Shown: piece after piece, positions 1 through 64,000 of the stretch
Layout: each line of letters starts with the position of its first letter
Numbering within the stretch: the first letter of the stretch is position 1
Origin: Alphaproteobacteria bacterium
GTDB lineage: Bacteria > Pseudomonadota > Alphaproteobacteria > UBA828
Length of the DNA: 64,000 bases
NCBI GenBank assembly: GCA_963667785.2
Contig: CAXXMU010000001.1
Coordinates: 32,001-96,000, forward strand
Direction of reading: 5' to 3'
The notes under the pieces: generated by a model
Told to the model about the DNA's origin: nothing
Databases searched by the model: none
Seen by the model: the letters and a program-made list of their open reading frames with translations, nothing else
Translations under genes and position numbers: made by a program

Positions 1-395
1 ACACCCTGCAATTCGAGCTGGTGGCGCCGGAGCGGCTGATCTTCTCCGGCGAGGTGGAAATGGTCGTGGTGCCGGGCGCCGAGGGCGACTTCGGCGTGCT
101 GCCGGGCCACTCGCTCCTGCTCTCCACGCTCCGGCCGGGCGTGATCGAGATCTACGAGAACGAGAAGCCGAAGGATCGCTACGTGGTGGCCGAGGGCTTC
201 GCCGAGGTGACGGGCGAGCGCTGCACGGTGCTCTCCACCGAGGCGTTCGAGACCGGCGCCATCGACCGGGCCGAGGCCGAGGCGAGGCTGGAGCGGGCGC
301 AGCTCGGCCTGCGCGACGCAGACGGCGACGAGGAGCGCGCGAAGTACGAGCGCGAGGTGGAGCTGGCCGAGCTGCTGGCCGCCAACGTCGGCTGA
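1..395 (+). CDS. atpC: F1Fo ATP synthase epsilon subunit (5' end outside window)
   Basis: Frame reads TLQFELVAPERLIFSGEVEMVVVPGAEGDFGVLPGH..., the typical epsilon N-terminal motif; open to the window edge. Confidence 0.95.
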   Translation, partial: TLQFELVAPERLIFSGEVEMVVVPGAEGDFGVLPGHSLLLSTLRPGVIEIYENEKPKDRYVVAEGFAEVTGERCTVLSTEAFETGAIDRAEAEARLERAQLGLRDADGDEERAKYEREVELAELLAANVG

Positions 396-404
396 GCCGG
401 CGCG

Positions 405-426
405 GCCGGCCGGGCATCCGGCCGGC
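405..426 (+). terminator. GC-rich hairpin after atpC (possible terminator or stabiliser, no U-tract)
   Basis: GCCGGCCGG-GCAT-CCGGCCGGC, a perfect 9-bp stem about 10 nt after the stop. Confidence 0.4.
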
Positions 427-521
427 TGCCGTGAGCGACAAAGTGCCGGCGCGATTCCGCTTCGAGCGGAATCGGTCTAGAATGCGGAGCCGTGAACTCG
501 TCGCAGAGCGGGTATCGGAAG

Positions 522-1385
522 ATGGGAACCTGGACCCTCGACGACATCCCGTGGGACCGCTTCGACCGGTCCAAGCTCGACCCCGAGATGGTCAAGGTCG
601 CCAAGGCGGCGTGCATGGTCGAGCACCACAGCGCCGACTACGGCCAGTATCTCTGCGGCGTCTTCCACGACGATCCCGCCTTCTGCGCCGATGCGCTCGC
701 CTGGGCGGAGGAGGAGGTCCAGCACGGCGCCGTGCTCAGGCGCTATGCCGAGCTCGCGGATCCCTCGTTCGAATTCGACGCCGCCTTCGCGCGCTTCGTC
801 GCCGGCCATCCCATCGACGTGGACGCCAGCGAATCGATCCGCGGCTCGCGCTGCGGCGAGCTGGTGGCGCGCTGCATCGTCGAGGTCGGCACCTCCGCCT
901 ATTACAGCGCGCTCCGCGATGCCGCCGAGGAGCCCGTCTTCAAGGCGATCTGCACGCGCATCGCCGGCGACGAGTTCCGTCACTACAAGCTCTTCTACAC
1001 CGCCATGAAGCGCTATCGGGACAGCGAGGGGCTCGGCCTGCTCGCGCGCGCCAGTGTGGCGCTCGGCCGGCTGTTCGAATCGACCGACGACGAGCTCTCC
1101 TACGCCTACCACTGCGGCGCCGGCGAGCCGGACCCCTATATCCGCCGCCGCGCGAGCCGCGCCTATGCGGCGCGCACGCTGCCGCTCTACCGGCGCGACC
1201 ACGTCCAGCGCGGCGTGGGCATGACGCTGAAGGCGATCGGCATCAAGCCGCACGGGCGGCTCGGCAGAATCGTCGAGAGCCTGGTGTGGCGCGGGTTCAG
1301 CCTCTATGCCCGCCGCCTCGCGCGGGCGATGGCGCGAGAAGCGGACGAAACTCGGCAATCACCGCTTCGTAGAGCGCCTGCTTGA
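522..1385 (+). CDS. Ferritin-like di-iron domain protein
   Basis: [12 protein letters not shown] start, two EXXH motifs (EEEVQH, DEFRH), CIVEVGTS helix; ATG 522 preferred over GTG 492. Confidence 0.8.
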
Positions 1386-1809
1386 ACGACACCGCGTTGA
1401 CGGCGAGCTCGTCGACGGGCGACCAGCGCCAGTCGCTGAACTCCGGGTGCGCCGTCCTGACGTCGATGTCGGCGTCGGTGCCGAGGAAGCGCGCGGCGAA
1501 CCACTTCTGCTCCTGGCCCCGGTAGCGCCCCCGCCAGACCCGGCGGACCATATTGGGCGGCAGGTCGTAGCGCAGCCACGCGCGGGTTTCCGCGAGCAGC
1601 TCCACCCGGTCAGGCGCGACGCCGGTCTCTTCCTCGAGCTCGCGCAGGGCCGCGTCGCGGGGGCTCTCGCCCCGGTCGATTCCGCCCTGCGGCATCTGCC
1701 AGGCCTCCTGCACCATGTCGATGCGCCTGCCGACGAAGACCAGTCCCCGGGCGTTGAACAGCAGCACGCCGACGCAGGGCCGGTAGGGAAGATCGTCCGG
1801 GCTCGTCAT
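1297..1809 (-). CDS. rppH: RNA pyrophosphohydrolase (Nudix)
   Basis: [17 protein letters not shown], Nudix box [20 protein letters not shown]. Confidence 0.93.
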
Positions 1810-1840
1810 GCCGCCGGCCGGGCAGGCCGCCGCTCCCCGC

Positions 1841-3130
1841 TCAGTTCAGGACCGCGTCGCCCGAGAGCAGGTGGAAGCCGCGCAGCAGGTCGATGGCGCG
1901 GGCGAGCTGATAGTCGTTCTCCGCCGGGTCGTCCGCCGCCTCTTCCGGCGCGGTGTCCCCGTCGGTCCCGGCGTCGTCCGGGCCGGTATTGTCGAGCTGC
2001 CCCCTCAGGTCCCCCTCGCGGTGCTCGGGCTCCGGCTCCTGCTGCGGCCGGATCCGTTCGACGACGATGTCCGGCTCGATCCCGTTCGCCTGGATGTCGC
2101 GGCCGGCCGGCGTGAAGTAGTGCGCGGTGGTGAGACGCAGCGCCCCGCGCCCGCTGGGAAGGGGGAGAACCGTCTGCACCGAGCCCTTGCCGAAGGAGCG
2201 GGTACCGAGAATGACCGCGCGCCGGTGGTCCTGCAGCGCGCCGGCGACGATCTCCGACGCCGATGCCGATCCGCCGTTGATCAGCACCACCATCGGCGCG
2301 CCGTCGATGATGTCGCCGCCCTCGGCGCTGAAGCGCTGCGCGCTGTCGGCCCGGCGCCCCCGCGTCGAGACGATCTCGCCGCGCTCCAGGAACGCATCCG
2401 AGACGGCGATCGCCTGTTCGAGGAGACCGCCCGGATTGTTCCGCAGGTCGAGCACGGCACCGAGCGCCCGATCGCCGGTCTCGTCCCACAGATCGCCGAC
2501 GATCTCCTCGAGATCGTCGGCGGTGCGCTCGGAGAACGTCGAGATCCGCGCGAGGATGACGTCGTCGTCCACCACCCGCGCGCGTACCGAACGGATCTTG
2601 ATGATCGCGCGCGTGATCGGGACCTCGAGGGCTTCATCCAGGCCGCTGCGGCGGATGGTCAGCCTGATCTCGGAATCGGCCGGGCCGCGCATCTTGTCGA
2701 CCGCCTGCTGGAGGGTGAGGCCCTGCACCGGCTCGCCGTCGAGATGGGTCACCAGGTCGCCCGGCTCGATGCCGGCGCGCTGGGCGGGCGTGTCGTCGAT
2801 CGGCGCGATCACCTTGACCAGGCCGTTCTCCATCGTCACCTCGATGCCGAGGCCGCCGAACTCACCGCGGGCCTGGACCTGGACTTCCCTGAAGCTCTTG
2901 GGATCGTGGTACTTGGAGTGCGGGTCGAGCGAGGCGATCATGCCGTCGATGGCGGCCTCGATCAGCTCCGAGGTGTCCACGTCCTCGACGTAGTCGTCGC
3001 GGATATGCTCGAGAATGTCGCCGAACAGATCGAGCTGCTCGTAGGTTTCCGCAGCCTCCTGAGCCGGTGCCAGGGCCGGGAGGCTAGCCATCATCAGGCC
3101 GGCGATGCCGGCTGCGAGAACTCGTTTCAT
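1841..3130 (-). CDS. ctpA: S41 carboxyl-terminal processing protease
   Basis: Signal peptide, [43 protein letters not shown]; start MKRVLAAG with RBS. Confidence 0.92.
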
Positions 3131-3275
3131 CCTGTCCTTCGACCGTAGCGCCGGCTGTCCGCTGTCAGCGCGGACCATGATATCTCTCGCCGACGAAGTT
3201 GATCAACCAGCGCGTCCCTGCAGCGCCGTATCCGCTGCAGCATCTGCACGCGCTTCTGCCCGAGCCGGTCCGCCC

Positions 3276-3803
3276 TCATTCCCGCTGCGGGGCAGGGGGC
3301 AGCGGCTCGACGACCTGCGTCGCCGCCACCGCTGCGAGCAGGGCCGTGGCCGTGGCGCCCGATTCGGGATGGCGCCAGTCGGGGGCGACCTCGAGGAGGG
3401 GGGCCAGCACGAACGCCCGCTCGCCGAGCCGCGGGTGGGGGAGGACGAGCGCCGGCCCGTCCCGGTCGCCGTCGCGCCGGACGATGCGGCCGTCATAGTC
3501 GAGCAGGTCGAGATCGAGCGGCCGCGCAGCGCCGTCCACGCCGCGCCGGCGCCCGAATTCGGCTTCGACCTCGAGCAGGCGCGCCATGAGGGCGACGGGG
3601 GAGAGCGTCGTCTCGACCCTGATCACGCCATTGACGAACCAGGGTCCGTCTGCAGGCGGGAGCGGCGCGCTGCGATACCAGCGCGACCGTGCCGCGACCT
3701 GCAAGCGAGCGTCACCGAGCGCGTCGAGCGCGGCATCGAGCCCCTGGGCGGGCGCGCCGAAGCGCGCGGTCGGGAGATTCGCACCGAGCGCGATCAGGAT
3801 CAT
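3276..3803 (-). CDS. folK: 2-amino-4-hydroxy-6-hydroxymethyldihydropteridine diphosphokinase
   Basis: IALGANL, FVNGV, RPLDLDLL, LPHPR..ERAFVLAPL. Confidence 0.93.
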   Translation of the reverse strand: MILIALGANLPTARFGAPAQGLDAALDALGDARLQVAARSRWYRSAPLPPADGPWFVNGVIRVETTLSPVALMARLLEVEAEFGRRRGVDGAARPLDLDLLDYDGRIVRRDGDRDGPALVLPHPRLGERAFVLAPLLEVAPDWRHPESGATATALLAAVAATQVVEPLPPAPQRE

Positions 3804-3963
3804 CGCAGCGATAAGCGCTCTTGCACTTGTTCCCGTCTCCGGTAAGTCCTAGTTATAGGGTCGGGGCATGAAGCTTCGGCATGGTGGACCATCGGCGCGG
3901 AGATTGCTCCACGCCGTCCCTGCCCGGCATTCTGCCTGATCGAACGAGGAAGGATAGAGCTGC

Positions 3964-4614
3964 ATGGACTTCAATTCGCAAGAGCGAATCGGCCTCTTCA
4001 TCGACGGCGCGAATTTGTATGCCGCCGCGCGTTCGCTCGGTTTCGACATAGACTACAAGCGCTTGCGCGAGGAATTCGCGGACAAGGGCCGCCTCATCCG
4101 CGCCCTCTATTACACCGCTCTCGTCGAGGACCAGGAGTATTCGCCCATCCGGCCGCTGGTCGACTGGCTCGACTACAACGGCTACACGCTGGTCACGAAG
4201 CCGACCAAGGAGTTCACCGATTCCATGGGCCGGCGCAAGGTCAAGGGCGACATGGACATCGAGATCGCCGTCGACATGATGATCATGGCGGAGGCGCTCG
4301 ACCATATCGTGCTGTTTTCCGGCGACGGCGATTTTCGCCGGGTGGTCGAGGCGGTGCAGCACCGGGGCGTGCGGGTATCCGTGGTCAGCACCCTTCGCTC
4401 CCAGCCGCCCATGATCGCCGACGAGCTGCGCCGCCAGGCCGACAGCTTCATCGAGCTGCAGGAGCTCGAGCCCCTGATCGCGCGCGAGCCCAAGTGGCGC
4501 AACGAGCGTCCCCGCGCCGTGAGGGAGCCGATGGACGGCGAGTACGACGAGTACGAGGACGACGGCGACGGTGACGGGGGCGAGATGGTCGACGAGGTGT
4601 CGCACTCGGCGTGA
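3964..4614 (+). CDS. NYN/LabA (DUF88) domain protein
   Basis: FIDGANLY, KGDMDIEIAVD, LFSGDGDF, ELRRQAD; conserved position between folK and UDG in alphaproteobacteria. Confidence 0.9.
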   Translation: MDFNSQERIGLFIDGANLYAAARSLGFDIDYKRLREEFADKGRLIRALYYTALVEDQEYSPIRPLVDWLDYNGYTLVTKPTKEFTDSMGRRKVKGDMDIEIAVDMMIMAEALDHIVLFSGDGDFRRVVEAVQHRGVRVSVVSTLRSQPPMIADELRRQADSFIELQELEPLIAREPKWRNERPRAVREPMDGEYDEYEDDGDGDGGEMVDEVSHSA

Positions 4615-5282
4615 GCCCACCGGTGTCCGCTCCGTCCGCGCCGGCCGTACCGGATCGGGACTGCGGCGGCTGCCCCAGGCTCGTCGCCTATCGCGAGGAA
4701 TGGCGCGCTGCCGAGCCCGGCTGGCACAACGCGCCGGTGCAGAGCTTCGGCGGCCTCGATGCGCGGCTCCTGATCGTCGGCCTCGCCCCCGGTCTGCGCG
4801 GGGCCAACCGCAGCGGCCGGCCCTTCACCGGCGACCATGCCGGCGACCTGCTCTATGCGACTCTCGGCGATTGCGGCTTCGCCGCCGGCACCTATGGCGC
4901 CCGGCCGGAAGACGGCCTCGCTCTCCGCGATTGCCGGATCACCAACGCGGTGCGCTGCGTTCCGCCCAAGAACAAGCCGACGGCGGCCGAGATCGCGGCC
5001 TGCCGCGACTTTCTCGCCGCCGAGATCGCCGCCATGACGAGGCTTCGCGCGATCCTCGCGCTGGGCCAGGTCGCCCACGGCGCGGTGCTCAGGGCGCTGG
5101 GGCGACGGGCCGGCGCCTGCCGCTTCGCCCACGGCGCGGTCCATCGCCTCGACGCAGCCCGCCTGCTGGTCGACAGTTACCACTGCTCGCGGCTGAACAC
5201 GAACACGGGCCGTCTGACGCCCGCGATGTTCGCCGACGTGTTCCGTACCATCCGGGAGGCGCTCGACGCCCCGTCTGTCTGA
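4611..5282 (+). CDS. Uracil-DNA glycosylase (family 5, Fe-S type)
   Basis: CGGCPRL, GLAPGLRGANRSGRPFTGD, NAVRCVPP, SYHCSRLN. Confidence 0.9.
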   Translation: MSPPVSAPSAPAVPDRDCGGCPRLVAYREEWRAAEPGWHNAPVQSFGGLDARLLIVGLAPGLRGANRSGRPFTGDHAGDLLYATLGDCGFAAGTYGARPEDGLALRDCRITNAVRCVPPKNKPTAAEIAACRDFLAAEIAAMTRLRAILALGQVAHGAVLRALGRRAGACRFAHGAVHRLDAARLLVDSYHCSRLNTNTGRLTPAMFADVFRTIREALDAPSV

Positions 5283-5301
5283 CCGCCTGACCGGGAGGGG
5301 G

Positions 5302-5778
5302 CTACCCGCGCTCGCGCACCAGCCGCGCCTTCTGACGCTGCCAGTCGCGCTGCTTCTCAGCCTGACGCTTGTCGTACTGGCGCTTGCCTGACGCCATGGC
5401 GAGCGAGAGCTTGGCGATCCCGCGCGCGTTGAAATAGAGGGTGAGCGGCACCAGCGTCACGCCGCCGCGCCTGAGCGCGCCCACGAGCTTGCGGATCTCG
5501 CGCTTGTGCAGCAGCAGCTTTCGCGGCCTGAGCGGATCGTGGTTGAAGGGGCCGGCGCCGTCGTACTGCGAGATGTGCGCGTTCAGCAGATACACCTCGC
5601 CGCCGCGCTCGACGGCGTACGCATCGTTGATATTGGCGCGGCCGGCGCGCAGCGACTTGACCTCGGTGCCGGTGAGCCGGATGCCGACCTCGAAGGGGCG
5701 CTCCAGATGGTAGTCGCGCCGCGCCTTGCGATTCTGCGCGATGCGCTTGCCGCCGGGGGCGGCGGCCTTTCCGCTCAC
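5302..5778 (-). CDS. smpB: SsrA-binding protein
   Basis: NRKARRDY, LTGTEVKSLR, RKLLLHKREI, GKRQYDKR. Confidence 0.96.
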   Translation of the reverse strand: MSGKAAAPGGKRIAQNRKARRDYHLERPFEVGIRLTGTEVKSLRAGRANINDAYAVERGGEVYLLNAHISQYDGAGPFNHDPLRPRKLLLHKREIRKLVGALRRGGVTLVPLTLYFNARGIAKLSLAMASGKRQYDKRQAEKQRDWQRQKARLVRERG

Positions 5779-5809
5779 CGCGCGGGCCGTCGCCGGTCCG
5801 GCGCCCGGC

Positions 5810-6685
5810 TCAGTTGAGGAGGCCGACCTGGCGCATCGCCGCCTCGATCCGCGTGCAGTTGTTCTCGCTCGGGGGCGTCAGCGGCAGCCGCACCTCCGGC
5901 GCGCACTTGCCGAGCAGCGACGCGGCGTACTTGACCGGGATCGGGTTGCTCTCGACGAAGAGCGCGTCGTGCAGCGGCATCAGCCTCGTGTGCCGGTCGA
6001 GCGCGCCGGCGGCATCGCCGTCCGCCCACGCGGCGAAGAAGCCCGCGCACTGGCGCGGCGCCACGTTCGCGGTCACCGAGATGCAGCCGTCGCCCCCCTG
6101 CGCCAGGAAGCCCAGGATGGTGCCGTCCTCGCCCGAGAGCTGGCAGAACTCCTCGCCGATGGCCGTCCTCGTGCGGGTGGGCCTGCCGACGTCGGCGGTG
6201 GCGTCCTTGACGCCGACGACGTTGGGGAGCTCGGCGCAGCGCGCCATCGTCTCCACCGACATGTCGACGACGCTGCGCCCGGGGATGTTGTAGATGATCT
6301 GCGGGATGTCCACGGCGTCGTTGACGGCCTTGTAGTGGGCGTACATGCCCTCTTGCGTCGGCTTGTTGTAATAGGGCATGACCAGCAGCGCGCCGTCTGC
6401 GCCGGAGTCTTTGGCGTGGCGGGTCAGGCTGATCGCCTCCTCGGTCGAGTTCGAGCCCGTGCCGGCCACGACCGGAACCCGCCCCGCAGTGACCTCGATG
6501 CAGATCTCGGTCACCCGGTGGTGTTCCTCGTGGCTGAGGGTCGGCGATTCACCCGTGGTGCCGCAGGGCACGAGCCCGGCGGCGCCCTCCTCGATTTGCC
6601 ACTCGACGAAGTCACGGTATGCGTCCTCATCCACCTTGCCATCGCGGAACGGCGTGATCAGGGCAGTCAGATATCCACGGAACAT
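5810..6685 (-). CDS. dapA: 4-hydroxy-tetrahydrodipicolinate synthase
   Basis: [40 protein letters not shown]; start MFRG at 6685. Confidence 0.95.
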
Positions 6686-6740
6686 GCCACGCTCCCACGG
6701 TCGTGCATTGCCTCGTGAGCGAGAATAGGTTGGCATCATA

Positions 6741-8966
6741 ATGGGAACAAGGCCGCGACGAGAGCAGGCCCTGCCGGGCCGCGTCCGCGGGGTGGCGTTT
6801 GCCGTGCTGGTGGCGATCGTCTGCGCCGTCGCAAGCGTCCCCGCCCGTGCGGATGCCGGGCCGCCGCTGCCGCCGCCGGTTTCGCAGGTGGACATCGCCT
6901 TCTACGTGGAGGCCTTCAGGGCGGCGAAGAACGACAACTGGCGCCGGGCCCACCGGCTCGCCGCGAAGGCCCTCGACCCGCTCGGCGCGACGATCCTGCG
7001 CTGGTGGGACTACAGCCGTCCGCAAACGCGCGCCTCGTTCACCGAGATCGCGCGGTTCATCGACGAGCATCCGGACTGGCCGTCTCCCGACGCGTTGCAG
7101 GCCAATGCCGAGAAGGCGATGACGGCGGGCGTTTCCGACGAGGAGGTGCTTGCCTGGTACCGCTGGCGCGATCCGGTCAGCAGCCGGGGCCGCCTGCGCT
7201 TCGCCGATGCCCTGCTCGGGGTCGGCGCGAGGGATCGCGCGGTGGCGCTCGTCCGCGCCGCGTGGATCGAGGGTTCGTTCACCGGGCGCGAACTGCGCGA
7301 GGCCTATCGCCGCTATCGCTCGATGCTGCGGCCGGAGGACCATGTCGCCCGCCTCGACCGCCTGGTGTGGAGCAATCAGCGGAGCGCCGCGCGCCGCACG
7401 TTCCGCTACGTCGACGAGGGCCAGCAGCGACTGGCGCAGGCGCGGCTCGCGCTGCGCGCGCGCGCCGGCGGCGTGGACTGGGCGATCGCGCAGGTGCCGG
7501 AGGCGCTTCGCGACGATGCCGGGCTCGTCTACGAGCGGCTGCGCTGGCGGCGCGCGAAGGGGCGCGACGAGCATGCCCGCGCGCTCCTGCAGGAGCTTCC
7601 CGAGCGCCTCGGCCCCCGCCCCAAGCTCTGGTGGCACGAGCGGGCGATCCTGGCGCGCCGCGCGCTCGAGGACGGCCTGAGCGCCGAGGCCTACGCGCTC
7701 GCCGCCGGTCACCGGCAGACATCGACCTCCTCCTTCTCCGCCGCCGAGTGGCTGGCCGGGTGGATCGCTCTCCGCTTCCTCGACGATGCGCCGCGCGCCT
7801 TCTCCCACTTCCTCCGCATGCACGACGCGGTGTCCATGCCGATCAGCCGGGCGCGCGCGGCCTATTGGGCGGGCCGGGCGGCCGATGCGCAGGGCGATGC
7901 GGTGGGCGCGGCTTTCTGGTACGACACGGCCGCCGCCTATCCGGGCACCTTCTACGGCCAGCTCGCCGTCGGCCGCATCGCCGCGCCGGACGCGCCGCTG
8001 ATCGCCGCCCGCGAGGACCCGGGCGAGGCGACGCTCGACGGCCACGCCCTGGTCGCCGCCGTCCGCATCCTCGAGTTTCTCGGCCGCGACGAGCTGCTCG
8101 CGCCGTTCTTCAACCGCCTTAGCGCGCTCGCCCGCAACGAGGCGGACCACGGCCTGATATCGGCGCTCGCGCACTCGATCGGACGGGCCGACCAGGCGAT
8201 TCGCTCCGCCCAGCGGGCCGCGCGGAACGGCTATGTCTCGGTGGGCCGCCTGTTCCCCCTGGTGGACGTGCCGTTCGCGCAGGACGACGCCTCTCTCGAG
8301 CACGCGCTGGTGCTTGCGCTGATCAGGCAAGAGAGCCGCTTCGACCGAAAGGCGCGGAGCGCTTCCGGCGCACTCGGCCTGATGCAGCTCATGCCGCGCA
8401 CCGCGCGCGACCTCGCCCGCCAGATGGGCGTGAGCGATTCCCGCACCCGGCTCACGACCAGTCGCGCCCACAACGTCGCGCTCGGCAGTCGCTATCTCCG
8501 CGACCTGGTGGCGCGCTTCGACGGCTCGTACCTGCTGGCGATCGCCGCCTACAATGGCGGGCCGCGAAACGTGCGCCGCTGGATCGCGGCCAACGGCGAC
8601 CCCCGCCAAGACCCGGACGTGGACGTGATCGACTGGATCGAGATGATCCCCCTCTCGGAGACGCGAAACTACGTGCAGCGGGTCCTCGAGGGGACTCAGG
8701 TCTATCGCTGGCAGCTCGGCGCGCGACCGACGGCGTCGAGTCTGGAGCACGATCTCGCGCGCGGCATGTCCGCCCGGTCGCTGGCGGCCCGCTGCGGGCA
8801 GGAGAGTGACGCCGCGCGCCATGGCCGGGCCGACTTCCGGGCGCTGTGCCGGCCGGCGCGGGGACGCATCGGCGACGCCGTCGCGCCTGCGGACCGTCCG
8901 GCGCCTGCCGGGAAGCGGCGCGCGGACCGGGGCCGGCTCTGGGGCCGGAGCCGGTTGCGCCCGTGA
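6741..8966 (+). CDS. Soluble lytic murein transglycosylase (Slt70-like)
   Basis: [33 protein letters not shown]; divergent from dapA as usual. Confidence 0.9.
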
Positions 8967-10003
8967 GCGGCGAGCGCGACGACGCGCCCGCAGCGGACGC
9001 GCCGGGCCCGCTGCCCACGCCGGCCGATGTGCGCGCGGCCGCAGGGCGGCTGGCGGGGCAGGCCGTCGAGACGCCGCTCCTGCGCGCGGATGCCCTCGAC
9101 GAGCTGATCGGCGGGCGGCTGCTGCTCAAGGCCGAGCCGCTCCAGCGCACCGGCTCGTTCAAGTTCCGCGGCGCCTACAACCGTCTGTCGCAGCTCCCCG
9201 CCGGCGCCGGCGAGGGCGGGGTGGTGGCGTACTCCTCGGGCAACCACGCCCAGGCCGTCGCGGCTGCCGCCAGGCTCGTCGGCGTGCCGGCGGTCATCGT
9301 CATGCCGAGGGACGCGCCCGAGGTGAAGATCGCGGGCACGCGCCGCCATGGCGCGGAGGTCGTGCTTTACGACCGCTCCAGCCAGGCGCGCGAGGCGCTG
9401 GGCGCGCGCATCGCGGCCGAACGCGGTGCCGTGCTGGTCAAGCCCTACGACGACTTCCACGTCATCGCCGGCCAGGGGACGGTCGGGCACGAGATCGTGC
9501 GCCAGTGCGAGGCCCTCGGCTGCCTGCCCGATGCGGTCGTCGTGCCGGCCGGCGGCGGCGGCCTGATGGCCGGCACCGGACTCGCCATCGCCGACGCGTG
9601 GCCGGGGACCCGCCTTCACACCGCGGAACCCGACGGCTACCATGACCACGCGATGTCGCTCGAACATGGCCGCCGCGTCGGCGTGCCCGGCGCGCAGGCC
9701 GGTAGCTTCTGCGACGCGCTTCTCGCCCCGATTCCGGGCGAGCTCACCTTCGCGATCAACGCCGGGCGCGTGCACAGCGGCGTCGCCGTGAGCGACCGCG
9801 AGGTCGGCGCCGCCATGCGCGCGGCTTTCGCCCATCTCAAGCTCGTCGTCGAGCCGGGGGGCGCCGTGGCGCTGGCGGCGCTGCTCGCGGGCAGGGTCGA
9901 GACGGCGGGGCGCACCGTGCTCGCGGTCCTCTCCGGCGGCAATGTCGACCCCGCCACCTTCGGCGCGGTGCTCGATCGGAGCGACGTTCCAGGTGCGGGC
10001 TAG
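8963..10003 (+). CDS. Threonine/serine dehydratase family PLP enzyme
   Basis: LQRTGSFKFRGA, SSGNHAQ, GQGT, GGGGL, VEPGGA, LSGGN; GTG overlapping the slt stop. Confidence 0.88.
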   Translation: MSGERDDAPAADAPGPLPTPADVRAAAGRLAGQAVETPLLRADALDELIGGRLLLKAEPLQRTGSFKFRGAYNRLSQLPAGAGEGGVVAYSSGNHAQAVAAAARLVGVPAVIVMPRDAPEVKIAGTRRHGAEVVLYDRSSQAREALGARIAAERGAVLVKPYDDFHVIAGQGTVGHEIVRQCEALGCLPDAVVVPAGGGGLMAGTGLAIADAWPGTRLHTAEPDGYHDHAMSLEHGRRVGVPGAQAGSFCDALLAPIPGELTFAINAGRVHSGVAVSDREVGAAMRAAFAHLKLVVEPGGAVALAALLAGRVETAGRTVLAVLSGGNVDPATFGAVLDRSDVPGAG

Positions 10004-10847
10004 CCGCCGGCGGTCGCGGGGCCTGCGTGGCCGGCTCGCGGCGGCGGTGGCCGCGCTCCTCCTCGCGCTTCCGTTGCTCTCGGGCTGTGCGGTGCTCGAC
10101 CGGATGAACCGGGGAGCCCCCCCGGCGCTCGACGGGGCGCCGCCCATCGAGAGCCGCGGCGCCGACTGGCCGGTGCTGCCGCGCGAGGGCGGCGAGGATG
10201 GCTATGACGACCCCTTCGAGGGGATAAACCGCGTCTTCTTCTACTTCAACGGCGCGCTGGACTTCCTCTTCTTCGACCCCCTCGCCCGGTTCTATCGCGG
10301 CATGATGCCGACCGACGCGCGGCATGCGATCAGCCGCGCCTTCACCAACCTGACGGAGCCGGTCGTCGCGGCGAACCACCTGCTGCAGTCCGATGGCGAG
10401 CGCGCCGCCACGAGCGTCGGGCGCTTCCTGGTCAACAGCACTCTCGGCGTGGCGGGGCTCTTCGACGTCGCGACCGACTTCGGCCTGGAGGCGGACGACA
10501 CGGACTTCGGCCAGACCCTCCACCACTACGGGATCGCCGACGGTCCCTATCTCGTGCTGCCTGTCTTCGGCTCCTACACGGCGCGCGACGCCGCGGGCCT
10601 GGGCGTCGATGCCCTGCTCGATGCGCGCCCCTACGTGCTCGATCCCGCCCCCCTCGTCACGCTTTTCGCTGGCGAGGGCGTGGTGCGCCGCGAGGAGCTG
10701 ATCGACCCGATCGATTACCTGATCGAGTATGCCGTCGATCACTACGAGGCGGTGCGCGCCTGGGAGTATCAGCAGCGCCAGCGCGAGCTCACCGGCGGCT
10801 GCACGGAGCCCAAATACGTGATCTGCCCCGGCTACGCCGGGGAGTGA
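9993..10847 (+). CDS. MlaA/VacJ family lipoprotein
   Basis: Lipobox LLSGC, DPFEGINR, RFLVNSTLGVAG, DFGQTL, GPYLVLPVFG; start approximate. Confidence 0.85.
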   Translation: MRASRRRSRGLRGRLAAAVAALLLALPLLSGCAVLDRMNRGAPPALDGAPPIESRGADWPVLPREGGEDGYDDPFEGINRVFFYFNGALDFLFFDPLARFYRGMMPTDARHAISRAFTNLTEPVVAANHLLQSDGERAATSVGRFLVNSTLGVAGLFDVATDFGLEADDTDFGQTLHHYGIADGPYLVLPVFGSYTARDAAGLGVDALLDARPYVLDPAPLVTLFAGEGVVRREELIDPIDYLIEYAVDHYEAVRAWEYQQRQRELTGGCTEPKYVICPGYAGE

Positions 10848-10865
10848 GCCGCCGCGCCGGGCGGA

Positions 10866-11543
10866 TCAGTCCGCGTCGAGCGGCCCCTCTCCGCCGGGAT
10901 AGCAGAAGGACGCCCGGGGCGCGTAGAAGCCGAAGGTGATCTCCAGCGGCGACTTCGGCCGCAGCGCGTGGCACGAGTGGTCCGGCGCCAGGAACTCGAG
11001 CGAGAGAAGCTCGAAGTCGTCCACAGGCTCGCCCACATAGGCGTAGTTGCCGCTCGTCAGGCGACCATCGACGGCCGTGATGTAGCGCAGGTGGCCGCGC
11101 GCGGTCTCGCCGATGCCGGCGCCCACGCGGGCGACGCTGCGGATGATCGGCTCGTCGTCGTCCGCATAGGTGATGGCGGTCAGGCGGTCGCCGTCGAGAT
11201 CGAGCGTGGTGCGGCCCGGCGTCGCCGGCACGCCGCGCTTCGCGGCATAGTCGCGCATCACCGGGCTCGAGTTCAGGTAGTGGGTCCACCAGCGCCCCGG
11301 CGTTCCGTCCTCGAGGTCGAGCCCGGCGAGATCGAGACCCGCGTAGGTCAGCGAGTAGGCGCCGAAGTGCGAGGTCTGCTCGTCCCTGTCGACGACATAC
11401 TGGTTGATGAAGATCGCCCGATCCTCGGCCGGCGCGAGCCCCGCCGGCAGCAGCGCGGCCGCGGCCGCCGGATCCTCCGGCACCCAGCAGAAGTAGAGCA
11501 TGCGGGAATTGACGATCAGTTGCGGTGCGAGCGGCAGCGCCAT
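10866..11543 (-). CDS. Acetoacetate decarboxylase-like superfamily protein
   Basis: AAALLPAGL, FGAYSLTY pattern and length typical of the ADC-like fold. Confidence 0.6.
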   Translation of the reverse strand: MALPLAPQLIVNSRMLYFCWVPEDPAAAAALLPAGLAPAEDRAIFINQYVVDRDEQTSHFGAYSLTYAGLDLAGLDLEDGTPGRWWTHYLNSSPVMRDYAAKRGVPATPGRTTLDLDGDRLTAITYADDDEPIIRSVARVGAGIGETARGHLRYITAVDGRLTSGNYAYVGEPVDDFELLSLEFLAPDHSCHALRPKSPLEITFGFYAPRASFCYPGGEGPLDAD

Positions 11544-11570
11544 GTCTCTCACTCCCTGCGTGTGGTTTGG

Positions 11571-12734
11571 CTATCCCGATCCGGCGAGTCGCTTCCGAAT
11601 GGCCTCGAATGAAGGATAGAGGCGCAAGTCCTTGCTCATGATCGTACCGGCGCCGTAGCCCCGGAAGGATGTACCTGCGGTGATCCAGGAGTAGCGATCG
11701 GTGAAGCCCCAGAGCACCACGTCTTCGGTCGATGGGCTTTTGAGCGCACCGAAGAAGACATTGCTGAACAGAGCTGCCTGTTTCTTGAGCTTCTTCGCCG
11801 TTACCGGCTCGCGTACGCGCACGTCCAACTCAGTGATGTGGGTGCTGAGGCCGAGGGCGGCGAAGCGTTCAAAGTTTTCGACGACTGCGCTGGACTTCGG
11901 ATAGTCCAATCCTGGCTCAAGATGGAATTGGAACCCCACCCCGTCGATCGGAGTGCCCTGCTTAATCAGGTAGGCGACCAACTTGTAGTATTCCTTGAGC
12001 CGGTCGTACTTGTTGTAATCCTGACCCAGAAAGTCGGCACCCCATTCATTGATGATCAGCTTGGCATTCGGGTCCACGCGGCGCGCGTGCTCGAAGGCGA
12101 GCTTGACGTAGTCCGGCCCTATCTTCTCGAACCACACGTTCGGGGAGAAGAGCACCCCATCGACTCTACGGGCACCGAACTGCGAACCCAATGGTTCGTT
12201 CACGACTATCCAATCGCTGATTTGTCCGGCGTAGCGCGACATGACGGTCTCGATGTACTCCTGCAGCAGGGCGATCGCTTCCTCGCGCGACATGTCCTTT
12301 TCGTGCACCCACGCCGGCGTGGGCGTCCAGCCGCCGAACATGTCGTGGCCGGAGGGCACTCCGAAGACCAAGGTATGTCCGCGCACCTGCTGACCGTGCT
12401 TTTGCGCGGCGGTGACAACCTGGTCGAGCGCCCAGAAGTCCCAATGCTCCGGCGTCGGCCGGATGTCGGTCATGTAGGCGCCGTACTCCGGCACCACCAG
12501 CGAGAAGTGGCGATCCACTAGCGCCATGTACGGGGGATCGTAGAACCCGCCCGGGGATACTGCCGTGCCGATCTTGAGGCCACGCTGGTCCGCGAGGTCA
12601 CGCAACGTCGGCCCCTGATCGGACATTGCCTGATCGTCAGCCGCCAAGGGTGAGAATGCGGCCCAGGCTCCCAGGACGACAGCCACGACTGCGGCCAGGG
12701 CCGGCAGGGGACGTGCTGTGCGGGTCATGGCCAT
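11571..12734 (-). CDS. Secreted glycoside hydrolase family 10 (endo-1,4-beta-xylanase-like)
   Basis: Signal peptide; VRGHTLV, WIVVNEP (acid/base), IDGVGFQFH, HITELDV (nucleophile), WGFTDRYSW; visibly lower GC than neighbours. Confidence 0.88.
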   Translation of the reverse strand: MAMTRTARPLPALAAVVAVVLGAWAAFSPLAADDQAMSDQGPTLRDLADQRGLKIGTAVSPGGFYDPPYMALVDRHFSLVVPEYGAYMTDIRPTPEHWDFWALDQVVTAAQKHGQQVRGHTLVFGVPSGHDMFGGWTPTPAWVHEKDMSREEAIALLQEYIETVMSRYAGQISDWIVVNEPLGSQFGARRVDGVLFSPNVWFEKIGPDYVKLAFEHARRVDPNAKLIINEWGADFLGQDYNKYDRLKEYYKLVAYLIKQGTPIDGVGFQFHLEPGLDYPKSSAVVENFERFAALGLSTHITELDVRVREPVTAKKLKKQAALFSNVFFGALKSPSTEDVVLWGFTDRYSWITAGTSFRGYGAGTIMSKDLRLYPSFEAIRKRLAGSG

Positions 12735-12810
12735 GTCCTCCTTGGCGTGTTCGGGCGGCGCGGGCGGGCGCGGCCCTGCTGCGACCCGCCGCCCGCGTCC
12801 CGATTGCGCC

Positions 12811-14214
12811 TCAGCCGGCCCAGACGTTCTCGCGGACGAGGTCGTTCTGGGTCGCGATGATGCTCTCCCGCAGGGTCTCGACGAGCTGGTCGATCTGATC
12901 GCGGGTGAGCGTCAGCGGCGGCGAGAGCACGTTCATGTGGCCGAGCGGGCGCACCAGCAGGCCGCGCTCCCGGCAGTGGTGGGTGATCCGCGCGCCGATC
13001 TTGGCATCGAGGTCGAAGACCTCCCGCGTCTCCTTGTCCTTCACCGCCTCCACGCACATCATGAACTTGCTGCCGCGCACGTCGCCGATGAGCGGCAGCG
13101 TCAGAAGCTCGCCCAGCCGCTCCTCGAAGTAGGGGCCGACCTCGCGCACGTGGCTGCACAGGTCCTCGCGCTCCATGATCTCGATGTTCTTCAGCGCCGC
13201 GGCGCAGGAGACCGGGTGCCCGGCATAGGTGAAGCCGTGGGTGAAGAGCGCGCCCTTGGACTGGGGCACGCTGATGACCTCGTAGATGGCATCGGAGAAG
13301 AGCGTCGCCGCGTGCGGGATGTAGCCGGACGTGAGCCCCTTGGCCGAGGTGATGATGTCGGGGGTGATGTCGAACACGGGCTCCGAGGCGAAGAAGTGCC
13401 CGAGCCGCCCGAAGCCCGTCACCACCTCGTCCGAGATGTAGAGCACCTCGTACTTCTCGCACACCGCCTTGGTGCGGGCGTGGTAGCCGGGCGGGGGCAC
13501 GATCACGCCGCCGCCGCCCATGATCGGCTCGGCGATGAAGCAGGCGACGTTCTCCGGCCCGAGCTCAAGGATCTTGTTCTCGAGGTCGGCGACCTTCTCG
13601 TCGCAGAACTCCTCCACGCTCATGCCGGCCGGGCGGCGGTAGGTGTGGGGCGCCGGGATGTGGTGCACCAGGTCGGGCGCGAGGTCGAAGCCGTCATGGT
13701 CGAACTTCACGCCGGTCATGGTCATCGCGAGGTAGGTCGAGCCGTGGTAGGCGTCGACGCGGGAGATGATCTTCTTCTTCTCCGGCTTGCCGAGCCGGTT
13801 GAAGTAGAAGTGGATGACGCGGACGGCGGTGTCGTTCGCCATCGATCCGCCGGTGCCGTAGAAGACGTGGTTGATGGAGGCGGGCGCGAGCTCGGCCAGC
13901 TTCGCCGCGAGCTCCGCCGCCGGCGGCGTCGTCAGATGCGTGAAGGTCGAGTAATAGGGGATGCGACGCACCTGATCGGCCATCGCCTGGGCCATCTCGT
14001 CGCGGCCGTAGCCGATGTTGACGCACCACAGCCCGCCGATGCCGTCCATGTAGCGCTCGCCCTCGGCGTTGTAGACGTAGACCCCGTCTGCCTCCGCCAT
14101 GACCTCCGAGCCTTCCTGCTTGAAGGTCGAGAAGTCCGTCCAGGGATGGATGTTGTGGTGCAGGTCCTTCTGCCGAAGGTCCTCGTTGTCGTACTGGGTG
14201 AAATTCGCCCTCAT
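12811..14214 (-). CDS. Class III (omega-amine) aminotransferase
   Basis: DGIGGLWCVNIGYG, AYHGST, FIAEPIMG, DEVVTGFGRLG, AKGLTSGY, HGFTYAGHP. Confidence 0.92.
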   Translation of the reverse strand: MRANFTQYDNEDLRQKDLHHNIHPWTDFSTFKQEGSEVMAEADGVYVYNAEGERYMDGIGGLWCVNIGYGRDEMAQAMADQVRRIPYYSTFTHLTTPPAAELAAKLAELAPASINHVFYGTGGSMANDTAVRVIHFYFNRLGKPEKKKIISRVDAYHGSTYLAMTMTGVKFDHDGFDLAPDLVHHIPAPHTYRRPAGMSVEEFCDEKVADLENKILELGPENVACFIAEPIMGGGGVIVPPPGYHARTKAVCEKYEVLYISDEVVTGFGRLGHFFASEPVFDITPDIITSAKGLTSGYIPHAATLFSDAIYEVISVPQSKGALFTHGFTYAGHPVSCAAALKNIEIMEREDLCSHVREVGPYFEERLGELLTLPLIGDVRGSKFMMCVEAVKDKETREVFDLDAKIGARITHHCRERGLLVRPLGHMNVLSPPLTLTRDQIDQLVETLRESIIATQNDLVRENVWAG

Positions 14215-14383
14215 CGCGCCCTCCTATCGCTCCACGCGGCACCGGGAGCCTGACTGATCCCGGAGCCTATCGCGGCGCGTGCGCCACGGCTAGCCACGGC
14301 GCCCCTCCCGCGATGCGCGGCGCCGGCGCTGTACATCGGGGCACGGCCGGTCTAAGACCCCCACGCCAGCCCGGAGGACACCC

Positions 14384-14971
14384 ATGAAGCTCTATTCCAG
14401 CCCGGCCACGCCGTTCGGCCGCAAGGCAGCGATCGTCGCGCACGAGCACGGCATCGCGCTGGACGTCGTGAACGTGAACCCGTTCACCTCGGACGAGCTG
14501 GAGCGGCTCAACCCGATCAAGCTCATTCCCGTGCTGGTGCTGGACGACGGCCGCGTGCTCTACGACAGCCACGTCATCTGCGCCCATCTCGACGAGACCG
14601 GCGGTGGCCCGACCCTCTACCCGGAGGCCGACCGGCTGGACTGGCAGCGGCGCATGACGCTGGGCACGGCGCTGACGGAGACGAGCGTCCTCTGGCTCTT
14701 CCAGAAGCGCCAGCCGGCGGACCAGCAGAGCGCCAACCTCAAGACCCACTACGAGAGCAGGGTGCGGCGCATCACGGCCGCGCTCGACGCAGAAGCCGAC
14801 GCGCTCGCGGCCGCGCCCTTCCGCGTCGACCATGTCGCGGTGATCTGCGGCATCGGCCACCTGGAGTTCCGTCACGATGCGGCGTGGCGGGCGGACTGCC
14901 CCCGGCTCACGGCGTGGTACGAGGGCATGCAGGGCCGGCCGAGCGTGGCCGCGACGCAGCCCACGGACTGA
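14384..14971 (+). CDS. Glutathione S-transferase family protein
   Basis: MKLYSSPATPFGRK, NPIKLIPVL, LYDSHVIC. Confidence 0.85.
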   Translation: MKLYSSPATPFGRKAAIVAHEHGIALDVVNVNPFTSDELERLNPIKLIPVLVLDDGRVLYDSHVICAHLDETGGGPTLYPEADRLDWQRRMTLGTALTETSVLWLFQKRQPADQQSANLKTHYESRVRRITAALDAEADALAAAPFRVDHVAVICGIGHLEFRHDAAWRADCPRLTAWYEGMQGRPSVAATQPTD

Positions 14972-14991
14972 ACCCGGCAAGAGGACCATCC

Positions 14992-15714
14992 ATGATCGAC
15001 CTGCACTACTGGCCGACGCCCAACGGCAAGAAGGTGACCATCCTGCTGGAGGAATGCGGGATGCCCTATCGCCTCGTCCCCTGCCACATCGGCAAGGGCG
15101 ATCAGTTCGAGGACTCGTTCCTCGGCATCAGCCCCAACAACCGCATGCCCGCGATGGTGGACCACGAGCCGGCGGGCGGCGGCGCGCCGGTCAGCGTCTT
15201 CGAGTCCGGCGCGATGATGATGTACATCGCCGAGAAGGCCGGCCGCTTCTATCCGCAGGACCTGCACGGCCGCTACGAGGTCAACCAGTGGATCATGTGG
15301 CAGATGGCGAACCAGGGCCCGAAGTTCGGCGAGTTCGGCCATTTCCGCCGGCTCAAGGACACAGAGGGCGACCAGAGCTATGCCATCACCCGCTTCGGCA
15401 ACGAGGTGAACCGGCTCTACGGCGTGATGAACAACCGGCTCTACGACCGCGCCTATCTCGCGGGCGAGGACTACACCATCGCCGACATGATCTCCTATCC
15501 CTGGGCCGTCTACTGGGAATCGCAGGGCCAGGACATCGAGGAGTTCAGGCACTTCAAGCGCTGGTTCGAGGAGCTGTCGGCGCGGGATGCCGTGCAGCGC
15601 GGCATGGCGGCGGGCGAAGACCTGCCCGAAGACCCCGACACGATCCCGGAAGAAGAGAAGCAGCGCCGCCACGCGCTCCTCTACAACCAGCGCGCCCGGC
15701 CCGCGCCGGGCTGA
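14992..15714 (+). CDS. Glutathione S-transferase, YfcG/Ure2p-like
   Basis: WPTPNGKK, ISPNNRMPA, VFESGA, YTIADM; RBS GAGGA before ATG 14992. Confidence 0.9.
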   Translation: MIDLHYWPTPNGKKVTILLEECGMPYRLVPCHIGKGDQFEDSFLGISPNNRMPAMVDHEPAGGGAPVSVFESGAMMMYIAEKAGRFYPQDLHGRYEVNQWIMWQMANQGPKFGEFGHFRRLKDTEGDQSYAITRFGNEVNRLYGVMNNRLYDRAYLAGEDYTIADMISYPWAVYWESQGQDIEEFRHFKRWFEELSARDAVQRGMAAGEDLPEDPDTIPEEEKQRRHALLYNQRARPAPG

Positions 15715-15766
15715 GGGATCAGGGCCTTTCGCGGGCCTTTCGCGTCGGGCGCCTACCCTCTGCCGG

Positions 15767-16381
15767 TTACGGCGCTTCCCCTCGGCTGAGAACGAGTCGA
15801 ATGCCGAGCGCACCGAGGACGATGGCTGCGCCGCGGTCGATATAGGCCTTGGCCCGCATGTAGCGCGTCGAGACTGCCTGCGTGCTCATGCAGAATGCGA
15901 GGGTCGTATAGAAAGCCACCTCGACCAGGAAGTGATTGATCACGATTACGAAGCTCTCGGCAACGGAGAGGCCGGCGGGAAACACGGCGACGAGAACCGC
16001 TGCGGCGAAGAGCACGGATTTCGGATTGAGAAGATTGACGAGGAAGCCCTGCCGGAACGCGCGCTTGGCCGGGGGGATACGCGCCGTGACTGGCGCAGAC
16101 GCGTTCCTCCACATCTTGTACGCCAGGTACAGAAGATAGGCGCCCCCTGCGATTTTCGCGCCGACGTAGACCATCGGGAACAGTTCGAAGACCACGGCGA
16201 GGCCGAGAAGAGCCATCAACGTCCAGAGCGCAGCCATCAGACCGAGGCCGATTCCGACGGCGACTCCGGCCGCGCGCCCCCTGCTTGCGGAGGTATGGGT
16301 GGCCATCAGCAAGGCGGGACCGGGACTCGCGATGGCAACGAGCAGGGCGATGTTGAATGCGACGAGCTGTTCCCACGTCAT
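15767..16381 (-). CDS. LysE/RhtB family translocator
   Basis: SPGPA, GGAYLLYLA, GFLVNLLNPK; hydrophobic; lower GC than neighbours. Confidence 0.9.
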   Translation of the reverse strand: MTWEQLVAFNIALLVAIASPGPALLMATHTSASRGRAAGVAVGIGLGLMAALWTLMALLGLAVVFELFPMVYVGAKIAGGAYLLYLAYKMWRNASAPVTARIPPAKRAFRQGFLVNLLNPKSVLFAAAVLVAVFPAGLSVAESFVIVINHFLVEVAFYTTLAFCMSTQAVSTRYMRAKAYIDRGAAIVLGALGIRLVLSRGEAP

Positions 16382-16504
16382 GACCTGATCCTGTGACGAA
16401 GGCTGTGGGCTGAACGACGACGGCTTACTGCCGGGGGCCTTGCGGCGCTCGCGGGGCAGAGAGCGAGTGACGGGGCGGCACCGCCCGCGTCCTCCGAGCC
16501 CCCG

Positions 16505-17536
16505 TCAGCTCACGGGCTTCCACTCGCCGGCCGGCTTGAGCTTCTTCGCCTCGGGGATCACCTCGGCGCCGAAGCGCTCGATCTGGTCGAGCTGCTCGGA
16601 GAGTTCGCCCGAGGGGCATTCCAGCATGCAGACCGCCATCGAGAAGCCGGCTGCGGCGAGCGCAGCGAGGTCCTCGACGATCTGCTCGGCGGTGCCGGTG
16701 CAGGTGCGGCGGGGCGTGGCCTCCGAGGCCGGATCGCGGGCGTCGGTGATGCGCGCGGTGGCCGCGCACATCATCATGAAGTCGGACGGGCCGCGGCCCT
16801 GCGCCTCCAGCTCGCGGCGCACCTCGTCCTGCAAGGGGGCGAAGCGGCCGGCGTCGACGTGGGAATCGAGGAAGAGCGGATAGAGGCCGTCGCAGAAGCG
16901 CGCCGCGCGCCGGGCGCCGCGGATCGTGTTGCCGCCGAAGACGATGGGCGGGTGCGGGTCCTGCTGCGCCGGCTTCGGGTCCTGGGAGACGTTCCTGAAG
17001 CTGTAGTAGTCGCCTTCGAAGGTGGCGAGGTCGCCGGTCCACGACGCCTTGTAGATCTGGATGCACTCCTCGGTGCGCCGGTTGCGCTCCTCGTAGTCGA
17101 TGCCGACGGCGTCGAACTCCTCGACCATCCAGCCGACGCCGACGCCGAGCATCAGCCGGCCGCCGGAGAGCCGGTCGACGGTCATGAACTGGCGCGCGTC
17201 CGAGAGCGGGTGCCTATAGGGCGCGATGAGCACGCTGGTGGCGAGCTTCAGCGTCGTGGTCTTCACCGCCACCGCGCCCATGACGACGGCGGCGTCCAGC
17301 ATGTTGTGGCGGCGCTGGTAGGCGCGCTGGCCGGAGACGTTCGCGGTGTGGTGGCTCTCCGAATCGTAGGGCATGCAGACATGGTCGGGATACCAGATGG
17401 AGTGGATGCCCGCGCGCTCCGCGGTCTCGGCCACCCTGATCGGGTCCATCTGCTCCACCGGCGTGTGGTGGAGGAACATGTTCACGTCGTCGCGATAGGA
17501 CTGCCCGTGCGTGTTTCCGTAAAGCCCGACTTCCAT
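16505..17536 (-). CDS. LLM-class flavin/F420-dependent oxidoreductase
   Basis: SIWYPDH, LATSVLIAPYRHP, DRLSGGRLMLGVGVGW..EF, PPIVFGG. Confidence 0.88.
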   Translation of the reverse strand: MEVGLYGNTHGQSYRDDVNMFLHHTPVEQMDPIRVAETAERAGIHSIWYPDHVCMPYDSESHHTANVSGQRAYQRRHNMLDAAVVMGAVAVKTTTLKLATSVLIAPYRHPLSDARQFMTVDRLSGGRLMLGVGVGWMVEEFDAVGIDYEERNRRTEECIQIYKASWTGDLATFEGDYYSFRNVSQDPKPAQQDPHPPIVFGGNTIRGARRAARFCDGLYPLFLDSHVDAGRFAPLQDEVRRELEAQGRGPSDFMMMCAATARITDARDPASEATPRRTCTGTAEQIVEDLAALAAAGFSMAVCMLECPSGELSEQLDQIERFGAEVIPEAKKLKPAGEWKPVS

Positions 17537-17683
17537 GATGCTGTCCCCTTCGTTGGCGCAGGCGCTGGCGCGCCGGGATTATGCCGCCCGCGCCGGCTGG
17601 CTGGAAGCGTCGCGCAGACCATGGCCCTGGTGAGAAAGGCGGGCTAGCCTCGCGGCGCCGAACGGTCACGTGGGGGAGCGGCC

Positions 17684-19144
17684 ATGCGGGTCTTCATCGC
17701 CTGTCTCGGAACCGAGACCAACACCTTCTCGTCGCTGCCGACGGGCGAGCAGACCTATCGCGACACCGCCCTCTTCGACGGCGATGCGACCCGCCGCGAG
17801 CCCACCCCCTTCAGCCAGCCGCTCCACATCTGGCGCGCGCGGGCCGAGGAGCAGGGGCACGAGGTCGCGGAAGGGCTTTGCGCCTTCGCCCAGCCGGGGG
17901 GGCGGACGATCCGGCGCGTCTACGAGGACTATCGCGACCGCATCCTGGCGCAGGCGGAGGCCGCGCTGCCGCTCGACCTCGTGCTGGTCAACATGCACGG
18001 CGCCATGGTGGCCGAGGGCTACGACGACTGCGAGGGCGACCTGCTGGCCCGCCTGCGCGCGGTCGCCGGTCCTGACACGGTCATCGGCGGCGAGCTCGAC
18101 CTCCACTGCCACATCACTCCCGCGATGCTGGAGGCGGCGACCGTGCTCGTCACCTACAAGGAGTATCCCCACATCGATATCGGCGAGCGGGCCGACGACC
18201 TGTTCCGGCTCTGCCACGACGCGGCCCTCGGCCGCTCGGCGCCGGTGATGGCCGCCCACGACTGCCGCATGATCAGCATGTGGCGCACCACGGCCGAGCC
18301 GATGCGGGGCTTCGTCGCCGAGATGAAGGCGCGCGAGGGGAGCGACGGCATCCTCGCCGTCTCCTTCGGCCACGGCTTCCCCTGGGGCGACGTGGCTGCG
18401 GTGGGCGCGAAGACGCTGGTGGTGGCCGATGGCGACGAGGGGAAGGCGGCGGCGCTCGCGGCCGATCTCGCGGACCGGCTCTGGGCGATGCGCGAGGAGA
18501 CCCGGCCGACCGCCATCGGCATCGACGAGGCCATCGACAGGGCGCTGGCGAGCGACGGCGGGCCGGTGGTGCTGGCCGACGTCTCGGACAATGCCGGCGG
18601 CGGCGCGCCGAGCGATTCCACCTTCATCCTGGAGCGCCTGATCGCGCGCGGCGTGCGCGATGCGGCCAGCGGGCTCTACTGGGACCCGGTGGCGGTGCGC
18701 TTCTGCATGGAGGCGGGCGAGGGGGCCCGGCTCAGGCTCCGCATCGGCGGCAAGTGCGGCCCCGATTCCGGCGATCCGGTGGACCTCGCCGTCACCGTCG
18801 AGCGCATCGTCGAGAACGCCGCCCAGACCTTCGGCTCCGCCCGCAACGGGATCGGCGATGCCGTATGGGTGCGCGGCGAGGGCGGCCTCGATCTCGTGCT
18901 CAACACCCTGCGCACCCAGGTCTTCCACCCCGACGCGTTCACGGCCGTGGGTCTCGATCCCGCCGCCCGCAAGATCGTGGTGGTGAAATCCACCCAGCAC
19001 TTCCACGCCGGCTTCGCCCCGATCGCGAAGGATATCCTCTACGTCGCGGCGCCCGGTGCGATCGCGCCCGACTTCGCGGCGATTCCCTACACCAGGCTGG
19101 CGACGCCCTACTGGCCCAGGGTGGAAGACCCGTGGGCTGAGTAG
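17684..19144 (+). CDS. M81 family metallopeptidase (MlrC-like)
   Basis: ETNTFS, MHGAM, DCEGDLL, LDLHCH, YPHID, DNAGGGA, VVKS..HF. Confidence 0.9.
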   Translation: MRVFIACLGTETNTFSSLPTGEQTYRDTALFDGDATRREPTPFSQPLHIWRARAEEQGHEVAEGLCAFAQPGGRTIRRVYEDYRDRILAQAEAALPLDLVLVNMHGAMVAEGYDDCEGDLLARLRAVAGPDTVIGGELDLHCHITPAMLEAATVLVTYKEYPHIDIGERADDLFRLCHDAALGRSAPVMAAHDCRMISMWRTTAEPMRGFVAEMKAREGSDGILAVSFGHGFPWGDVAAVGAKTLVVADGDEGKAAALAADLADRLWAMREETRPTAIGIDEAIDRALASDGGPVVLADVSDNAGGGAPSDSTFILERLIARGVRDAASGLYWDPVAVRFCMEAGEGARLRLRIGGKCGPDSGDPVDLAVTVERIVENAAQTFGSARNGIGDAVWVRGEGGLDLVLNTLRTQVFHPDAFTAVGLDPAARKIVVVKSTQHFHAGFAPIAKDILYVAAPGAIAPDFAAIPYTRLATPYWPRVEDPWAE

Positions 19145-19216
19145 GGGAAGCCCGGCGCGGGCGGCGGTGCTATCGTCGGCGGAGTGCGGACTCGAGCAGC
19201 GAGAGGCGAGGGAGCG

Positions 19217-19996
19217 ATGTTGGGAACGGTGGAGAGCATCTGGCGCTATCCCGTGAAGAGCATGCGCGGCGAGGAGGTGGACGAGATCTTCGTCGCTTTC
19301 ACCGGGCTGATGGGCGACCGGGTCTACGCCATCTCGTCGAGCGCCGCGGACCCGGCCTTCCCCTGGCATACCGCGCGGGAGCAGGAGGACCTGGTGCTCT
19401 ACCAGGCGCGCTTCAAGCAGCGTGACGGCACGCTCAAGCCCGACAACATGGAAGAGGCGATGGGCCACCCCGCCAACATCCACGCGCCGTTCCCCGAGGC
19501 GGACGCGTTCGCGGTCGAGGTCGAGCGCCCCGACGGCTCGGTGGTGGACATCGAGGACCCGGCCTTCCTGGAGGGGATCAAGGACAGGTCCAAGGGCGCG
19601 CTCTCGCTCCGCTTCACCCAGCGCAGCCTGGTCGACTGCCGGCCCGTCACCCTCTTCTCCCTGCAGACCGTGGGCCAGCTTGCAGACGAGACCGGCATCG
19701 ACGTCCACAAGCTGCAGTTCCGCGCCAACCTCTACGTCGACTGGAGCGAGCAGGGCGGCTTCTACGAGGACGAGCTGGTGGGCCGCCGGGTCACGGTGGG
19801 CGATGCGGTGGAGCTGATGGTCGTGGAGCGCGACCCCCGCTGCAAGTTCATCACCATCCACCCGGAGACCGCCGAGACCGCGCCGGCGCTGCTCAAGCAC
19901 GTCAACAGGACGCGCGACGGCTTCGCCGGCGTCTATGCGGCGGTCATCAAGGAAGGGCCCGTCAGGGCCGGCGACGAGATCGCGCTGGTGGACTGA
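19217..19996 (+). CDS. MOSC domain protein
   Basis: IWRYPVKSMRGE, GDRVY, FRANLYV, RCKFIT, GVYAAV..G.V..GD. Confidence 0.88.
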   Translation: MLGTVESIWRYPVKSMRGEEVDEIFVAFTGLMGDRVYAISSSAADPAFPWHTAREQEDLVLYQARFKQRDGTLKPDNMEEAMGHPANIHAPFPEADAFAVEVERPDGSVVDIEDPAFLEGIKDRSKGALSLRFTQRSLVDCRPVTLFSLQTVGQLADETGIDVHKLQFRANLYVDWSEQGGFYEDELVGRRVTVGDAVELMVVERDPRCKFITIHPETAETAPALLKHVNRTRDGFAGVYAAVIKEGPVRAGDEIALVD

Positions 19997-20043
19997 GGGC
20001 GGACGCCCAGCCGACATTCCTCCGTTAACGGGAGCATTGCGCC

Positions 20044-23688
<3,645 letters not shown>

Positions 23689-23723
23689 CGACGGGCTCGA
23701 CAGACATCCAGGAGGAGACCGCC

Positions 23724-24125
23724 ATGACGCTCACGCTCGAAGAGGCCAACCGCGTTGCCGCCGGTGCGATCGCGCACGCGGAAAGCCTCGATATCCTGGT
23801 CTGCGTCGCGGTCTGCGACGCCGGCGGCCGGCTGGTCTCCTTCCAGCGCATGGACGGTGCCATCTGGGCCGCCGTCTACGGCTCCCAGGGCAAGGCCGCG
23901 GCGTCCGCCGCCTTCGGCCGGCCGAGCGGCGACCTCACCGAGCGGGCCGACCATCCCACCTTCCGCGGGATCGTCGCGGCCGACGGCGGCCACATGATCC
24001 TCGGCCGGGGCGCCGTGCCGATCGTGCGCAACAGCCAGGTCGTCGGCGCCTGCGGGGTCGGCGGCGGCACCGGCGAGGAGGACGAGGAGTGCGCCGCGGC
24101 CGGCGTCGCGCGCATCCAATCATGA
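23724..24125 (+). CDS. GlcG/HbpS heme-binding family protein
   Basis: VAVCDAGG..RMDGA, GAVPI, VGACGVGGG...D..CA; RBS GGAGGAG. Confidence 0.85.
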   Translation: MTLTLEEANRVAAGAIAHAESLDILVCVAVCDAGGRLVSFQRMDGAIWAAVYGSQGKAAASAAFGRPSGDLTERADHPTFRGIVAADGGHMILGRGAVPIVRNSQVVGACGVGGGTGEEDEECAAAGVARIQS

Positions 24126-24196
24126 GTCCGCGCACGCCGGCGTCGCGCGCCTCTGATCTGGAACAGCCCGCGCCTTCCGTCCAGTACGCGCGCCGC

Positions 24197-25093
24197 ATGA
24201 GCGATCCCGCCGCCGGCCAGCACCCGCGTGGGAGCGACTTCGACCGCCTCTACGATCTGGACGACCCCAGCCCCTACTTCGCGGCGCTGAGGCCGCTCGA
24301 CTACCGCATGCCTGCGGTGCTGGCAGGCGCGCTCGAGGCCATAGAGACCCCACTGCGCGCTGCGCGCGATGCGGGCGATGCCCTGAAGATATTGGACTTC
24401 GCCTGCGGCTACGGCGCCATCGGCGCCCTGCTGCGTCACGAGCTCACCCTGCCGAAGCTCTACGCGCGCTACGGCGAGCGGCGGTGGCAAGCGGAGGAGG
24501 CACGGCGCTACTGGGAGGCGGACAGGGCTTTCTTCGGCGCCCGTCGCCGCGAGACGCCGGGGGTCGAGATCGCCGGCGTCGACGTTGCCTGGGCTGCGCT
24601 GGCGTATGCGGCCGCCGTGGGGTTCGTCGATCGGGCCTTTCGCGAAGACCTCGTTGACCGCGCGCCCGGCGACGGACTGACGCGCTTTCTTCAGGGTGTC
24701 GATCTGGTCATCGAGAGTGGCGCCATGGGCCATCTGCTGCCGGGGGCCTTCCGGCGCATTCTCGATTGCAGGGGCGCGGCGCACGGGCCCTGGTTCCTCT
24801 ACGGCCTTCGTCCCGACGTGGACGCGGCGGCGCTGAACGGACTGTGGCGCGAGCGCGGCTATCGGATCGAGGCTCTCGGAGCGGAGCCGGCGCGCTACCG
24901 CAAGCTCTCGGGAGAGCGGGAGTGGGCGGACGTGCTTCGCCGCACCCGGGCGCTCGGCAGGCCGGACGGGGCCGTCAGGCGCGACGGTTACATGCTGGTG
25001 GAGGTGACGCTGGTGCGGCCGGAGGCCGACGCCGAGAACCCGCCGATCGCAGAGCTGCGGCGGCTGGTCGAGCGCGCCACCGCTCAGCCGTAG
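24197..25093 (+). CDS. Putative class I SAM-dependent methyltransferase-like protein
   Basis: ILDFACGYG motif I, AGVDV motif II; alternative start 24122. Confidence 0.6.
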   Translation: MSDPAAGQHPRGSDFDRLYDLDDPSPYFAALRPLDYRMPAVLAGALEAIETPLRAARDAGDALKILDFACGYGAIGALLRHELTLPKLYARYGERRWQAEEARRYWEADRAFFGARRRETPGVEIAGVDVAWAALAYAAAVGFVDRAFREDLVDRAPGDGLTRFLQGVDLVIESGAMGHLLPGAFRRILDCRGAAHGPWFLYGLRPDVDAAALNGLWRERGYRIEALGAEPARYRKLSGEREWADVLRRTRALGRPDGAVRRDGYMLVEVTLVRPEADAENPPIAELRRLVERATAQP

Positions 25094-26772
25094 CCGTAGT
25101 CGCGCCGCGCGCCTTCCGGCGTGATCCAGCCCTCGCGCAGGTCTTCCGCGATCATGGCGGGGTCGCGCTCGGCGGCATCGCCGTAGCCGCCGGCGCCAGG
25201 CGCGATCAGCCGGATGCGGTCGCCCGGCCCGATGGTGGCGTTGGCGAACTTGCTGGGCGAGGTCTTGCCGAAGGCCTCGGTGAAGGGGCGCCAGTCGTCG
25301 CTGCCCGCGGCTTGGTAGAGGAGCCCGCCGACGGCCCCCGGCCCGCCGCCCAGCAGCCCCCAGGGGCGCATCTTGTGGCGGTCCGAGACCGAGCTCACGG
25401 TGATCTCGGTGTCGACGCAGCGCAGCACCTTGGCCAGCGCGTGGGCGCCCCGGAAGCGGCCGTGGCCGGCGGTGTCCGGCTGCAGCGCATATTCCTCGAC
25501 CTGCCACGGGTAGCGCACCTCGAACACCTCGACCGGCACCATCCGCGAGTTGCCGTTGATGCAGTTGATGACCTCGTTGCCGTCGGCGAAGGGCCGCCCG
25601 CCCCAGGCCGCGCAGGTGAAGTCGTAGCAGACCACGTAGTCGCCCGAGCGGGGATCGGTGGCGCCGAACAGGAAGTTGCTGTGGGTGCCGGCGTCGGTGG
25701 CGAAGGCACGCTCCGGCACGCACTGCGAGAGCGCGGCGATGATGGTGTAGGCGATGCGGATATGGGTCTCGGTGTTGCCGCCGACGCAGGTCGCCGGATA
25801 GTTGGCATTCACCATGGAGCCCGCCGGCGCCACGATCTTGATCGGCCGGAAGCAGCCGGAGTTCTTGGGGATCGACGGGTCGGTGAGGTGCAGGATCGCG
25901 TTGTAGGCCGATGACCAGGCGACCGAGAGCACGGCGTTGATCGGCCCCCGCGCCTGGGAATCCGAGCCGCCGTAGTCGACCACCACCTCGTCGCCCTGGA
26001 CGTGGACATCGACGTGGATCCTGTACGGCCGGTCCTCGATGCCGTCGTCCTCCATGTAATCCTCGAAGCTGTAGACGCCGTCGCGGAAGGCGGAGAGCTC
26101 CGCCCGCATCCGCGACTCGGCATAGTCCATCAGGTCGTCGGCGGTCCGGCGGAAGGTGTCCGGCCCGTACTTCTCGATCAGCGCGGTCAGCCTCGCCGCG
26201 CCCACGTCGACGGCGCTGATGAGGGCGCGGAAGTCGCCGTAGTTGGCACGGGGCGTGCGGTAGTTCGCGAGCAGCAGCTTCCACACCTCGACCACGTCCT
26301 CGCCGCGCTCCTTGATCTTGACCGGGGGCACGCGCATGCCTTCGTGGAAGATCTCGGTGGCCTCGCCGGCGAAGCCGCCCGGCACCATGCCGCCCACCTC
26401 GGCCACATGGCCGATGGCGACGGCAAAGCCCATCAGCTCGCCCCGGTGGAAGACCGGCTTGATGAAGGTGTGCTCCGGCGTGTGCATGCCGCCGCGGTAG
26501 GGGTCGTTGTGGACGATGACGTCCCCTTCCTCGATCTCGTCGTGCGGAATCTCCTGGACCGAGGTCTGCAGCACCAGCGGCAGGCCGCCGATCTGCGAGG
26601 GGTTGAACTCGGCGACGCCGATCAGCTCGCCCCGCGTGTTGCCGAGGCCGCAGGTGAAGTCCAGGCCCTCGTTGAAGATGGTCGAGTACGAGGTCTTCAT
26701 CATCGTGATGCCCATCTCGCGGCAGATGGACACCATCGTCGAATCGATGATGTTCATGGTGACCATGTCCAT
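25084..26772 (-). CDS. Hydantoinase B / oxoprolinase beta subunit
   Basis: SYSTIFNEGLDF, HNDPYRGGMHTPE, GHVAEVGG, EIFHEG, GAGGYGD. Confidence 0.9.
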   Translation of the reverse strand: MDMVTMNIIDSTMVSICREMGITMMKTSYSTIFNEGLDFTCGLGNTRGELIGVAEFNPSQIGGLPLVLQTSVQEIPHDEIEEGDVIVHNDPYRGGMHTPEHTFIKPVFHRGELMGFAVAIGHVAEVGGMVPGGFAGEATEIFHEGMRVPPVKIKERGEDVVEVWKLLLANYRTPRANYGDFRALISAVDVGAARLTALIEKYGPDTFRRTADDLMDYAESRMRAELSAFRDGVYSFEDYMEDDGIEDRPYRIHVDVHVQGDEVVVDYGGSDSQARGPINAVLSVAWSSAYNAILHLTDPSIPKNSGCFRPIKIVAPAGSMVNANYPATCVGGNTETHIRIAYTIIAALSQCVPERAFATDAGTHSNFLFGATDPRSGDYVVCYDFTCAAWGGRPFADGNEVINCINGNSRMVPVEVFEVRYPWQVEEYALQPDTAGHGRFRGAHALAKVLRCVDTEITVSSVSDRHKMRPWGLLGGGPGAVGGLLYQAAGSDDWRPFTEAFGKTSPSKFANATIGPGDRIRLIAPGAGGYGDAAERDPAMIAEDLREGWITPEGARRDYGYG

Positions 26773-26921
26773 GGAGGGAGCCTCCTCTTCCCGCCTCGTG
26801 CGCGCCGCCGGCGCGGCGGCGGCCACAGTGGCCGAGCGCGCACCGGGCCGCAAGCGGGTGGAGGGAGGCGATGCAGGCGGGGATGGGCCGCGGCAGGGCT
26901 CTCGCCGCGCTTGCCGGGCCG

Positions 26922-27266
26922 TCAGTCGAAGGGCGGGAGGCTCGCCTGCGCCTTGCGCGTCAGGCTCTTTCGCACGATGCGGTAGGAGTCCGCCAGCCGC
27001 AGGCGCAGCTCGTCCTCCGGCATCTCCCAGGGGAGGTTGATCCAGGAGCGGTGGAAGTAGGGCGCCCTGCGGCCGACGCCCATCTCGATCAGCATCGCGG
27101 CGGTCTCGATGCTGTCGGTCTTGATCGAGACGCCCGGCAGCTTCGAGCCGATGCAGGCGAACATCTTGCCGCCCACCTTCCAGGCGTCGTGACCGCCGCC
27201 CCACGGGTCCGACTGCTCGGCGCCGGGGAAGGTACGGCAGATCGCGTTGACCGTGTCGCGGCTCAT
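26922..27266 (-). CDS. MmcQ/YjbR family protein
   Basis: PWGGGHDAWKVGGKMFA, RAPYFHRSW, SYRIVRKSLTRK. Confidence 0.88.
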   Translation of the reverse strand: MSRDTVNAICRTFPGAEQSDPWGGGHDAWKVGGKMFACIGSKLPGVSIKTDSIETAAMLIEMGVGRRAPYFHRSWINLPWEMPEDELRLRLADSYRIVRKSLTRKAQASLPPFD

Positions 27267-27288
27267 CTCTCGCCCGCTCCCCGGCCCA

Positions 27289-28404
27289 TCAGACGAAGAT
27301 GTCGTCCGGCAGGATCGCGGAGACGACGGTGTTGGGCACCGCCGCGATGCCGTCCACGGTGACGTCGACCCCGACGCTCGCGATCACGTAAGCCTGGATG
27401 CGGGAGAAGCCGCGCTCGTGGACGAGGTGGTCGATGATGTTGAGCAGCGCGTTCCTGGTCGCGAGGTTGATGTCCTCCTGCCGGTTCTTGCCCTCGCGCT
27501 CGATGCAGAGCCCGGTGGTGGCGTAGTAGCCGCCGCGATCGAGCGCATGCCTCGCCGGCGCCGCGTCGCTGCGCGAATAGTGGATGTCGCGGATGCCGCG
27601 CTCGGCGGCGAGACCCTTCCGCAGGCCGAAGCGCGCCCGCAGCGTCGTGCTGGTCTCGATGGCCGTGCCGCAGCACTCGCTGCTGCCCTGGGCGAAGTGG
27701 CCGTCGCCCGCGGAGAAGAGCGCGCCCTCGGTCCACACCGGGAAGTAGACCGTGGTGCCGGCGATCATCTGCTTGGTGTCGAAATTGCCGCCATGCTCGC
27801 GCGGCGGCATGGTCCTGAGCGCCTCGCCGTCGATGGCCGGGTTGCGCGTGATCGCGCCGTCGGCAGCCGGCGGCAGCGCCATCCCGCCGGCGGCGACGAG
27901 GTCGTTCTCCCGCGCGGCGATCCGGCCGATCATCTCGTGCGAGGGCGCCACGCCCATCACCCCCATGAAGGGTGCGCCGGGGATCCGCACGCCCGGTATC
28001 TCCGCGCAGACGGCGCCGCCCGCGTGCTGCTCCCACTTCGCGCAGAAGGGCTCGTCGAACACGTCGCGCAGGTAGCCGAAGCCGGGGAGCGCGAGGGTGA
28101 AGCCGTAGTCGCCGGAGATCACGTCGAGGACGTCGACGACCAGCAGGTCGCCGGGCTCGGCGCCCCTGACGTAGACCGGGCCGGTCAGGGGATGCACGAG
28201 ATTGAGGTCGAGGCGCAGCAGATCGTCGAGGGTGGACTCGCGCGAGATCAGCGCATCGCCCCCGTCGCGCGTCTCCATGAGCACCTCGTCGCCCGGGTCG
28301 ACGGTGAGGATGGGCGGAATGTCGGGGTGCCAGCGGTTGTGGCCGGTGCCCGGCTCGTCGGCGAGCCTCCTGGACTGGTCGATGCGAATCTCGTGTGCCG
28401 CCAT
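27289..28404 (-). CDS. Acetamidase/formamidase family protein
   Basis: HNRWHPDIPP, HPLTGPVYV.GAEPGD, PFMGVMGVAP, GGNFD, GDGHFAQG. Confidence 0.9.
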   Translation of the reverse strand: MAAHEIRIDQSRRLADEPGTGHNRWHPDIPPILTVDPGDEVLMETRDGGDALISRESTLDDLLRLDLNLVHPLTGPVYVRGAEPGDLLVVDVLDVISGDYGFTLALPGFGYLRDVFDEPFCAKWEQHAGGAVCAEIPGVRIPGAPFMGVMGVAPSHEMIGRIAARENDLVAAGGMALPPAADGAITRNPAIDGEALRTMPPREHGGNFDTKQMIAGTTVYFPVWTEGALFSAGDGHFAQGSSECCGTAIETSTTLRARFGLRKGLAAERGIRDIHYSRSDAAPARHALDRGGYYATTGLCIEREGKNRQEDINLATRNALLNIIDHLVHERGFSRIQAYVIASVGVDVTVDGIAAVPNTVVSAILPDDIFV

Positions 28405-28556
28405 CGTGGCCTCCTAGCCGCGTCGGATCGGCGCCGATGGTACACGCGCCTCTGTGCGCGCACTATCGGCCGCGCCATGACTTGCCGCCGCTGCTAGGCT
28501 AGCATCGGCCGAGGCCCCCGCGCAGGACGGGCGCCGAGCGCGGAAGGGAGAGCGCG

Positions 28557-29966
28557 ATGGAAGGCCATGCCGTAACCAATCTCAGCCTCGAGCAGATGGA
28601 CGTGGAGACGACTCTCCACGCCTTCACACCCATCCACGAGCACGAGAAGTCCGGCCCGCACATCATCACCAACGGCGACGGCATCTACGTCACCGACAAC
28701 AAGGGCGACACCTACATCGACGCGATGGCCTCGCTCTTCTGCGTCAACGCGGGCTACGGGCGGAAGGAGATCGGCGAGGCGATCGCCGAGCAGGCGCGGA
28801 GCTTCCCCTACTTCCACACCATGGCGGGCCATGCCAACGAGCAGCAGATCAGGCTCAGCGACCGCCTGCTCGACATCCTGCCCGATTCCATGAGCCGGCT
28901 GCTCTACGCGAGCTCCGGCTCCGAGGCGAACGACGCCAACGTCAAGCTCGCCTGGATGTACCAGCGCTGCCGCGGCAAGCCCGAGAAGCGCAAGATCATC
29001 GCGCGCAGCATGGGCTATCACGGCGTCACCGGGATCGCGACCAACCTCTCCGGCCTGCCGCTGATGCACGAGGCCTTCGGCCTGCCGCTGCCGGGCTTCC
29101 TGCACACGGAGAAGGGCCACTATTTCTGGGAGGGTGCGCCCGGCGAGAGCGAGCGCGATTTCTCCAAGCGCATGGCTGCCGCGCTGGAGGAGATGATCGT
29201 GCGCGAAGGGCCGGAGACGGTCTGCGCCTTCATCGCCGAGCCCGTGATGGGCGCGTCCGCCTGCGTGGCACCGGCGGAGGGCTACTTCGAGGAGATCCAG
29301 GCGGTCTGCAAGCGCCACGACGTGCTCTTCATCGCCGACGAGGTGATCACCGGCTTCGGCCGCCTCGGCACCTGGTTCGCGACCGAGAAGTACGGCCTCG
29401 ACCCCGACCTGATGACGCTGTCGAAGGGCATCACCAGCGCCTACGTGCCGCTCTCCGTCTCAGTGATCTCGGACCGGGTCTGGGAGGTGCTGCACGAGGG
29501 CTCGAAGGACATCCCGATCTTCGCCCACGGGCACACGGCGAGCGCCCATCCGCTCGCCTGCGCCGCCGCCAACGCCAACCTCGCGCTGATGGAGCAGGAG
29601 GACATGGTGGGGAACGCAGCCTCCACCGGCGCCTACTTCAAGCAGCAGCTCGAGGAGCGCTGCGGCCCGCACCCGCTGATGGGCGAGATCAGGGGCGATG
29701 GCCTGATGCTCGCGATCGAGCTGGTGGCGAACAAGGAGACGAAGGAAGAGCTCAACCTGGAGTGGGACTGCTCGCACCGGCTCTTCGACCTCTGCCTGGA
29801 GGAGAAGCTCATCACGCGCGGCTTCTTCGGCCACAACTCGACCTCGTTCGCGCCGCCGCTGACGATCACGCGGGACCAGGTGGACGATGTGATCGACCGC
29901 TTCTCCCGCGGCCTCGACAGGCTCACTGCCGATCTCAAGTCGGAGTACGGCTTCAGCCCGGCCTGA
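28557..29966 (+). CDS. Class III aminotransferase
   Basis: SGSEAND, GYHG, FIAEPVMG, DEVITGFGRLG, SKGITSAY. Confidence 0.9.
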   Translation: MEGHAVTNLSLEQMDVETTLHAFTPIHEHEKSGPHIITNGDGIYVTDNKGDTYIDAMASLFCVNAGYGRKEIGEAIAEQARSFPYFHTMAGHANEQQIRLSDRLLDILPDSMSRLLYASSGSEANDANVKLAWMYQRCRGKPEKRKIIARSMGYHGVTGIATNLSGLPLMHEAFGLPLPGFLHTEKGHYFWEGAPGESERDFSKRMAAALEEMIVREGPETVCAFIAEPVMGASACVAPAEGYFEEIQAVCKRHDVLFIADEVITGFGRLGTWFATEKYGLDPDLMTLSKGITSAYVPLSVSVISDRVWEVLHEGSKDIPIFAHGHTASAHPLACAAANANLALMEQEDMVGNAASTGAYFKQQLEERCGPHPLMGEIRGDGLMLAIELVANKETKEELNLEWDCSHRLFDLCLEEKLITRGFFGHNSTSFAPPLTITRDQVDDVIDRFSRGLDRLTADLKSEYGFSPA

Positions 29967-30053
29967 AAGGCCGCCGGCCGCATTCGGCCCCGATCGGGCG
30001 TCCAACTCGGAAGGCGGACGCCCGGCCTGGGCTCGGCAGGTCTTAGAGGGCCG

Positions 30054-31514
30054 CTACGCCGCCTGCTTGGCCTGTAGCCCGTTCTCGTCCACCCAGCGTG
30101 TGGTGTCGTCGAGGGCCAGCGTGAAGCGGCGCATCATTTCCTCGACCTCCGCCTCGGTCATCACCAGGGGCGGCGCGAAGGCGAGGCTGTCGCCGGCGAG
30201 CGCGCTCCGGATGATCAACCCGTGCTCGCGGGCGCGGTCCACCGCATAGGCCTTCACGCCGCAGGCCGGGTCGAACGAGCGCCGGGTCTCCTTGTCCGCC
30301 ACCAGCTCGATGGCCGCCATCATGCCGACGCCGCGGGTGGTGCCCACCAGCGGATGGTCGGCGAAGCCCCGGATGCGCTCCTGCAGCAGCGCGCCCACGC
30401 GGCGCACGTTGCCGAGCACGTCGCGCTCCTCCATCAGCTCCTGGCAGCGAAGCGCCACCGCCACCGCCACCGGGTGCCCGGTGGTGGTGAACGCGTGGGC
30501 GAAGAAGCCCAGCTTGCGGCTCTCGGCCAGCATGGCGTCGTAGAGCTTCTGGTTGATCATCACCGCCGAGATCGGCTGGTAGGCGCTGGCCAGCCCCTTC
30601 GCGAGCGAGAGGCCGTCCGGCCTGATGTCGAAGGTCTCCGAGCCCAGCCAGTTGCCGGTCCTGCCCGAGCCGGTGATGACCTCGTCGGCGAAGAAGAGGA
30701 TCTCGTACCTGTCGAGCACCGCCTGCACCTTCTCGAAGTAGGTGCGGGGCGGCACGATGCAGCCGCCGCCGCCCATCACGGGCTCGGCGAAGAAGGCGGC
30801 GACCGTCTCCGGCCCCTCGCGCTGGATCAGCTCCTCGAGGTTGGCGGCGAGGCGTGAGGCGTAGTCCTCCTCGCTCTCGCCCGGCTCGCCGTAGCGGTAG
30901 AAGTGGGGGCAGTCGGTCTTGAGGAAGAGGTCGTTGACCGGCAGGTCGAAGTCCGTGTGCATCTGCGGGATGCCGGTGACGCTGGCGGCGCCGCAGGTCA
31001 CGCCGTGGAAGCCCATGAAGCGGGAGATGATCTTCTTCTTCTCCGGCTTGCCGATGGCGTTGTGGTAGTACCAGGCGAGCTTGACCAGCGTGTCGTTCGC
31101 CTCCGAGCCAGAGTTGGCGAAGAAGACCCGCGCCATCGGCACGTGGGTGGAGGCCTTGAGCCGCTCGGCGAGGCGCCCCATGGGCTCGGTCGTCTTGTCG
31201 ATCAGCGAGTGGTAGTAGGGGAGCGCGCGGAACTGCTCGATCGCGGCATCCACCAGCGCGCTCTCGCTGAAGCCGAAGTTGGCGCACCACATGCCGGCGA
31301 CGCCCTCGATGTAGTCGCGGCCCTCCTCGTCGACGATCGAGACTCCCCGCCCGCGGGTGACGACAAGCGGCGGCGTCTTCTCCAGCGCGTCGAGGTTGCC
31401 GTAGCCGTGGGCGACGTGGGCCACGTTGCGCGCGCCCAGCGAGTTCGGCTTGGCCGCGGGCGCGGCGCTCTCTGCACCGTCGTTGTCGGGTCTGCTGCTG
31501 GCATCGTCCATCAC
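30054..31514 (-). CDS. Class III aminotransferase
   Basis: GVAGMWC, NSGSEAND, FFAEPVMG, DEVITG, AKGLASAY. Confidence 0.9.
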   Translation of the reverse strand: MMDDASSRPDNDGAESAAPAAKPNSLGARNVAHVAHGYGNLDALEKTPPLVVTRGRGVSIVDEEGRDYIEGVAGMWCANFGFSESALVDAAIEQFRALPYYHSLIDKTTEPMGRLAERLKASTHVPMARVFFANSGSEANDTLVKLAWYYHNAIGKPEKKKIISRFMGFHGVTCGAASVTGIPQMHTDFDLPVNDLFLKTDCPHFYRYGEPGESEEDYASRLAANLEELIQREGPETVAAFFAEPVMGGGGCIVPPRTYFEKVQAVLDRYEILFFADEVITGSGRTGNWLGSETFDIRPDGLSLAKGLASAYQPISAVMINQKLYDAMLAESRKLGFFAHAFTTTGHPVAVAVALRCQELMEERDVLGNVRRVGALLQERIRGFADHPLVGTTRGVGMMAAIELVADKETRRSFDPACGVKAYAVDRAREHGLIIRSALAGDSLAFAPPLVMTEAEVEEMMRRFTLALDDTTRWVDENGLQAKQAA

Positions 31515-31616
31515 GGGCCGTCTCCGTCGCTTGGGGCTGCGGGCGCAGGCGCCCGCCCGAGCGCGCGCATACTAGCCCGCAAGTCTCGCCGCGGTCACGG
31601 CCTGCGGTTTGCCCGG

Positions 31617-32078
31617 CTACGGCCGCGTCACGTTCCAGGTCGCGTCGATCTTCGTTCCCGCCTGCGTGAGGATGACCGTCACCGGGCAGCGCTTCTCCAG
31701 GTCTTCGCGCAGCCGCGCGATCTCGCCGGCGGGCGCGCCGGTCGTGACGTTCATGGTCAGCGCGATCGCGGGGAAGGGGAGCGTCGTCGGCGTGGTGTTG
31801 CGGACCCCGTTGGTGTCGAACGAGGCGTCGAGCGACATCGAGAGCGCGTCGATCGTGATCCCCATCTCGTCGGCGATGAGGTGCGCGATGACGTTGAGGC
31901 AGGCGAGGTAGGAGGAGAGCATCGTCTCCAGCGGGGTGGCGGCGGTGTCGCTGCCGCCGCGGATCTCCGGCTCGTCGATGACCACCGTGTGCTGGCGGGC
32001 GCGGGCCTCCAGCCGGCAGGGGCTGGTGGCGGCGGCCTCGACTCCGAAGTGATGGATGTTGGGCAGATCGAAGGTCAC
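31617..32078 (-). CDS. OsmC/Ohr family protein
   Basis: IDEP...GGSD...TPLE, LAC and RCPV cysteines; GTG start with GGAGGA RBS. Confidence 0.85.
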   Translation of the reverse strand: MTFDLPNIHHFGVEAAATSPCRLEARARQHTVVIDEPEIRGGSDTAATPLETMLSSYLACLNVIAHLIADEMGITIDALSMSLDASFDTNGVRNTTPTTLPFPAIALTMNVTTGAPAGEIARLREDLEKRCPVTVILTQAGTKIDATWNVTRP

Positions 32079-32209
32079 GGTGTCCTCCCGCTGGGTTCGC
32101 GCTGACTGCGTGGCCATGTCACCACGCGCCGCCCGCCCCGCACAAGCGGGTGCAGAAGGTCTCGATCTTCCGGCTCTTCATCGGCCGCTGCGCGTCTTCC
32201 GGGCCGCGC

Positions 32210-33328
32210 TCAGTCGGGAAAGACGATGACGTGGCGGAGCTCCTGCGAGCGCCGCGCGAGTGCAATCGATTCGTTGATCTCGTCCAGCGGCCTCCGCGAG
32301 GAGATGAGCTCGTCGAGCTTGAGGCGGCCGGCGCGGTAGAGACGGAACAGCTTCGGCACGTCGACCCGGAGCCTGGCATCGCCCATCTTGCAGCCCACGA
32401 TCCGCTGCCCGAAGTGCGCGAGATCGGTCGCGTTCAGGCTGACGCGCTCGTCGTAGGGCGGCATGCCCACCGCCACCAGCGCCCCGTCCGGCGCGAGCAG
32501 CGGCAGGGCCTGCTCGATGGCCCGGGCGCTTCCCACCGCGGTCATCACCACGTCGAAGCCGCGCCCGTCGGTGAGCGCGAGAGCCTCGGGGGCGGCGTTC
32601 TCGTCCGTGGCGTCGATCGCCGCCGTCGCCCCGAACGCTCTGGCCCGCTCCAGCTTGTCGTCCGCCACGTCGATCGCCACGAGCGGAAGCGCGCCGGCGA
32701 GTGCAGCGCCCTGGACGCAGTTGAGCCCGACTCCGCCGCAGCCGATCACCGCGACCGCGTCGCCCACCTGCACCTTCGCGGTGTTGACGGCCGCACCGAA
32801 GCCGGTCACGACCCCGCAGGACAGCAGGCAGGCGGCCTCGTCCGCAACCCGCGCCGGGATCGCTACGGCCTGAGAGACGTCGACCACCACGCTCTCGGCG
32901 AATCCGCCGACCCGGAGCGCGGCCCGCACCGGCCGGCCCTGCGCATCGGCAAGACGCGGGGCGGAATCGATGGCGAACGCAGTCGCGCACTGGGCCGGGC
33001 TTCCGCCCTCGCAGTGCCTGCAGCGCCCGCACGAGCGCAGCAGCGAGACGAGCACGCGGTCGCCGACACGGGTGCCGCCCGGCGGCACGGCCGGGCCGAG
33101 GTCGGTGACGACGCCTGCGAGCTCGTGCCCGAACACGGCGGGCAGCGCGTCGCCGCCGCCCCAGCCGCCGTCCATGTAGGTGATGTCCGAGTGGCAGATC
33201 GCGCTCGCGCGTACCCGCACCCGGATCTCGCTGCGCTGGGGCGGCGCGAGCCGCAGGGTCTCGATTTCGAGCGGCTGGCCGAAGGCACGGCAGACCGCCG
33301 CGCGCACCTCGATGGAGTCCGACGTCAT
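32210..33328 (-). CDS. Zn-dependent alcohol dehydrogenase (class III-like)
   Basis: ICHSD, GHE, CGRCRHC..C, LSCGVVTG, IGCGGVG. Confidence 0.9.
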   Translation of the reverse strand: MTSDSIEVRAAVCRAFGQPLEIETLRLAPPQRSEIRVRVRASAICHSDITYMDGGWGGGDALPAVFGHELAGVVTDLGPAVPPGGTRVGDRVLVSLLRSCGRCRHCEGGSPAQCATAFAIDSAPRLADAQGRPVRAALRVGGFAESVVVDVSQAVAIPARVADEAACLLSCGVVTGFGAAVNTAKVQVGDAVAVIGCGGVGLNCVQGAALAGALPLVAIDVADDKLERARAFGATAAIDATDENAAPEALALTDGRGFDVVMTAVGSARAIEQALPLLAPDGALVAVGMPPYDERVSLNATDLAHFGQRIVGCKMGDARLRVDVPKLFRLYRAGRLKLDELISSRRPLDEINESIALARRSQELRHVIVFPD

Positions 33329-33461
33329 GGCGGCAACTGTCTCCCGATCGCCTCGGCCCTCGCAACCATTACCTCGGCGGCGGGCGGGGCGCGGGGCGGG
33401 AGAGGGGAACCGGCCCGCGAATCCGGTTTACGGCGGCGGGCGCAGCCGATAGACCACGCCG

Positions 33462-33935
33462 ATGGTCGCATGGCGGAAGGCGGTCGGCGCGCTCGCGCTC
33501 GGCGTTCTGATTGCGGGCGCAGGCCCGGCCCCGCACGGTGCGGCCGACAGCGGCGCGCTGGAAGCGCTCTCGATCGAGACGGGCGCCGGCGTCCACGCCA
33601 TCGAGGTCGAGGTCGCACGAACGCCGGCCCAGCGCACCATCGGACTCATGCACCGGCCGGCGCTCGCGCCCGATCGCGGCATGCTCTTCGATTTCGGCGC
33701 GGCGCGGGAGGTGACGATGTGGATGAAGAACACCCTCATCCCGCTCGACATGTTCTTCGCGGACGGCACGGGCCGCATCGTCACCATCGCCGAGAACACC
33801 ACGCCGCTTTCCGAGAAGCGGATTCCGTCGGGCCGGCCGGTCCGCTTCGTGCTGGAGATGATCGGCGGCAGCGCGCGCCGCCTCGGAATCGCGCCCGGCG
33901 ACCGCATGCGCCATCCGCTGATCGACGGGCCATGA
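33462..33935 (+). CDS. DUF192 domain protein
   Basis: GLMHR, GMLFDF, MWMKNTLIPLDM. Confidence 0.88.
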   Translation: MVAWRKAVGALALGVLIAGAGPAPHGAADSGALEALSIETGAGVHAIEVEVARTPAQRTIGLMHRPALAPDRGMLFDFGAAREVTMWMKNTLIPLDMFFADGTGRIVTIAENTTPLSEKRIPSGRPVRFVLEMIGGSARRLGIAPGDRMRHPLIDGP

Positions 33936-34270
33936 CCGAGGCGCGGCTCAAGACCGAGGTGCTGGTGCAGGCGGGCTTCCGCTATTGCCAGCAGGCGCTG
34001 CTCGCCGCCGTGCTCAGGCGGCGCGGCGACGAGGATGCCGGCGCGCTGCTGGTCAAGGTGAGCCGCCTCGACGGCACGGCCGCCGTCTTCGCCCGCATGC
34101 CCACGCTGGAGGGCGGCCACGCCTGGCGGCGGACCACCGGCGACGGCTGGATCGCCGAGGCCGACGCCGAGGAGCGGCTCGCGCGGGAGATCGAGTTCGA
34201 TCCCGACGTGTGGATCGTCGAGGTCGAGGACCCTGAGGGCCGCAACCCCTTCGCCGACCTGACCGACTGA
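33932..34270 (+). CDS. DUF1491 family protein
   Basis: MTEARLKTEVLV, RRGDEDAGA, FDPDVWIVEVED. Confidence 0.85.
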   Translation: MTEARLKTEVLVQAGFRYCQQALLAAVLRRRGDEDAGALLVKVSRLDGTAAVFARMPTLEGGHAWRRTTGDGWIAEADAEERLAREIEFDPDVWIVEVEDPEGRNPFADLTD

Positions 34271-34283
34271 GCGTTCGAGCGGG

Positions 34284-36365
34284 CTACCCCGAGCGCAGGT
34301 AGCGCACCGCCATGTCGCGCTCGAACAGGTAGAGCAGCGTGCGGAGCGCCTGGCCGCGCTCGGATTCGAGCTCGGGGTCGCGCTCCAGCGCGAGGCGCAC
34401 GTCGTCGCGCGCCGTCGCCAGCAGCGCCTCGTGGACGGCGAGGTCGGCGAGGTGGAAGGCCGGCGCGCCGCTCTGGCGCGTGCCGAGCAGCTCGCCCGCT
34501 CCCCTCAGGCGAAGGTCCTCCTCGGCGATGCGGAAGCCGTCGTCGGTCTCGCGCAGGATGGCGATGCGGGCGCGCGCGGTCTCGCCGAGCGGCTGGGCGT
34601 AGAGCAGCAGGCAGGTGCCTGGCGTCGTGCCGCGCCCGACCCGCCCGCGCAACTGATGAAGCTGGGCGAGGCCGAAGCGCTCCGCATGCTCGACGATCAT
34701 CACCGTGGCCGCCGGCACGTCGACGCCGACCTCCACCACCGTGGTCGCGACCAGGATGTCGGCGGCGCCCTCCTGGAAGGCCGCCATGGCGGCGTCCTTC
34801 TCTGCCCCCTTCATGCGGCCGTGGACCAGCGCCACCCTGGCGCCGAAGGTCTCCTGCAGGCGCTCGTGTCGGTCGGTCGCCGCGGCGAGGTCCACCGTCT
34901 CCGAGTCCTCGACGAGCGGGCAGACCCAGTAGACCCTGGCCCCGGTATCGAGCGCCCGGCGCACGGCGGCGACCACCTCGTCCAGCCGCTCCAGCGGCAT
35001 GGCGCGGGTCGCGACGGGGCTGCGGCCCGGCAGGCGCCCCTCCAGCCGGGAGACGTCCATGTCGCCGTAGGCCGTGAGGACGAGCGAGCGCGGAATCGGG
35101 GTCGCGGTCATCACCAGCAGCTCCGCCGCCGGCCCCTTGCCGGCGAGCAGCATGCGCTGGTGCACGCCGAAGCGGTGCTGCTCGTCGACCACGGCGAGCG
35201 CGAGGTCGCGAAAGTCCACGCCCTTCTGGAAGAGCGCGTGGGTGCCGACCAGGATGTCGATCTCGCCGGCGGCGAGCGCCGCGAGCGTCTCCTCCCTGGC
35301 GCGGCCCTTGTCGCGCCCCGTGAGCAGGGCGAGCGAGACCCCGCTGCCCTCCAGCAGGGCGCCGAGGGTCGCGGCGTGCTGGCTCGCCAGCAGCTCCGTC
35401 GGCGCCATCAGCGCGGCCTGGGCGCCGGCCTCCACGGCGATCAGCATGGCGAGCAGCGCCACCACGGTCTTGCCGCTGCCGACATCGCCCTGCAGCAGGC
35501 GGAGCATGCGCCGCTCTTGCGCGAGGTCTTCGGCGATCTCGTCCGCCGCCCGGCGCTGGCCTTCGGTCAGGCGGAAGGGGAGCGCCTCCTCCACTCTCGC
35601 GCGCAGCCGGCCGTCGCCGGCGATGGCGCGGCCGCGGCCGCGCCTCGCGGAGCGGCGCATGAGCGCGAGCGCGAGCTGGTTCGCCAGCAGCTCGTCATAG
35701 GCGAGTCGCGCGCGGGCGGGTGTGTCGGCCTCGAGATCGGCGGTGCTCTCCGGCGCGTGGGCGGCCTCGAGCGCCCGGTTCCAGGGCGGCCAGCGCCTGG
35801 CCTCGACCAGGCGGGGCTCGATCCATTCGGGCAGCGCCGGCGCGCGCGCAAGCGCGGCGCGCACCGCGCGCGCCAGGGGCTTCGGCGTGATGCCGGCCGT
35901 GAGCGGATAGACGGCCTCGACCGTCTGCACGCTCTCGCGCTCGTCGAGCGTCGCGATGTGGTCGGGGTGCGCCATCTGCAGCTCGCCGCCGTAGCGCTCG
36001 ACGCGCCCGCTCACGATGCGCACCGAGCCTTCGGGCAGCGTCCGGCGCAGCCAGTCTCCCTTCGCGTGGAAGAAGACGAGGGTGAGTGCGCCGGTCTCGT
36101 CCGAGCAAAGGACGCGGGTGGGGCGCCGCCGTTCGGGCGCGGGCCGGTGCTCGTCGATGCGCACCGTGAGCGTCGCCGTCGTACCGGCCTCCGCCTCGGC
36201 CACCTTGGGCGCATGGCGCCGGTCGATCAGGCCCGACGGCAGGTGCCAGAGCAGGTGCACGACCAGCGGCCCGGCCAGGCGCTCGTAGGCCGGGCGCGTG
36301 CGGGGGCCGACCCCCGGCAGCACCGTCGCCGGCGCGAACAGCGGATTGAGGATCGCCGGGCGCAT
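34284..36365 (-). CDS. recG: ATP-dependent DNA helicase RecG
   Basis: MRPAILNPLF, QGDVGSGKT, DEQHRFGV, MTATPIPR, QLHQLRGRVGRG. Confidence 0.96.
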   Translation of the reverse strand: MRPAILNPLFAPATVLPGVGPRTRPAYERLAGPLVVHLLWHLPSGLIDRRHAPKVAEAEAGTTATLTVRIDEHRPAPERRRPTRVLCSDETGALTLVFFHAKGDWLRRTLPEGSVRIVSGRVERYGGELQMAHPDHIATLDERESVQTVEAVYPLTAGITPKPLARAVRAALARAPALPEWIEPRLVEARRWPPWNRALEAAHAPESTADLEADTPARARLAYDELLANQLALALMRRSARRGRGRAIAGDGRLRARVEEALPFRLTEGQRRAADEIAEDLAQERRMLRLLQGDVGSGKTVVALLAMLIAVEAGAQAALMAPTELLASQHAATLGALLEGSGVSLALLTGRDKGRAREETLAALAAGEIDILVGTHALFQKGVDFRDLALAVVDEQHRFGVHQRMLLAGKGPAAELLVMTATPIPRSLVLTAYGDMDVSRLEGRLPGRSPVATRAMPLERLDEVVAAVRRALDTGARVYWVCPLVEDSETVDLAAATDRHERLQETFGARVALVHGRMKGAEKDAAMAAFQEGAADILVATTVVEVGVDVPAATVMIVEHAERFGLAQLHQLRGRVGRGTTPGTCLLLYAQPLGETARARIAILRETDDGFRIAEEDLRLRGAGELLGTRQSGAPAFHLADLAVHEALLATARDDVRLALERDPELESERGQALRTLLYLFERDMAVRYLRSG

Positions 36366-36483
36366 GACCTCCGCACCCTATCCGGGCGGTTTGCGGGCGC
36401 CAACCGCATCGCTTTCGCCCTTCTCCGGACGCGCGACGGGCGGCTATGGTGGGCCGATCCGAGCGAGCGACGGAGGATTCCCG

Positions 36484-36915
36484 ATGGCACGCGCAGAGAC
36501 TCGTGAGGCGGCGTGCGGCTGCGGCCGGCTCCGGGTGACGACGGTGGGCGAGCCCGACCTGGTCATCGCCTGTAGCTGCCTCGCCTGCCAGCGCCGCACC
36601 GGCAGTCCCTTCGGGGTGGGCGCGTACTTCAAGAAGGAGGCGGTCTCGGTCGAGGGCGATGCGCGGGTCTATTCGCGGGTGGCGGATTCGGGCCTCGACG
36701 TCTCGATCCGCTTCTGCCCGGGATGCGGCACCAGCCTCTGGTGGAGCGCCGAGCTTCGCCCCGATCACTACGGCGTCGCGGTCGGCGGCTTCGGCGATCC
36801 CGGCTTCGCCCGGCCCGGGCGCGTGGTCTGGAGCGAAAGCAAGCACCCCTGGGTGCGCTTTCCCGACGGCGTGGCCGAGTATCGCCAGGGCACGCCTCGG
36901 CCGAAGGCGGAGTAG
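36484..36915 (+). CDS. GFA/CENP-V family Zn-binding protein
   Basis: CGCG, CSCLACQRRTGS, FCPGCGT. Confidence 0.88.
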   Translation: MARAETREAACGCGRLRVTTVGEPDLVIACSCLACQRRTGSPFGVGAYFKKEAVSVEGDARVYSRVADSGLDVSIRFCPGCGTSLWWSAELRPDHYGVAVGGFGDPGFARPGRVVWSESKHPWVRFPDGVAEYRQGTPRPKAE

Positions 36916-36938
36916 GGCGCCCGCCGGGGGCGCGGCCG

Positions 36939-37625
36939 CTAGAAGGGGACGCCGACGGCCCTGCACAGATACGCGGTGAAGTCGGAGCCTGCGCGCGCGA
37001 TGCCCGCGAAGCGGTCGAGGAAGTCGGGGCGGACCGCGTCGGCCTCGTCGATGTCGGCGATGACCACGAAGTCCTTGCGCTTGAGGTCCTCGATCAACGG
37101 ATGCTCCGGATCGTAGCCGCGCGGCGGGCGCTTCAGCGCCTCGCCCGCCAGGCGGAAGGTGGCGCAGAACGCGCTGCCGGTGGTGATGCGAACCCACTCC
37201 TCCGGCCGCTCGACGATGGCGTCGCGAATCCGGCCGAGCGTCGCGCTGTCGGGGTGCCAGACGCCGCAGCCGGCGAAGCACATGCCGGGCTCCAGATGAA
37301 GGTAGAAGCCGGGTGCGTGCGCGTCCTTGCCGGCGGCATGGCGGAAGTGGGCGCCGACGTTGGTCTTGTAGGGCGTCTTGTCCTTGGAGAAGCGCGTGTC
37401 CCGGTAGATGCGGAAGAGCGAGCCGCCGTTCGCGCGCGGATCGGCGCGGAAATGCGGGCTGATCTCCGCCAGCGGCCCGGCGAAGGCCTGGATGAAGTCG
37501 AGCATCGGGCCCTGCACCTCCGCCCGGTAGCGCGCCTTGTTCGCCTCGAACCAGGGCCGCTCGTTGTTGGCCTTGAGCTCGCGCAGGAAGTCGAACAGGG
37601 CGGAATCGATCGGTTGTGCGGTCAT
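36939..37625 (-). CDS. DUF2461 family protein
   Basis: FLRELKANNERPWF, FRIYRDTRFSKDKTPYK, LKRPPRGY. Confidence 0.9.
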   Translation of the reverse strand: MTAQPIDSALFDFLRELKANNERPWFEANKARYRAEVQGPMLDFIQAFAGPLAEISPHFRADPRANGGSLFRIYRDTRFSKDKTPYKTNVGAHFRHAAGKDAHAPGFYLHLEPGMCFAGCGVWHPDSATLGRIRDAIVERPEEWVRITTGSAFCATFRLAGEALKRPPRGYDPEHPLIEDLKRKDFVVIADIDEADAVRPDFLDRFAGIARAGSDFTAYLCRAVGVPF

Positions 37626-37747
37626 CGCCTCCTCGTGGACTGGTGGGAAAGGCCCGGCAGGGCGGCCACCATCGCATAGCCGGCGGCGGTGGCCAAAGAG
37701 GCGTGGTAGAGTAGGGCGCGCCATCCTCACAGCGACAGAGACCTCCC

Positions 37748-39172
37748 ATGGCCCTCGCCGAAGCGACCGCCCCAGAGCCCCAATCCGCGCCAGCCGAGCC
37801 GATCGCGCGCACGCTCGCGCGCTTCGCCCGCAGCCTCGCGCTGGACGACGTGCCGGAGCCTGTGGTCGAGCGCGCCAAGCTGCACATCCTCGATGCGCTG
37901 GGGATCGGCCTCGCGGCGTCCCGCTACGACTTCAGCCACAAGACGCTGACCGCCATCCACGGCCTCGCCGGCGATGGCGACTATCCGGTGATCGGCATGC
38001 CGGCTCGGCTGCCGCTGCGGGATGCCGCGCAGATGAACGGCTTCCTCATCCACGGCCTCGACTACGACGACACCCACGTCGGCGGCGTGATCCACGCGAC
38101 GGCGAGCGCTGTGCCGACGGTGATCGCCGCGGGCCAGCGGCACGGGGCCTCGGGGCCGGAGACGCTCGCCGCCTATCTCGCGGCCATCGAGAGCGCCGCC
38201 CGTATCGCCGCCGCAGCCCAGGGCGGCTTCCATCGCCTCGGCTTCCATCCCACCGGCATGGTCGGCGTGTTCGGCGCTGCGCTGGCGGCCGGCCGGCTCG
38301 CCGGCATGACCGAGGAGCAGCTCGCTCACGCCCAGGGCATCGCGCTCAGCATGGCCTCAGGCAGCCTGCAGTTCCTGGACGACGGCGCCTGGACCAAGCG
38401 GATGCACCCCGGCTGGGCGGCCCACGCCGGGATCAGCGCCGCGGCTCTTGCCCAGCAGGGGTTCCGCGGACCTGCCGAGCCCTACGAGGGGCGCTTCGGC
38501 CTCTACGCGCTCTACGGCGCCCACGATGCGGAGATCGACTGGCCGCTCTGCACCGCCGGCCTCGGCAGCGAGTGGGAGATGCTGCGCATCGGCATCAAGC
38601 CCTATCCCGCCTGCCACCTGGTCCATGCGCTGGGCGACGCGGTGGCCACGCTGCGCGATGCCCACGGGCTCGCGCCCGCCGATATCGAGAGCGTGGACGC
38701 GCTCATCGGCGAGGGCTGCGTCAGCGTCGTCTGCGAGCCGGAGGCCGCCAAGCGCCGTCCGGCGAACGCCTACGAGGCCCAGTTCAGCGCCCACTACATG
38801 ATCGCGAGCGTGCTCGGGCGCGGCGGCTTCACGCTGGCCTCGCTCGAGCCCGAGGCCTACACCGACCCGGCGGTCCTCGCCCTCTGCGACCGGATCACGT
38901 ACCGCGTCGATCCCGATTCCGCCTTCCCGCAATACTATTCGGGCGAGGTGGTGATCCGCACCGCGGACGGGCGCGTGCTGCGTCACCGCGAGCAGGTGAA
39001 CCGCGGCGCCGACAGCCGGCCGCTCGGCGCCGATGAGATCGTCGCCAAGTTCCGCGACAACGCCGCGATGACGCTGGCGCCGGACCGTGCCGAGCGCGCG
39101 CTCGACGCGGTGATGGCGCTGGACCGCGACTCCACGCCGGCCGACGTCGCTCGGCTGCTGAGCCTCGCCTGA
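37748..39172 (+). CDS. MmgE/PrpD family protein
   Basis: HGLDYDDTH, GFHPTG, TKRMHPGWAA, KPYPACH. Confidence 0.9.
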   Translation: MALAEATAPEPQSAPAEPIARTLARFARSLALDDVPEPVVERAKLHILDALGIGLAASRYDFSHKTLTAIHGLAGDGDYPVIGMPARLPLRDAAQMNGFLIHGLDYDDTHVGGVIHATASAVPTVIAAGQRHGASGPETLAAYLAAIESAARIAAAAQGGFHRLGFHPTGMVGVFGAALAAGRLAGMTEEQLAHAQGIALSMASGSLQFLDDGAWTKRMHPGWAAHAGISAAALAQQGFRGPAEPYEGRFGLYALYGAHDAEIDWPLCTAGLGSEWEMLRIGIKPYPACHLVHALGDAVATLRDAHGLAPADIESVDALIGEGCVSVVCEPEAAKRRPANAYEAQFSAHYMIASVLGRGGFTLASLEPEAYTDPAVLALCDRITYRVDPDSAFPQYYSGEVVIRTADGRVLRHREQVNRGADSRPLGADEIVAKFRDNAAMTLAPDRAERALDAVMALDRDSTPADVARLLSLA

Positions 39173-39231
39173 GGCGCGGCCCGAAGGCGACACCGGCAGT
39201 CACCCGACACCCGCACGTACGAGGAAAGACC

Positions 39232-40182
39232 ATGGCTCTGCACCTGCAGGTTCAGACGTTCTGCGACGAGATCAACGCGATCGAGGTGGCGCCGCTCAAG
39301 GAGCGGCCGCTCGCCGAGGTGCGCGAGGGCTTCCACGACATGATCATGAGCCTGCAGGCGCCGCCCGTCGCCGTCGGCCGGGTCGAGGACCGCGACATTC
39401 CCGGTCCCAACGGGCCGATCCGCATCCGCCTCTACTGGCCGGAGGGCACCGATCCGGCCACGCCGCTGCCCGTCTACGTCAACTATCACGGCAGCGGCTA
39501 CGTGGTGCTCAGCATCGACACCCATGACGGCGTCTGCCGCGCGCTCTGCGCCGGCGCCGGCTGCATCGTCGTCGGCGTCAACTACTGCAAGGCGCCGGAG
39601 AACAGGTTCCCCAGGCCCACCGAGGATGCCTGGGCCTCGCTCAAGTGGGTCGCCGAGAATTGCGCCGAGATCGGCGCGGATCCGGCGCGCATCGCCGTCG
39701 GCGGCGATTCTGCCGGCGGCTGCCTCGCCGCCGTCACCGCGCAGCGGGCAAGGAGCGAGGGCGGGCCCGCGCTGGTCTTCCAGCTCCTGGTCTACCCCGT
39801 CACCGACACGGACGAGACCCGCGACTCCTACAGGACCTTCGGCGAGGGCTACGTGCTCACCGCCGAGGCCATGACCTGGTTCTTCGACTGCTACTTCAAC
39901 GACGAATCGGAGCGGACCGACCTCCGCGCCGCGCCCATCCGTGCCGACGATCTGAGCGGCCTGCCGCCCGCCATGGTGATGACCGCGAGCCACGATCCTC
40001 TCCTCGACGAGGGCCGCGCCTATGCCGAGAGGCTGAAGGCGGCGGGCGTGCCCACGGCCTACCTGAACTACGAGGGCCACATCCACGGCTTCTGGACCGC
40101 CACTGGAAGCTTCGACGTGGCGAACGAGGCCCACGCGACGGCGTGCGCTGCGCTCCGCGAGGCCTTCGGCACGGCGGGCTAG
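39232..40182 (+). CDS. Alpha/beta hydrolase (HSL-family esterase)
   Basis: HGSGY oxyanion loop, GDSAGG, DPLLDEG, HGF. Confidence 0.9.
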   Translation: MALHLQVQTFCDEINAIEVAPLKERPLAEVREGFHDMIMSLQAPPVAVGRVEDRDIPGPNGPIRIRLYWPEGTDPATPLPVYVNYHGSGYVVLSIDTHDGVCRALCAGAGCIVVGVNYCKAPENRFPRPTEDAWASLKWVAENCAEIGADPARIAVGGDSAGGCLAAVTAQRARSEGGPALVFQLLVYPVTDTDETRDSYRTFGEGYVLTAEAMTWFFDCYFNDESERTDLRAAPIRADDLSGLPPAMVMTASHDPLLDEGRAYAERLKAAGVPTAYLNYEGHIHGFWTATGSFDVANEAHATACAALREAFGTAG

Positions 40183-40212
40183 CCGCCCTTCGCCCCACCC
40201 CGGCCCATACGC

Positions 40213-43200
40213 CTACCATCGGAGAGCGGCGCGGAGGGTTGCGGCGGTGGTTGGGTCTGAGCCTGCGTCGGCCTCGGCGTGGCTGGCCTCGAGGGCGATG
40301 GCGAAGGCGGGCTCTGCGCTCCAGCGGGCGCCGCTGCGCCAGGTGTGCGCCGCGCCGTCTTCCGCCATGGTGAGGCCCGCATAGGGCATGAGCACGCCGG
40401 GGCCTGCGGGCGGGCGCAGGCCGTAGCCGAGCTCCGCCTTGAGGCCGGCCCCGGCCTCGAGCGCCTCGGCCGGTGCGAGGCCTGCGGCCGGGCCCGCCGT
40501 CCACAGCCGCTCCACGCCGCCCGAGGCCGCGCCCCAGACCGGCGCGAGGGTGAGCGAGAGGCCGCGGCCCGAGGCGCCGGGATCGAGCCGGACCGAGCCG
40601 GACGCGCCCCACTCCTCGTAGGCGCCGTCGGCGTGCGTGAGCAGCCCCCGCACGCGACCCTCCAGCGTCAAGCCCCGGGCCGGGTCGGCATACGCGAGCC
40701 CGAAGCCCGCCTCCACGCCCGTGCCCCTCTCCGCATCGCCCCGGTCGTGGCGCAGCCCCAGCTCGAGCGTCGGCGTCAGCGTCGCCCCCGACCCCGCCGC
40801 GAAGGCGCGTGCGCTCTCCAGCCCGAGGCGCAGGCGGCTCACCTCGCCGCTCGCAGCCGCGAGGTTGCCGCCGGTGCTCGTGCGTGCCGCATCCGATGCC
40901 GTCCGCACCCAGAGCGCATCGGAGGTGAGCGCAAGGCTTGCCGCGCCCGCCTCTGTGGCCGGCATGAGCGCCGCCCGCAGGCCGAGCGCGCCCATGCGCA
41001 GCGAAAGCCCGGTCTCCGTCACCTCCTGGCCCAGGCTCAGCCTGAGATCGCCGCTGCCGGCACCGGCCAGGCCCCAGAGCTCCACGCCGTCCCCCAGATC
41101 CGCGCGGGCATAGGGATAGACGCCGGTCAGGCTGCTCTCCACCCTGCCACCGCCTCTGCCCGTGCCGTCGTCGAAGGAGCCCTCGCCCTCGCTCAGCCCC
41201 AGCGCGAGGCCCGCGAGCCAGCGCGCCTGCGCCACGTCCGCGCCCAGGAACCCGGTGGTCACGTCGCCCGACAGCGCAAGACCGTCGTCGGTGCCCTCGA
41301 AGCCGCCCGTCGCGAACCGGCCCCAGGCGGTCCAGGCCGGGCCACTACCCTCGCCGCCCGCGCCGAGGCGGAACGCGCTTGCCAACAGAAGCTCGCGGCC
41401 GCTCATGCCGTAGCCCTCGCCGGCACGTCCGCTCTCCCCGAGGCTGGCAGGAGCGCCCGGCCAGTCCTCGTCCTCGCCGCGCAGCGCCCCGATGAACGTC
41501 CCACCCGGCATCCCGGCGCCGCCGAGCGCAACGCCGCCCACCACCACGTGCGCGCCGGCGGCCTCTGCGCCGGTTGCGCCGCCCGAGCCGTCGAGCCGCT
41601 CGCCGATCGCGTCGACGGCCTGCTGCGCCACCGTGCGCCCGAAGCGCGCGAGCCACGCCTGCGGCATCGGGTCGGTGTTGACGATCGTCCCCGTCGCCGT
41701 GCCGTCGGACAGCGTGGCGCCGAAGGGGTGGGAGAGGGTCAGCGTCAGCGTCTCCGAGCCCTCGTTGATGGCGTCGTCCAGCACCGCCACCGAGACCGTC
41801 TTCGCCGTCTCGCCCGCCGCGAAGCGCAGCACGCCGGAGACCGCCTCGTAGTCCGCACCCGCATTCGCGGAGCCGTCCGCGGTCGCATAGCGCACCGAGA
41901 CCGTCGAGGCTTGCGCCTCCGACAGCGTCACACCGAAGGCGAGCGCCGCCCCCTCCGCCTCCTGCACCGTCAGCGTGGACGTCCACAGCGTCTCCGCCGC
42001 CGGTCCCTGCGTGGCCGCCGCGTCGTTGTCGTAAACGTCGATGCCGGCGGACGCCGCATCCGCGTCCACCTCGTAGCCGGCGCCGGCGGTGACCGTCGCC
42101 GTCACCCGGCCGTCCGCCTCGTCCACTCCGTCGTCGTCGGTCGCCACGGCGAGCGTGGCCGCCGCGCTGCCCGCCGCGAACGTCGCCGTGGCGGGTGGCG
42201 TGCCCGAGAGCACGGAGCCCGCCTCCGTGACGCTCACGGAGACCGTCAGCGCGCCCGCCGTATCGCCCGTCCGGCTGAGGGTGAACGAGGCCGCCCCGCC
42301 CTCCGTCACCGACGACGAGGACGCCGCGATCGAGACCACCGGCAGCGCCGCGACGGGCGCCGTCGCCGCGCTCACCAGGGTCTCCTCGTTGCCGTCGTCG
42401 TCGGTGAAGGTGACGCGGACCATGACCGTCTTGCCTTCTTCGGCAGAGGTCAGCGTGTAGGTGTCCGCCGTGGCGCCGGCGATGGCGGCGTCCGCCGTCC
42501 CGTCATGGGCGATCCACTGCCAGGCGAAGGTGGCGCCCGTCAGCCCGTCCGCATCCGCGATGTCCGCAGCCGACGCCGTCAGCGTCTCGCCAACCCGCGC
42601 CGTGCCTGCGATCGCCGGAAGGCCCGTCGGCGACGCGTTGGCCGCCGCGGTGACGTTGGCCACCGCCTCGTTGCTGAAACCGGCCACCGGATTGCCGGCC
42701 GGATCCTGGAGCGGGCTTGCGTTCGACCCCGTCGGCACCGTGTAGCTCACCGTCACCGTCTCGCCCGACGCAACCGCAGAGGCCAGCGTCAGCGTCACAT
42801 TGCTGCCCGAGACCGCGACCGTATCCACCCCGCGCGCCGCGCCATCCACCGTGACGGAGAAGGCCGCCGCCCCCGGCGCCGAGCCCGTGTCCAGCGCCTT
42901 GTCGAACGTCAGCGTCAGCGCATCGCCGTCCACCGACGCGACCTTGAGCGCCGGCGCCGCGTCGTCGTCCTCCACCGTCAGCGTCGCTTCGGACGCGCTC
43001 GCATCGAGCGTGTAGCCGGTGCCGGCCGCAAGGGTCACCGTCACCGCGCTCGCCGCCTCGACGACCTCGTCGTCTTCCGTCGCGACCGTGAGGGCGACCG
43101 TCGCCGCGCCGGCGGGGAACACCGCCTCCGTCGGCGCCGTCCCCGACAGCACCGCGCCGTCCTCGCTCACGCCGAGCCCCACCGTCAGCGCATCCGCCGT

Positions 43201-45746
43201 ATCGCCCGTCCGGCTCAGCGTGAACGACGCCGCGGTGCCCTCCGTCACCGGCGACGTGCCCGCCGCGATCGAGACTCGCGGCGTCGCCGGCCCCGGCACG
43301 CTCGCCGAGACCGCCTCGGCGAGCGCCTCGCCGTCCGGCGTGCAGATCGCCCCCGAGGCGCTGCAGGCGCCGGTCGTCGCTGGCAGCGTCACCGTCACCG
43401 CCCCGCTGCCCGACGGCCGGATCCAGACGATCCACCGGTCGAAGGCGCCGGGGTCCACCCGGCGTCTGCCCCTGACCGTGCCGTCGGTCACCTCGAGGGC
43501 GTCCTGGATCGCCCGGTTCTTGTTGAAGCTCTCGCTGCCGTCGAACACCGCCTCGCTGAACGCGAGCTCGAGCGCGAACGCGCTGCTCCCGTCGTGAGAC
43601 GCCGGCACCGACTCGAACTCTGCCGTCAACCCCGCAGGCGCCGGCGTCACCGGATCGGACGGCTCCGACGCCGCCCCCTTCCCCTCCGCGTTCACCGCGC
43701 GCAAACGGAACTTGTAGCTCTCCCCGTTGGTGAGACCCTTCACCTCCTTGCTCGTCCCAGGCCCATCCGTCGGCGTCCAGCCCGTCCCGCCGTCCTGCTG
43801 ATACTCGTAGTGCGTCACGGGCTTCTCCGGCACTTCCGGTGGGGCGTCCCACTCGAGCATGGCGCCCCGTCCTTCGCTTGCGCCCTGAGGTTGCTCGGCC
43901 TGCCGGGCAGACCCCTCGTGCCCGGGTCCTCCAGCCATACCGCCACGTCGTCGATCGAGAACGTGTCGGCCTCCGCGCCCGAGACCGTGTGCTCGATGCT
44001 CACCGTTCCGGGGTCCCAGTCCGCGTCCCGGGGAACGGAGACCCGGATCGGCTTCGGCGAGAACCAGGTGGCCGTTTGGAACGTGACCTGCGTCGGATTG
44101 ACCGTGACGCCGCTTCCCGACGTCACGTCGAGGGATACCGTCACCGTCGTCGCGGGCCCGCCCTTGGCCCGCAGCTCGTAGGTGGCCGTTGCCCCCTTCT
44201 CGACCTGTATCCGCCGGGTCGTGGTCACGATCTCCCGGTCGTTGTCCGTGACCTCCACCGCGACCTGCGCGACCGCTGCCGAGCCGAAGCCGCCGCCGGA
44301 GGCGGTGTGCGTGATCCAGGCGGCGTCGGAATCGGAGTCGTCGTCCTCGGCCGCGCTCACGCTCACCGTCCGTGCGGTCTCCCAGTCGGAGGCGGTGAAG
44401 GCGAGGCTTGCGGGGTTCACCGTCACGTCGGTGCCCGCGGTCCCGCCGAGCGCGATCGTGACCGTGCCGCTCGGCGCGCGCGTCAGCACCACCGTGTAGG
44501 TCCCGCCCGGCGTGTCTCCCTCGAATATCCTGATCCTGTCGGTACTGACCTTCACATCGGGACCCCGGTCATTCACGAGCACCGTCACGCCGGGAAGCGC
44601 GGTCGCCTCGTACCCGCCCCCGGTCGCGCTGTGGGTCAGCGTCACCCTGTCGTCGTCGTGGTCTCTGTCGTTCGCCGCGGTCACGGTCACCGTCTGCGCG
44701 GTGTTCCAGTCCGCCGTCGTGAAGGTGAGGGTCGAAATCGATGTGTCGTCGCTGTCGCGTAGCGAGATGTCGGTCCCGTTGTGTCCGGCGATCGTGACCG
44801 TGACCGTGCCGGTCGGCTCGCCGGTCAGCACAAACGTGTAGGTGCCTCCCGCCGTATCTCCCTCGTCGATCGTCACCGGATCGGGCGCGACCATCGCCCC
44901 AGAGATGTCGTTGTCCTCCACGCGCACCGTGAGATTCGGCACCGTCACCGAGCCGTAGCCGCCGCCGGACGGGCTGTGGGTGAGCGTGACGGTGTCGTCC
45001 GCCATGTCCGAATCGGCAGCCGCGGTCACGGTCACCGTTTGCGGCTCGCCCCAGTTCATGGCGGTGAAGGTGAGGGACGTCTCGTCGAGCGAGACGTCGG
45101 TCCCGCTGTGTCCGTCGATCGTCACCGTCACGTCCGCGCTGGGCTGCGTGGCCAGCCAGACCTCGTAGGTCGCCGTGGTCTGCTCCTGGACCACCACGGG
45201 CCTCGGTGCGATCAGCACAGCGGCACTGCTCCCCGTGAGCGTGCACTGCACGCCCGCGTGCTCGCGGACGGTGCTGCAGTGGTGCGGGTTGTGCGGCCCC
45301 CAGCCCGAGCCGTCGCAATCGGCCAGGCGGTCCTCCGACCCGCTGCAGTTCATGTTGTCGAGCCACACGGAAATGTCCGTCGGCCCTTCGAGCGCGCGGA
45401 GCGCCGTCTCGGCCCCCGGGTAGCCAAGCTGCCGGCACGCCACCCTTGCGTCCGCGATGCCCCAAAAATCGTCGCAGACGGCACCCCATTCGCCGTCGTG
45501 GTAGACCTCCACCCGTCCCTGACCCAGGGTGTCGCCCTGTAGTCGCAGCTCCCCGTCCGCGGGATCGGCCAGGGCGGCGCCGGCCCAGAGAAAGCCCAGG
45601 GCGACCGCAAGCGCCGAGCGCAGCGCCCGCCGGCCTGTCGCCCGCGCCCGTGACCGGGGCGGAAGGCCGCCGGCGGCCGGAGTCCCACCGACGGGCGAGA
45701 CTCGTTCCCTGCAGCGTCTCCCGTTCCTGCGTGCGCGCACGGACAT
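40213..45746 (-). pseudogene. Large autotransporter-like adhesin (SRCR + Ig/Calx-beta repeats + FN3 + SwmB-like + C-terminal barrel), split by a frameshift near 43865
   Basis: ORFs 43815-46043 and 40213-43938 join inside an FN3 repeat (PGRPSNLRAQAKDGA | MLEWDAPP); likely start ATG 45746 with GGAGG RBS; ends ...LRAALRW with terminal Trp; joined length about 1844 aa; the break may be an assembly error. Confidence 0.8.
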
Positions 45747-45840
45747 GCCCTCCTCCAGGAATTCGCACGGCGCCTCTCGCCGCAAGCATCCGTGCGATGC
45801 TGTAACAGCCTGGAAGGTATGCCAGTTTCGCGATATCGCG

Positions 45841-45990
45841 CGTCCCCAATAGTGGGGAGAATCGGCGGGTTTTTGCCTCGTCTCGGGGCGATCGCGCGAG
45901 AGCCGGCGACCTCGGCGGCGCCCCTCGTCCGGCGCCCTCGCACACGCACGCGAGCGGTGATCTCGCCGCTTCTCCCCAATGTTGGGGATG
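45841..45990. promoter_or_regulatory. Pair of 27-bp inverted repeats, each with a CCCCAA-N2-(G/T)TGGGG palindromic core
   Basis: 45841-45867 matches the reverse complement of 45964-45990 at 23/27; lies between the divergent adhesin and LuxR genes. Confidence 0.65.
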
Positions 45991-46160
45991 CATGCGTCCG
46001 TGATATTTATGTGTGTTATATGAGATATCGGCATCACGTTCATAACGTATTAGCATGTCGGCATGCGATGGAGCGGAACGCATCTGCGGCACCGGAGGGC
46101 GTGTGCCACCGGGACCGGACATGATCGGCCCACCGGGCGTGCGTGCGCGAAGGCGCGGTC

Positions 46161-47318
46161 ATGAGCGGGCGCGATTCGTTCGGGCACATCCTGGCCTCGC
46201 TGCACGACGCGGCGCTCGATCCCGCCCGCTGGTCGGGCGCGTCCGCGCTGATCGACGAGGCCCTCCACACCCATGGCAGCAGCATGGTGTTCGGAGACTG
46301 GGTCTCCGAAGAGGACATTCGGATCGGCTTCGCGTGGTACTTCTTCCGGGGGGAGCCGCGCCGGGATCTTTGCCGCGAGTACTTCCAGGTCTATTACCCG
46401 CTCGACGAACGGGTCCCGCGCGTGCGGCATGCCCCCGACAGCCGGCTGTTCCACGTCCCCGAGCTCTTCACTGAGGAGGAGCTGAAGACCTCTCCGGCGT
46501 ACAACCAGATGCTGGTCGCCACCCACGCCGGGAACGGGATCATCGTGCGCCTGGACGGGCCGGACGGCTCGCACATCGTCTGGGCCATCAACGATCCGGT
46601 GAACGGGGACGGCTGGTCGTCTGTGCAACTGGGCACGATCCGCCGGCTCCTGCCGCATATCCGCCAGACCGTGCGCGTCCAGCAGGCGCTGACCGGCACC
46701 GGCGCCCTGGGAGCGACGCTGACGGAGATGCTCGACCACTCCGGGATGGGGGTCATCCAGCTCGATCTGCGCGGGCGAATCGCGGCGGTGAACGACCGCG
46801 CGCAGGCCGTTCTGCGCTCGGGCGACGGCCTGTTCGACGAGGGCGGCTCGCTCTTCGCGCGCATGCCGGAGGAGGACGCCCGCCTCCAGGCGCTGCTGGC
46901 GCGCGCGCTGCCACCGTTCGGGGTGCCGGGCGCCGGGGGCTCGACGACGCTGAGTCGCCTGGGCGGCCCGCCGCCGCTGGTGCTGCACGTCCACCCGGTG
47001 GGCCCGCAGGAAGCGGATTTCCAGTCCTGGTCCGTGGCGGCGCTGGTGCTGGTCGTCGACCCGGCCAACGGGACCGCGATCGATCCGGAAGCGGCTGCCG
47101 GAGCCCTCGGCCTCACGCAGGCGGAGGGGCGCGTGGCGGTGCTTCTGGCCCAGGGCATGAGTGTGCACCAGATCGCCGCAGCGACGGGCCGCAAGGAGAG
47201 CACGATCCGCTCGCACGTGAAGAACATGTTCGCCAAGCACGGGTTCTCGCGGCAGGCGGAGCTGGTGCGGCTGGTGCAGTCCGTGGCGGTGGCTCCGCAG
47301 GCCGGGCCGCGCGGTTGA
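46161..47318 (+). CDS. LuxR-type HTH transcriptional regulator with N-terminal GAF/PAS-like sensor region
   Basis: C-terminal GLTQAEGRVAVLLAQG...STIRSHVKNMFAKHG.SRQAELV; central PAS-like GVIQLDLRGRIAAVN. Confidence 0.88.
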   Translation: MSGRDSFGHILASLHDAALDPARWSGASALIDEALHTHGSSMVFGDWVSEEDIRIGFAWYFFRGEPRRDLCREYFQVYYPLDERVPRVRHAPDSRLFHVPELFTEEELKTSPAYNQMLVATHAGNGIIVRLDGPDGSHIVWAINDPVNGDGWSSVQLGTIRRLLPHIRQTVRVQQALTGTGALGATLTEMLDHSGMGVIQLDLRGRIAAVNDRAQAVLRSGDGLFDEGGSLFARMPEEDARLQALLARALPPFGVPGAGGSTTLSRLGGPPPLVLHVHPVGPQEADFQSWSVAALVLVVDPANGTAIDPEAAAGALGLTQAEGRVAVLLAQGMSVHQIAAATGRKESTIRSHVKNMFAKHGFSRQAELVRLVQSVAVAPQAGPRG

Positions 47319-47485
47319 CGCAGGCCGCGGGCGACGCTGAACCGCAGCCGATCCCGCTTTGACGCCGTGCATCGGTGGGATACGCGCCGCCGGGGGCGGG
47401 CATGGTCTGTCGGCTGGCAATCGGATACCATGAGTCCCGCCAGTGGATTTTAAGGTAGGAAATTCGAATCACGGGGGCGGGAAAG

Positions 47486-49999
47486 ATGAAGAGCGCGCGA
47501 TGGGTATTGGCGGTCGTTTTTTCGTGTTTCCTGGGTCTGATCGGCGTCGATCTCGGGACGAACTCCGCCGCAGCCCAGGAGGGCTGCCCAGTGCCGGCCG
47601 GGGTCGCCGACAACCCTCTCTCGACCCCGTCCGTAACGGCTGCCGATAACGACCTGATGGGCTTTGCGCTCGCGGCAAGTCGATACCTGGCAAGTGTTCA
47701 GCCGGGACCGGAGCTTGCGTACAGCGCCTGTCTCTTCCGCAACGAGGAGAACTGGAACTCCGGCTCCACCTACGTCGTTACCATGTCTCCCAGAGGGAGG
47801 GTGTTCTTTCACGCGAACGATGGCGCACTGAGCGGCAGGCAGCTCAAGCCTGCCGTATGGGGAGCGATCGCGGCCGCGACCGGCGTGGCGGCTCTGCCTG
47901 CTACGGGGAATTTCGGGCGCCCGGACGGTGGCCGCCTGCCCCGAATCGGCGGCTACGCCGTCGGATACAAACGTACTATCAGCGGCAATCCGCTTATTCT
48001 GGTTGCCGGTCTCGACATTAACGAATCTCACCTTGCGGACGAGGACGTCGACCCTGGCGATCCTGAGGTGCGTGCCGACGAGGTGGTGGACCGTAGAACG
48101 CTCAAGGCGTTCGTGAAAGGGGCGGAGACGTATGTTCGCGGGCTTTACCAGCAGGACCGCCGCGAAGCGTTTACGAAAGCCAAGAGCGTCTTGCGGGATC
48201 CGAACGGACCATGGAAGCACGGCCCGATCTATCTCTTCATTATGGAGCCCTCAGGCTACACCATCTTTCACGGCGCTTTTCCGAACAGGTTCGAGTTCCA
48301 GAGGCCTACGGATACCTTGAGAGACGAGGTCACCGGGGAGCTCATTCTGCCGCAGATCATCGAGGTGGCGACCACTACCACCGACGGTGGTTTCGTTTCC
48401 TATTACTTCGACAACCCGGATGACGACAGCGACAGCGCGGACGTTCCCAAGGTAACGTATGCCCGCCAGCATGCGTTTGAGGCTACGAGGCCGGACGGAA
48501 GCACAGTCCGGTATCCGCTCATCTTCGGCGCTGGCATCTACGGCGATCCGGTACCGGCGGCGAGCGCGTCGGCTGCGAAGGGCTGGCTTGCGCGCTTCGG
48601 CCGTGTGGTGGCGAGCCAGGCGGTTGAGATGATCGGCCAGCGGATGACCGCGCCGTCTTCGGCCGCGTCGCAGATGATGCTGGCCGGCCACGACATGCAC
48701 CTCGATTCCGCCGATTCCTCCACGCTGGCGGGAAGCGGCCCGCTCGCGGGTGCTGGCGCCGTCGCCCCGGTCCGCTGGCAGGGCGCGGAGCCCTGGCCGG
48801 AGGAGGGCTCCCTTGCGGGCTCCCGCGCGGTGTCGCTCGGCGAGGTCCTGCTGAACAGCGCGTTCCGCCTGGCGCTGGCGGACGGCGACGGGGCGGGTGG
48901 TCGCTGGACGGCCTGGGGCCGGGGCGGGCTGGCGCAGTTCGGCAGCGATGACGACGTGTCTCTCGAGGGCGCCGTCACCACGGGCATGCTGGGGGTGGAC
49001 TACGAGAAGGGCCCGACGCTGACGGGTGTGGCGGTGTCGCACGCCCGGGGCGAGGGGAGCTTCGATCGTGGCGGCGACCGCAGCGAGATGGAGGCCACGC
49101 TGACGACGATACTCCCCCATCTCCGCCACACGGTGAGCGACGAGCTCTCGGTGTGGGGGATTCTCGGCTTCGGGAACGGGGAGATGCGGCTGGAGGAGAC
49201 GGCGGTCGCGAAGACCACGGATACCGGCATCGCGATGCGGATGGGGGCGCTGGGGGTTCGGGGGGCCCTGATGTCCGCGTCCGAGGCCGACGGTCTCGAC
49301 CTGGCGGTGAAGTCTGACCTGCTGCTGACGCAGATCGAAGCGGAGGAGAAGGACGGTCTGGAGGCGATAGACGCGGGAACGCGGCGTCTTCGGGCCCTGC
49401 TCGAGGGCTCGCGCGAGCGGGCGCTGGATGCGGGCGGCTCGCTGCGCCAGTCGGTGGAGGCGGGGCTGCGCCATGACGGGGGCGACGCGGAGCAGGGCCT
49501 CGGCCTCGAGCTCGGCGGGCGGATCGTCTACGCGCAGCCGGCATCGCGCATGACGTGGGAGGCGGGCGGCCGGACGCTGCTGGCGCACCAGGACGGCAGC
49601 GCCCGGGAATGGAGCCTGGACGGCGCGGTGCGCTTGGCGCCTGGCGCGCGGGGCGAGGGCCTCTCGTTCACGCTGAGCTCGGTCTGGGGCGGGGTATCGA
49701 GCGGCATGGAGCAGATGTGGGCGCAAGGCGCGGCAACGGACCTGGCACAGGGCGGCGCCGATACGAGGTCGGCGACGTTCGGCGCCGAGGTGGGCTACGG
49801 GCTCGCCGTGGCGGGCGCGGAGCTGCTGACGCCCTACGGCGGCCTGGCGGTCTCCGACCGGGGCGCCGAGACCTGGCGTGTGGGCGGGCGTCTCGCCCTC
49901 GGGCCGTCCTTCGGCGTGAGCCTCGAAGGCGACCGCCGCGAGCGCCGCCACGGCAATCCCGACCACGGCCTCATGCTGCGCGGCGCCCTCCGCTGGTAG
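47486..49999 (+). CDS. Autotransporter-like outer-membrane protein with Cache-like passenger
   Basis: Signal peptide; sCache_2-like segment (DPNGPWKHGPIYLFIM...IFHG...GGFVSYYFDNP...KVTYAR); WLARFGR linker; barrel ending LRGALRW. Confidence 0.75.
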   Translation: MKSARWVLAVVFSCFLGLIGVDLGTNSAAAQEGCPVPAGVADNPLSTPSVTAADNDLMGFALAASRYLASVQPGPELAYSACLFRNEENWNSGSTYVVTMSPRGRVFFHANDGALSGRQLKPAVWGAIAAATGVAALPATGNFGRPDGGRLPRIGGYAVGYKRTISGNPLILVAGLDINESHLADEDVDPGDPEVRADEVVDRRTLKAFVKGAETYVRGLYQQDRREAFTKAKSVLRDPNGPWKHGPIYLFIMEPSGYTIFHGAFPNRFEFQRPTDTLRDEVTGELILPQIIEVATTTTDGGFVSYYFDNPDDDSDSADVPKVTYARQHAFEATRPDGSTVRYPLIFGAGIYGDPVPAASASAAKGWLARFGRVVASQAVEMIGQRMTAPSSAASQMMLAGHDMHLDSADSSTLAGSGPLAGAGAVAPVRWQGAEPWPEEGSLAGSRAVSLGEVLLNSAFRLALADGDGAGGRWTAWGRGGLAQFGSDDDVSLEGAVTTGMLGVDYEKGPTLTGVAVSHARGEGSFDRGGDRSEMEATLTTILPHLRHTVSDELSVWGILGFGNGEMRLEETAVAKTTDTGIAMRMGALGVRGALMSASEADGLDLAVKSDLLLTQIEAEEKDGLEAIDAGTRRLRALLEGSRERALDAGGSLRQSVEAGLRHDGGDAEQGLGLELGGRIVYAQPASRMTWEAGGRTLLAHQDGSAREWSLDGAVRLAPGARGEGLSFTLSSVWGGVSSGMEQMWAQGAATDLAQGGADTRSATFGAEVGYGLAVAGAELLTPYGGLAVSDRGAETWRVGGRLALGPSFGVSLEGDRRERRHGNPDHGLMLRGALRW

Positions 50000-50122
50000 G
50001 GCCGCGCCGGGACAAGGGCGGCGACGCAATCTTGCGCGTGACTGTAGCCGTCGGCGGCCAGCGGGTGCGCGAAAGCGCACTGCCGGCCATCTCGTAGCCC
50101 GGCGCCGCCGGTCCGCGCGCAA

Positions 50123-51385
50123 ATGTCATCCGGGCGCACCCGCTGGGACATCGTAGCGCTGGCGCTCGCGGCGGGCTACGTCGTGGGCCTGCAGGTCGGC
50201 AAGGTGCCGCCTTCGCTGCCGCTGCTGGAGGCGGAGCTCGGCCTGCCCCGTGTCATTGCCGGACTGATCGCGTCGTCGTTCTATGGCGTCGGCGCCCTGT
50301 TCGGCGTCGCGGGCGGGCTGCTGATCGACCGTCTGGGCGCCAGGCGGATGATCTTCGCAGGCGCCACGGTGATGGCGCTCGCGAGCCTCGCCGGCGGGTT
50401 CGCAGGGAACGGCACGCTGCTGCTCGCGACCCGCATTGTCGAGGGCTTCGGCTTCGTCACCTTCACGGTCGCCGCGCCCAAGCTGATCGCCGCCGCGACG
50501 ACCCCGAGAGTGCGCCGCTTCGCGCTCGGCGCCTGGGGCACCTACATGCCGATCGGCATGGCGCTCTCGCTGGTGATCGCGACCGCGCTGCTGGGCTCGA
50601 TCGGCTGGCGCGGCCTCTGGTTCCTGAACGCCGGGCTCATCCTGCTCTACCTGCTCGTCTTCGGCTGGCGGACGGCGCCGCGGCGCTGGCATCCGTTGGC
50701 GGGCGCCGGCGCAGCAGCCGACGATGCGGGCGGGCGGAGGGCGCGGCCACAGCCGGGACCCTGGCGGTTCGGCGCGGGCGCGCGTGCGACCCTGTCGCGG
50801 CCGGGACCCTGGCTGTTCGGCACGTGCTTCGTGCTGTTCTCGATCCAGTGGCTGGCGTTGATGACGTGGCTGCCGACCTTCCTGATCGAAACGCAGGGGC
50901 GCTCGCTCGCCGGCGCTGCGCTCTTCACCGCGCTGATCGTCGCTGTGACCGGGCTCGGCGCCGTCACCGGCGCGACGCTCATGCACCGCGGCGCCGCGCG
51001 CTGGCTGCTGATCGGCACCGCATTCACAGGCATGGGCGTCTGCGCGGCCGCGCTCTTCGCGCCCCTCACCCCCGACGCCGCCAAGATCCCGCTTGCGCTC
51101 CTCTTCACCCTGATAGGCGGTCTGCTGCCCGCGGCCTGCCTCGAAGGCGGTGCCGCGCACGCGCCCAGCCAGGATCAGGTCGCCATGGCGAGCGGCTTCG
51201 TGGCGCAGGGGGCCGCGATCGGCAGCGTGCTCGGCCCGCCTCTCCTGGCCGCCGTGACCGGGGCGGTGGGCGACTGGGAATCGGCGTGGTGGACCATGCT
51301 GGTCTGCCCCGGCATCGGTCTGGCGGCCGTCGTCGCCGTGCGCCGGGCGGATGCCCGTCTCGCGCAAAGGGCTTCCAGCGCGTAA
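50123..51385 (+). CDS. MFS transporter (CynX/NimT-like)
   Basis: Many hydrophobic helices, GLLIDRLGARR motif A, RIVEGFG, GKVPP. Confidence 0.88.
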   Translation: MSSGRTRWDIVALALAAGYVVGLQVGKVPPSLPLLEAELGLPRVIAGLIASSFYGVGALFGVAGGLLIDRLGARRMIFAGATVMALASLAGGFAGNGTLLLATRIVEGFGFVTFTVAAPKLIAAATTPRVRRFALGAWGTYMPIGMALSLVIATALLGSIGWRGLWFLNAGLILLYLLVFGWRTAPRRWHPLAGAGAAADDAGGRRARPQPGPWRFGAGARATLSRPGPWLFGTCFVLFSIQWLALMTWLPTFLIETQGRSLAGAALFTALIVAVTGLGAVTGATLMHRGAARWLLIGTAFTGMGVCAAALFAPLTPDAAKIPLALLFTLIGGLLPAACLEGGAAHAPSQDQVAMASGFVAQGAAIGSVLGPPLLAAVTGAVGDWESAWWTMLVCPGIGLAAVVAVRRADARLAQRASSA

Positions 51386-51413
51386 CCGACCGGACTCTTT
51401 ATCGCTCACGGCA

Positions 51414-51531
51414 GCCGGCCGTCCCGCGATTCCGCGCGCCTGCCGGCCGTCATTCGATACCGCGCGCCTGCCGGCCGTCATTCGATACCGCGCGCCTGCC
51501 GGCCGTCATTCGATACCGCGCGCCTGCCGGC
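51414..51531. repeat. Tandem repeat, 4 x 28 bp (GCCGGCCGTCATTCGATACCGCGCGCCT)
   Basis: One degenerate copy 51414-51441, three identical copies 51442-51525, a 6-bp partial copy; no spacers. Confidence 0.92.
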
Positions 51532-51645
51532 GCGACGGCCGGCGCCTCCGCGTCGCGCGTCCACGCGCGCGGGCGCGCGATGGCGCCGCATAAGCGGCGG
51601 GCCGCAGTCGCGACCTGTCGCGTATCCGTCAGAGACGGATTCGCA

Positions 51646-53517
51646 CTAAGCCGTCCCGGCTCGTTCGAGCGCCTCGGCCGCGGCGAGCCAATCGCCCTCG
51701 GCGGCCTCCTCGGCCCGTTTCGCGTCCGCGAGCTCCTTGCTGAGGGCGGCGATCCGTGCGCCGTCGTTCTTCCGGGCGGCAGACGCGAGTGCTGCCTCGA
51801 GGCCTTGCTGCGTCTCCCGCGCCCCGGCGATCCGCTTCTCGGCCGCGGCCACGGCATCCTTGAGGGGCTTCTGCCTGGCGCGCGCCGCCGCCGCCGCTTG
51901 CCGCTCCGCCTTGCGGGAGGGGGTCGAGCGGGTGCCGCCCTCGGCCCGGCGCGCAACGACGCTGCCGAGGATCTCGGCGCGATAGGCGGCGAGATCGCCG
52001 TCGTAAGCGCGCACGGTGCCCTCCTGCACCAGCCACAGGCGATCGGCCACGAGCTGGACGAGATGCATGTCGTGCGTGATCAGGACGACCGCGCCGTCAT
52101 AGACGTCGAGTGCCTCGACCAGCGCGCGCCGGCTCGGGATGTCGAGATGGTTGGTGGGCTCGTCGAGCACCAGGAGCTGGGGCGCGCGGCCCGAGATGAG
52201 CGCGAGGTTGAGCCGCGCCTTCTCCCCGCCGGAAAGCGCGGCGACCGGCACGTCCGCCCTCTCGCCGCCGAAGCCGAAGGCGCCCAGCCGGGCACGGACG
52301 CGATCGGGCGCGGCGTCGGGCATGAGGCGCGCGAGATGGCTGAACGCCGTGCCCTCCGGCGCCAGCGTGTCGATCTGGTGCTGCGCGAAATAGCCGACCG
52401 CCAGCCTGGTTGCCCGCGTCACGCTGCCGCGTTCCGGCGGCAGCACGTCAGCCAGCAGCTTGGCGAAGGTGGACTTGCCGTTGCCGTTCGCCCCGAGAAG
52501 CGCGATCCGGTCGCCCGGATCGAGCCGCAGGCTGATGCCGCGCAGCACGGGCCGCCCCGGCTCGTAGCCGACGGCGACGTCCGCGAGGCTGATCAGGGGC
52601 GGCGCGAGCGCAGCCGGCTCGGGGAAGGTGAGCGCGGCCGTCCGCTCATCGGCCGCAACCGGCAGGTCGGCCAGCCTGGCCAGCGCCTTGATGCGGCTCT
52701 GCGCCTGACGGGCCTTGCTCGCGTTGTAGCGGAAGCGGTCGACGAAGCCCTGGAGCTCGCGCCGTTTCGCATCGATGCGCGCCTGGCGCGCGCGGGCGGC
52801 GGCGACGCTCTCGGCGTGGGTCTTGGCGAAGCGCGTGTAGTTGCCGGGGTAGGAGGTGAGGCCCCCGCCCGCCATGTGGAGGATGCCGTCCGGCACCGCA
52901 TCGAGCAGGGTGCGGTCATGGCTCACCACGACGAGCGCGCGGGGATAGCGCTTCAGATGGTTCTCCAGCCATGCGGCGGCCTCGAGATCGAGGTGGTTCG
53001 TCGGCTCGTCGAGCAGCAGCAGGTCGGGCTCGACGAAGAGCGCGGCGGCCAGCGCCACCCGCATGCGCCAGCCGCCGGAGAGGGACGCGAGCGGCGCCTG
53101 CTGCATCGCCTCCCCGATGCCTAGGCCGGCAAGCAGGCGAGCGGCCCGCGCGGGCGCCGCGTGTGCGCCGATCTCCGCGAGCCGGGCCTCGATCTCGGCA
53201 CGCCGCGCGCCGTGGGCGCTGTCCGCCTCGGCGATCAGGGCCGCGCGTTCCTCATGCGCCGCGAGCACGACAGCGCGCGGCGTCTCCGGGCCGCCCGGCA
53301 CCTCCTGATCGACCAGCCGGACCGATGCGCCGCGGGCGCGGACGATGGCGCCGTCATCGGGCTCGAGCCGGCCGGCGACGAGGCGCAGCAGGGTCGTCTT
53401 GCCGCAGCCGTTGCGGCCGACCAGTCCGAGCCTGCGGCGGGCGCCGATCTGCGCGGTCACGCCCTCGAAGAGGAGGCGGCCTTCGACACGGTAGGCGACG
53501 TTCTGAAGGGTCAGCAT
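51646..53517 (-). CDS. ABC-F family ATP-binding protein (YheS-like)
   Basis: Two ABC cassettes (GRNGCGKTT/LSGGWRMR/LLDEPTNHLD; GANGNGKST/LSGGEKAR), no TM domain. Confidence 0.92.
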   Translation of the reverse strand: MLTLQNVAYRVEGRLLFEGVTAQIGARRRLGLVGRNGCGKTTLLRLVAGRLEPDDGAIVRARGASVRLVDQEVPGGPETPRAVVLAAHEERAALIAEADSAHGARRAEIEARLAEIGAHAAPARAARLLAGLGIGEAMQQAPLASLSGGWRMRVALAAALFVEPDLLLLDEPTNHLDLEAAAWLENHLKRYPRALVVVSHDRTLLDAVPDGILHMAGGGLTSYPGNYTRFAKTHAESVAAARARQARIDAKRRELQGFVDRFRYNASKARQAQSRIKALARLADLPVAADERTAALTFPEPAALAPPLISLADVAVGYEPGRPVLRGISLRLDPGDRIALLGANGNGKSTFAKLLADVLPPERGSVTRATRLAVGYFAQHQIDTLAPEGTAFSHLARLMPDAAPDRVRARLGAFGFGGERADVPVAALSGGEKARLNLALISGRAPQLLVLDEPTNHLDIPSRRALVEALDVYDGAVVLITHDMHLVQLVADRLWLVQEGTVRAYDGDLAAYRAEILGSVVARRAEGGTRSTPSRKAERQAAAAARARQKPLKDAVAAAEKRIAGARETQQGLEAALASAARKNDGARIAALSKELADAKRAEEAAEGDWLAAAEALERAGTA

Positions 53518-53625
53518 GGACGTGCGGATATCTGCGTCGTCCGGGCCCGCGACGCAAGGGCGGGCGGCGTCGCGTCCGGCGATATGCGACAATGACCGTC
53601 GACGCAGGGACAGGGGGAGCGCCGC

Positions 53626-53958
53626 ATGCTGATCGTCGCCGTCGTCTTCGAGTTCGTGCCCGGCGGATTCGAGCGCATCAAGGCGGAGGTTCTCGATGCG
53701 ATCGAGAACTCACGCAAGGAGCCGGGCGCTCAAATCTACGACTGGGCCATCGACGTCACCGCGCCCAACCGGGCCATCATCTTCGAGGTGTGGGACGATC
53801 AGGCCGCGCTCGATGCGCACTTCACCCACTCCTACATGGATACCCTCGTCGCGGCGCTGGGCGCGGCCAACATTCGCGGCGACATCACCCATTACTCGGC
53901 GGAGATCTACGACGTGAGCGGCAAGCGCGACATGGGCTTCCGCCTGCCGACCGCGTAA
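53626..53958 (+). CDS. ABM / putative quinol monooxygenase family protein
   Basis: SRKEPG...Y, IFEVWDDQAALDAHF. Confidence 0.85.
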   Translation: MLIVAVVFEFVPGGFERIKAEVLDAIENSRKEPGAQIYDWAIDVTAPNRAIIFEVWDDQAALDAHFTHSYMDTLVAALGAANIRGDITHYSAEIYDVSGKRDMGFRLPTA

Positions 53959-53980
53959 ATCGGGCGGAAGGACGATCGCC

Positions 53981-54394
53981 GTGGACGCGGGTCCCCTCAC
54001 GCCCCCCTTCGACGAGAGCGCCGCCCGCGCCGTCGTCCAGGCCTTCGAGGACGCCTGGAACCGCAGGGTCGCCGAGGAGATCCCCGGAACCTGCACGGCG
54101 GACACGCGCTGGCGCTATCGCGATGCGTTCGTCGAGGGGCGGGACAGTATCGTGCCGTTCCTGCGCGCGCGCTGGCCGATACAGGAGCACTACCGGCTGA
54201 GGAAGGAGCTCTGGAGCTTCACCGCCAACCGCATCTCGGTGCGCTTCGTCAGCGAGTGGCGTCACCGCGACAGCGGCCAGTGGTACCGGACCTTCGGCAA
54301 CGAGCACTGGGAGTTCGCGGCGGACGGCCTGCAGAGCGTGCTCGATCTCTCGGCCAACGACGTGCCCATCGACGAGGCCGAACGGAGCCTCTGA
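53981..54394 (+). CDS. DUF1348 / SnoaL-like (NTF2 fold) protein
   Basis: PPFD...A...VQAFEDAWN, YRLRKELW, WYRTFGNEHWEF. Confidence 0.88.
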   Translation: MDAGPLTPPFDESAARAVVQAFEDAWNRRVAEEIPGTCTADTRWRYRDAFVEGRDSIVPFLRARWPIQEHYRLRKELWSFTANRISVRFVSEWRHRDSGQWYRTFGNEHWEFAADGLQSVLDLSANDVPIDEAERSL

Positions 54395-54397
54395 GCC

Positions 54398-54433
54398 TCA
54401 CCAGCCGAGCGCGCGGCTCATGCGCCGGGGGTC
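54398..54433 (-). repeat. Orphan copy of the last 12 codons of ggt (direct repeat of 56400-56435)
   Basis: 34/36 identical; both copies translate DPRRMSRALGW*. Confidence 0.9.
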
Positions 54434-56367
54434 TGGGCCGCCTCCCGTCCCGCGATAGAAACGAAATTGCTGTGGAAGGTGGAATTCCCGCCGAGATCGG
54501 CCGGGGCATCGGGGGTTGTCGCGTTCGCGTTTGCTCCCCAGCGGACCATATAGCTCACCAGCAGGCCGGGCTGAACGCGCTCGCTCAGTCGCGCGATGAG
54601 GTTTACCGTGCCGCGTTCGTTCCAGAGCATCACCGCATCCCCGTCCGCAATTCCTTCGCTCACGGCGTCTTCGGGATGAATAAACACGGCCGGCTCCTTC
54701 ACCGCTGCAAATTTGCGGGCAACATTGAACACCTGGCTTGCCTGCAAATGTTGAGTCTTCGGCGTGATGAGACGATAGGGATGTCCGCTGTCCGACGCGG
54801 CCGCGGAATACGCAGGAACGACGAGCTCCAATTTGCCGCTCGCCGTCGGGAAGCGGCCGTCATCGAAGTTGGTGCGTCGGCTATTCGTGCACAGTACCGG
54901 CCCCTCCTGCAGGTCCTCGAAGCGAAGCCCGGTTTCTGCAATGAGCGCGCGAATGACCTCCTCCTCGGTCTCGCGGAAGCACGGCTCCGTGTATCCCATA
55001 TGGCGCGCGATCTCGCGAAACACCCAGTAGTTGGAACGCGATTCGCCAACCGGCTCGATCGCCGGATTGTTGATCTGTGCGTAGTCGTGCCAGTACGAAC
55101 GATGGAGATCGATCTGCTCTGCGTAGGAGCAGGCCGGCAATACGACGTTCGCCCGCTCGGCCGTGTCCGTCATGAAGCTGTCATGCACGACAACGAACAG
55201 GTCTTCGCGCGCCAGACCCTGCCAGACAAGCGCCTGATTGGGTGAGGTCGCGGCAGCGTTCGAATTGTACACATAGAGAGCCTTGATCGCGTCGTCCGCG
55301 GTCAGGGCTTTGCCCAGCGTGACCATGTTGTAGAGGCGTGGGCCTTGGGTTCTCAGTGAGCTGTGACTGATGTCGTTGAAATTCCAGTCGTAATTGGCAT
55401 AGAGAGCGCCGCCGCCGGGGACGCCGACCTGCCCTGTCAAGGCGGCGAGCATGCAGATCGACGACACCATCTCGCCGCCATTCAGATTGCGCTGAAGGCC
55501 AACCCCGATGTGAATCAATCCTGGCCGGTTCTTGGCGTAGAGCTCGGCGAATGCGGTTATCTGCGCATGCGGGACGCCGGTGATGCGGGCTGCATCGTCC
55601 AGCGACACCGACAGGACTTTCTCGCGCAACGCGTCGAATCCGTTTGTCTTCTCCGCAAGGAATTCCCTGTCGATCCAGTCGCGCTCGATCAGGACCCGCA
55701 TGACCGCCATGGCGAGCATGGAATCGGTCGACGGTCTTGGTTGGATGTGCATGTCCGCGACCTGAGCGGAATCCGAGCGGTAGGGGTCGATCACGACGGT
55801 GGGGTGTATGTCCTTCGTCAGAACGTGGCCGTGGACGTTGGTCGCCTTGGGATTCTTGCCCCAGACCACGTAGCAGCGAGTCTTGTCCAAATGAAATGTT
55901 TCAGTGCCGAGCACGGTGCCGAAGATCCTAAGCACCGCCTCGACACCGGCCATGGCGCAGATTTCGGTGCCGACCCGGCTGGTGTTCATCCTGTTCCATA
56001 GCCGGTCGGCAAGGCGATTCGAGACCATGCCCATGTGGCCGAGATAGTGGTACGGCAGAATGGCCTCGCCACCGGATACCTCGATGATGTCGGAAAACCG
56101 GCGGGCTATCGCGCCGAGGGCTTCGTCCCAGCTTGCACGGCGAAAGGGGTCGGACTTGTGCTCCCGCACGAGCGGAAACAGAAGCCTGTCGGGATGGTGA
56201 ACGAGCTCTTCGTAGTGCTGGTAGCGCCCGCACAGAAACCCCTGGGTAATGGGATGTTCGGGATCGCCCTTCACCTCCACGACCTTCCCGTCGCTTACCC
56301 GGGTGAGCATGCTGCACGTGTCGGGGCAGTCTTTCGGACAGACGGACTTGACGGTTCTCGTTGCCAT
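54418..56367 (-). CDS. Molybdopterin-dependent oxidoreductase (DMSO reductase family, cytoplasmic)
   Basis: CPKDCPDTC..C Fe-S motif, WGKNP, PRPSTD, DSFMTDTA..A.VVLPA, IHPEDA; lower GC than flanks. Confidence 0.9.
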   Translation of the reverse strand: MATRTVKSVCPKDCPDTCSMLTRVSDGKVVEVKGDPEHPITQGFLCGRYQHYEELVHHPDRLLFPLVREHKSDPFRRASWDEALGAIARRFSDIIEVSGGEAILPYHYLGHMGMVSNRLADRLWNRMNTSRVGTEICAMAGVEAVLRIFGTVLGTETFHLDKTRCYVVWGKNPKATNVHGHVLTKDIHPTVVIDPYRSDSAQVADMHIQPRPSTDSMLAMAVMRVLIERDWIDREFLAEKTNGFDALREKVLSVSLDDAARITGVPHAQITAFAELYAKNRPGLIHIGVGLQRNLNGGEMVSSICMLAALTGQVGVPGGGALYANYDWNFNDISHSSLRTQGPRLYNMVTLGKALTADDAIKALYVYNSNAAATSPNQALVWQGLAREDLFVVVHDSFMTDTAERANVVLPACSYAEQIDLHRSYWHDYAQINNPAIEPVGESRSNYWVFREIARHMGYTEPCFRETEEEVIRALIAETGLRFEDLQEGPVLCTNSRRTNFDDGRFPTASGKLELVVPAYSAAASDSGHPYRLITPKTQHLQASQVFNVARKFAAVKEPAVFIHPEDAVSEGIADGDAVMLWNERGTVNLIARLSERVQPGLLVSYMVRWGANANATTPDAPADLGGNSTFHSNFVSIAGREAAQTPGA

Positions 56368-56399
56368 GCCCGCTCCTGCGCGCAGCCGGCGCCGGCCTG

Positions 56400-58118
56400 T
56401 CACCACCCCAGCGCGCGGCTCATGCGCCGGGGGTCGGCGGCGCCCTCGATGGCGCCCGTCTCGAGGTCCTTGCGCACCGCGCAGACCCCGCCGGTCCAGT
56501 GCGACCAGTCACCCAAGCGCTCGATGCGGTGTCCGCGCGCGGCGAGCCGCTCGCCCGTCGCCTCGTCGATGCGCCCCTCGACGGTGACGAGGCCAGGATA
56601 AGCTGCGTTTGGCGCGAACGAATCCGGGTGGCTGTGGGTGACGAGACGGGGAGCCTCCACCGCATCCTGCAGCCCCATGCCGAAGACCAGGTGGCCGAGC
56701 AGCGTCTGCAGGTTCGCCTGGATCTGCGTATCGCCGCCCGGGGTGCCGAAGGGCATGATCCAGCGGCTGGGAGAGAGCGCGAAGCAGGGATTGGGTGTGA
56801 GCCGGGGCCGCTTGCCCGGCGCGATGCAGGAGGGGTGGCCCCGCACCGCCCGCGACTGCGCCCCGCGCGAGGAGACCGCGAGCCCGCAGCCGGGCACCAC
56901 CGGCGTGTCCCAGCTCGTGTCCGACGGCGTCGAGCAGAGGCCGTTCCCGTCCGCGTCGATCACGCAGACGATCGAGGTATCGGGCGGCGGCCCGAGCGGC
57001 GCCTCGCTCGCGGCGACCGGGGGAACATGCGCCTCGTGGCCCGGAATCCTGCCGGGAAGGGGCATTCCGGGCGACGCCTTGTGCGGGTCGATCGCCCTGC
57101 TGCGCTCCGCCGCGTAGGGTCGGCCGAGGAGCGTATCGAGGGGGACGTCCACGAAGTCCGGGTCGCCGAGATAGCCTTCCCTGTCGGCGAAGGTGAGCTT
57201 GAGGGTCTCCGCGATCGTGTGGAGATACGCGTCCGAGCCGTGCTCCTGCGCCACCACGCCGGCCGTCTCGGCGATGGAGAGCGCTTCCAGCAGGAAGGGG
57301 CCCTGGCACCAGGCGCCGCAGGTGTGGATCTCCACCTCCTCGCCACCGAGCCGGAAGCGCCGCGAGACCGAGGGCACGACCTGGCAGCGGAACGAGGCGA
57401 GGTCGTCGGCCGCGAGCAGCCCGTCCTCCGCCTTCTGGTGCGCGAGGATGTGGCTCGCGATATCGCCCCGGTAGAACGCACGGCGCACCGCGGCGAGGCC
57501 GGCCATGCGATCGTCGCCCGCCGCGCGCTCCTCGTCGCAGAGGAATTGCAGGACCCGGCCGAGATCGCTCTGGACCAGCCGCTCGCCCGGCTGCGGCACG
57601 GTGCCGCCGGGCATCCAGATGGCGACGTTCTCCGGCCAGTGCCGGAAGTCGTCGGCGTACTTCTGCACGTAGTCGAGCATGACCGGGTGACGGGGGAAGC
57701 CCTCGCAGGCGTAGCGCACCGCGCGTGCCGCCACGTCGCGGAAGGCCATCGTGCCCCATCGCTCCAGGGCCTGGATGCAGGCGTCGGGAGCGGCCGGCAC
57801 CACGGTACGCCGCACCCCGAGCGGGATCTCGCCCCCATGGCGCTGGATGAAGGCTTCGGCGTCGAGCGCCTGCGGCCAGCCGCCGACGCCCGCGATGGTG
57901 ACTACCTCGCCGGTCTCCGCGAGGCGGACGATCATGGGCGCGACCCCGGCGACGCTCACCTGGTCGCTGTAGACCACGCCGAGGGTCAGGATCGCGGCGA
58001 CGCCGGCGTCGATCGCGTTGCCGCCGTTCTCCAGAGCTTCGAACGCGGCCAGCGTCGCGAGCTCATGGCCCGCGCTGACGACATGGTGATGACCACGGGC
58101 GACGGGCACGACGGACAT
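56400..58118 (-). CDS. ggt: Gamma-glutamyltransferase family protein
   Basis: GGNAIDAGVA, ADRE..LGDP, nucleophile DTS, PGKRPRLT, GTPGGD, GAADPRR. Confidence 0.9.
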   Translation of the reverse strand: MSVVPVARGHHHVVSAGHELATLAAFEALENGGNAIDAGVAAILTLGVVYSDQVSVAGVAPMIVRLAETGEVVTIAGVGGWPQALDAEAFIQRHGGEIPLGVRRTVVPAAPDACIQALERWGTMAFRDVAARAVRYACEGFPRHPVMLDYVQKYADDFRHWPENVAIWMPGGTVPQPGERLVQSDLGRVLQFLCDEERAAGDDRMAGLAAVRRAFYRGDIASHILAHQKAEDGLLAADDLASFRCQVVPSVSRRFRLGGEEVEIHTCGAWCQGPFLLEALSIAETAGVVAQEHGSDAYLHTIAETLKLTFADREGYLGDPDFVDVPLDTLLGRPYAAERSRAIDPHKASPGMPLPGRIPGHEAHVPPVAASEAPLGPPPDTSIVCVIDADGNGLCSTPSDTSWDTPVVPGCGLAVSSRGAQSRAVRGHPSCIAPGKRPRLTPNPCFALSPSRWIMPFGTPGGDTQIQANLQTLLGHLVFGMGLQDAVEAPRLVTHSHPDSFAPNAAYPGLVTVEGRIDEATGERLAARGHRIERLGDWSHWTGGVCAVRKDLETGAIEGAADPRRMSRALGW

Positions 58119-58214
58119 GGCAGCCTGCCAGCGGGTTGGGGACCGGAAGAGTATAGACTGTAATGCAACGCCGACGCTTCACCCGCCCATGAACCTCACG
58201 GGGGCCATGAACCC

Positions 58215-58979
58215 ATGCAACCTGTCTGTCTCGTCATCGGTGCCGGTGCCGGCATCGGGAGCCATGTCGGAAGGCGCTTCGCCCGCGAGGGGTACCACGC
58301 GGTCCTCTGCCGGCGTACGGACGAAGACGGCCTGACGCGGACGGTCGAGAGCATCGAGGCAGACGGCGGTGCCGCCTCGGGCTTCCTCCTGGATGCCGTG
58401 GCGCCCGGCGCCATCGAGGAGCGGATCGCCGCGGTCGAGGCGGAGATCGGTCCGATCGAGGTGGTGGTCTACAATCTGGGCGCGCAGATCGGCGACCGGG
58501 CGCTCGCCGAGACCAGCCTCAAGGTGTTCGAGCTGGGCTGGCGGCTCGCGACCTTCGGCCTGTTCCGGACGGCCGCCGCGGTCTGTCCCCTGATGGAGAG
58601 GCGGAGCCGGGGCGCGATCCTCGTGACCTCGTCGACCGCAGCCGTGCGCGGCAACAAGGGGCAGCACTCGCATGCGGCCGCCATGGCGGGGCGGCGCATG
58701 CTCTGCCAGAGCCTCAACGCGGAGTTCGCGCCCAAGGGCATCCACGTCGCCCACATCATCGTCGACGGCATGGTCGATGCGCCCGATACGCTCGGCAGGA
58801 TGCTGGGCGAGGATGCCTTCCAGAGGCTCCGGGAAGAGCGGGGGCTGGAGCATGACGGGCTGCTGCTTCCCGCCAGGATCGCCGATACCTATTTCCACAT
58901 TGCCCGGCAGCACCGGTCCACGTGGTCGTTCGAGATCGATCTGCGGCCGTTCTCCGACACGCCCTGGTGGAACCGCTGA
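58215..58979 (+). CDS. Atypical SDR oxidoreductase
   Basis: IGAGAGIG, VVYNLGA, GIHVAHIIVDG, WSFEIDLRP. Confidence 0.88.
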   Translation: MQPVCLVIGAGAGIGSHVGRRFAREGYHAVLCRRTDEDGLTRTVESIEADGGAASGFLLDAVAPGAIEERIAAVEAEIGPIEVVVYNLGAQIGDRALAETSLKVFELGWRLATFGLFRTAAAVCPLMERRSRGAILVTSSTAAVRGNKGQHSHAAAMAGRRMLCQSLNAEFAPKGIHVAHIIVDGMVDAPDTLGRMLGEDAFQRLREERGLEHDGLLLPARIADTYFHIARQHRSTWSFEIDLRPFSDTPWWNR

Positions 58980-59044
58980 GGCGTCGTCGCGCCGGCAGGC
59001 GCGCCAAAAAGAGCTGGAGCGCGTCCGTCAAAGACGGACCCGCC

Positions 59045-59866
59045 CTAGTGCGACATCAGGACCGGCACGGTCATCTGGCGCAGGATGTCCCGGGTCACGC
59101 CTCCCAGCAGCAGCTCGCGCATGCGGTGATGGCCGTAGCCCCCCATGACGAGAAGGCCGGCGCCGTGATCGCTGATCTCCGACAGGAGGATATCGCCGGC
59201 GTGGATATCCGACGAGGTCGTCGCGTGCCGGGCCTCCGTGCGCACGCCGTGACGCGCGAGATGGGCGCTCACTTCGGCGCCCGGTATGTGCTTGCCGTCG
59301 CCGGTATCGATGCCGAGGACGATCACGTTGTCCGCCTGCTTCAGCAGGGGCAGGGCGTCGGTGAGCGCCCGCTTCGCCTCGCGGGTGCCGTTCCAGGCGA
59401 CCATGATCGTCGCCGCGTTCGCGCTGAACGTGCCGGCGTAGGGCCAGACCAGCACGGGGCCGCCTGCGCCGAGCACCACGCTGTCGGCCAGCGCGCCGAC
59501 GCTGTATCCGTCGTCGGGGTCCGCCTGGCCGACGATGGTGATGTCGGCGTAGTGCGCGTTCGTCGAGACGACGTCGACCGGCTCGCCCGTCATGAGCCGC
59601 CATTCGGAGGGAGCGGCCGACTTGGCCATCCGTGCGGCGAACCCCCGGTCGGCCTCCTCGGCATGGGCGCGCTGCTCCGTGTCCAGCCGCTTGTAGACCT
59701 CGGGCGAGAGCTCGAAGCTGGCATAGCCGGTCATCGCGAGACGCGGCAGCACGTAGAGGCCGGTGACCTTGCCCTCGTGGCGTTCGGCCAGCTCGACCGC
59801 GGCATCGAGCCGTGCGGACGAGCGCGCGTCCGGGGCCAGATGCACGACGATATCCTTGTATGCCAT
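59045..59866 (-). CDS. Universal stress protein (tandem USP)
   Basis: YKDIVVHL, VAWNGTREA.RA, LLVMGGYGH.R.RE..LGGVT, VPVLMSH. Confidence 0.92.
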   Translation of the reverse strand: MAYKDIVVHLAPDARSSARLDAAVELAERHEGKVTGLYVLPRLAMTGYASFELSPEVYKRLDTEQRAHAEEADRGFAARMAKSAAPSEWRLMTGEPVDVVSTNAHYADITIVGQADPDDGYSVGALADSVVLGAGGPVLVWPYAGTFSANAATIMVAWNGTREAKRALTDALPLLKQADNVIVLGIDTGDGKHIPGAEVSAHLARHGVRTEARHATTSSDIHAGDILLSEISDHGAGLLVMGGYGHHRMRELLLGGVTRDILRQMTVPVLMSH

Positions 59867-59950
59867 GGTCGGGTTTCCTTGTCCGTAGCGTCCGGGATCG
59901 CGGCTCGGACGCAGCATCCCGGCGAGACTATCCGAGCGGATGCGGCGGGC

Positions 59951-59968
59951 GCATGACATGTGTCATGC
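59951..59968. promoter_or_regulatory. Palindrome resembling an FNR/FixK box upstream of usp
   Basis: GCATGACA-TG-TGTCATGC perfect inverted repeat; core TGAC-N4-GTCA centred about 93 bp upstream of the usp ATG. Confidence 0.45.
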
Positions 59969-59970
59969 CG

Positions 59971-60873
59971 TCAGCACGGGCGCGCCGTCCAGTCGAGGTG
60001 CGCCGGCAGGACCGGCGGGGTGTCCGAGGACGAGCAGGCGCCCTCGATCTGCATGTCCGAGAGGTTGTACGCGAGGCTGAGCCGGGTGCCGCCGAGGTCC
60101 GAGCCGTCGAACACCGCCCCCTGAAGCTCCGTCTCGCTGAAGTTGGCGCCGGAGAGGTCCGCCCCGGCGAAATTGGAGTAGGCGCCGTTGGCCGAGGTGA
60201 TGAGCGCGCCCGCGAGGCGCGCGTTCGCAAAACTGGCGACGAGCAGTTCCGCCCCGTCCAGATTGGCGTTTTCCATGTACGCGTCCTCGAAGACGGCGCC
60301 GACCAGATCGGCGCCTGCGAGGTTGGCCTCGCAGAGATCCGCGCCCCTGAGGTCCGCGCGGATGAAGACCGCCCCGCCGAGGTCGGCGCCGCGCAGGTCG
60401 GCCCCGCCGAGATCCGCTTCGATGAAGACCGCGCCGCTCAGATCGGCCCGCCTGAAGTTCGCGCCGGCCAGATCGGCGCCCCGCAGGTCCGCACCGCTCA
60501 GGTCGATCTCCGTCATCGCCACGCCGTCGCGGGCCAGCGCCTCCACGCTGGGTTTCAGCGCTCTCGACCCCTTCCCCTCCGGCAGTGCGTGGGTGCGTGC
60601 GATCAACGCAAACAGGGTCGCCTCGCGGACGCCGCGGTCGATCTGCCGCTTCTCGATATCCATGGTCACGCCGTAGAGGCCGAGCCCGAACAGCGTGACG
60701 GCGGAGAACTGCAAAAGGAACCGGAAGGAGGCGACGTAGCCGAACAGGTAGTAGAACCAGCGCGTCGCGTATTCGAATACCGCGAAGAGATCGACGAAGA
60801 TCGTTTCGAGAAAGGTCCCCTTGTGCCACTCGCGCGGCCAGCGGGGTTTTGCGTCGCCGATGTGCGTAGGCAT
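59971..60873 (-). CDS. Membrane-anchored pentapeptide repeat protein
   Basis: Hydrophobic N-terminus, then more than 25 A(D/N)LXX-type pentapeptides. Confidence 0.85.
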   Translation of the reverse strand: MPTHIGDAKPRWPREWHKGTFLETIFVDLFAVFEYATRWFYYLFGYVASFRFLLQFSAVTLFGLGLYGVTMDIEKRQIDRGVREATLFALIARTHALPEGKGSRALKPSVEALARDGVAMTEIDLSGADLRGADLAGANFRRADLSGAVFIEADLGGADLRGADLGGAVFIRADLRGADLCEANLAGADLVGAVFEDAYMENANLDGAELLVASFANARLAGALITSANGAYSNFAGADLSGANFSETELQGAVFDGSDLGGTRLSLAYNLSDMQIEGACSSSDTPPVLPAHLDWTARPC

Positions 60874-61313
60874 CGGATGCCTCGCGCGTGCCCAATATAT
60901 GAAGACGTGGGTATGTGACGCGCTGCATCAACGGGCGGAACGCCCCGCGCATGGCTGAAATTAACTTATGGAAACCCGAAGATACGCTGCGGCGTGCCGC
61001 CGCCGCGGTGCTGCCGCCCGCGAGCGCATCCATGCCCGTGGCGCATCGTGACGAAGCGACGTTCATCAGGACTCGCATGCCAGATGACGCATTTGCCCAC
61101 AGATGAAGGATAAATTCACGCGGATGCGGTGATCCGCGGGGACACGAGCAACATATAGGTACAGATAGTGAAATGATTGAAGGCAGTTTTGGGTACAACG
61201 TCTTCTACACTATGAACAGACTTTCGATTTATAGACTCATATATTTGTCTATTAAATCATATTAGTTTTGAGAAAATAGATTATACTACGACACCGCAAG
61301 AGGGAGACTTGCG

Positions 61314-62477
61314 ATGCGCGATCGGATCCCTAACCGCCGCTTGCGAGACCGGCTCCCCCGTCCCCTGCCCATCCTGGCTACCGCACTGGCGTTGATGCTC
61401 GCGCTCGGGTCGCTTCCGACCCAGGCGGACGAGCAGGCCGCCGTGCCCAGGGACTGGGGTATCGGCATGTTCGGGGTCGAGAACTGCGTCGGCACCCTCC
61501 AGTACGTGCAGGACGACGTCACCCCGGCCACCGACTGCGCCATCGAGCAGGTGTTCTCGAGGCTCGCCGACAGCGCGCTGCAGCTCGTCGAGCGCCACGG
61601 CAAGGCGCAGTTCGGCGAGCACTTCCATATCGACCGCCGGCTCGGGCTCACCGCGTCGACCGGCACGCTGAGCGCCGACCTGGACGTGATCCTGCCGCTG
61701 AGTGCGCTCTCCTCGGTCGAGGGCGATGTAACGATGCGCTCCTTCTTCGTCCAGAACGGGGTGACGCGGTGGCGCGATGCGCGCGGCTTCCAGCGCAGCG
61801 ACGTGCGCCTCGGCGCGGTGCACCGCCATGCGCTCTTCGAGGAGCCGGGCGACGGGGTCATCGGCGCCTCGATGTTCGTGCAGGAGAACCTCGAGCGGGG
61901 CCACGCGCGGCTGGTGACCGGACTGGAGTATCTGGACCGCTGGGGCCAGGGCTCGCTCACCTACTACATGCCGACGACCGACTGGCGGCCCGGGCACTAT
62001 GGCTACGAGGAGCGGGCGATCGCGGGCGCGGAGCTCGCCTACAGCGCGGACCTGACCACGACCGTCCACCTGCGCGCCGCCGCCGGCCGCTGGGAGAGCC
62101 GGGACGGCTCCGGCGCATGGGCGGAGCGGGCGCGCCTCGGCCTCGGCTGGCAGCCGCATCCGTGGTTCGAGGTGCAGGGCGGCTGGGACGACGTGGGGGC
62201 GGGCGACGATTCGGTTGCGCTGCACGCATCTGTCTCGATCCCGCTGGGCGTCCTCGACCGCTCGGACCTGCGCTGGGAGGGCCTCGGCCGCCGCGACCCG
62301 GCGTCCCGCGAGGCCGAGGACGGCACCATCTGGCAATCGGTCGACCACGTGGGGCAGATCGAGGTCGTGGAACGTAGAAGTTCTTCGTTGTCGGGAACTG
62401 CAGACAATGCGGAGGGAAGAATACCTATCCCGCCATACTTGCCGGGGATATGGAAGCGCAACCAAGACGACGTTTGA
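61314..62477 (+). CDS. Inverse-autotransporter (intimin/invasin-like) beta-barrel protein lacking a passenger
   Basis: Signal peptide; DVILPL, GHARLVTGLEY, YYMPTTDW, YEERAIAG, QPHPW, linker-like VDHVGQIEVVER. Confidence 0.7.
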   Translation: MRDRIPNRRLRDRLPRPLPILATALALMLALGSLPTQADEQAAVPRDWGIGMFGVENCVGTLQYVQDDVTPATDCAIEQVFSRLADSALQLVERHGKAQFGEHFHIDRRLGLTASTGTLSADLDVILPLSALSSVEGDVTMRSFFVQNGVTRWRDARGFQRSDVRLGAVHRHALFEEPGDGVIGASMFVQENLERGHARLVTGLEYLDRWGQGSLTYYMPTTDWRPGHYGYEERAIAGAELAYSADLTTTVHLRAAAGRWESRDGSGAWAERARLGLGWQPHPWFEVQGGWDDVGAGDDSVALHASVSIPLGVLDRSDLRWEGLGRRDPASREAEDGTIWQSVDHVGQIEVVERRSSSLSGTADNAEGRIPIPPYLPGIWKRNQDDV

Positions 62478-62505
62478 GCCGCCTCGAAAAAGGGAGGTGA
62501 CATTG

Positions 62506-63105
62506 GTGGTCAGGAAACTTTCCCCCATAGTAGCAACCGTGCTGGGTGCGCTTGTTGTTGCTCAAGTGCTTTCGGGTTGCGGCGGAAACGGCGAAGAGCC
62601 TCTTGAAATAAACGGACCGAAAAAAAAGAATATAGTTTGGGGCGGAGCCGCTTATAGTGTTCCCGATTCAGTGCCGTATGGCGATCCTTACGTTTGTCTG
62701 CAAAATGCATACGTCGTTCGCTTGGCAGAAGGCGAGGCCCCTAATGAGCTCGCTGGCATTCGGGCAAACGAGGCATGCCGCAACTTACTAACCGACCCGT
62801 TTCTCGGTTGTCGCATAGACGGCATCCGCTCTGGCAGTCATTGGGGTTACGGCAGCGATCAATATCAGGTGCCGACCAATGACTATTATCGGTTCCGTCG
62901 GACTAACCCGCCCGACCCAACGGACAGGCCCTGTATTGCGTACGCCGAGGCGAGGCATAATACCGACCACTATTGCGAATCCGCCAGCGCAATTTCAACG
63001 TCGATTAGTGGTGCAAGCGCTAGCGCTCTCTCTAGGTGTCGCTATATCGTGAATGGTACCCGGCCCTGTACCGTCAAGTATACCTACTGCATACCGGATT
63101 TTTGA
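62506..63105 (+). CDS. Cys-rich lipoprotein, DUF4189-like C-terminal domain
   Basis: GGAGG RBS, lipobox VLSG-C, C-terminal CIAYA...A...ALSRC......C......C pattern; low GC. Confidence 0.6.
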   Translation: MVRKLSPIVATVLGALVVAQVLSGCGGNGEEPLEINGPKKKNIVWGGAAYSVPDSVPYGDPYVCLQNAYVVRLAEGEAPNELAGIRANEACRNLLTDPFLGCRIDGIRSGSHWGYGSDQYQVPTNDYYRFRRTNPPDPTDRPCIAYAEARHNTDHYCESASAISTSISGASASALSRCRYIVNGTRPCTVKYTYCIPDF

Positions 63106-63232
63106 GTATTGGTACATTCTAATAGAGATACGCTCGAAAGTGCGGCCGGGATGAGTTGAAGCATACGGTGCGCCCATTCTGGCATCGGCCGGAGAACTGC
63201 ACAGTTGCGGCCAGAAGAGCACTTCGCCCCGG

Positions 63233-63697
63233 CTACCCCGACCCGTTGCGCGAGGGAACCTGGGTCAGTGCCCGGCCGGAGAGCACGGTGCGCTCGCCCA
63301 CGCTGCAGGTGGTCTCGAACTCGACCCGGCAGCGCTCCGGGATAAGACGGTCCACCACCGCGCGTGCCACCACCTCGTCGCCGGGATAGACCGGCGCGGT
63401 GAAGCGCAGCGACTGAGAGAGGTAGACGCAGCCCGGCCCCGGCATGCGGGTGCCGATCACCGTCGAGATCAATGCTGCGGTGCACATGCCGTGCACGACC
63501 CGGCCCTTGAAGAGCGAGCGTTCGGCAAACTCGTCGTCGAAGTGCAGCGGGTTGGTGTCGCCGGTGAGGTCGGCGAAGAGCCGCATCGCGGAATCGCTGA
63601 TGACGCGGCTGTAATCCGCACTCATGCCGATGGTCAGATCCTCGTAGAAGTAGCCGGTCCGGGCATTGCCCGGGGCCGCTTCCGCCCGCTGCACCAT
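63233..63697 (-). CDS. MaoC/PhaJ family (R)-specific enoyl-CoA hydratase
   Basis: FADLTGDTNPLHFD, RVVHGM, GTRMPGPG..YLSQSLRF.APV. Confidence 0.9.
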   Translation of the reverse strand: MVQRAEAAPGNARTGYFYEDLTIGMSADYSRVISDSAMRLFADLTGDTNPLHFDDEFAERSLFKGRVVHGMCTAALISTVIGTRMPGPGCVYLSQSLRFTAPVYPGDEVVARAVVDRLIPERCRVEFETTCSVGERTVLSGRALTQVPSRNGSG

Positions 63698-63734
63698 GAT
63701 CGAATTCCCTCCCTCGGCGTTGCTGTGCGGCAGG

Positions 63735-63752
63735 ATTGTGCAGTGCAGCAAT
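63735..63752. promoter_or_regulatory. Candidate PhaR-type TGC-rich operator
   Basis: ATTGTGCAGTGCAGCAAT about 40 bp upstream of the maoC/phaJ-like start. Confidence 0.4.
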
Positions 63753-63947
63753 GAGACTGTAAAGCGCGCGCCTGCGGGATCGTCCCGGCTGCCGCCGGCG
63801 CTCCCGGCCGCCGTCCCCCCCGCGCGCGGCCGCCCTGTTCGCCCGTGCGCTCGTTCTGTATATGTGGCGCAGCATTTGAGGCGCTGCATAGGTGGCGCAC
63901 TGGCCGGGTCGGCACAGGCGGCGCGGCAACAAGCGGGAGGTGAACCG

Positions 63948-64000
63948 ATGGCCAAGTTTCCGACGGTACGTACACCGACGATCGAGGAGGTGCTCGACAT
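63948..64000 (+). CDS. Start of a CDS running off the window (possibly an amidase)
   Basis: GGAGG RBS then MAKFPTVRTPTIEEVLD; only 17 codons visible. Confidence 0.45.
   Translation, partial: MAKFPTVRTPTIEEVLD

Follow-up and report, generated by a model that had tools for sequence, protein, structure and literature searches.

Single-gene insertions flanked by long direct repeats at gene junctions of an alphaproteobacterial genome

Gene-content differences among related bacteria are mostly gains and losses of one gene without a mobile element, and the route by which such genes enter is poorly known. In the window considered here (the whole stretch of DNA that was analysed, 64,000 nt, C1:32001-96000), the last 36-45 nt of ggt, a gamma-glutamyltranspeptidase gene, are found twice, on the two sides of a molybdopterin oxidoreductase gene. 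How did a single gene come to lie between two copies of the end of its neighbor, and has the same thing happened at other places in the genome? The initial annotation had claimed seven gene-end duplications in the window. The one at ggt is real; the other six proved to be chance similarity, weak matches, or a small repeat without cargo.

The ggt locus and its empty sites

The ggt gene (positions 56400-58118 of the window, minus strand; Pfam G_glu_transpept, E 1.4e-92) is intact. It is 84-86% identical to the orthologues of the genus over its full length, and its GC3 stays at 0.88-0.95 up to the gene end. The working 3' end of the gene, which encodes ...D P R R M S R A L G W and the stop, is repeat copy A (56400-56444, minus strand). 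Next to it lies inserted DNA of ~1.96 kb (54443-56399, minus strand), which consists of a leader of ~35 nt that contains a ribosome-binding site, and of the oxidoreductase coding sequence behind it. The cargo gene, ~2.0 kb in length, covers 54418-56367 on the minus strand with its ATG at 56365-56367, and matches Pfam Molybdop_Fe4S4, Molybdopterin and Molydop_binding. Repeat copy B (54398-54442, minus strand) is a left-over ggt end. Beyond it the native sequence resumes, and there a DUF1348 gene (53981-54394, plus strand; Pfam DUF1348, E 3.6e-44) converges with ggt.

Copies A and B are identical at 40 of 45 positions. In the core of the repeat, from GACC to the TGA stop, the identity is 34/36, which is the value that had been claimed, and both differences are at third codon positions. 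Over the same core copy A is one synonymous base (GGG for GGC) away from the genus consensus. The score of this repeat was reached by 0 of 297 random window queries against the same target, and the repeat is the best match in a genome-wide scan of 2770 gene ends. The TGA stop of the oxidoreductase (54418-54420) sits within copy B, which supplies this stop and the four codons before it in a different frame than that of ggt; a cargo stop inside the duplicated copy, proposed for several loci, thus holds at ggt. The insert differs from the genome in GC content (0.63 vs 0.70) and in GC3 (0.76 vs ~0.9).

All 11 genus relatives that were read base by base have the ggt site without the oxidoreductase gene and with a single copy of the repeat. 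Both repeat stretches match one and the same 44 nt in relatives, and the DNA past copy B aligns with the DNA downstream of the ggt stop. The oxidoreductase gene was therefore inserted at the ggt end, and the two copies have a common origin. The stop-to-stop gap between ggt and DUF1348 is -3 to -1 nt in 7 of the 11 relatives. The ggt stop is TAG or TAA in eight of them and TGA in both copies A and B. When the entire window was compared with five relatives for synteny, only 51.6-59.0 kb, near ggt, proved collinear, and each locus was therefore searched separately.

The cargo was found neither at the ggt site nor elsewhere in 20 genus relatives. Among 40 relatives searched, oxidoreductase-like DNA is present in G023 only, a member of another genus, at 74% identity; the neighbors of the gene differ there, and it was rejected as a pointer to the donor locus. 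A scan of 185,579 species genomes for a donor returned only proteins of 34-40% identity from unrelated phyla, with no useful synteny.

The other repeats of the window and two further events

Each of the claimed repeats was scored against random window queries. The best local scores for the start of the prpD-like gene (claimed as 24/32), the M81 end (19/25) and the LLM end (15/18) are 11-15, and these are equalled by 27%-98% of random queries. The three repeats were rejected as being at chance level. A general caution follows, as gene-end "repeats" of 15-25 nt at 75-80% identity are expected by chance in DNA of 70% GC.

The formamidase end had been claimed as a 27/33 repeat with cargo. The alignment of 27257-27298 with 26889-26931 has 33 of 43 identical positions and one gap, and its score of 21 is equalled by 1% of random queries on a 3-kb target. 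This is not significant because ~66 gene termini were in play at a 1% random rate. With the last 45 coding nt as the query the score falls to 12, which is noise. The yjbR gene that would be the cargo is contiguous with the formamidase gene in 9 of 20 relatives, and the formamidase/yjbR junctions of all five relatives read have only TTCGNCTGA in common (score 6-11). The region that holds the formamidase end, yjbR and the supposed second copy (26889-27298, minus strand) is thus no insertion with duplication: throughout the genus yjbR is kept next to the formamidase gene, and the relatives lack the repeat. One relative, G011, has formamidase without yjbR; it was considered as an empty site and rejected, the neighborhood being different.

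The glcG-like (HbpS-like) gene end carries a tandem near-repeat with a period of ~37 nt and no cargo (24087-24158, plus strand). The claim of a 24/30 tandem stood as far as the repeat itself is concerned, but this is not a case of insertion with duplication. Positions 24087-24121 and 24124-24158 are identical at 27 of 35 sites with an exact core of 15 nt, a score reached by 0.3% of random queries, and lie within a GC-rich hairpin that spans the stop codon. The second copy is present in two of the four relatives read, clearly in G005 and partially in G014. The tandem is a real, small and old hairpin-associated repeat.

The seventh case, a gapped duplication of the ADC-like start, was not borne out either: the junctions of the GH10 xylanase gene (11556-12735, minus strand; Pfam Glyco_hydro_10) have only a ribosome-site-plus-ATG context in common, with a best local score of 10, which is at chance level. 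The GH10 gene, a single-gene insertion, is specific to this genome and lacks a flanking duplication; it was not among the matches listed for the 20 genus relatives searched, and four of four relatives read have the empty site. An ORF of 298 aa is another gain in the window, with no flanking duplication apparent on reading. The duplication is not obligatory, because both of these genes were gained in the same window without it. All the claimed cases other than ggt come down to chance similarity at 70% GC, or to small repeats of old origin.

Is the ggt locus then unique? A scan of the whole genome for repeat pairs, to which a flank-similarity filter was applied, gave two additional events like that at ggt outside the window, each of them confirmed by empty sites in relatives. 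The recurrence that had been proposed therefore applies to the genome, with three confirmed events, but not to the window, where one of seven was real. An enrichment of gene ends for downstream copies was not found: at a score of at least 25 there were 6 real ends against 12 internal-segment controls, and the matches in both sets were mostly paralogues.

The first of the two events is at the P450-RraA junction (C6:897722-899630), where ~174 nt are duplicated and the copies are identical at 45/55 and 67/77 positions. The cargo is a trypsin-like/Sel1 ORF of 55% GC. The history of this locus is more complex than a single clean event, as the upstream copy is interrupted by a MITE and 188 nt of AT-rich DNA and the insert additionally contains a MITE copy. 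Rfam gave only sub-threshold microRNA-like matches at this locus, on the MITE hairpin. The second event (C1:791705-792791) has duplicated 41 nt at an overlapping stop/start junction, with 38 of 41 positions identical, and carries an alpha/beta hydrolase gene of 1005 nt. A homologue of the hydrolase, 81% identical, is present within the genus (G007); it was rejected as a guide to the joints, as it aligns only within the mature coding part. Empty sites with a single copy had been predicted, and the relatives bear this out at ggt (11/11), at P450-RraA, where 10 of 11 have the plain junction, and at the third locus, where all seven relatives that have the locus do.

The repeats of the three events are mutually unrelated in sequence, as had been expected for repeats with no common att site, and vary in length from 36 to ~174 nt. 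The inserts are 1.0-2.0 kb in size, and for the cargoes Pfam gives only enzyme domains and no mobility gene. A central 16-mer of each repeat was counted 1-4 times genome-wide. The copies are already 7-18% diverged. Single genes were added at gene boundaries with the host genes unbroken and no integrase close by, which agrees with the initial annotation. Two or three candidate events beyond these three are unconfirmed. They include C2:880120/881319 (121/131 identical, insert of 46% GC) and C1:408650/411553 (66/83 identical), and at both the relatives are too different upstream to confirm the event.

Origin of the duplication

What process places the end of a gene on both sides of an insert? At ggt a foreign piece was probably inserted with the target duplicated in place through overlapping joints, the presence of gene ends in the repeats arising from gene packing and selection. 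Each end of the foreign piece would have been joined to its own point on the chromosome; the two points would lie 36-45 bp apart with the joints overlapping, and the stretch between the points would then be present on both flanks of the insert. Possible routes are joining to two sister copies and template switching during replication, in which synthesis leaves the chromosome and later returns to it. The joints may lie at microhomologies of 4 nt, with TGAC (left) and GACC (right) as candidates. The right-hand joint is placed at the shared GACC because the G023 homologue ends in ...CAG ACC TGA; with this 74%-identical gene as the stand-in for the donor, both microhomologies could be coincidence. 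Gene ends are found in the repeats because the genes of this genome closely adjoin one another, and selection may act as a filter. An overlap that duplicates a gene end would keep both neighbors whole; the mirror-image event, in which the gene end is deleted, would be lost. The chemistry of joining is inferred here, as are the microhomologies and the part played by selection. The same process would have struck at least two further times in this genome.

The route favored in the initial annotation was homology-facilitated illegitimate recombination. DNA of a related strain with its own ggt end and the cargo would enter by a homologous crossover in ggt and an illegitimate one just upstream of the recipient stop, which would give the order donor ggt end, cargo, recipient ggt end. 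In its favor, both differences in the ggt core lie at third codon positions, and the repeat stops exactly at the ggt stop, where alleles with different downstream DNA cease to match. The genome has ComEC and DprA homologues, and the hydrolase of the third event has its close relative within the genus. However, the ggt cargo is absent from any site in the 20 genus relatives, and both ggt copies have the TGA stop that most relatives lack. Neither GC3 nor the similarity to relatives shifts along ggt as the 3' end is approached (similarity is 88.8% over the final 150 nt and 77-93% elsewhere). This mosaic test gave no signal, but none would be expected either if the donor were a close relative outside the sample. 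The 36-nt core differs at only 2 positions between the ggt copies, too few to tell duplication in place from a donor that is a close relative at this locus.

The two informative events are P450-RraA and the third locus, where bases common to both copies are found in no relative. At P450-RraA these are ACC and 16 nt after the P450 stop, and AGC, CGC and GCC in RraA. At both loci the used copy has synonymous changes only, and the unused copy has changes at codon positions 1 and 2 that alter amino acids. Genome-specific bases in both copies and unconstrained changes in the unused one are what duplication in place followed by decay predicts, and fit that origin rather than a donor allele. On this evidence the donor-allele route appears unlikely.

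Could the repeats instead be the remains of site-specific integration? They would then be attL and attR of small elements that bring a replacement gene end, moved in trans or with the integrase since lost. Direct repeats of 36-45 nt over a gene 3' end are typical of such elements, and 16 matches to the tyrosine-recombinase family PF00589 are present in the genome, along with one each to PF01609 and PF00665. None of these lies within the window, so that the claim of no recombinase or transposase there is true for the three families tested. The nearest PF00589 match on the ggt contig is at C1:452954, and the nearest integrase match is ~360 kb from ggt, 43 kb from P450-RraA and 89 kb from the third event. 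The ggt insert holds one gene only, with ~35 nt before the ATG and the stop inside the repeat; the joint has cost the cargo its own stop codon, which suggests a break at random rather than the defined end of an element. The three repeats, from 41 to ~174 nt, have no common sequence or att core. An origin by site-specific integration is thus highly improbable. Neither Ku nor an RVT_1 reverse transcriptase was found in the genome.

A third explanation is that the insertion took place in two steps, in which slippage gave a small tandem duplication of the junction and foreign DNA came to lie between the copies later. Tandems without cargo do exist, as at the gene end at C6:1049076 (a 28-nt unit present ~2.5 times) and at the glcG-like gene end, and G020 has a short duplicate of the ggt end with filler. 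However, two rare events would be needed at each spot, three times, and the joint between tandem copies is not marked as a preferred landing site. In the relatives read at the three sites there is no cargo-free duplicate of comparable length; the one cargo-free duplicate seen, in G020, has 12 nt. This explanation is very unlikely.

In-place duplication could be one instance of a wider process in this genus, a repeated replication- or repair-linked capture of one-gene-sized foreign DNA at gene boundaries, with any cargo and with target duplications of tens to hundreds of bases, which would have a hot spot at the ggt/DUF1348 junction. We regard this as a doubtful extension. If true, long target duplication would be a general way for GC-rich soil bacteria to gain single genes with little enzymatic machinery.

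Relation to known insertions

[quoted passage not shown] Nobusato et al. 2000 (Gene 259:99) is reportedly an earlier source for it. We know of no bacterial experiment that has demonstrated how such insertions form. Furuta et al. 2010 (PMC2853133) describe repeats of at least 46 bp that overlap gene 3' ends, with no mobility gene. The criteria given there are that the insert is absent from a related genome in which both flanks align, that it is <20 kb and has no mobility gene, that the flanking direct repeat is >30 bp with both copies aligning to one empty-site sequence, and that the repeat is not a multi-copy element; inserts were selected for having both restriction and modification genes (PMC2853133). 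The same authors link such insertions to breaks by restriction enzymes (PMC2853133), and in another article the pattern is recognised for "other DNAs" too (PMC3457768).

The three inserts described here are absent in relatives, flanked by repeats >30 bp (36-45, 41 and ~174 nt), <20 kb and without a mobility gene. Like the published cases they are a few kb of foreign DNA with a GC content unlike that of the genome, and their direct repeats are single-copy in related genomes, vary in sequence and length by site, overlap a gene 3' end in some cases and allow gene fusion at the joint. In contrast to the published restriction-modification cargo, the inserts described here carry a molybdoenzyme gene, a protease-like ORF and a hydrolase gene, and no restriction gene is seen in any of them, which places them outside the published selection. 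The repeats also differ in being diverged, and the targets differ as well: that of the third event is an overlap of a stop and a start codon, and at ggt the stop directly adjoins that of the convergent DUF1348 gene in most relatives. Three pairs of filled and empty sites with ordinary metabolic cargo extend a pattern discussed mainly for restriction-modification systems, and such cargoes argue against a dependence of the pattern on a restriction enzyme.

Homology-facilitated and double illegitimate recombination are known from natural transformation in Acinetobacter and Streptococcus and from E. coli conjugation. The events in transformation resemble those described here in the short linear foreign DNA, the microhomologies of a few bases, the lack of a site-specific enzyme and the one-gene-sized inserts. 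They are mainly an insertion with a deletion beside a homologous anchor, whereas here the target is duplicated and no donor-derived anchor is detectable in ggt.

Phage 21 and e14 at icd are elements that enter at a gene 3' end and bring a replacement end. Genes for tRNA are integration targets of elements as well, according to Furuta et al. (PMC2853133). Imperfect direct repeats with a gene 3' end and an intact target are common to these elements and the three events. Here, however, a single gene is cut at its own stop codon, there is no PF00589 match in the window, and no att core recurs over the three repeats. A transposon or MITE does not account for the events either, as the duplications are variable (36-174 nt) and inverted ends were not seen at either ggt junction when these were read by eye.

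Under the wider capture process considered above, the ggt/DUF1348 junction would have been struck independently in two genomes: in the present one (G000), with a 2-kb insert and a 36-45-nt duplicate, and in G020, where the ggt end has a duplicate of 12 nt with a 6-nt filler and no cargo. True MITEs with inverted ends are found at the same ggt junction in relatives.

Duplication of the ggt end around a single gene

The terminal bases of ggt (gamma-glutamyltranspeptidase, 56400..58118, minus strand) occur twice in the window, in the gene itself (56400-56444, minus strand) and at 54398-54442, with 40 of 45 positions identical and 34 of 36 in the core that runs from GACC to the TGA stop. A single gene lies between the copies, a molybdopterin oxidoreductase (54418..56367, minus strand) for which all three Pfam domains (Molybdop_Fe4S4, Molybdopterin and Molydop_binding) were matched. 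It has a GC content of 0.63 and a GC3 of 0.76, versus ~0.70 and 0.9 in its surroundings. Its ATG is ~35 nt past the ggt stop, and its TGA stop is supplied by the second ggt-end copy, read in another frame. None of 297 random queries against the same target reached the score of this repeat. When the final 45 nt of each of 2770 genes were compared with the 5 kb beyond it was the top match (score 35), whereas reverse-complement and other-locus controls reached a maximum of 22. The repeat is far above chance, and the initial annotation was right to see a duplication with the stop of the cargo inside it.

In 11 relatives of the genus, read base by base, ggt is directly adjoined by the convergent DUF1348 gene (53981..54394, plus strand, in the window), and the two stop codons abut in seven. 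The oxidoreductase is at this junction in none of the 11, and among 40 relatives similar DNA was found only in G023, a genome of another genus, at 74% identity. Since the relatives lack the gene and both copies map onto one 44-nt stretch in them, the insertion is real, as is the single-copy empty site that had been predicted.

The G023 homologue ends ...CAG ACC TGA, the oxidoreductase of G000 (the genome studied here) ends ...CAG ACC CCC GGC GCA TGA, and ggt reads ...GCC GAC CCC CGG. With G023 as a 74% stand-in rather than the true donor, these ends suggest that the right joint falls in the shared GACC, where the cargo would have lost its own stop codon. The left joint probably lies at or just past the ggt TGA, where TGAC is common to the same 74% stand-in, again not the true donor.

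Other changes are seen at this junction. G020 (L003) has 17-18 extra bases, with a second copy of the final 12 nt of ggt set off by a 6-nt filler (CTGGGTTGGTAA TCCCCA CTCGGCTGGTAA); between the copies, two third-codon positions differ. A separate small event at the junction used in G000 would account for this, as would a scar left by an insert since lost. In G019 (L012) a MITE-like element of 268 nt, which has inverted ends (AGCCCGCATATCTCACCAAGGTCACGG...), lies precisely between the stop of ggt and that of DUF1348, and a related insert of 321-331 nt is found at the junction in G013 and G003 (L004/L006). In G000 two same-orientation copies of the AGCCCGCATATCTCACCAAGGTCACGG end (C6:749633-749669 and 753966-754002) flank a three-gene operon. 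Copies of this type of element tend to begin at TAG/CTAG beside stop codons; such sites are among the few that contain AT in 70% GC DNA.

Recurrence in the genome

The G000 genome, of which the window is C1:32001-96000, comprises 4.09 Mb in 14 contigs at ~70% GC, and 3542 genes covering 86% of it were called by codon statistics. At a score of at least 25 the gene-end scan gave 6 matches with real ends and 12 with internal 45-mers, mostly paralogues in both sets, and 0 in each of two other controls. As a class, gene ends show no enrichment for downstream copies. A second, seed-and-extend scan covered all direct repeats 60-6000 nt apart with a score of at least 22 and a length of up to 100 nt. 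It returned 1089 pairs (826 paralogues or long repeats, 240 off gene termini and 23 touching one), and a control at a 100-kb offset returned 96 (8, 82 and 6, respectively). Inspection of the candidate pairs one at a time gave three loci with the ggt architecture, namely ggt, C6:897722-899630 and C1:791705-792791. Recurrence at the genome scale is thereby confirmed by three events, each with empty sites in relatives.

At C6:897722-899630 the whole ~174-nt junction between a P450 gene and an RraA gene is present twice (P450 end 45/55, RraA start 67/77). The insert is a trypsin-like/Sel1 ORF of 55% GC, with its start within the copy of the RraA start and its stop within the copy of the P450 end, and the plain junction is found in 10 of 11 relatives. 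The upstream copy is additionally split by a ~240-nt MITE and 188 nt of AT-rich DNA. At least 13 copies of this hairpin-rich MITE (L094 3289-3526, C6:897788-898025; also in L136 and L139) occur in G000, with many others in the rest of the genus, and an Rfam search of its hairpin gave sub-threshold microRNA-like matches only. At C1:791705-792791 a 41-nt stretch spanning the ATGA stop/start overlap of AMP-ligase and hydrolase genes occurs twice (38/41). It encloses a 1005-nt second hydrolase gene that has a ribosome site of its own and begins with a leader of twin-arginine-like type, and the plain overlap is found in all seven relatives that have the locus. Further candidates at C2:880120/881319 (121/131, insert 46% GC), C1:408650/411553 and C5:44822/48300 were not confirmed.

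A REP-like, GC-rich double-hairpin element starts right at TAG stops at C6:817653-817728, C6:822283-822358, C2:213391-213473 and C2:218155-218237. As many as 59 occurrences of a 16-mer from this element were counted in G000, and the element is a source of false gene-end repeats in scans. In a branched-chain amino-acid permease gene (L095 2050-2135, C6:1049050-1049135), ~2.5 tandem copies of a 28-nt unit made of the last 25 nt of the gene plus 3 nt give two consecutive in-frame TAG stops.

Origin of the copies and mode of joining

It had been suggested that one copy was the end of a donor allele that arrived with the cargo. At the P450 locus both copies have in common ACC, the 16 nt that follow the stop and, within RraA, AGC, CGC and GCC, all absent from every relative. 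The used RraA copy matches the genus consensus, and the differences of the unused copy fall 4, 3 and 2 times at codon positions 1, 2 and 3, a pattern that reads as unconstrained. Of the changes at the third locus, the two in the used copy are synonymous and the one in the unused copy alters an amino acid. No mosaic was found in ggt (similarity to 11 relatives 88.8% in the last 150 nt versus 77-93% elsewhere), and its GC3 is maintained at 0.88-0.95. The shared private bases, the unconstrained unused copy and the lack of a ggt mosaic favor duplication in place. The sequences fit a target that would have been duplicated at insertion, with later decay of the spare copy, and import of a diverged allele end does not appear to fit. 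At ggt, where the copies differ at only two positions, an unsampled, very close donor would be compatible.

As the initial annotation stated, the window has no recombinase or transposase of the three families searched (tyrosine recombinase, DDE_Tnp_1 and rve): none of 16 tyrosine-recombinase matches in G000 is in the window or within ~360 kb of the ggt site, and the single DDE_Tnp_1 and rve matches are both outside the window. No match to Ku or RVT_1 was found in G000. ComEC and DprA homologues are present; such homologues occur in many non-competent bacteria. A decayed or trans-mobilised integrative element is a rival explanation; the three repeats have no sequence in common and thus no att-like core. 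A two-step route of tandem duplication followed by insertion is another rival, as is the donor-allele model. Beyond the structure itself we infer, as moderately probable, illegitimate joining at the level of microhomology. A short foreign fragment would be attached to the chromosome at two points whose order overlaps, with either sister copies or a template switch as the route, and selection would retain the duplicating outcomes because tightly packed neighbors stay intact.

Furuta et al. 2010 (PMC2853133) define insertion with long target duplication by an insert that has no mobility genes and lies between direct repeats of over 30 bp, a sequence which a related genome has only once. Their repeats measure 46-423 bp, some overlapping the 3' end of a gene, and a gene fusion at a joint is reported. 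The pattern is tied there to DNA breakage by restriction enzymes, and according to the authors no experiment explains the process. Among 30 of the 32 papers found to use the phrase, most, to judge by titles and abstract openings, concern restriction-modification systems or Helicobacter. The G000 events have every structural feature of this pattern and depart from it only in the selection rule 'contains R and M genes'. Because the structural features are all present, the events are assigned to insertion with long target duplication, with non-RM cargo. The general idea of gene capture survives genome-wide in three events, but the phenomenon was already described.

Other gene ends of the window

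The genes of 11539-56435, named by Pfam, are ordinary metabolic genes: GH10 xylanase, three class-III aminotransferases, two GSTs, LysE, luciferase-like monooxygenase (LLM), M81 peptidase, MOSC, hydantoinase/oxoprolinase genes, a glcG-like HbpS gene, YjbR, formamidase, PrpD-like, esterase, large repeat proteins, ABC-F ATPase, ABM, DUF1348, molybdopterin oxidoreductase and ggt. Seven duplications had been proposed here, and only that of ggt is real as an insertion with duplication. The prpD start, M81 end and LLM end have best local scores of 11-15, equalled by 27%-98% of random queries, and are discounted. In G013 and G006, MOSC and M81 lie side by side. At the LLM end, LysE is also found in G014 and is absent from the site in the four other relatives read, two of which (G018 and G017) have copies of the ~240-nt MITE between the GST and LLM genes.

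The formamidase-end repeat around yjbR (33/43 with a gap) has a score of 21, which 1% of random queries attain with a 3-kb target. It was rejected as an insertion with duplication: yjbR adjoins formamidase in 9 of 20 relatives, and the junctions in all five relatives read have only TTCGNCTGA in common (score 6-11), without the repeat. At the proposed ADC-like start, the GH10 gene (11556-12735, GC3 0.78, with a signal peptide) lies between an aminotransferase stop and the start of the next gene. The site is empty in all four relatives read, and no GH10 match from 20 relatives is among the matches listed. By these matches and empty sites, it is a genuine one-gene insertion particular to G000; the duplication does not hold, as the two junctions score 10 and share only a ribosome-site/ATG context. 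The tandem repeat at the glcG-like end is real (27/35, reached by 0.3% of random queries) and brackets nothing. It sits in a hairpin across the stop (folding z-score -1.8) and was seen in two of the four relatives read.

A 298-aa ORF (24197-25093) without a Pfam match, found among 21 genomes only in G000 and G018, lies between the glcG-like gene and the hydantoinase B gene, which is convergent and shares 10 nt at its end with the ORF. Compared with 20 relatives, the stretch 10000-30000 has its genes rearranged one at a time within the genus, and the breakpoints fall at the borders of genes; for example, M81 and MOSC are 0.2-3.4 kb apart or unlinked, and formamidase, yjbR and hydantoinase B occur in varying combinations. 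The repeat list of the window is dominated by the internal DNA repeats (324-345 and 939 nt) of two very large, repeat-rich surface-type proteins (40213-46043; Calx-beta, SWM repeat, fn3 and SRCR domains). Directly 3' of an MFS transporter gene, five tandem copies of the 28-nt unit CGCCTGCCGGCCGTCATTCGATACCGCG occupy 51409-51548.

Follow-up and report, generated by a model that had tools for sequence, protein, structure and literature searches.

A foreign molybdopterin oxidoreductase gene between two copies of a ggt 3' end looks like a single-gene capture, not a mobile element

In the 64,000-nt stretch of alphaproteobacterial DNA analysed here (the window), a DUF1348 gene on the plus strand (53981..54394, TGA at 54392-54394; Pfam PF07080, 150 bits) converges with ggt, the gamma-glutamyltransferase gene on the minus strand (56400..58118; PF01019, 311.6 bits). 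Between the two stop codons lie, in this order, a 3-nt GCC spacer (54395..54397), an orphan 36-nt copy of the ggt 3' end (copy A, 54398..54433), an 8-nt junction zone of sequence TGGGCCGC (54434..54441), the 642 canonical codons of an oxidoreductase gene (54442..56367, minus strand) and a 32-nt leader (56368..56399, minus strand), which runs from the ggt stop to the oxidoreductase ATG. The working 3' end of ggt is copy B (56400..56435). The oxidoreductase gene is therefore preceded on its own strand by an entire ggt and followed by a second end of the same gene.

The two ggt ends match at 34 of 36 positions and both read DPRRMSRALGW* on the minus strand, confirming the preliminary description, which had placed the oxidoreductase between two synonymous ggt ends differing by two mismatches. 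With up to 3 mismatches allowed, the 36-nt pattern has exactly two matches in the window and none in any of 100 shuffles, and its 25-nt exact core occurs at just these two sites in the whole 4.09-Mb genome. A repeat search extended the pair to 45 nt at 89% identity, with a spacing of 2002. The 9 nt past the 36-mers agree at 6 of 9 positions, a level reached by random 9-mer pairs of the window in 2.5% of 20,000 draws (P about 0.025), and the junction zone TGGGCCGC shares 5 of its 8 positions with the ggt sequence at equal offset beyond copy B.

The oxidoreductase carries the Pfam domains PF04879 (Fe4S4, 49.5 bits), PF00384 (Molybdopterin, 142 bits) and PF01568 (Molydop_binding, 66.3 bits), all above cut-offs, and is predicted to be a cytoplasmic molybdopterin oxidoreductase of the bis-PGD type. 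None of the 25 listed NCBIfam equivalog families (26 matched) reached its cut-off; the best, Fdh-alpha, scored 302 bits vs 666. The full reading frame (54418-56367) starts at the ATG at 56367 and comprises 649 codons plus a stop at 54418-54420, ending in ...AAQTPGA*. Copy A contributes a single base of the Gln codon, the four full codons for TPGA and the stop TGA, which is read out of the ggt frame, as the preliminary description had noticed. An earlier end in homologues, near the FVS motif, had been put forward at the same time and was indeed found: among the best 58 homologues listed, 19 are exactly 642 aa long and end 3-5 residues past this motif, a homologue in the genome G023 (77% aa identity) ends at residue 642, and the nearest homologue cluster (87% identical) ends in FVSISRQE* or FVAISGQE*. 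Residue 642 of the present protein is the E of FVSIAGRE, directly followed by AAQTPGA*, and the junction zone occupies the place of the canonical stop codon and the 3' flank. Judged against its homologues, the foreign gene lacks a stop codon of its own and its predicted product runs 7 codons further, to the TGA of the orphan copy.

Upstream of the oxidoreductase, 32 nt separate it from ggt, which has the same orientation, and this leader of 87.5% GC contains a ribosome-binding site for the oxidoreductase (AGGAG, 6 nt ahead of the ATG). A scan between ggt and the oxidoreductase returned no promoter or terminator, an arrangement in which the two genes are probably co-transcribed. At the ggt stop and leader, RNA structure was unremarkable (z-score -0.62). 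As a candidate source of the leader, viewed as templated filler, the best second genomic match was a 19-nt exact stretch at C6:549167; it was rejected at a chance expectation of about 0.1-0.3, a rough estimate for a 70% GC genome of equal size.

The composition of the insert differs from that of its surroundings. GC drops from about 0.70-0.75 outside the repeats to 0.585-0.64 between them, and the 1-kb bin 55001-56000 (GC 0.602) is the lowest among the window's 64 bins. The oxidoreductase ORF has 61.2% GC and 77.1% GC3, compared with 72.4% and 91.4% for ggt, in agreement with the lower GC reported for it at the outset. Among 49 genomes of the order, homologues at 65-77% identity were found only in the genera g4 (1 of 1) and g25 (7 of 10), where they fit the composition of their own surroundings (55-65% GC); a sample of 400 further genomes of the class contained no homologue reaching E 1e-250. 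In a quick tree, the proteins P0001 and P0002, the latter from another strain, joined the 87%-identical cluster (SH-aLRT 99), as a nested group within a clade (98) in which every genome-resolved member belongs to g4 or g25. Composition and phylogeny demonstrate a foreign origin, and the gene would have come by horizontal transfer from a lineage within the same bacterial family whose GC is lower. The idea that it lay downstream of ggt in the donor lineage did not hold, as no ggt was found near 10 homologue loci from 8 genomes.

The empty site is preserved in relatives. The DUF1348 TGA directly adjoins the ggt stop, with 0 nt between them, in 10 of 20 other species of the genus, and the GCC spacer is missing in all 10. 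A metagenome scan with the 25-nt core returned two JGI contigs carrying the ggt end, and both show the same empty junction, so that relatives with abutting genes, as supposed in the preliminary description, do exist. The ggt gene itself shares 84-86% nucleotide identity with its orthologues in 12 congeneric species. Neither the cassette DNA nor the oxidoreductase protein occurs in any of the 20 other species; the ggt-oxidoreductase order is thus not one that relatives share, whereas such sharing by all relatives had been named as what would speak against an insertion. By comparison with these genomes, the cassette is an insertion at a stop-to-stop DUF1348|ggt junction that existed before it.

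Could the arrangement be an assembly artefact or a chimeric contig? The assembly comprises 14 contigs, its contamination is estimated at 6.6%, and related strains share the same samples. Misassembly, raised as a concern from the start, is nonetheless contradicted by a 2631-nt contig of run X1, a sponge metagenome from an independent study, which aligns without gaps to 54139-56767 at 62 differences (a strain about 2.4% divergent) and bridges both junctions. In run X18, a 2048-nt contig is identical across 54400-56436. Four public sources (NCBI, JGI/IMG, Logan and ENA; 4 contigs) contain a 98%-identical protein whose tail is fused in the same way, and P0002 differs at 13 of 649 residues, its tail being the same. 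As far as contigs can show, the artefact reading is refuted by the bridging contig, and we regard it as exceedingly unlikely. By the same contigs, the insertion is demonstrably present in a second strain and appears to be fixed in the lineage.

Comparison of the two ggt ends with those of 15 single-copy relatives, also proposed in the preliminary description, separates the copies. Copy A has the allele CCAGCCGAG, as do four of these relatives (G005, G010, G018 and contig L117), and thus looks like ordinary host sequence. Copy B has a C at repeat position 7 that is found in none of the 15 and a C at position 10 that is common to 11 of them. The two ends had been taken for once-functional alleles on the grounds that both mismatches fall at third codon positions. 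However, the two mismatch sites are the only freely synonymous sites in the last 12 nt of ggt, so that any surviving change in the working copy must fall there; third-position placement is therefore weak evidence and the claim was not borne out. We infer that both mismatches postdate the duplication. Such drift accounts poorly, however, for a pattern that the present genome (G000) shares with G020, a relative whose junction contains a 12-nt orphan ggt end and 6 nt of filler (an 18-nt partial duplication). In both genomes, the working and orphan copies differ at the identical two sites, and the position-7 base of both working copies is absent from all 15 single-copy relatives. Two alleles joined by recombination, or a nucleotide-level constraint kept by the orphan copy, would fit this pattern better.

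What is the mechanism of insertion? On balance, we favour a one-off illegitimate event that inserted the horizontally acquired gene and generated the duplication without a dedicated recombinase. A single oxidoreductase gene from a lower-GC lineage would have entered where the stop codons of DUF1348 and ggt touch, and the same event would have duplicated the terminal 36 nt of ggt, or perhaps as many as about 45 nt. Along the likeliest route, a replication or repair strand would leave the chromosome within the ggt end, copy foreign DNA and return at the ggt stop codon. Such an event would keep ggt whole through copy B and leave copy A as an orphan beside DUF1348; the stop codon of the foreign gene would be lost at the joint and 7 codons added up to the TGA of the orphan copy. 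For the joining itself, we infer that template switching or short-homology joining are the remaining routes, both putative: neither Ku (PF02735) nor LigD (TIGR02779) was found in the genome, estimated to be 98% complete, which makes classical end joining unlikely. Microhomology candidates identified by eye at the joints span only 3-4 nt (GAG, GACC, TGA), and the nearest DNA compared, that of G023, is at 74% nt identity too distant to confirm them. Against what we take to be the best explanation, the insert matches the bounds of a gene strikingly well: its 5' flank measures 32 nt at most and a 3' flank is lacking, a fit that would not be expected of a random illegitimate event.

Alternatively, an unsampled congener in which ggt was already followed by the oxidoreductase may have supplied the DNA, one end joining by homology (in ggt or DUF1348) and the other illegitimately, at a point 36 nt ahead of the stop of the resident ggt. 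The two 36-mers would then be alleles of two lineages. We judge this unlikely, although the occurrence of the orphan CCAGCCGAG in 4 of the 15 single-copy relatives and of the working-copy C at position 10 in 11 of them, the repetition of the orphan-versus-working pattern in G020 and the documented existence of homology-facilitated illegitimate recombination (HFIR; PMC3240628) all speak in its favour. With the oxidoreductase in 0 of 20 other species of the genus, however, there is no known donor, and such an import would only relocate the initial insertion to a different genome. A sliding-window comparison of ggt and DUF1348 with 13 relatives revealed no mosaic, but at 78-95% identity these are too distant for the test to have power. 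Lower still we place a Campbell-type single crossover, in which circularised DNA carrying 36-45 nt of ggt end beside the foreign gene would have integrated by short homology, duplicating the homologous segment. Its geometry resembles that described for E. coli, where incoming DNA was circularised and integrated by a single crossover with duplications of 109-950 bp in 14 sequenced clones (PMC3240628). This route is not simpler, as it needs a prior host-foreign chimeric molecule, and neither such a molecule nor a donor was seen. Moreover, a length of 36 nt approaches the minimum for RecA-dependent recombination.

Do the repeats instead mark a mobile element? Attachment-like direct repeats, of attL/attR geometry, do bound the insert (36 nt, 34/36), and the earlier remark that no integrase lies nearby was correct: the tyrosine-recombinase family PF00589 has 16 matches in the genome but none in the window, the nearest on the contig being about 366 kb away. 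The 36-mers could thus be attL and attR of a minimal site-specific element, its cassette mobilised in trans by an integrase whose gene lies elsewhere, or the remains of an integrative element that targeted the ggt 3' end, similar to CIMEs, which by the definition given in PMC5704250 have lost their integration and transfer genes and kept attL and attR. Direct repeats of a gene 3' end with the target gene intact are what such an element would leave, recombinases of the right family are available elsewhere in the genome, and the same genome holds a classic tRNA-end island of 19.6 kb between 47-nt exact repeats. However, tyrosine-recombinase attP sites carry arm sites, for which the 8 and 32 non-coding nt inside the repeats leave no room. 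G000 alone has two ggt ends among the 49 genomes of the order (14 others have one), and the 16 DUF1348|ggt junctions read (14 relatives and 2 metagenome contigs) contain no integrative element, hence no integrase-bearing kin at this site. Destruction of the gene's stop codon at the joint would also be needless for a pre-formed cassette. Of the attL/attR-like reading first proposed, the repeat geometry therefore stands and mobility itself found no support, and we consider a site-specific element quite improbable. We give as little credence to a further reading, in which the stop-to-stop junction would be a recurrent breakage and repair hot spot for integrase-free capture of gene-sized foreign pieces, with the two ggt-end copies dividing roles between the ggt C-terminus on one strand and the DUF1348 3' end on the other, or in which, alternatively, the 36-mers would still function as att sites for the mobilisation in trans of a minimal cassette.

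The insert has no terminal inverted repeats (the best end-to-end inverted alignment scored 7, equalled by 410 of 500 shuffles) and no transposase, the oxidoreductase being the only gene in it. By geometry, the 8 nt between the canonical last codon and the orphan copy leave no room for an attC behind the oxidoreductase. Besides three further low-GC matches, a genome-wide scan returned no other isolated short-repeat, low-GC unit of equally clean geometry. The joint expected from excision (54397/54433 to 56400/56436) was not found in contigs of 4 runs, which is no evidence against excision since contigs drop rare forms; the empty-site loose ends in these contigs belong to other species. Three candidate joints, from 54039 to 56564 in X18 (side 20), from 56366 to 56399 in X3 (depth 3.5, side 30) and from 54329 to 55937 in X3 (side 21), were each seen in a single contig with a short side and 88% likeness, and were not used.

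How does the favoured one-off insertion compare with known systems? HFIR and single-crossover integration, as described in PMC3240628, likewise join foreign DNA without a dedicated recombinase at little or no homology, and a recipient duplication may flank the insert. Those events took place in the laboratory under marker selection and duplicated 109-950 bp, whereas the present insert is natural, fixed and gene-sized, and its 36-nt duplication lies exactly at two abutting stops. CIMEs and 3'-end islands also show direct repeats of the target 3' end and an intact target gene; unlike them, the present insert lacks an integrase or remnant of one and any room for arm sites, it has no sister elements at the same position in the 49 genomes, and its cargo gene is fused into the repeat. 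Like an integron cassette, the insert would be a lone ORF without a promoter, preceded by a very short leader and dependent on expression from upstream, but the 8 nt past the canonical ORF end exclude an attC and the window contains no integrase.

Overall, the locus looks like a well-documented single-gene capture of an already known kind, not a mobile element. Rarely can the two joints, the empty site and the source lineage of a natural single-gene acquisition all be seen. Here, a foreign gene would have slotted between abutting convergent genes with both left undamaged, the duplicated gene end rescuing ggt and also providing a new stop codon, and the newcomer may use the transcription of the gene upstream. 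The case also cautions that att-like direct repeats around a cargo do not by themselves signify a mobile element.

Transposons and MITEs resemble the present insert in being flanked by a duplicated target, but it has no inverted ends and no transposase, and its 36 nt are far above the 2-14 nt usual for transposon target-site duplications. A MITE-like family does occupy the same DUF1348|ggt spot in three relatives (G003, G013 and G019), with inserts of 268-333 nt. In all, this junction is disturbed in five species of the genus, the present one included, a repetition that may interest researchers of insertion hot spots.

An oxidoreductase gene lies between DUF1348 (53981-54394, plus strand) and ggt, encoding gamma-glutamyltransferase (56400-58118, minus strand; both by Pfam), and is bounded by two copies of the ggt 3' end, an orphan (54398-54433) and the working copy (56400-56435). 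Its product has Fe4S4, molybdopterin and dinucleotide-binding domains (Pfam). Translation likely starts at the ATG at 56367, with AGGAG ahead of it, and the stop (54418-54420) falls within the orphan copy, outside the ggt frame. No NCBIfam equivalog cut-off was passed (top, Fdh-alpha, 302 bits versus the 666 needed), and we therefore leave the substrate unnamed. The leader between the ggt TGA and the ATG is 32 nt long (87.5% GC), with no second copy in the genome past one 19-nt match attainable by chance. A scan of the ggt-oxidoreductase interval returned no promoter-like or terminator-like site, and the gene is probably co-transcribed with ggt.

The two 36-mers differ at positions 7 and 10, and both read DPRRMSRALGW-stop on the minus strand. 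None of 100 shuffles of the window gave any 36-mer match with up to 3 mismatches, and the exact 25-nt core occurs at these two places only in the 4,094,588-base genome. A repeat search took the match out to 45 nt, 89% identical; the 9 nt past the 36-mer match at 6, a level reached by 2.5% of random 9-mer pairs drawn from the window. Thus, the duplication spans at least 36 nt, perhaps about 45 nt. Among 49 genomes of the order, this one alone has two ggt ends, and 14 others have one.

We compared the 20 other species of the genus. In ten, the DUF1348 TGA is followed directly by the ggt stop (G001, G004, G005, G007, G008, G010, G012, G014, G017 and G018). Three carry MITE-like inserts with inverted ends (268-333 nt) at the same junction (G003, G013, G019), one has 18 additional nt made of a 12-nt orphan ggt end and 6 nt (G020), two keep the DUF1348 flank with no ggt orthologue adjoining (G002, G011), and four gave no match at threshold (G006 and G009, 67% and 62% complete; G015, G016). 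The ggt ends in two JGI metagenome contigs are likewise empty sites. Neither the cassette DNA nor its protein (E 1e-150 or better) was found in any of the 20. The cassette is an insertion. What the preliminary description observed is confirmed, and its geometry and predictions largely held.

The insertion is also real and predates strain divergence. A 2631-nt contig from a sponge metagenome of another study (run X1) aligns to 54139-56767 without a gap, shows 62 differences and spans both joints; a 2048-nt contig of run X18 is identical over 54400-56436, and run X19 holds two contigs differing by about 2%. In the protein of another strain (P0002), 13 of 649 residues differ and the tail is unchanged. 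Runs X18 and X3 also have loose ends at 56400-56402, which were considered as excision products of this strain and rejected; they correspond to a G018-like empty site and a G019-like MITE end.

The gene is foreign. Its GC content is 61.2% (GC3 77.1%) against 72.4% (91.4%) for ggt, and the lowest-GC 1-kb bin of the window is 55001-56000. Homologues 65-77% identical occur in two genera of the same family, g4 (1 of 1) and g25 (7 of 10), at a GC equal to their own surroundings; no close match turned up in a sample of 400 other genomes of the class. In a quick IQ-TREE phylogeny, an 87%-identical metagenomic cluster adjoins P0001 and P0002 (SH-aLRT 99), and this pair falls within a clade (98) in which every genome-resolved member belongs to g4 or g25. 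No ggt, DUF1348 or 36-mer-like sequence lies within ~1.5 kb of the homologue at 10 loci (8 genomes). In g25 (L110 3437-4915 of G048; similar starts in L111-L116), an amidase follows a class-I glutamine amidotransferase-like gene, its Peptidase_C26 match marginal, that begins at most ~10 nt downstream; in G023 (L015 2645-4408) an SBP_bac_5 solute-binding protein gene lies downstream. Because of these neighbours and the landing behind ggt, one may speculate that the enzyme is tied to gamma-glutamyl or amide metabolism.

Where does the foreign DNA end? Among the best 58 homologues listed, 642 aa is the most frequent length (19 of 58), ending 3-5 residues past an FVS motif; proteins of the nearest cluster finish in FVSISRQE or FVAISGQE, and the G023 protein in FVSVSRQT. 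Residue 642 in the window is the E of FVSIAGRE (54442-54444). Since GCG replaces the expected stop and the frame continues as AAQTPGA-stop into the orphan copy, the foreign DNA stops at, or within a few nt of, its last sense codon. It is uncertain whether the 8-nt zone between (54434-54441) is diverged ggt sequence or filler. The insert has no terminal inverted ends.

What is the mechanism of insertion? The earlier att-site reading was unsupported: the window contains no tyrosine recombinase, and this absence, the lack of arm-site room and of sister elements, and the destruction of the gene's own stop at the joint speak against a site-specific element. A CIME-like cassette, a cis-mobilizable element keeping attL and attR as defined in PMC5704250, is a related rival. 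Ku and LigD were not found in the genome, and scanning all of it for short, isolated direct repeats returned no second unit this clean, three other low-GC matches being left aside. For these reasons we favour a one-off illegitimate event, which would have both inserted the gene and made the ggt-end duplication, most simply by a replication or repair strand switching template twice. Alternatively, the gene could have been imported from an unsampled congener via homology-facilitated illegitimate recombination, or a circular chimeric molecule could have integrated by a single crossover; laboratory examples of both are described in PMC3240628. The cassette is a well-resolved natural example of capturing one gene, of a known kind, at a repeatedly disturbed junction. 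In contrast, an island outside the window (G000:C2:72071-91683; 19.6 kb, 64.6% GC), returned by the same scan together with CRISPR arrays, is bounded by 47-nt exact direct repeats that look like a tRNA 3' end and is a classic integrated island.

At G020:C5 ~260.7 kb (L005), the 18 nt between the DUF1348 and ggt stops, an LGW-stop orphan 12-mer plus TGGGGA, reproduce the window's geometry in miniature. The orphan end is CCAGCCGAG in both duplicated genomes; the working copy is CCACCCCAG in G000 (56400-56411, compared with 54398-54409) and CCAACCCAG in G020. Each differs from its orphan at two third-codon positions, which are the same in both genomes. In the 15 sequences with a single copy (from 13 species and 2 contigs), position 7 is always G, never the base of either working copy, whereas position 10 varies (G in 4, C in 11). 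Changes survive only at these positions because they are the only freely synonymous sites within the last 12 nt, a limit that leaves the change in both working copies unexplained (2/2 versus 0/15; exact test ~0.007, with relatives that are not independent). The changes may stem from mutagenic repair where the break occurred, from recombination that brought two alleles together, or from a nucleotide-level constraint staying with the orphan copy, the ggt end that is also directly behind DUF1348.

The MITE-like family (~250-330 nt, inverted ends near GGTGAGAAATGCGGGCTAG) has 61 matches in G000 when up to 4 mismatches are allowed, and at least 8 of these form inverted pairs ~250 nt apart (for example C1:365424/365671 and C6:794437/794684). 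Its copies exactly at the DUF1348-ggt junction (L014 in G019, L006 in G013, L008 in G003) give DUF1348 a TAG stop, as does the X3 loose end. In G003, DUF1348 is broken by two identical tandem IS110-family elements (L119, C1:2808300-2812100; 1567 nt each), each encoding a 472-aa transposase (PF01548, PF02371). In G012 (C9:256142-256698), most of ggt seems to be deleted, since its orthologue aligns only to query 2803-3139 and 4493-4584. Outside the window, G000:C6:988645-990950 and C6:1139378-1140080 hold regularly spaced 36-39-nt exact repeats that look like CRISPR arrays. Within it, the genome-wide scan returned a 35-nt exact direct repeat (GCGGGAGATGATCTTC...) at 13759-13793 and 31020-31054, 17,261 nt apart, and the window's end (61001-64000) is a second lower-GC stretch (0.62-0.65).
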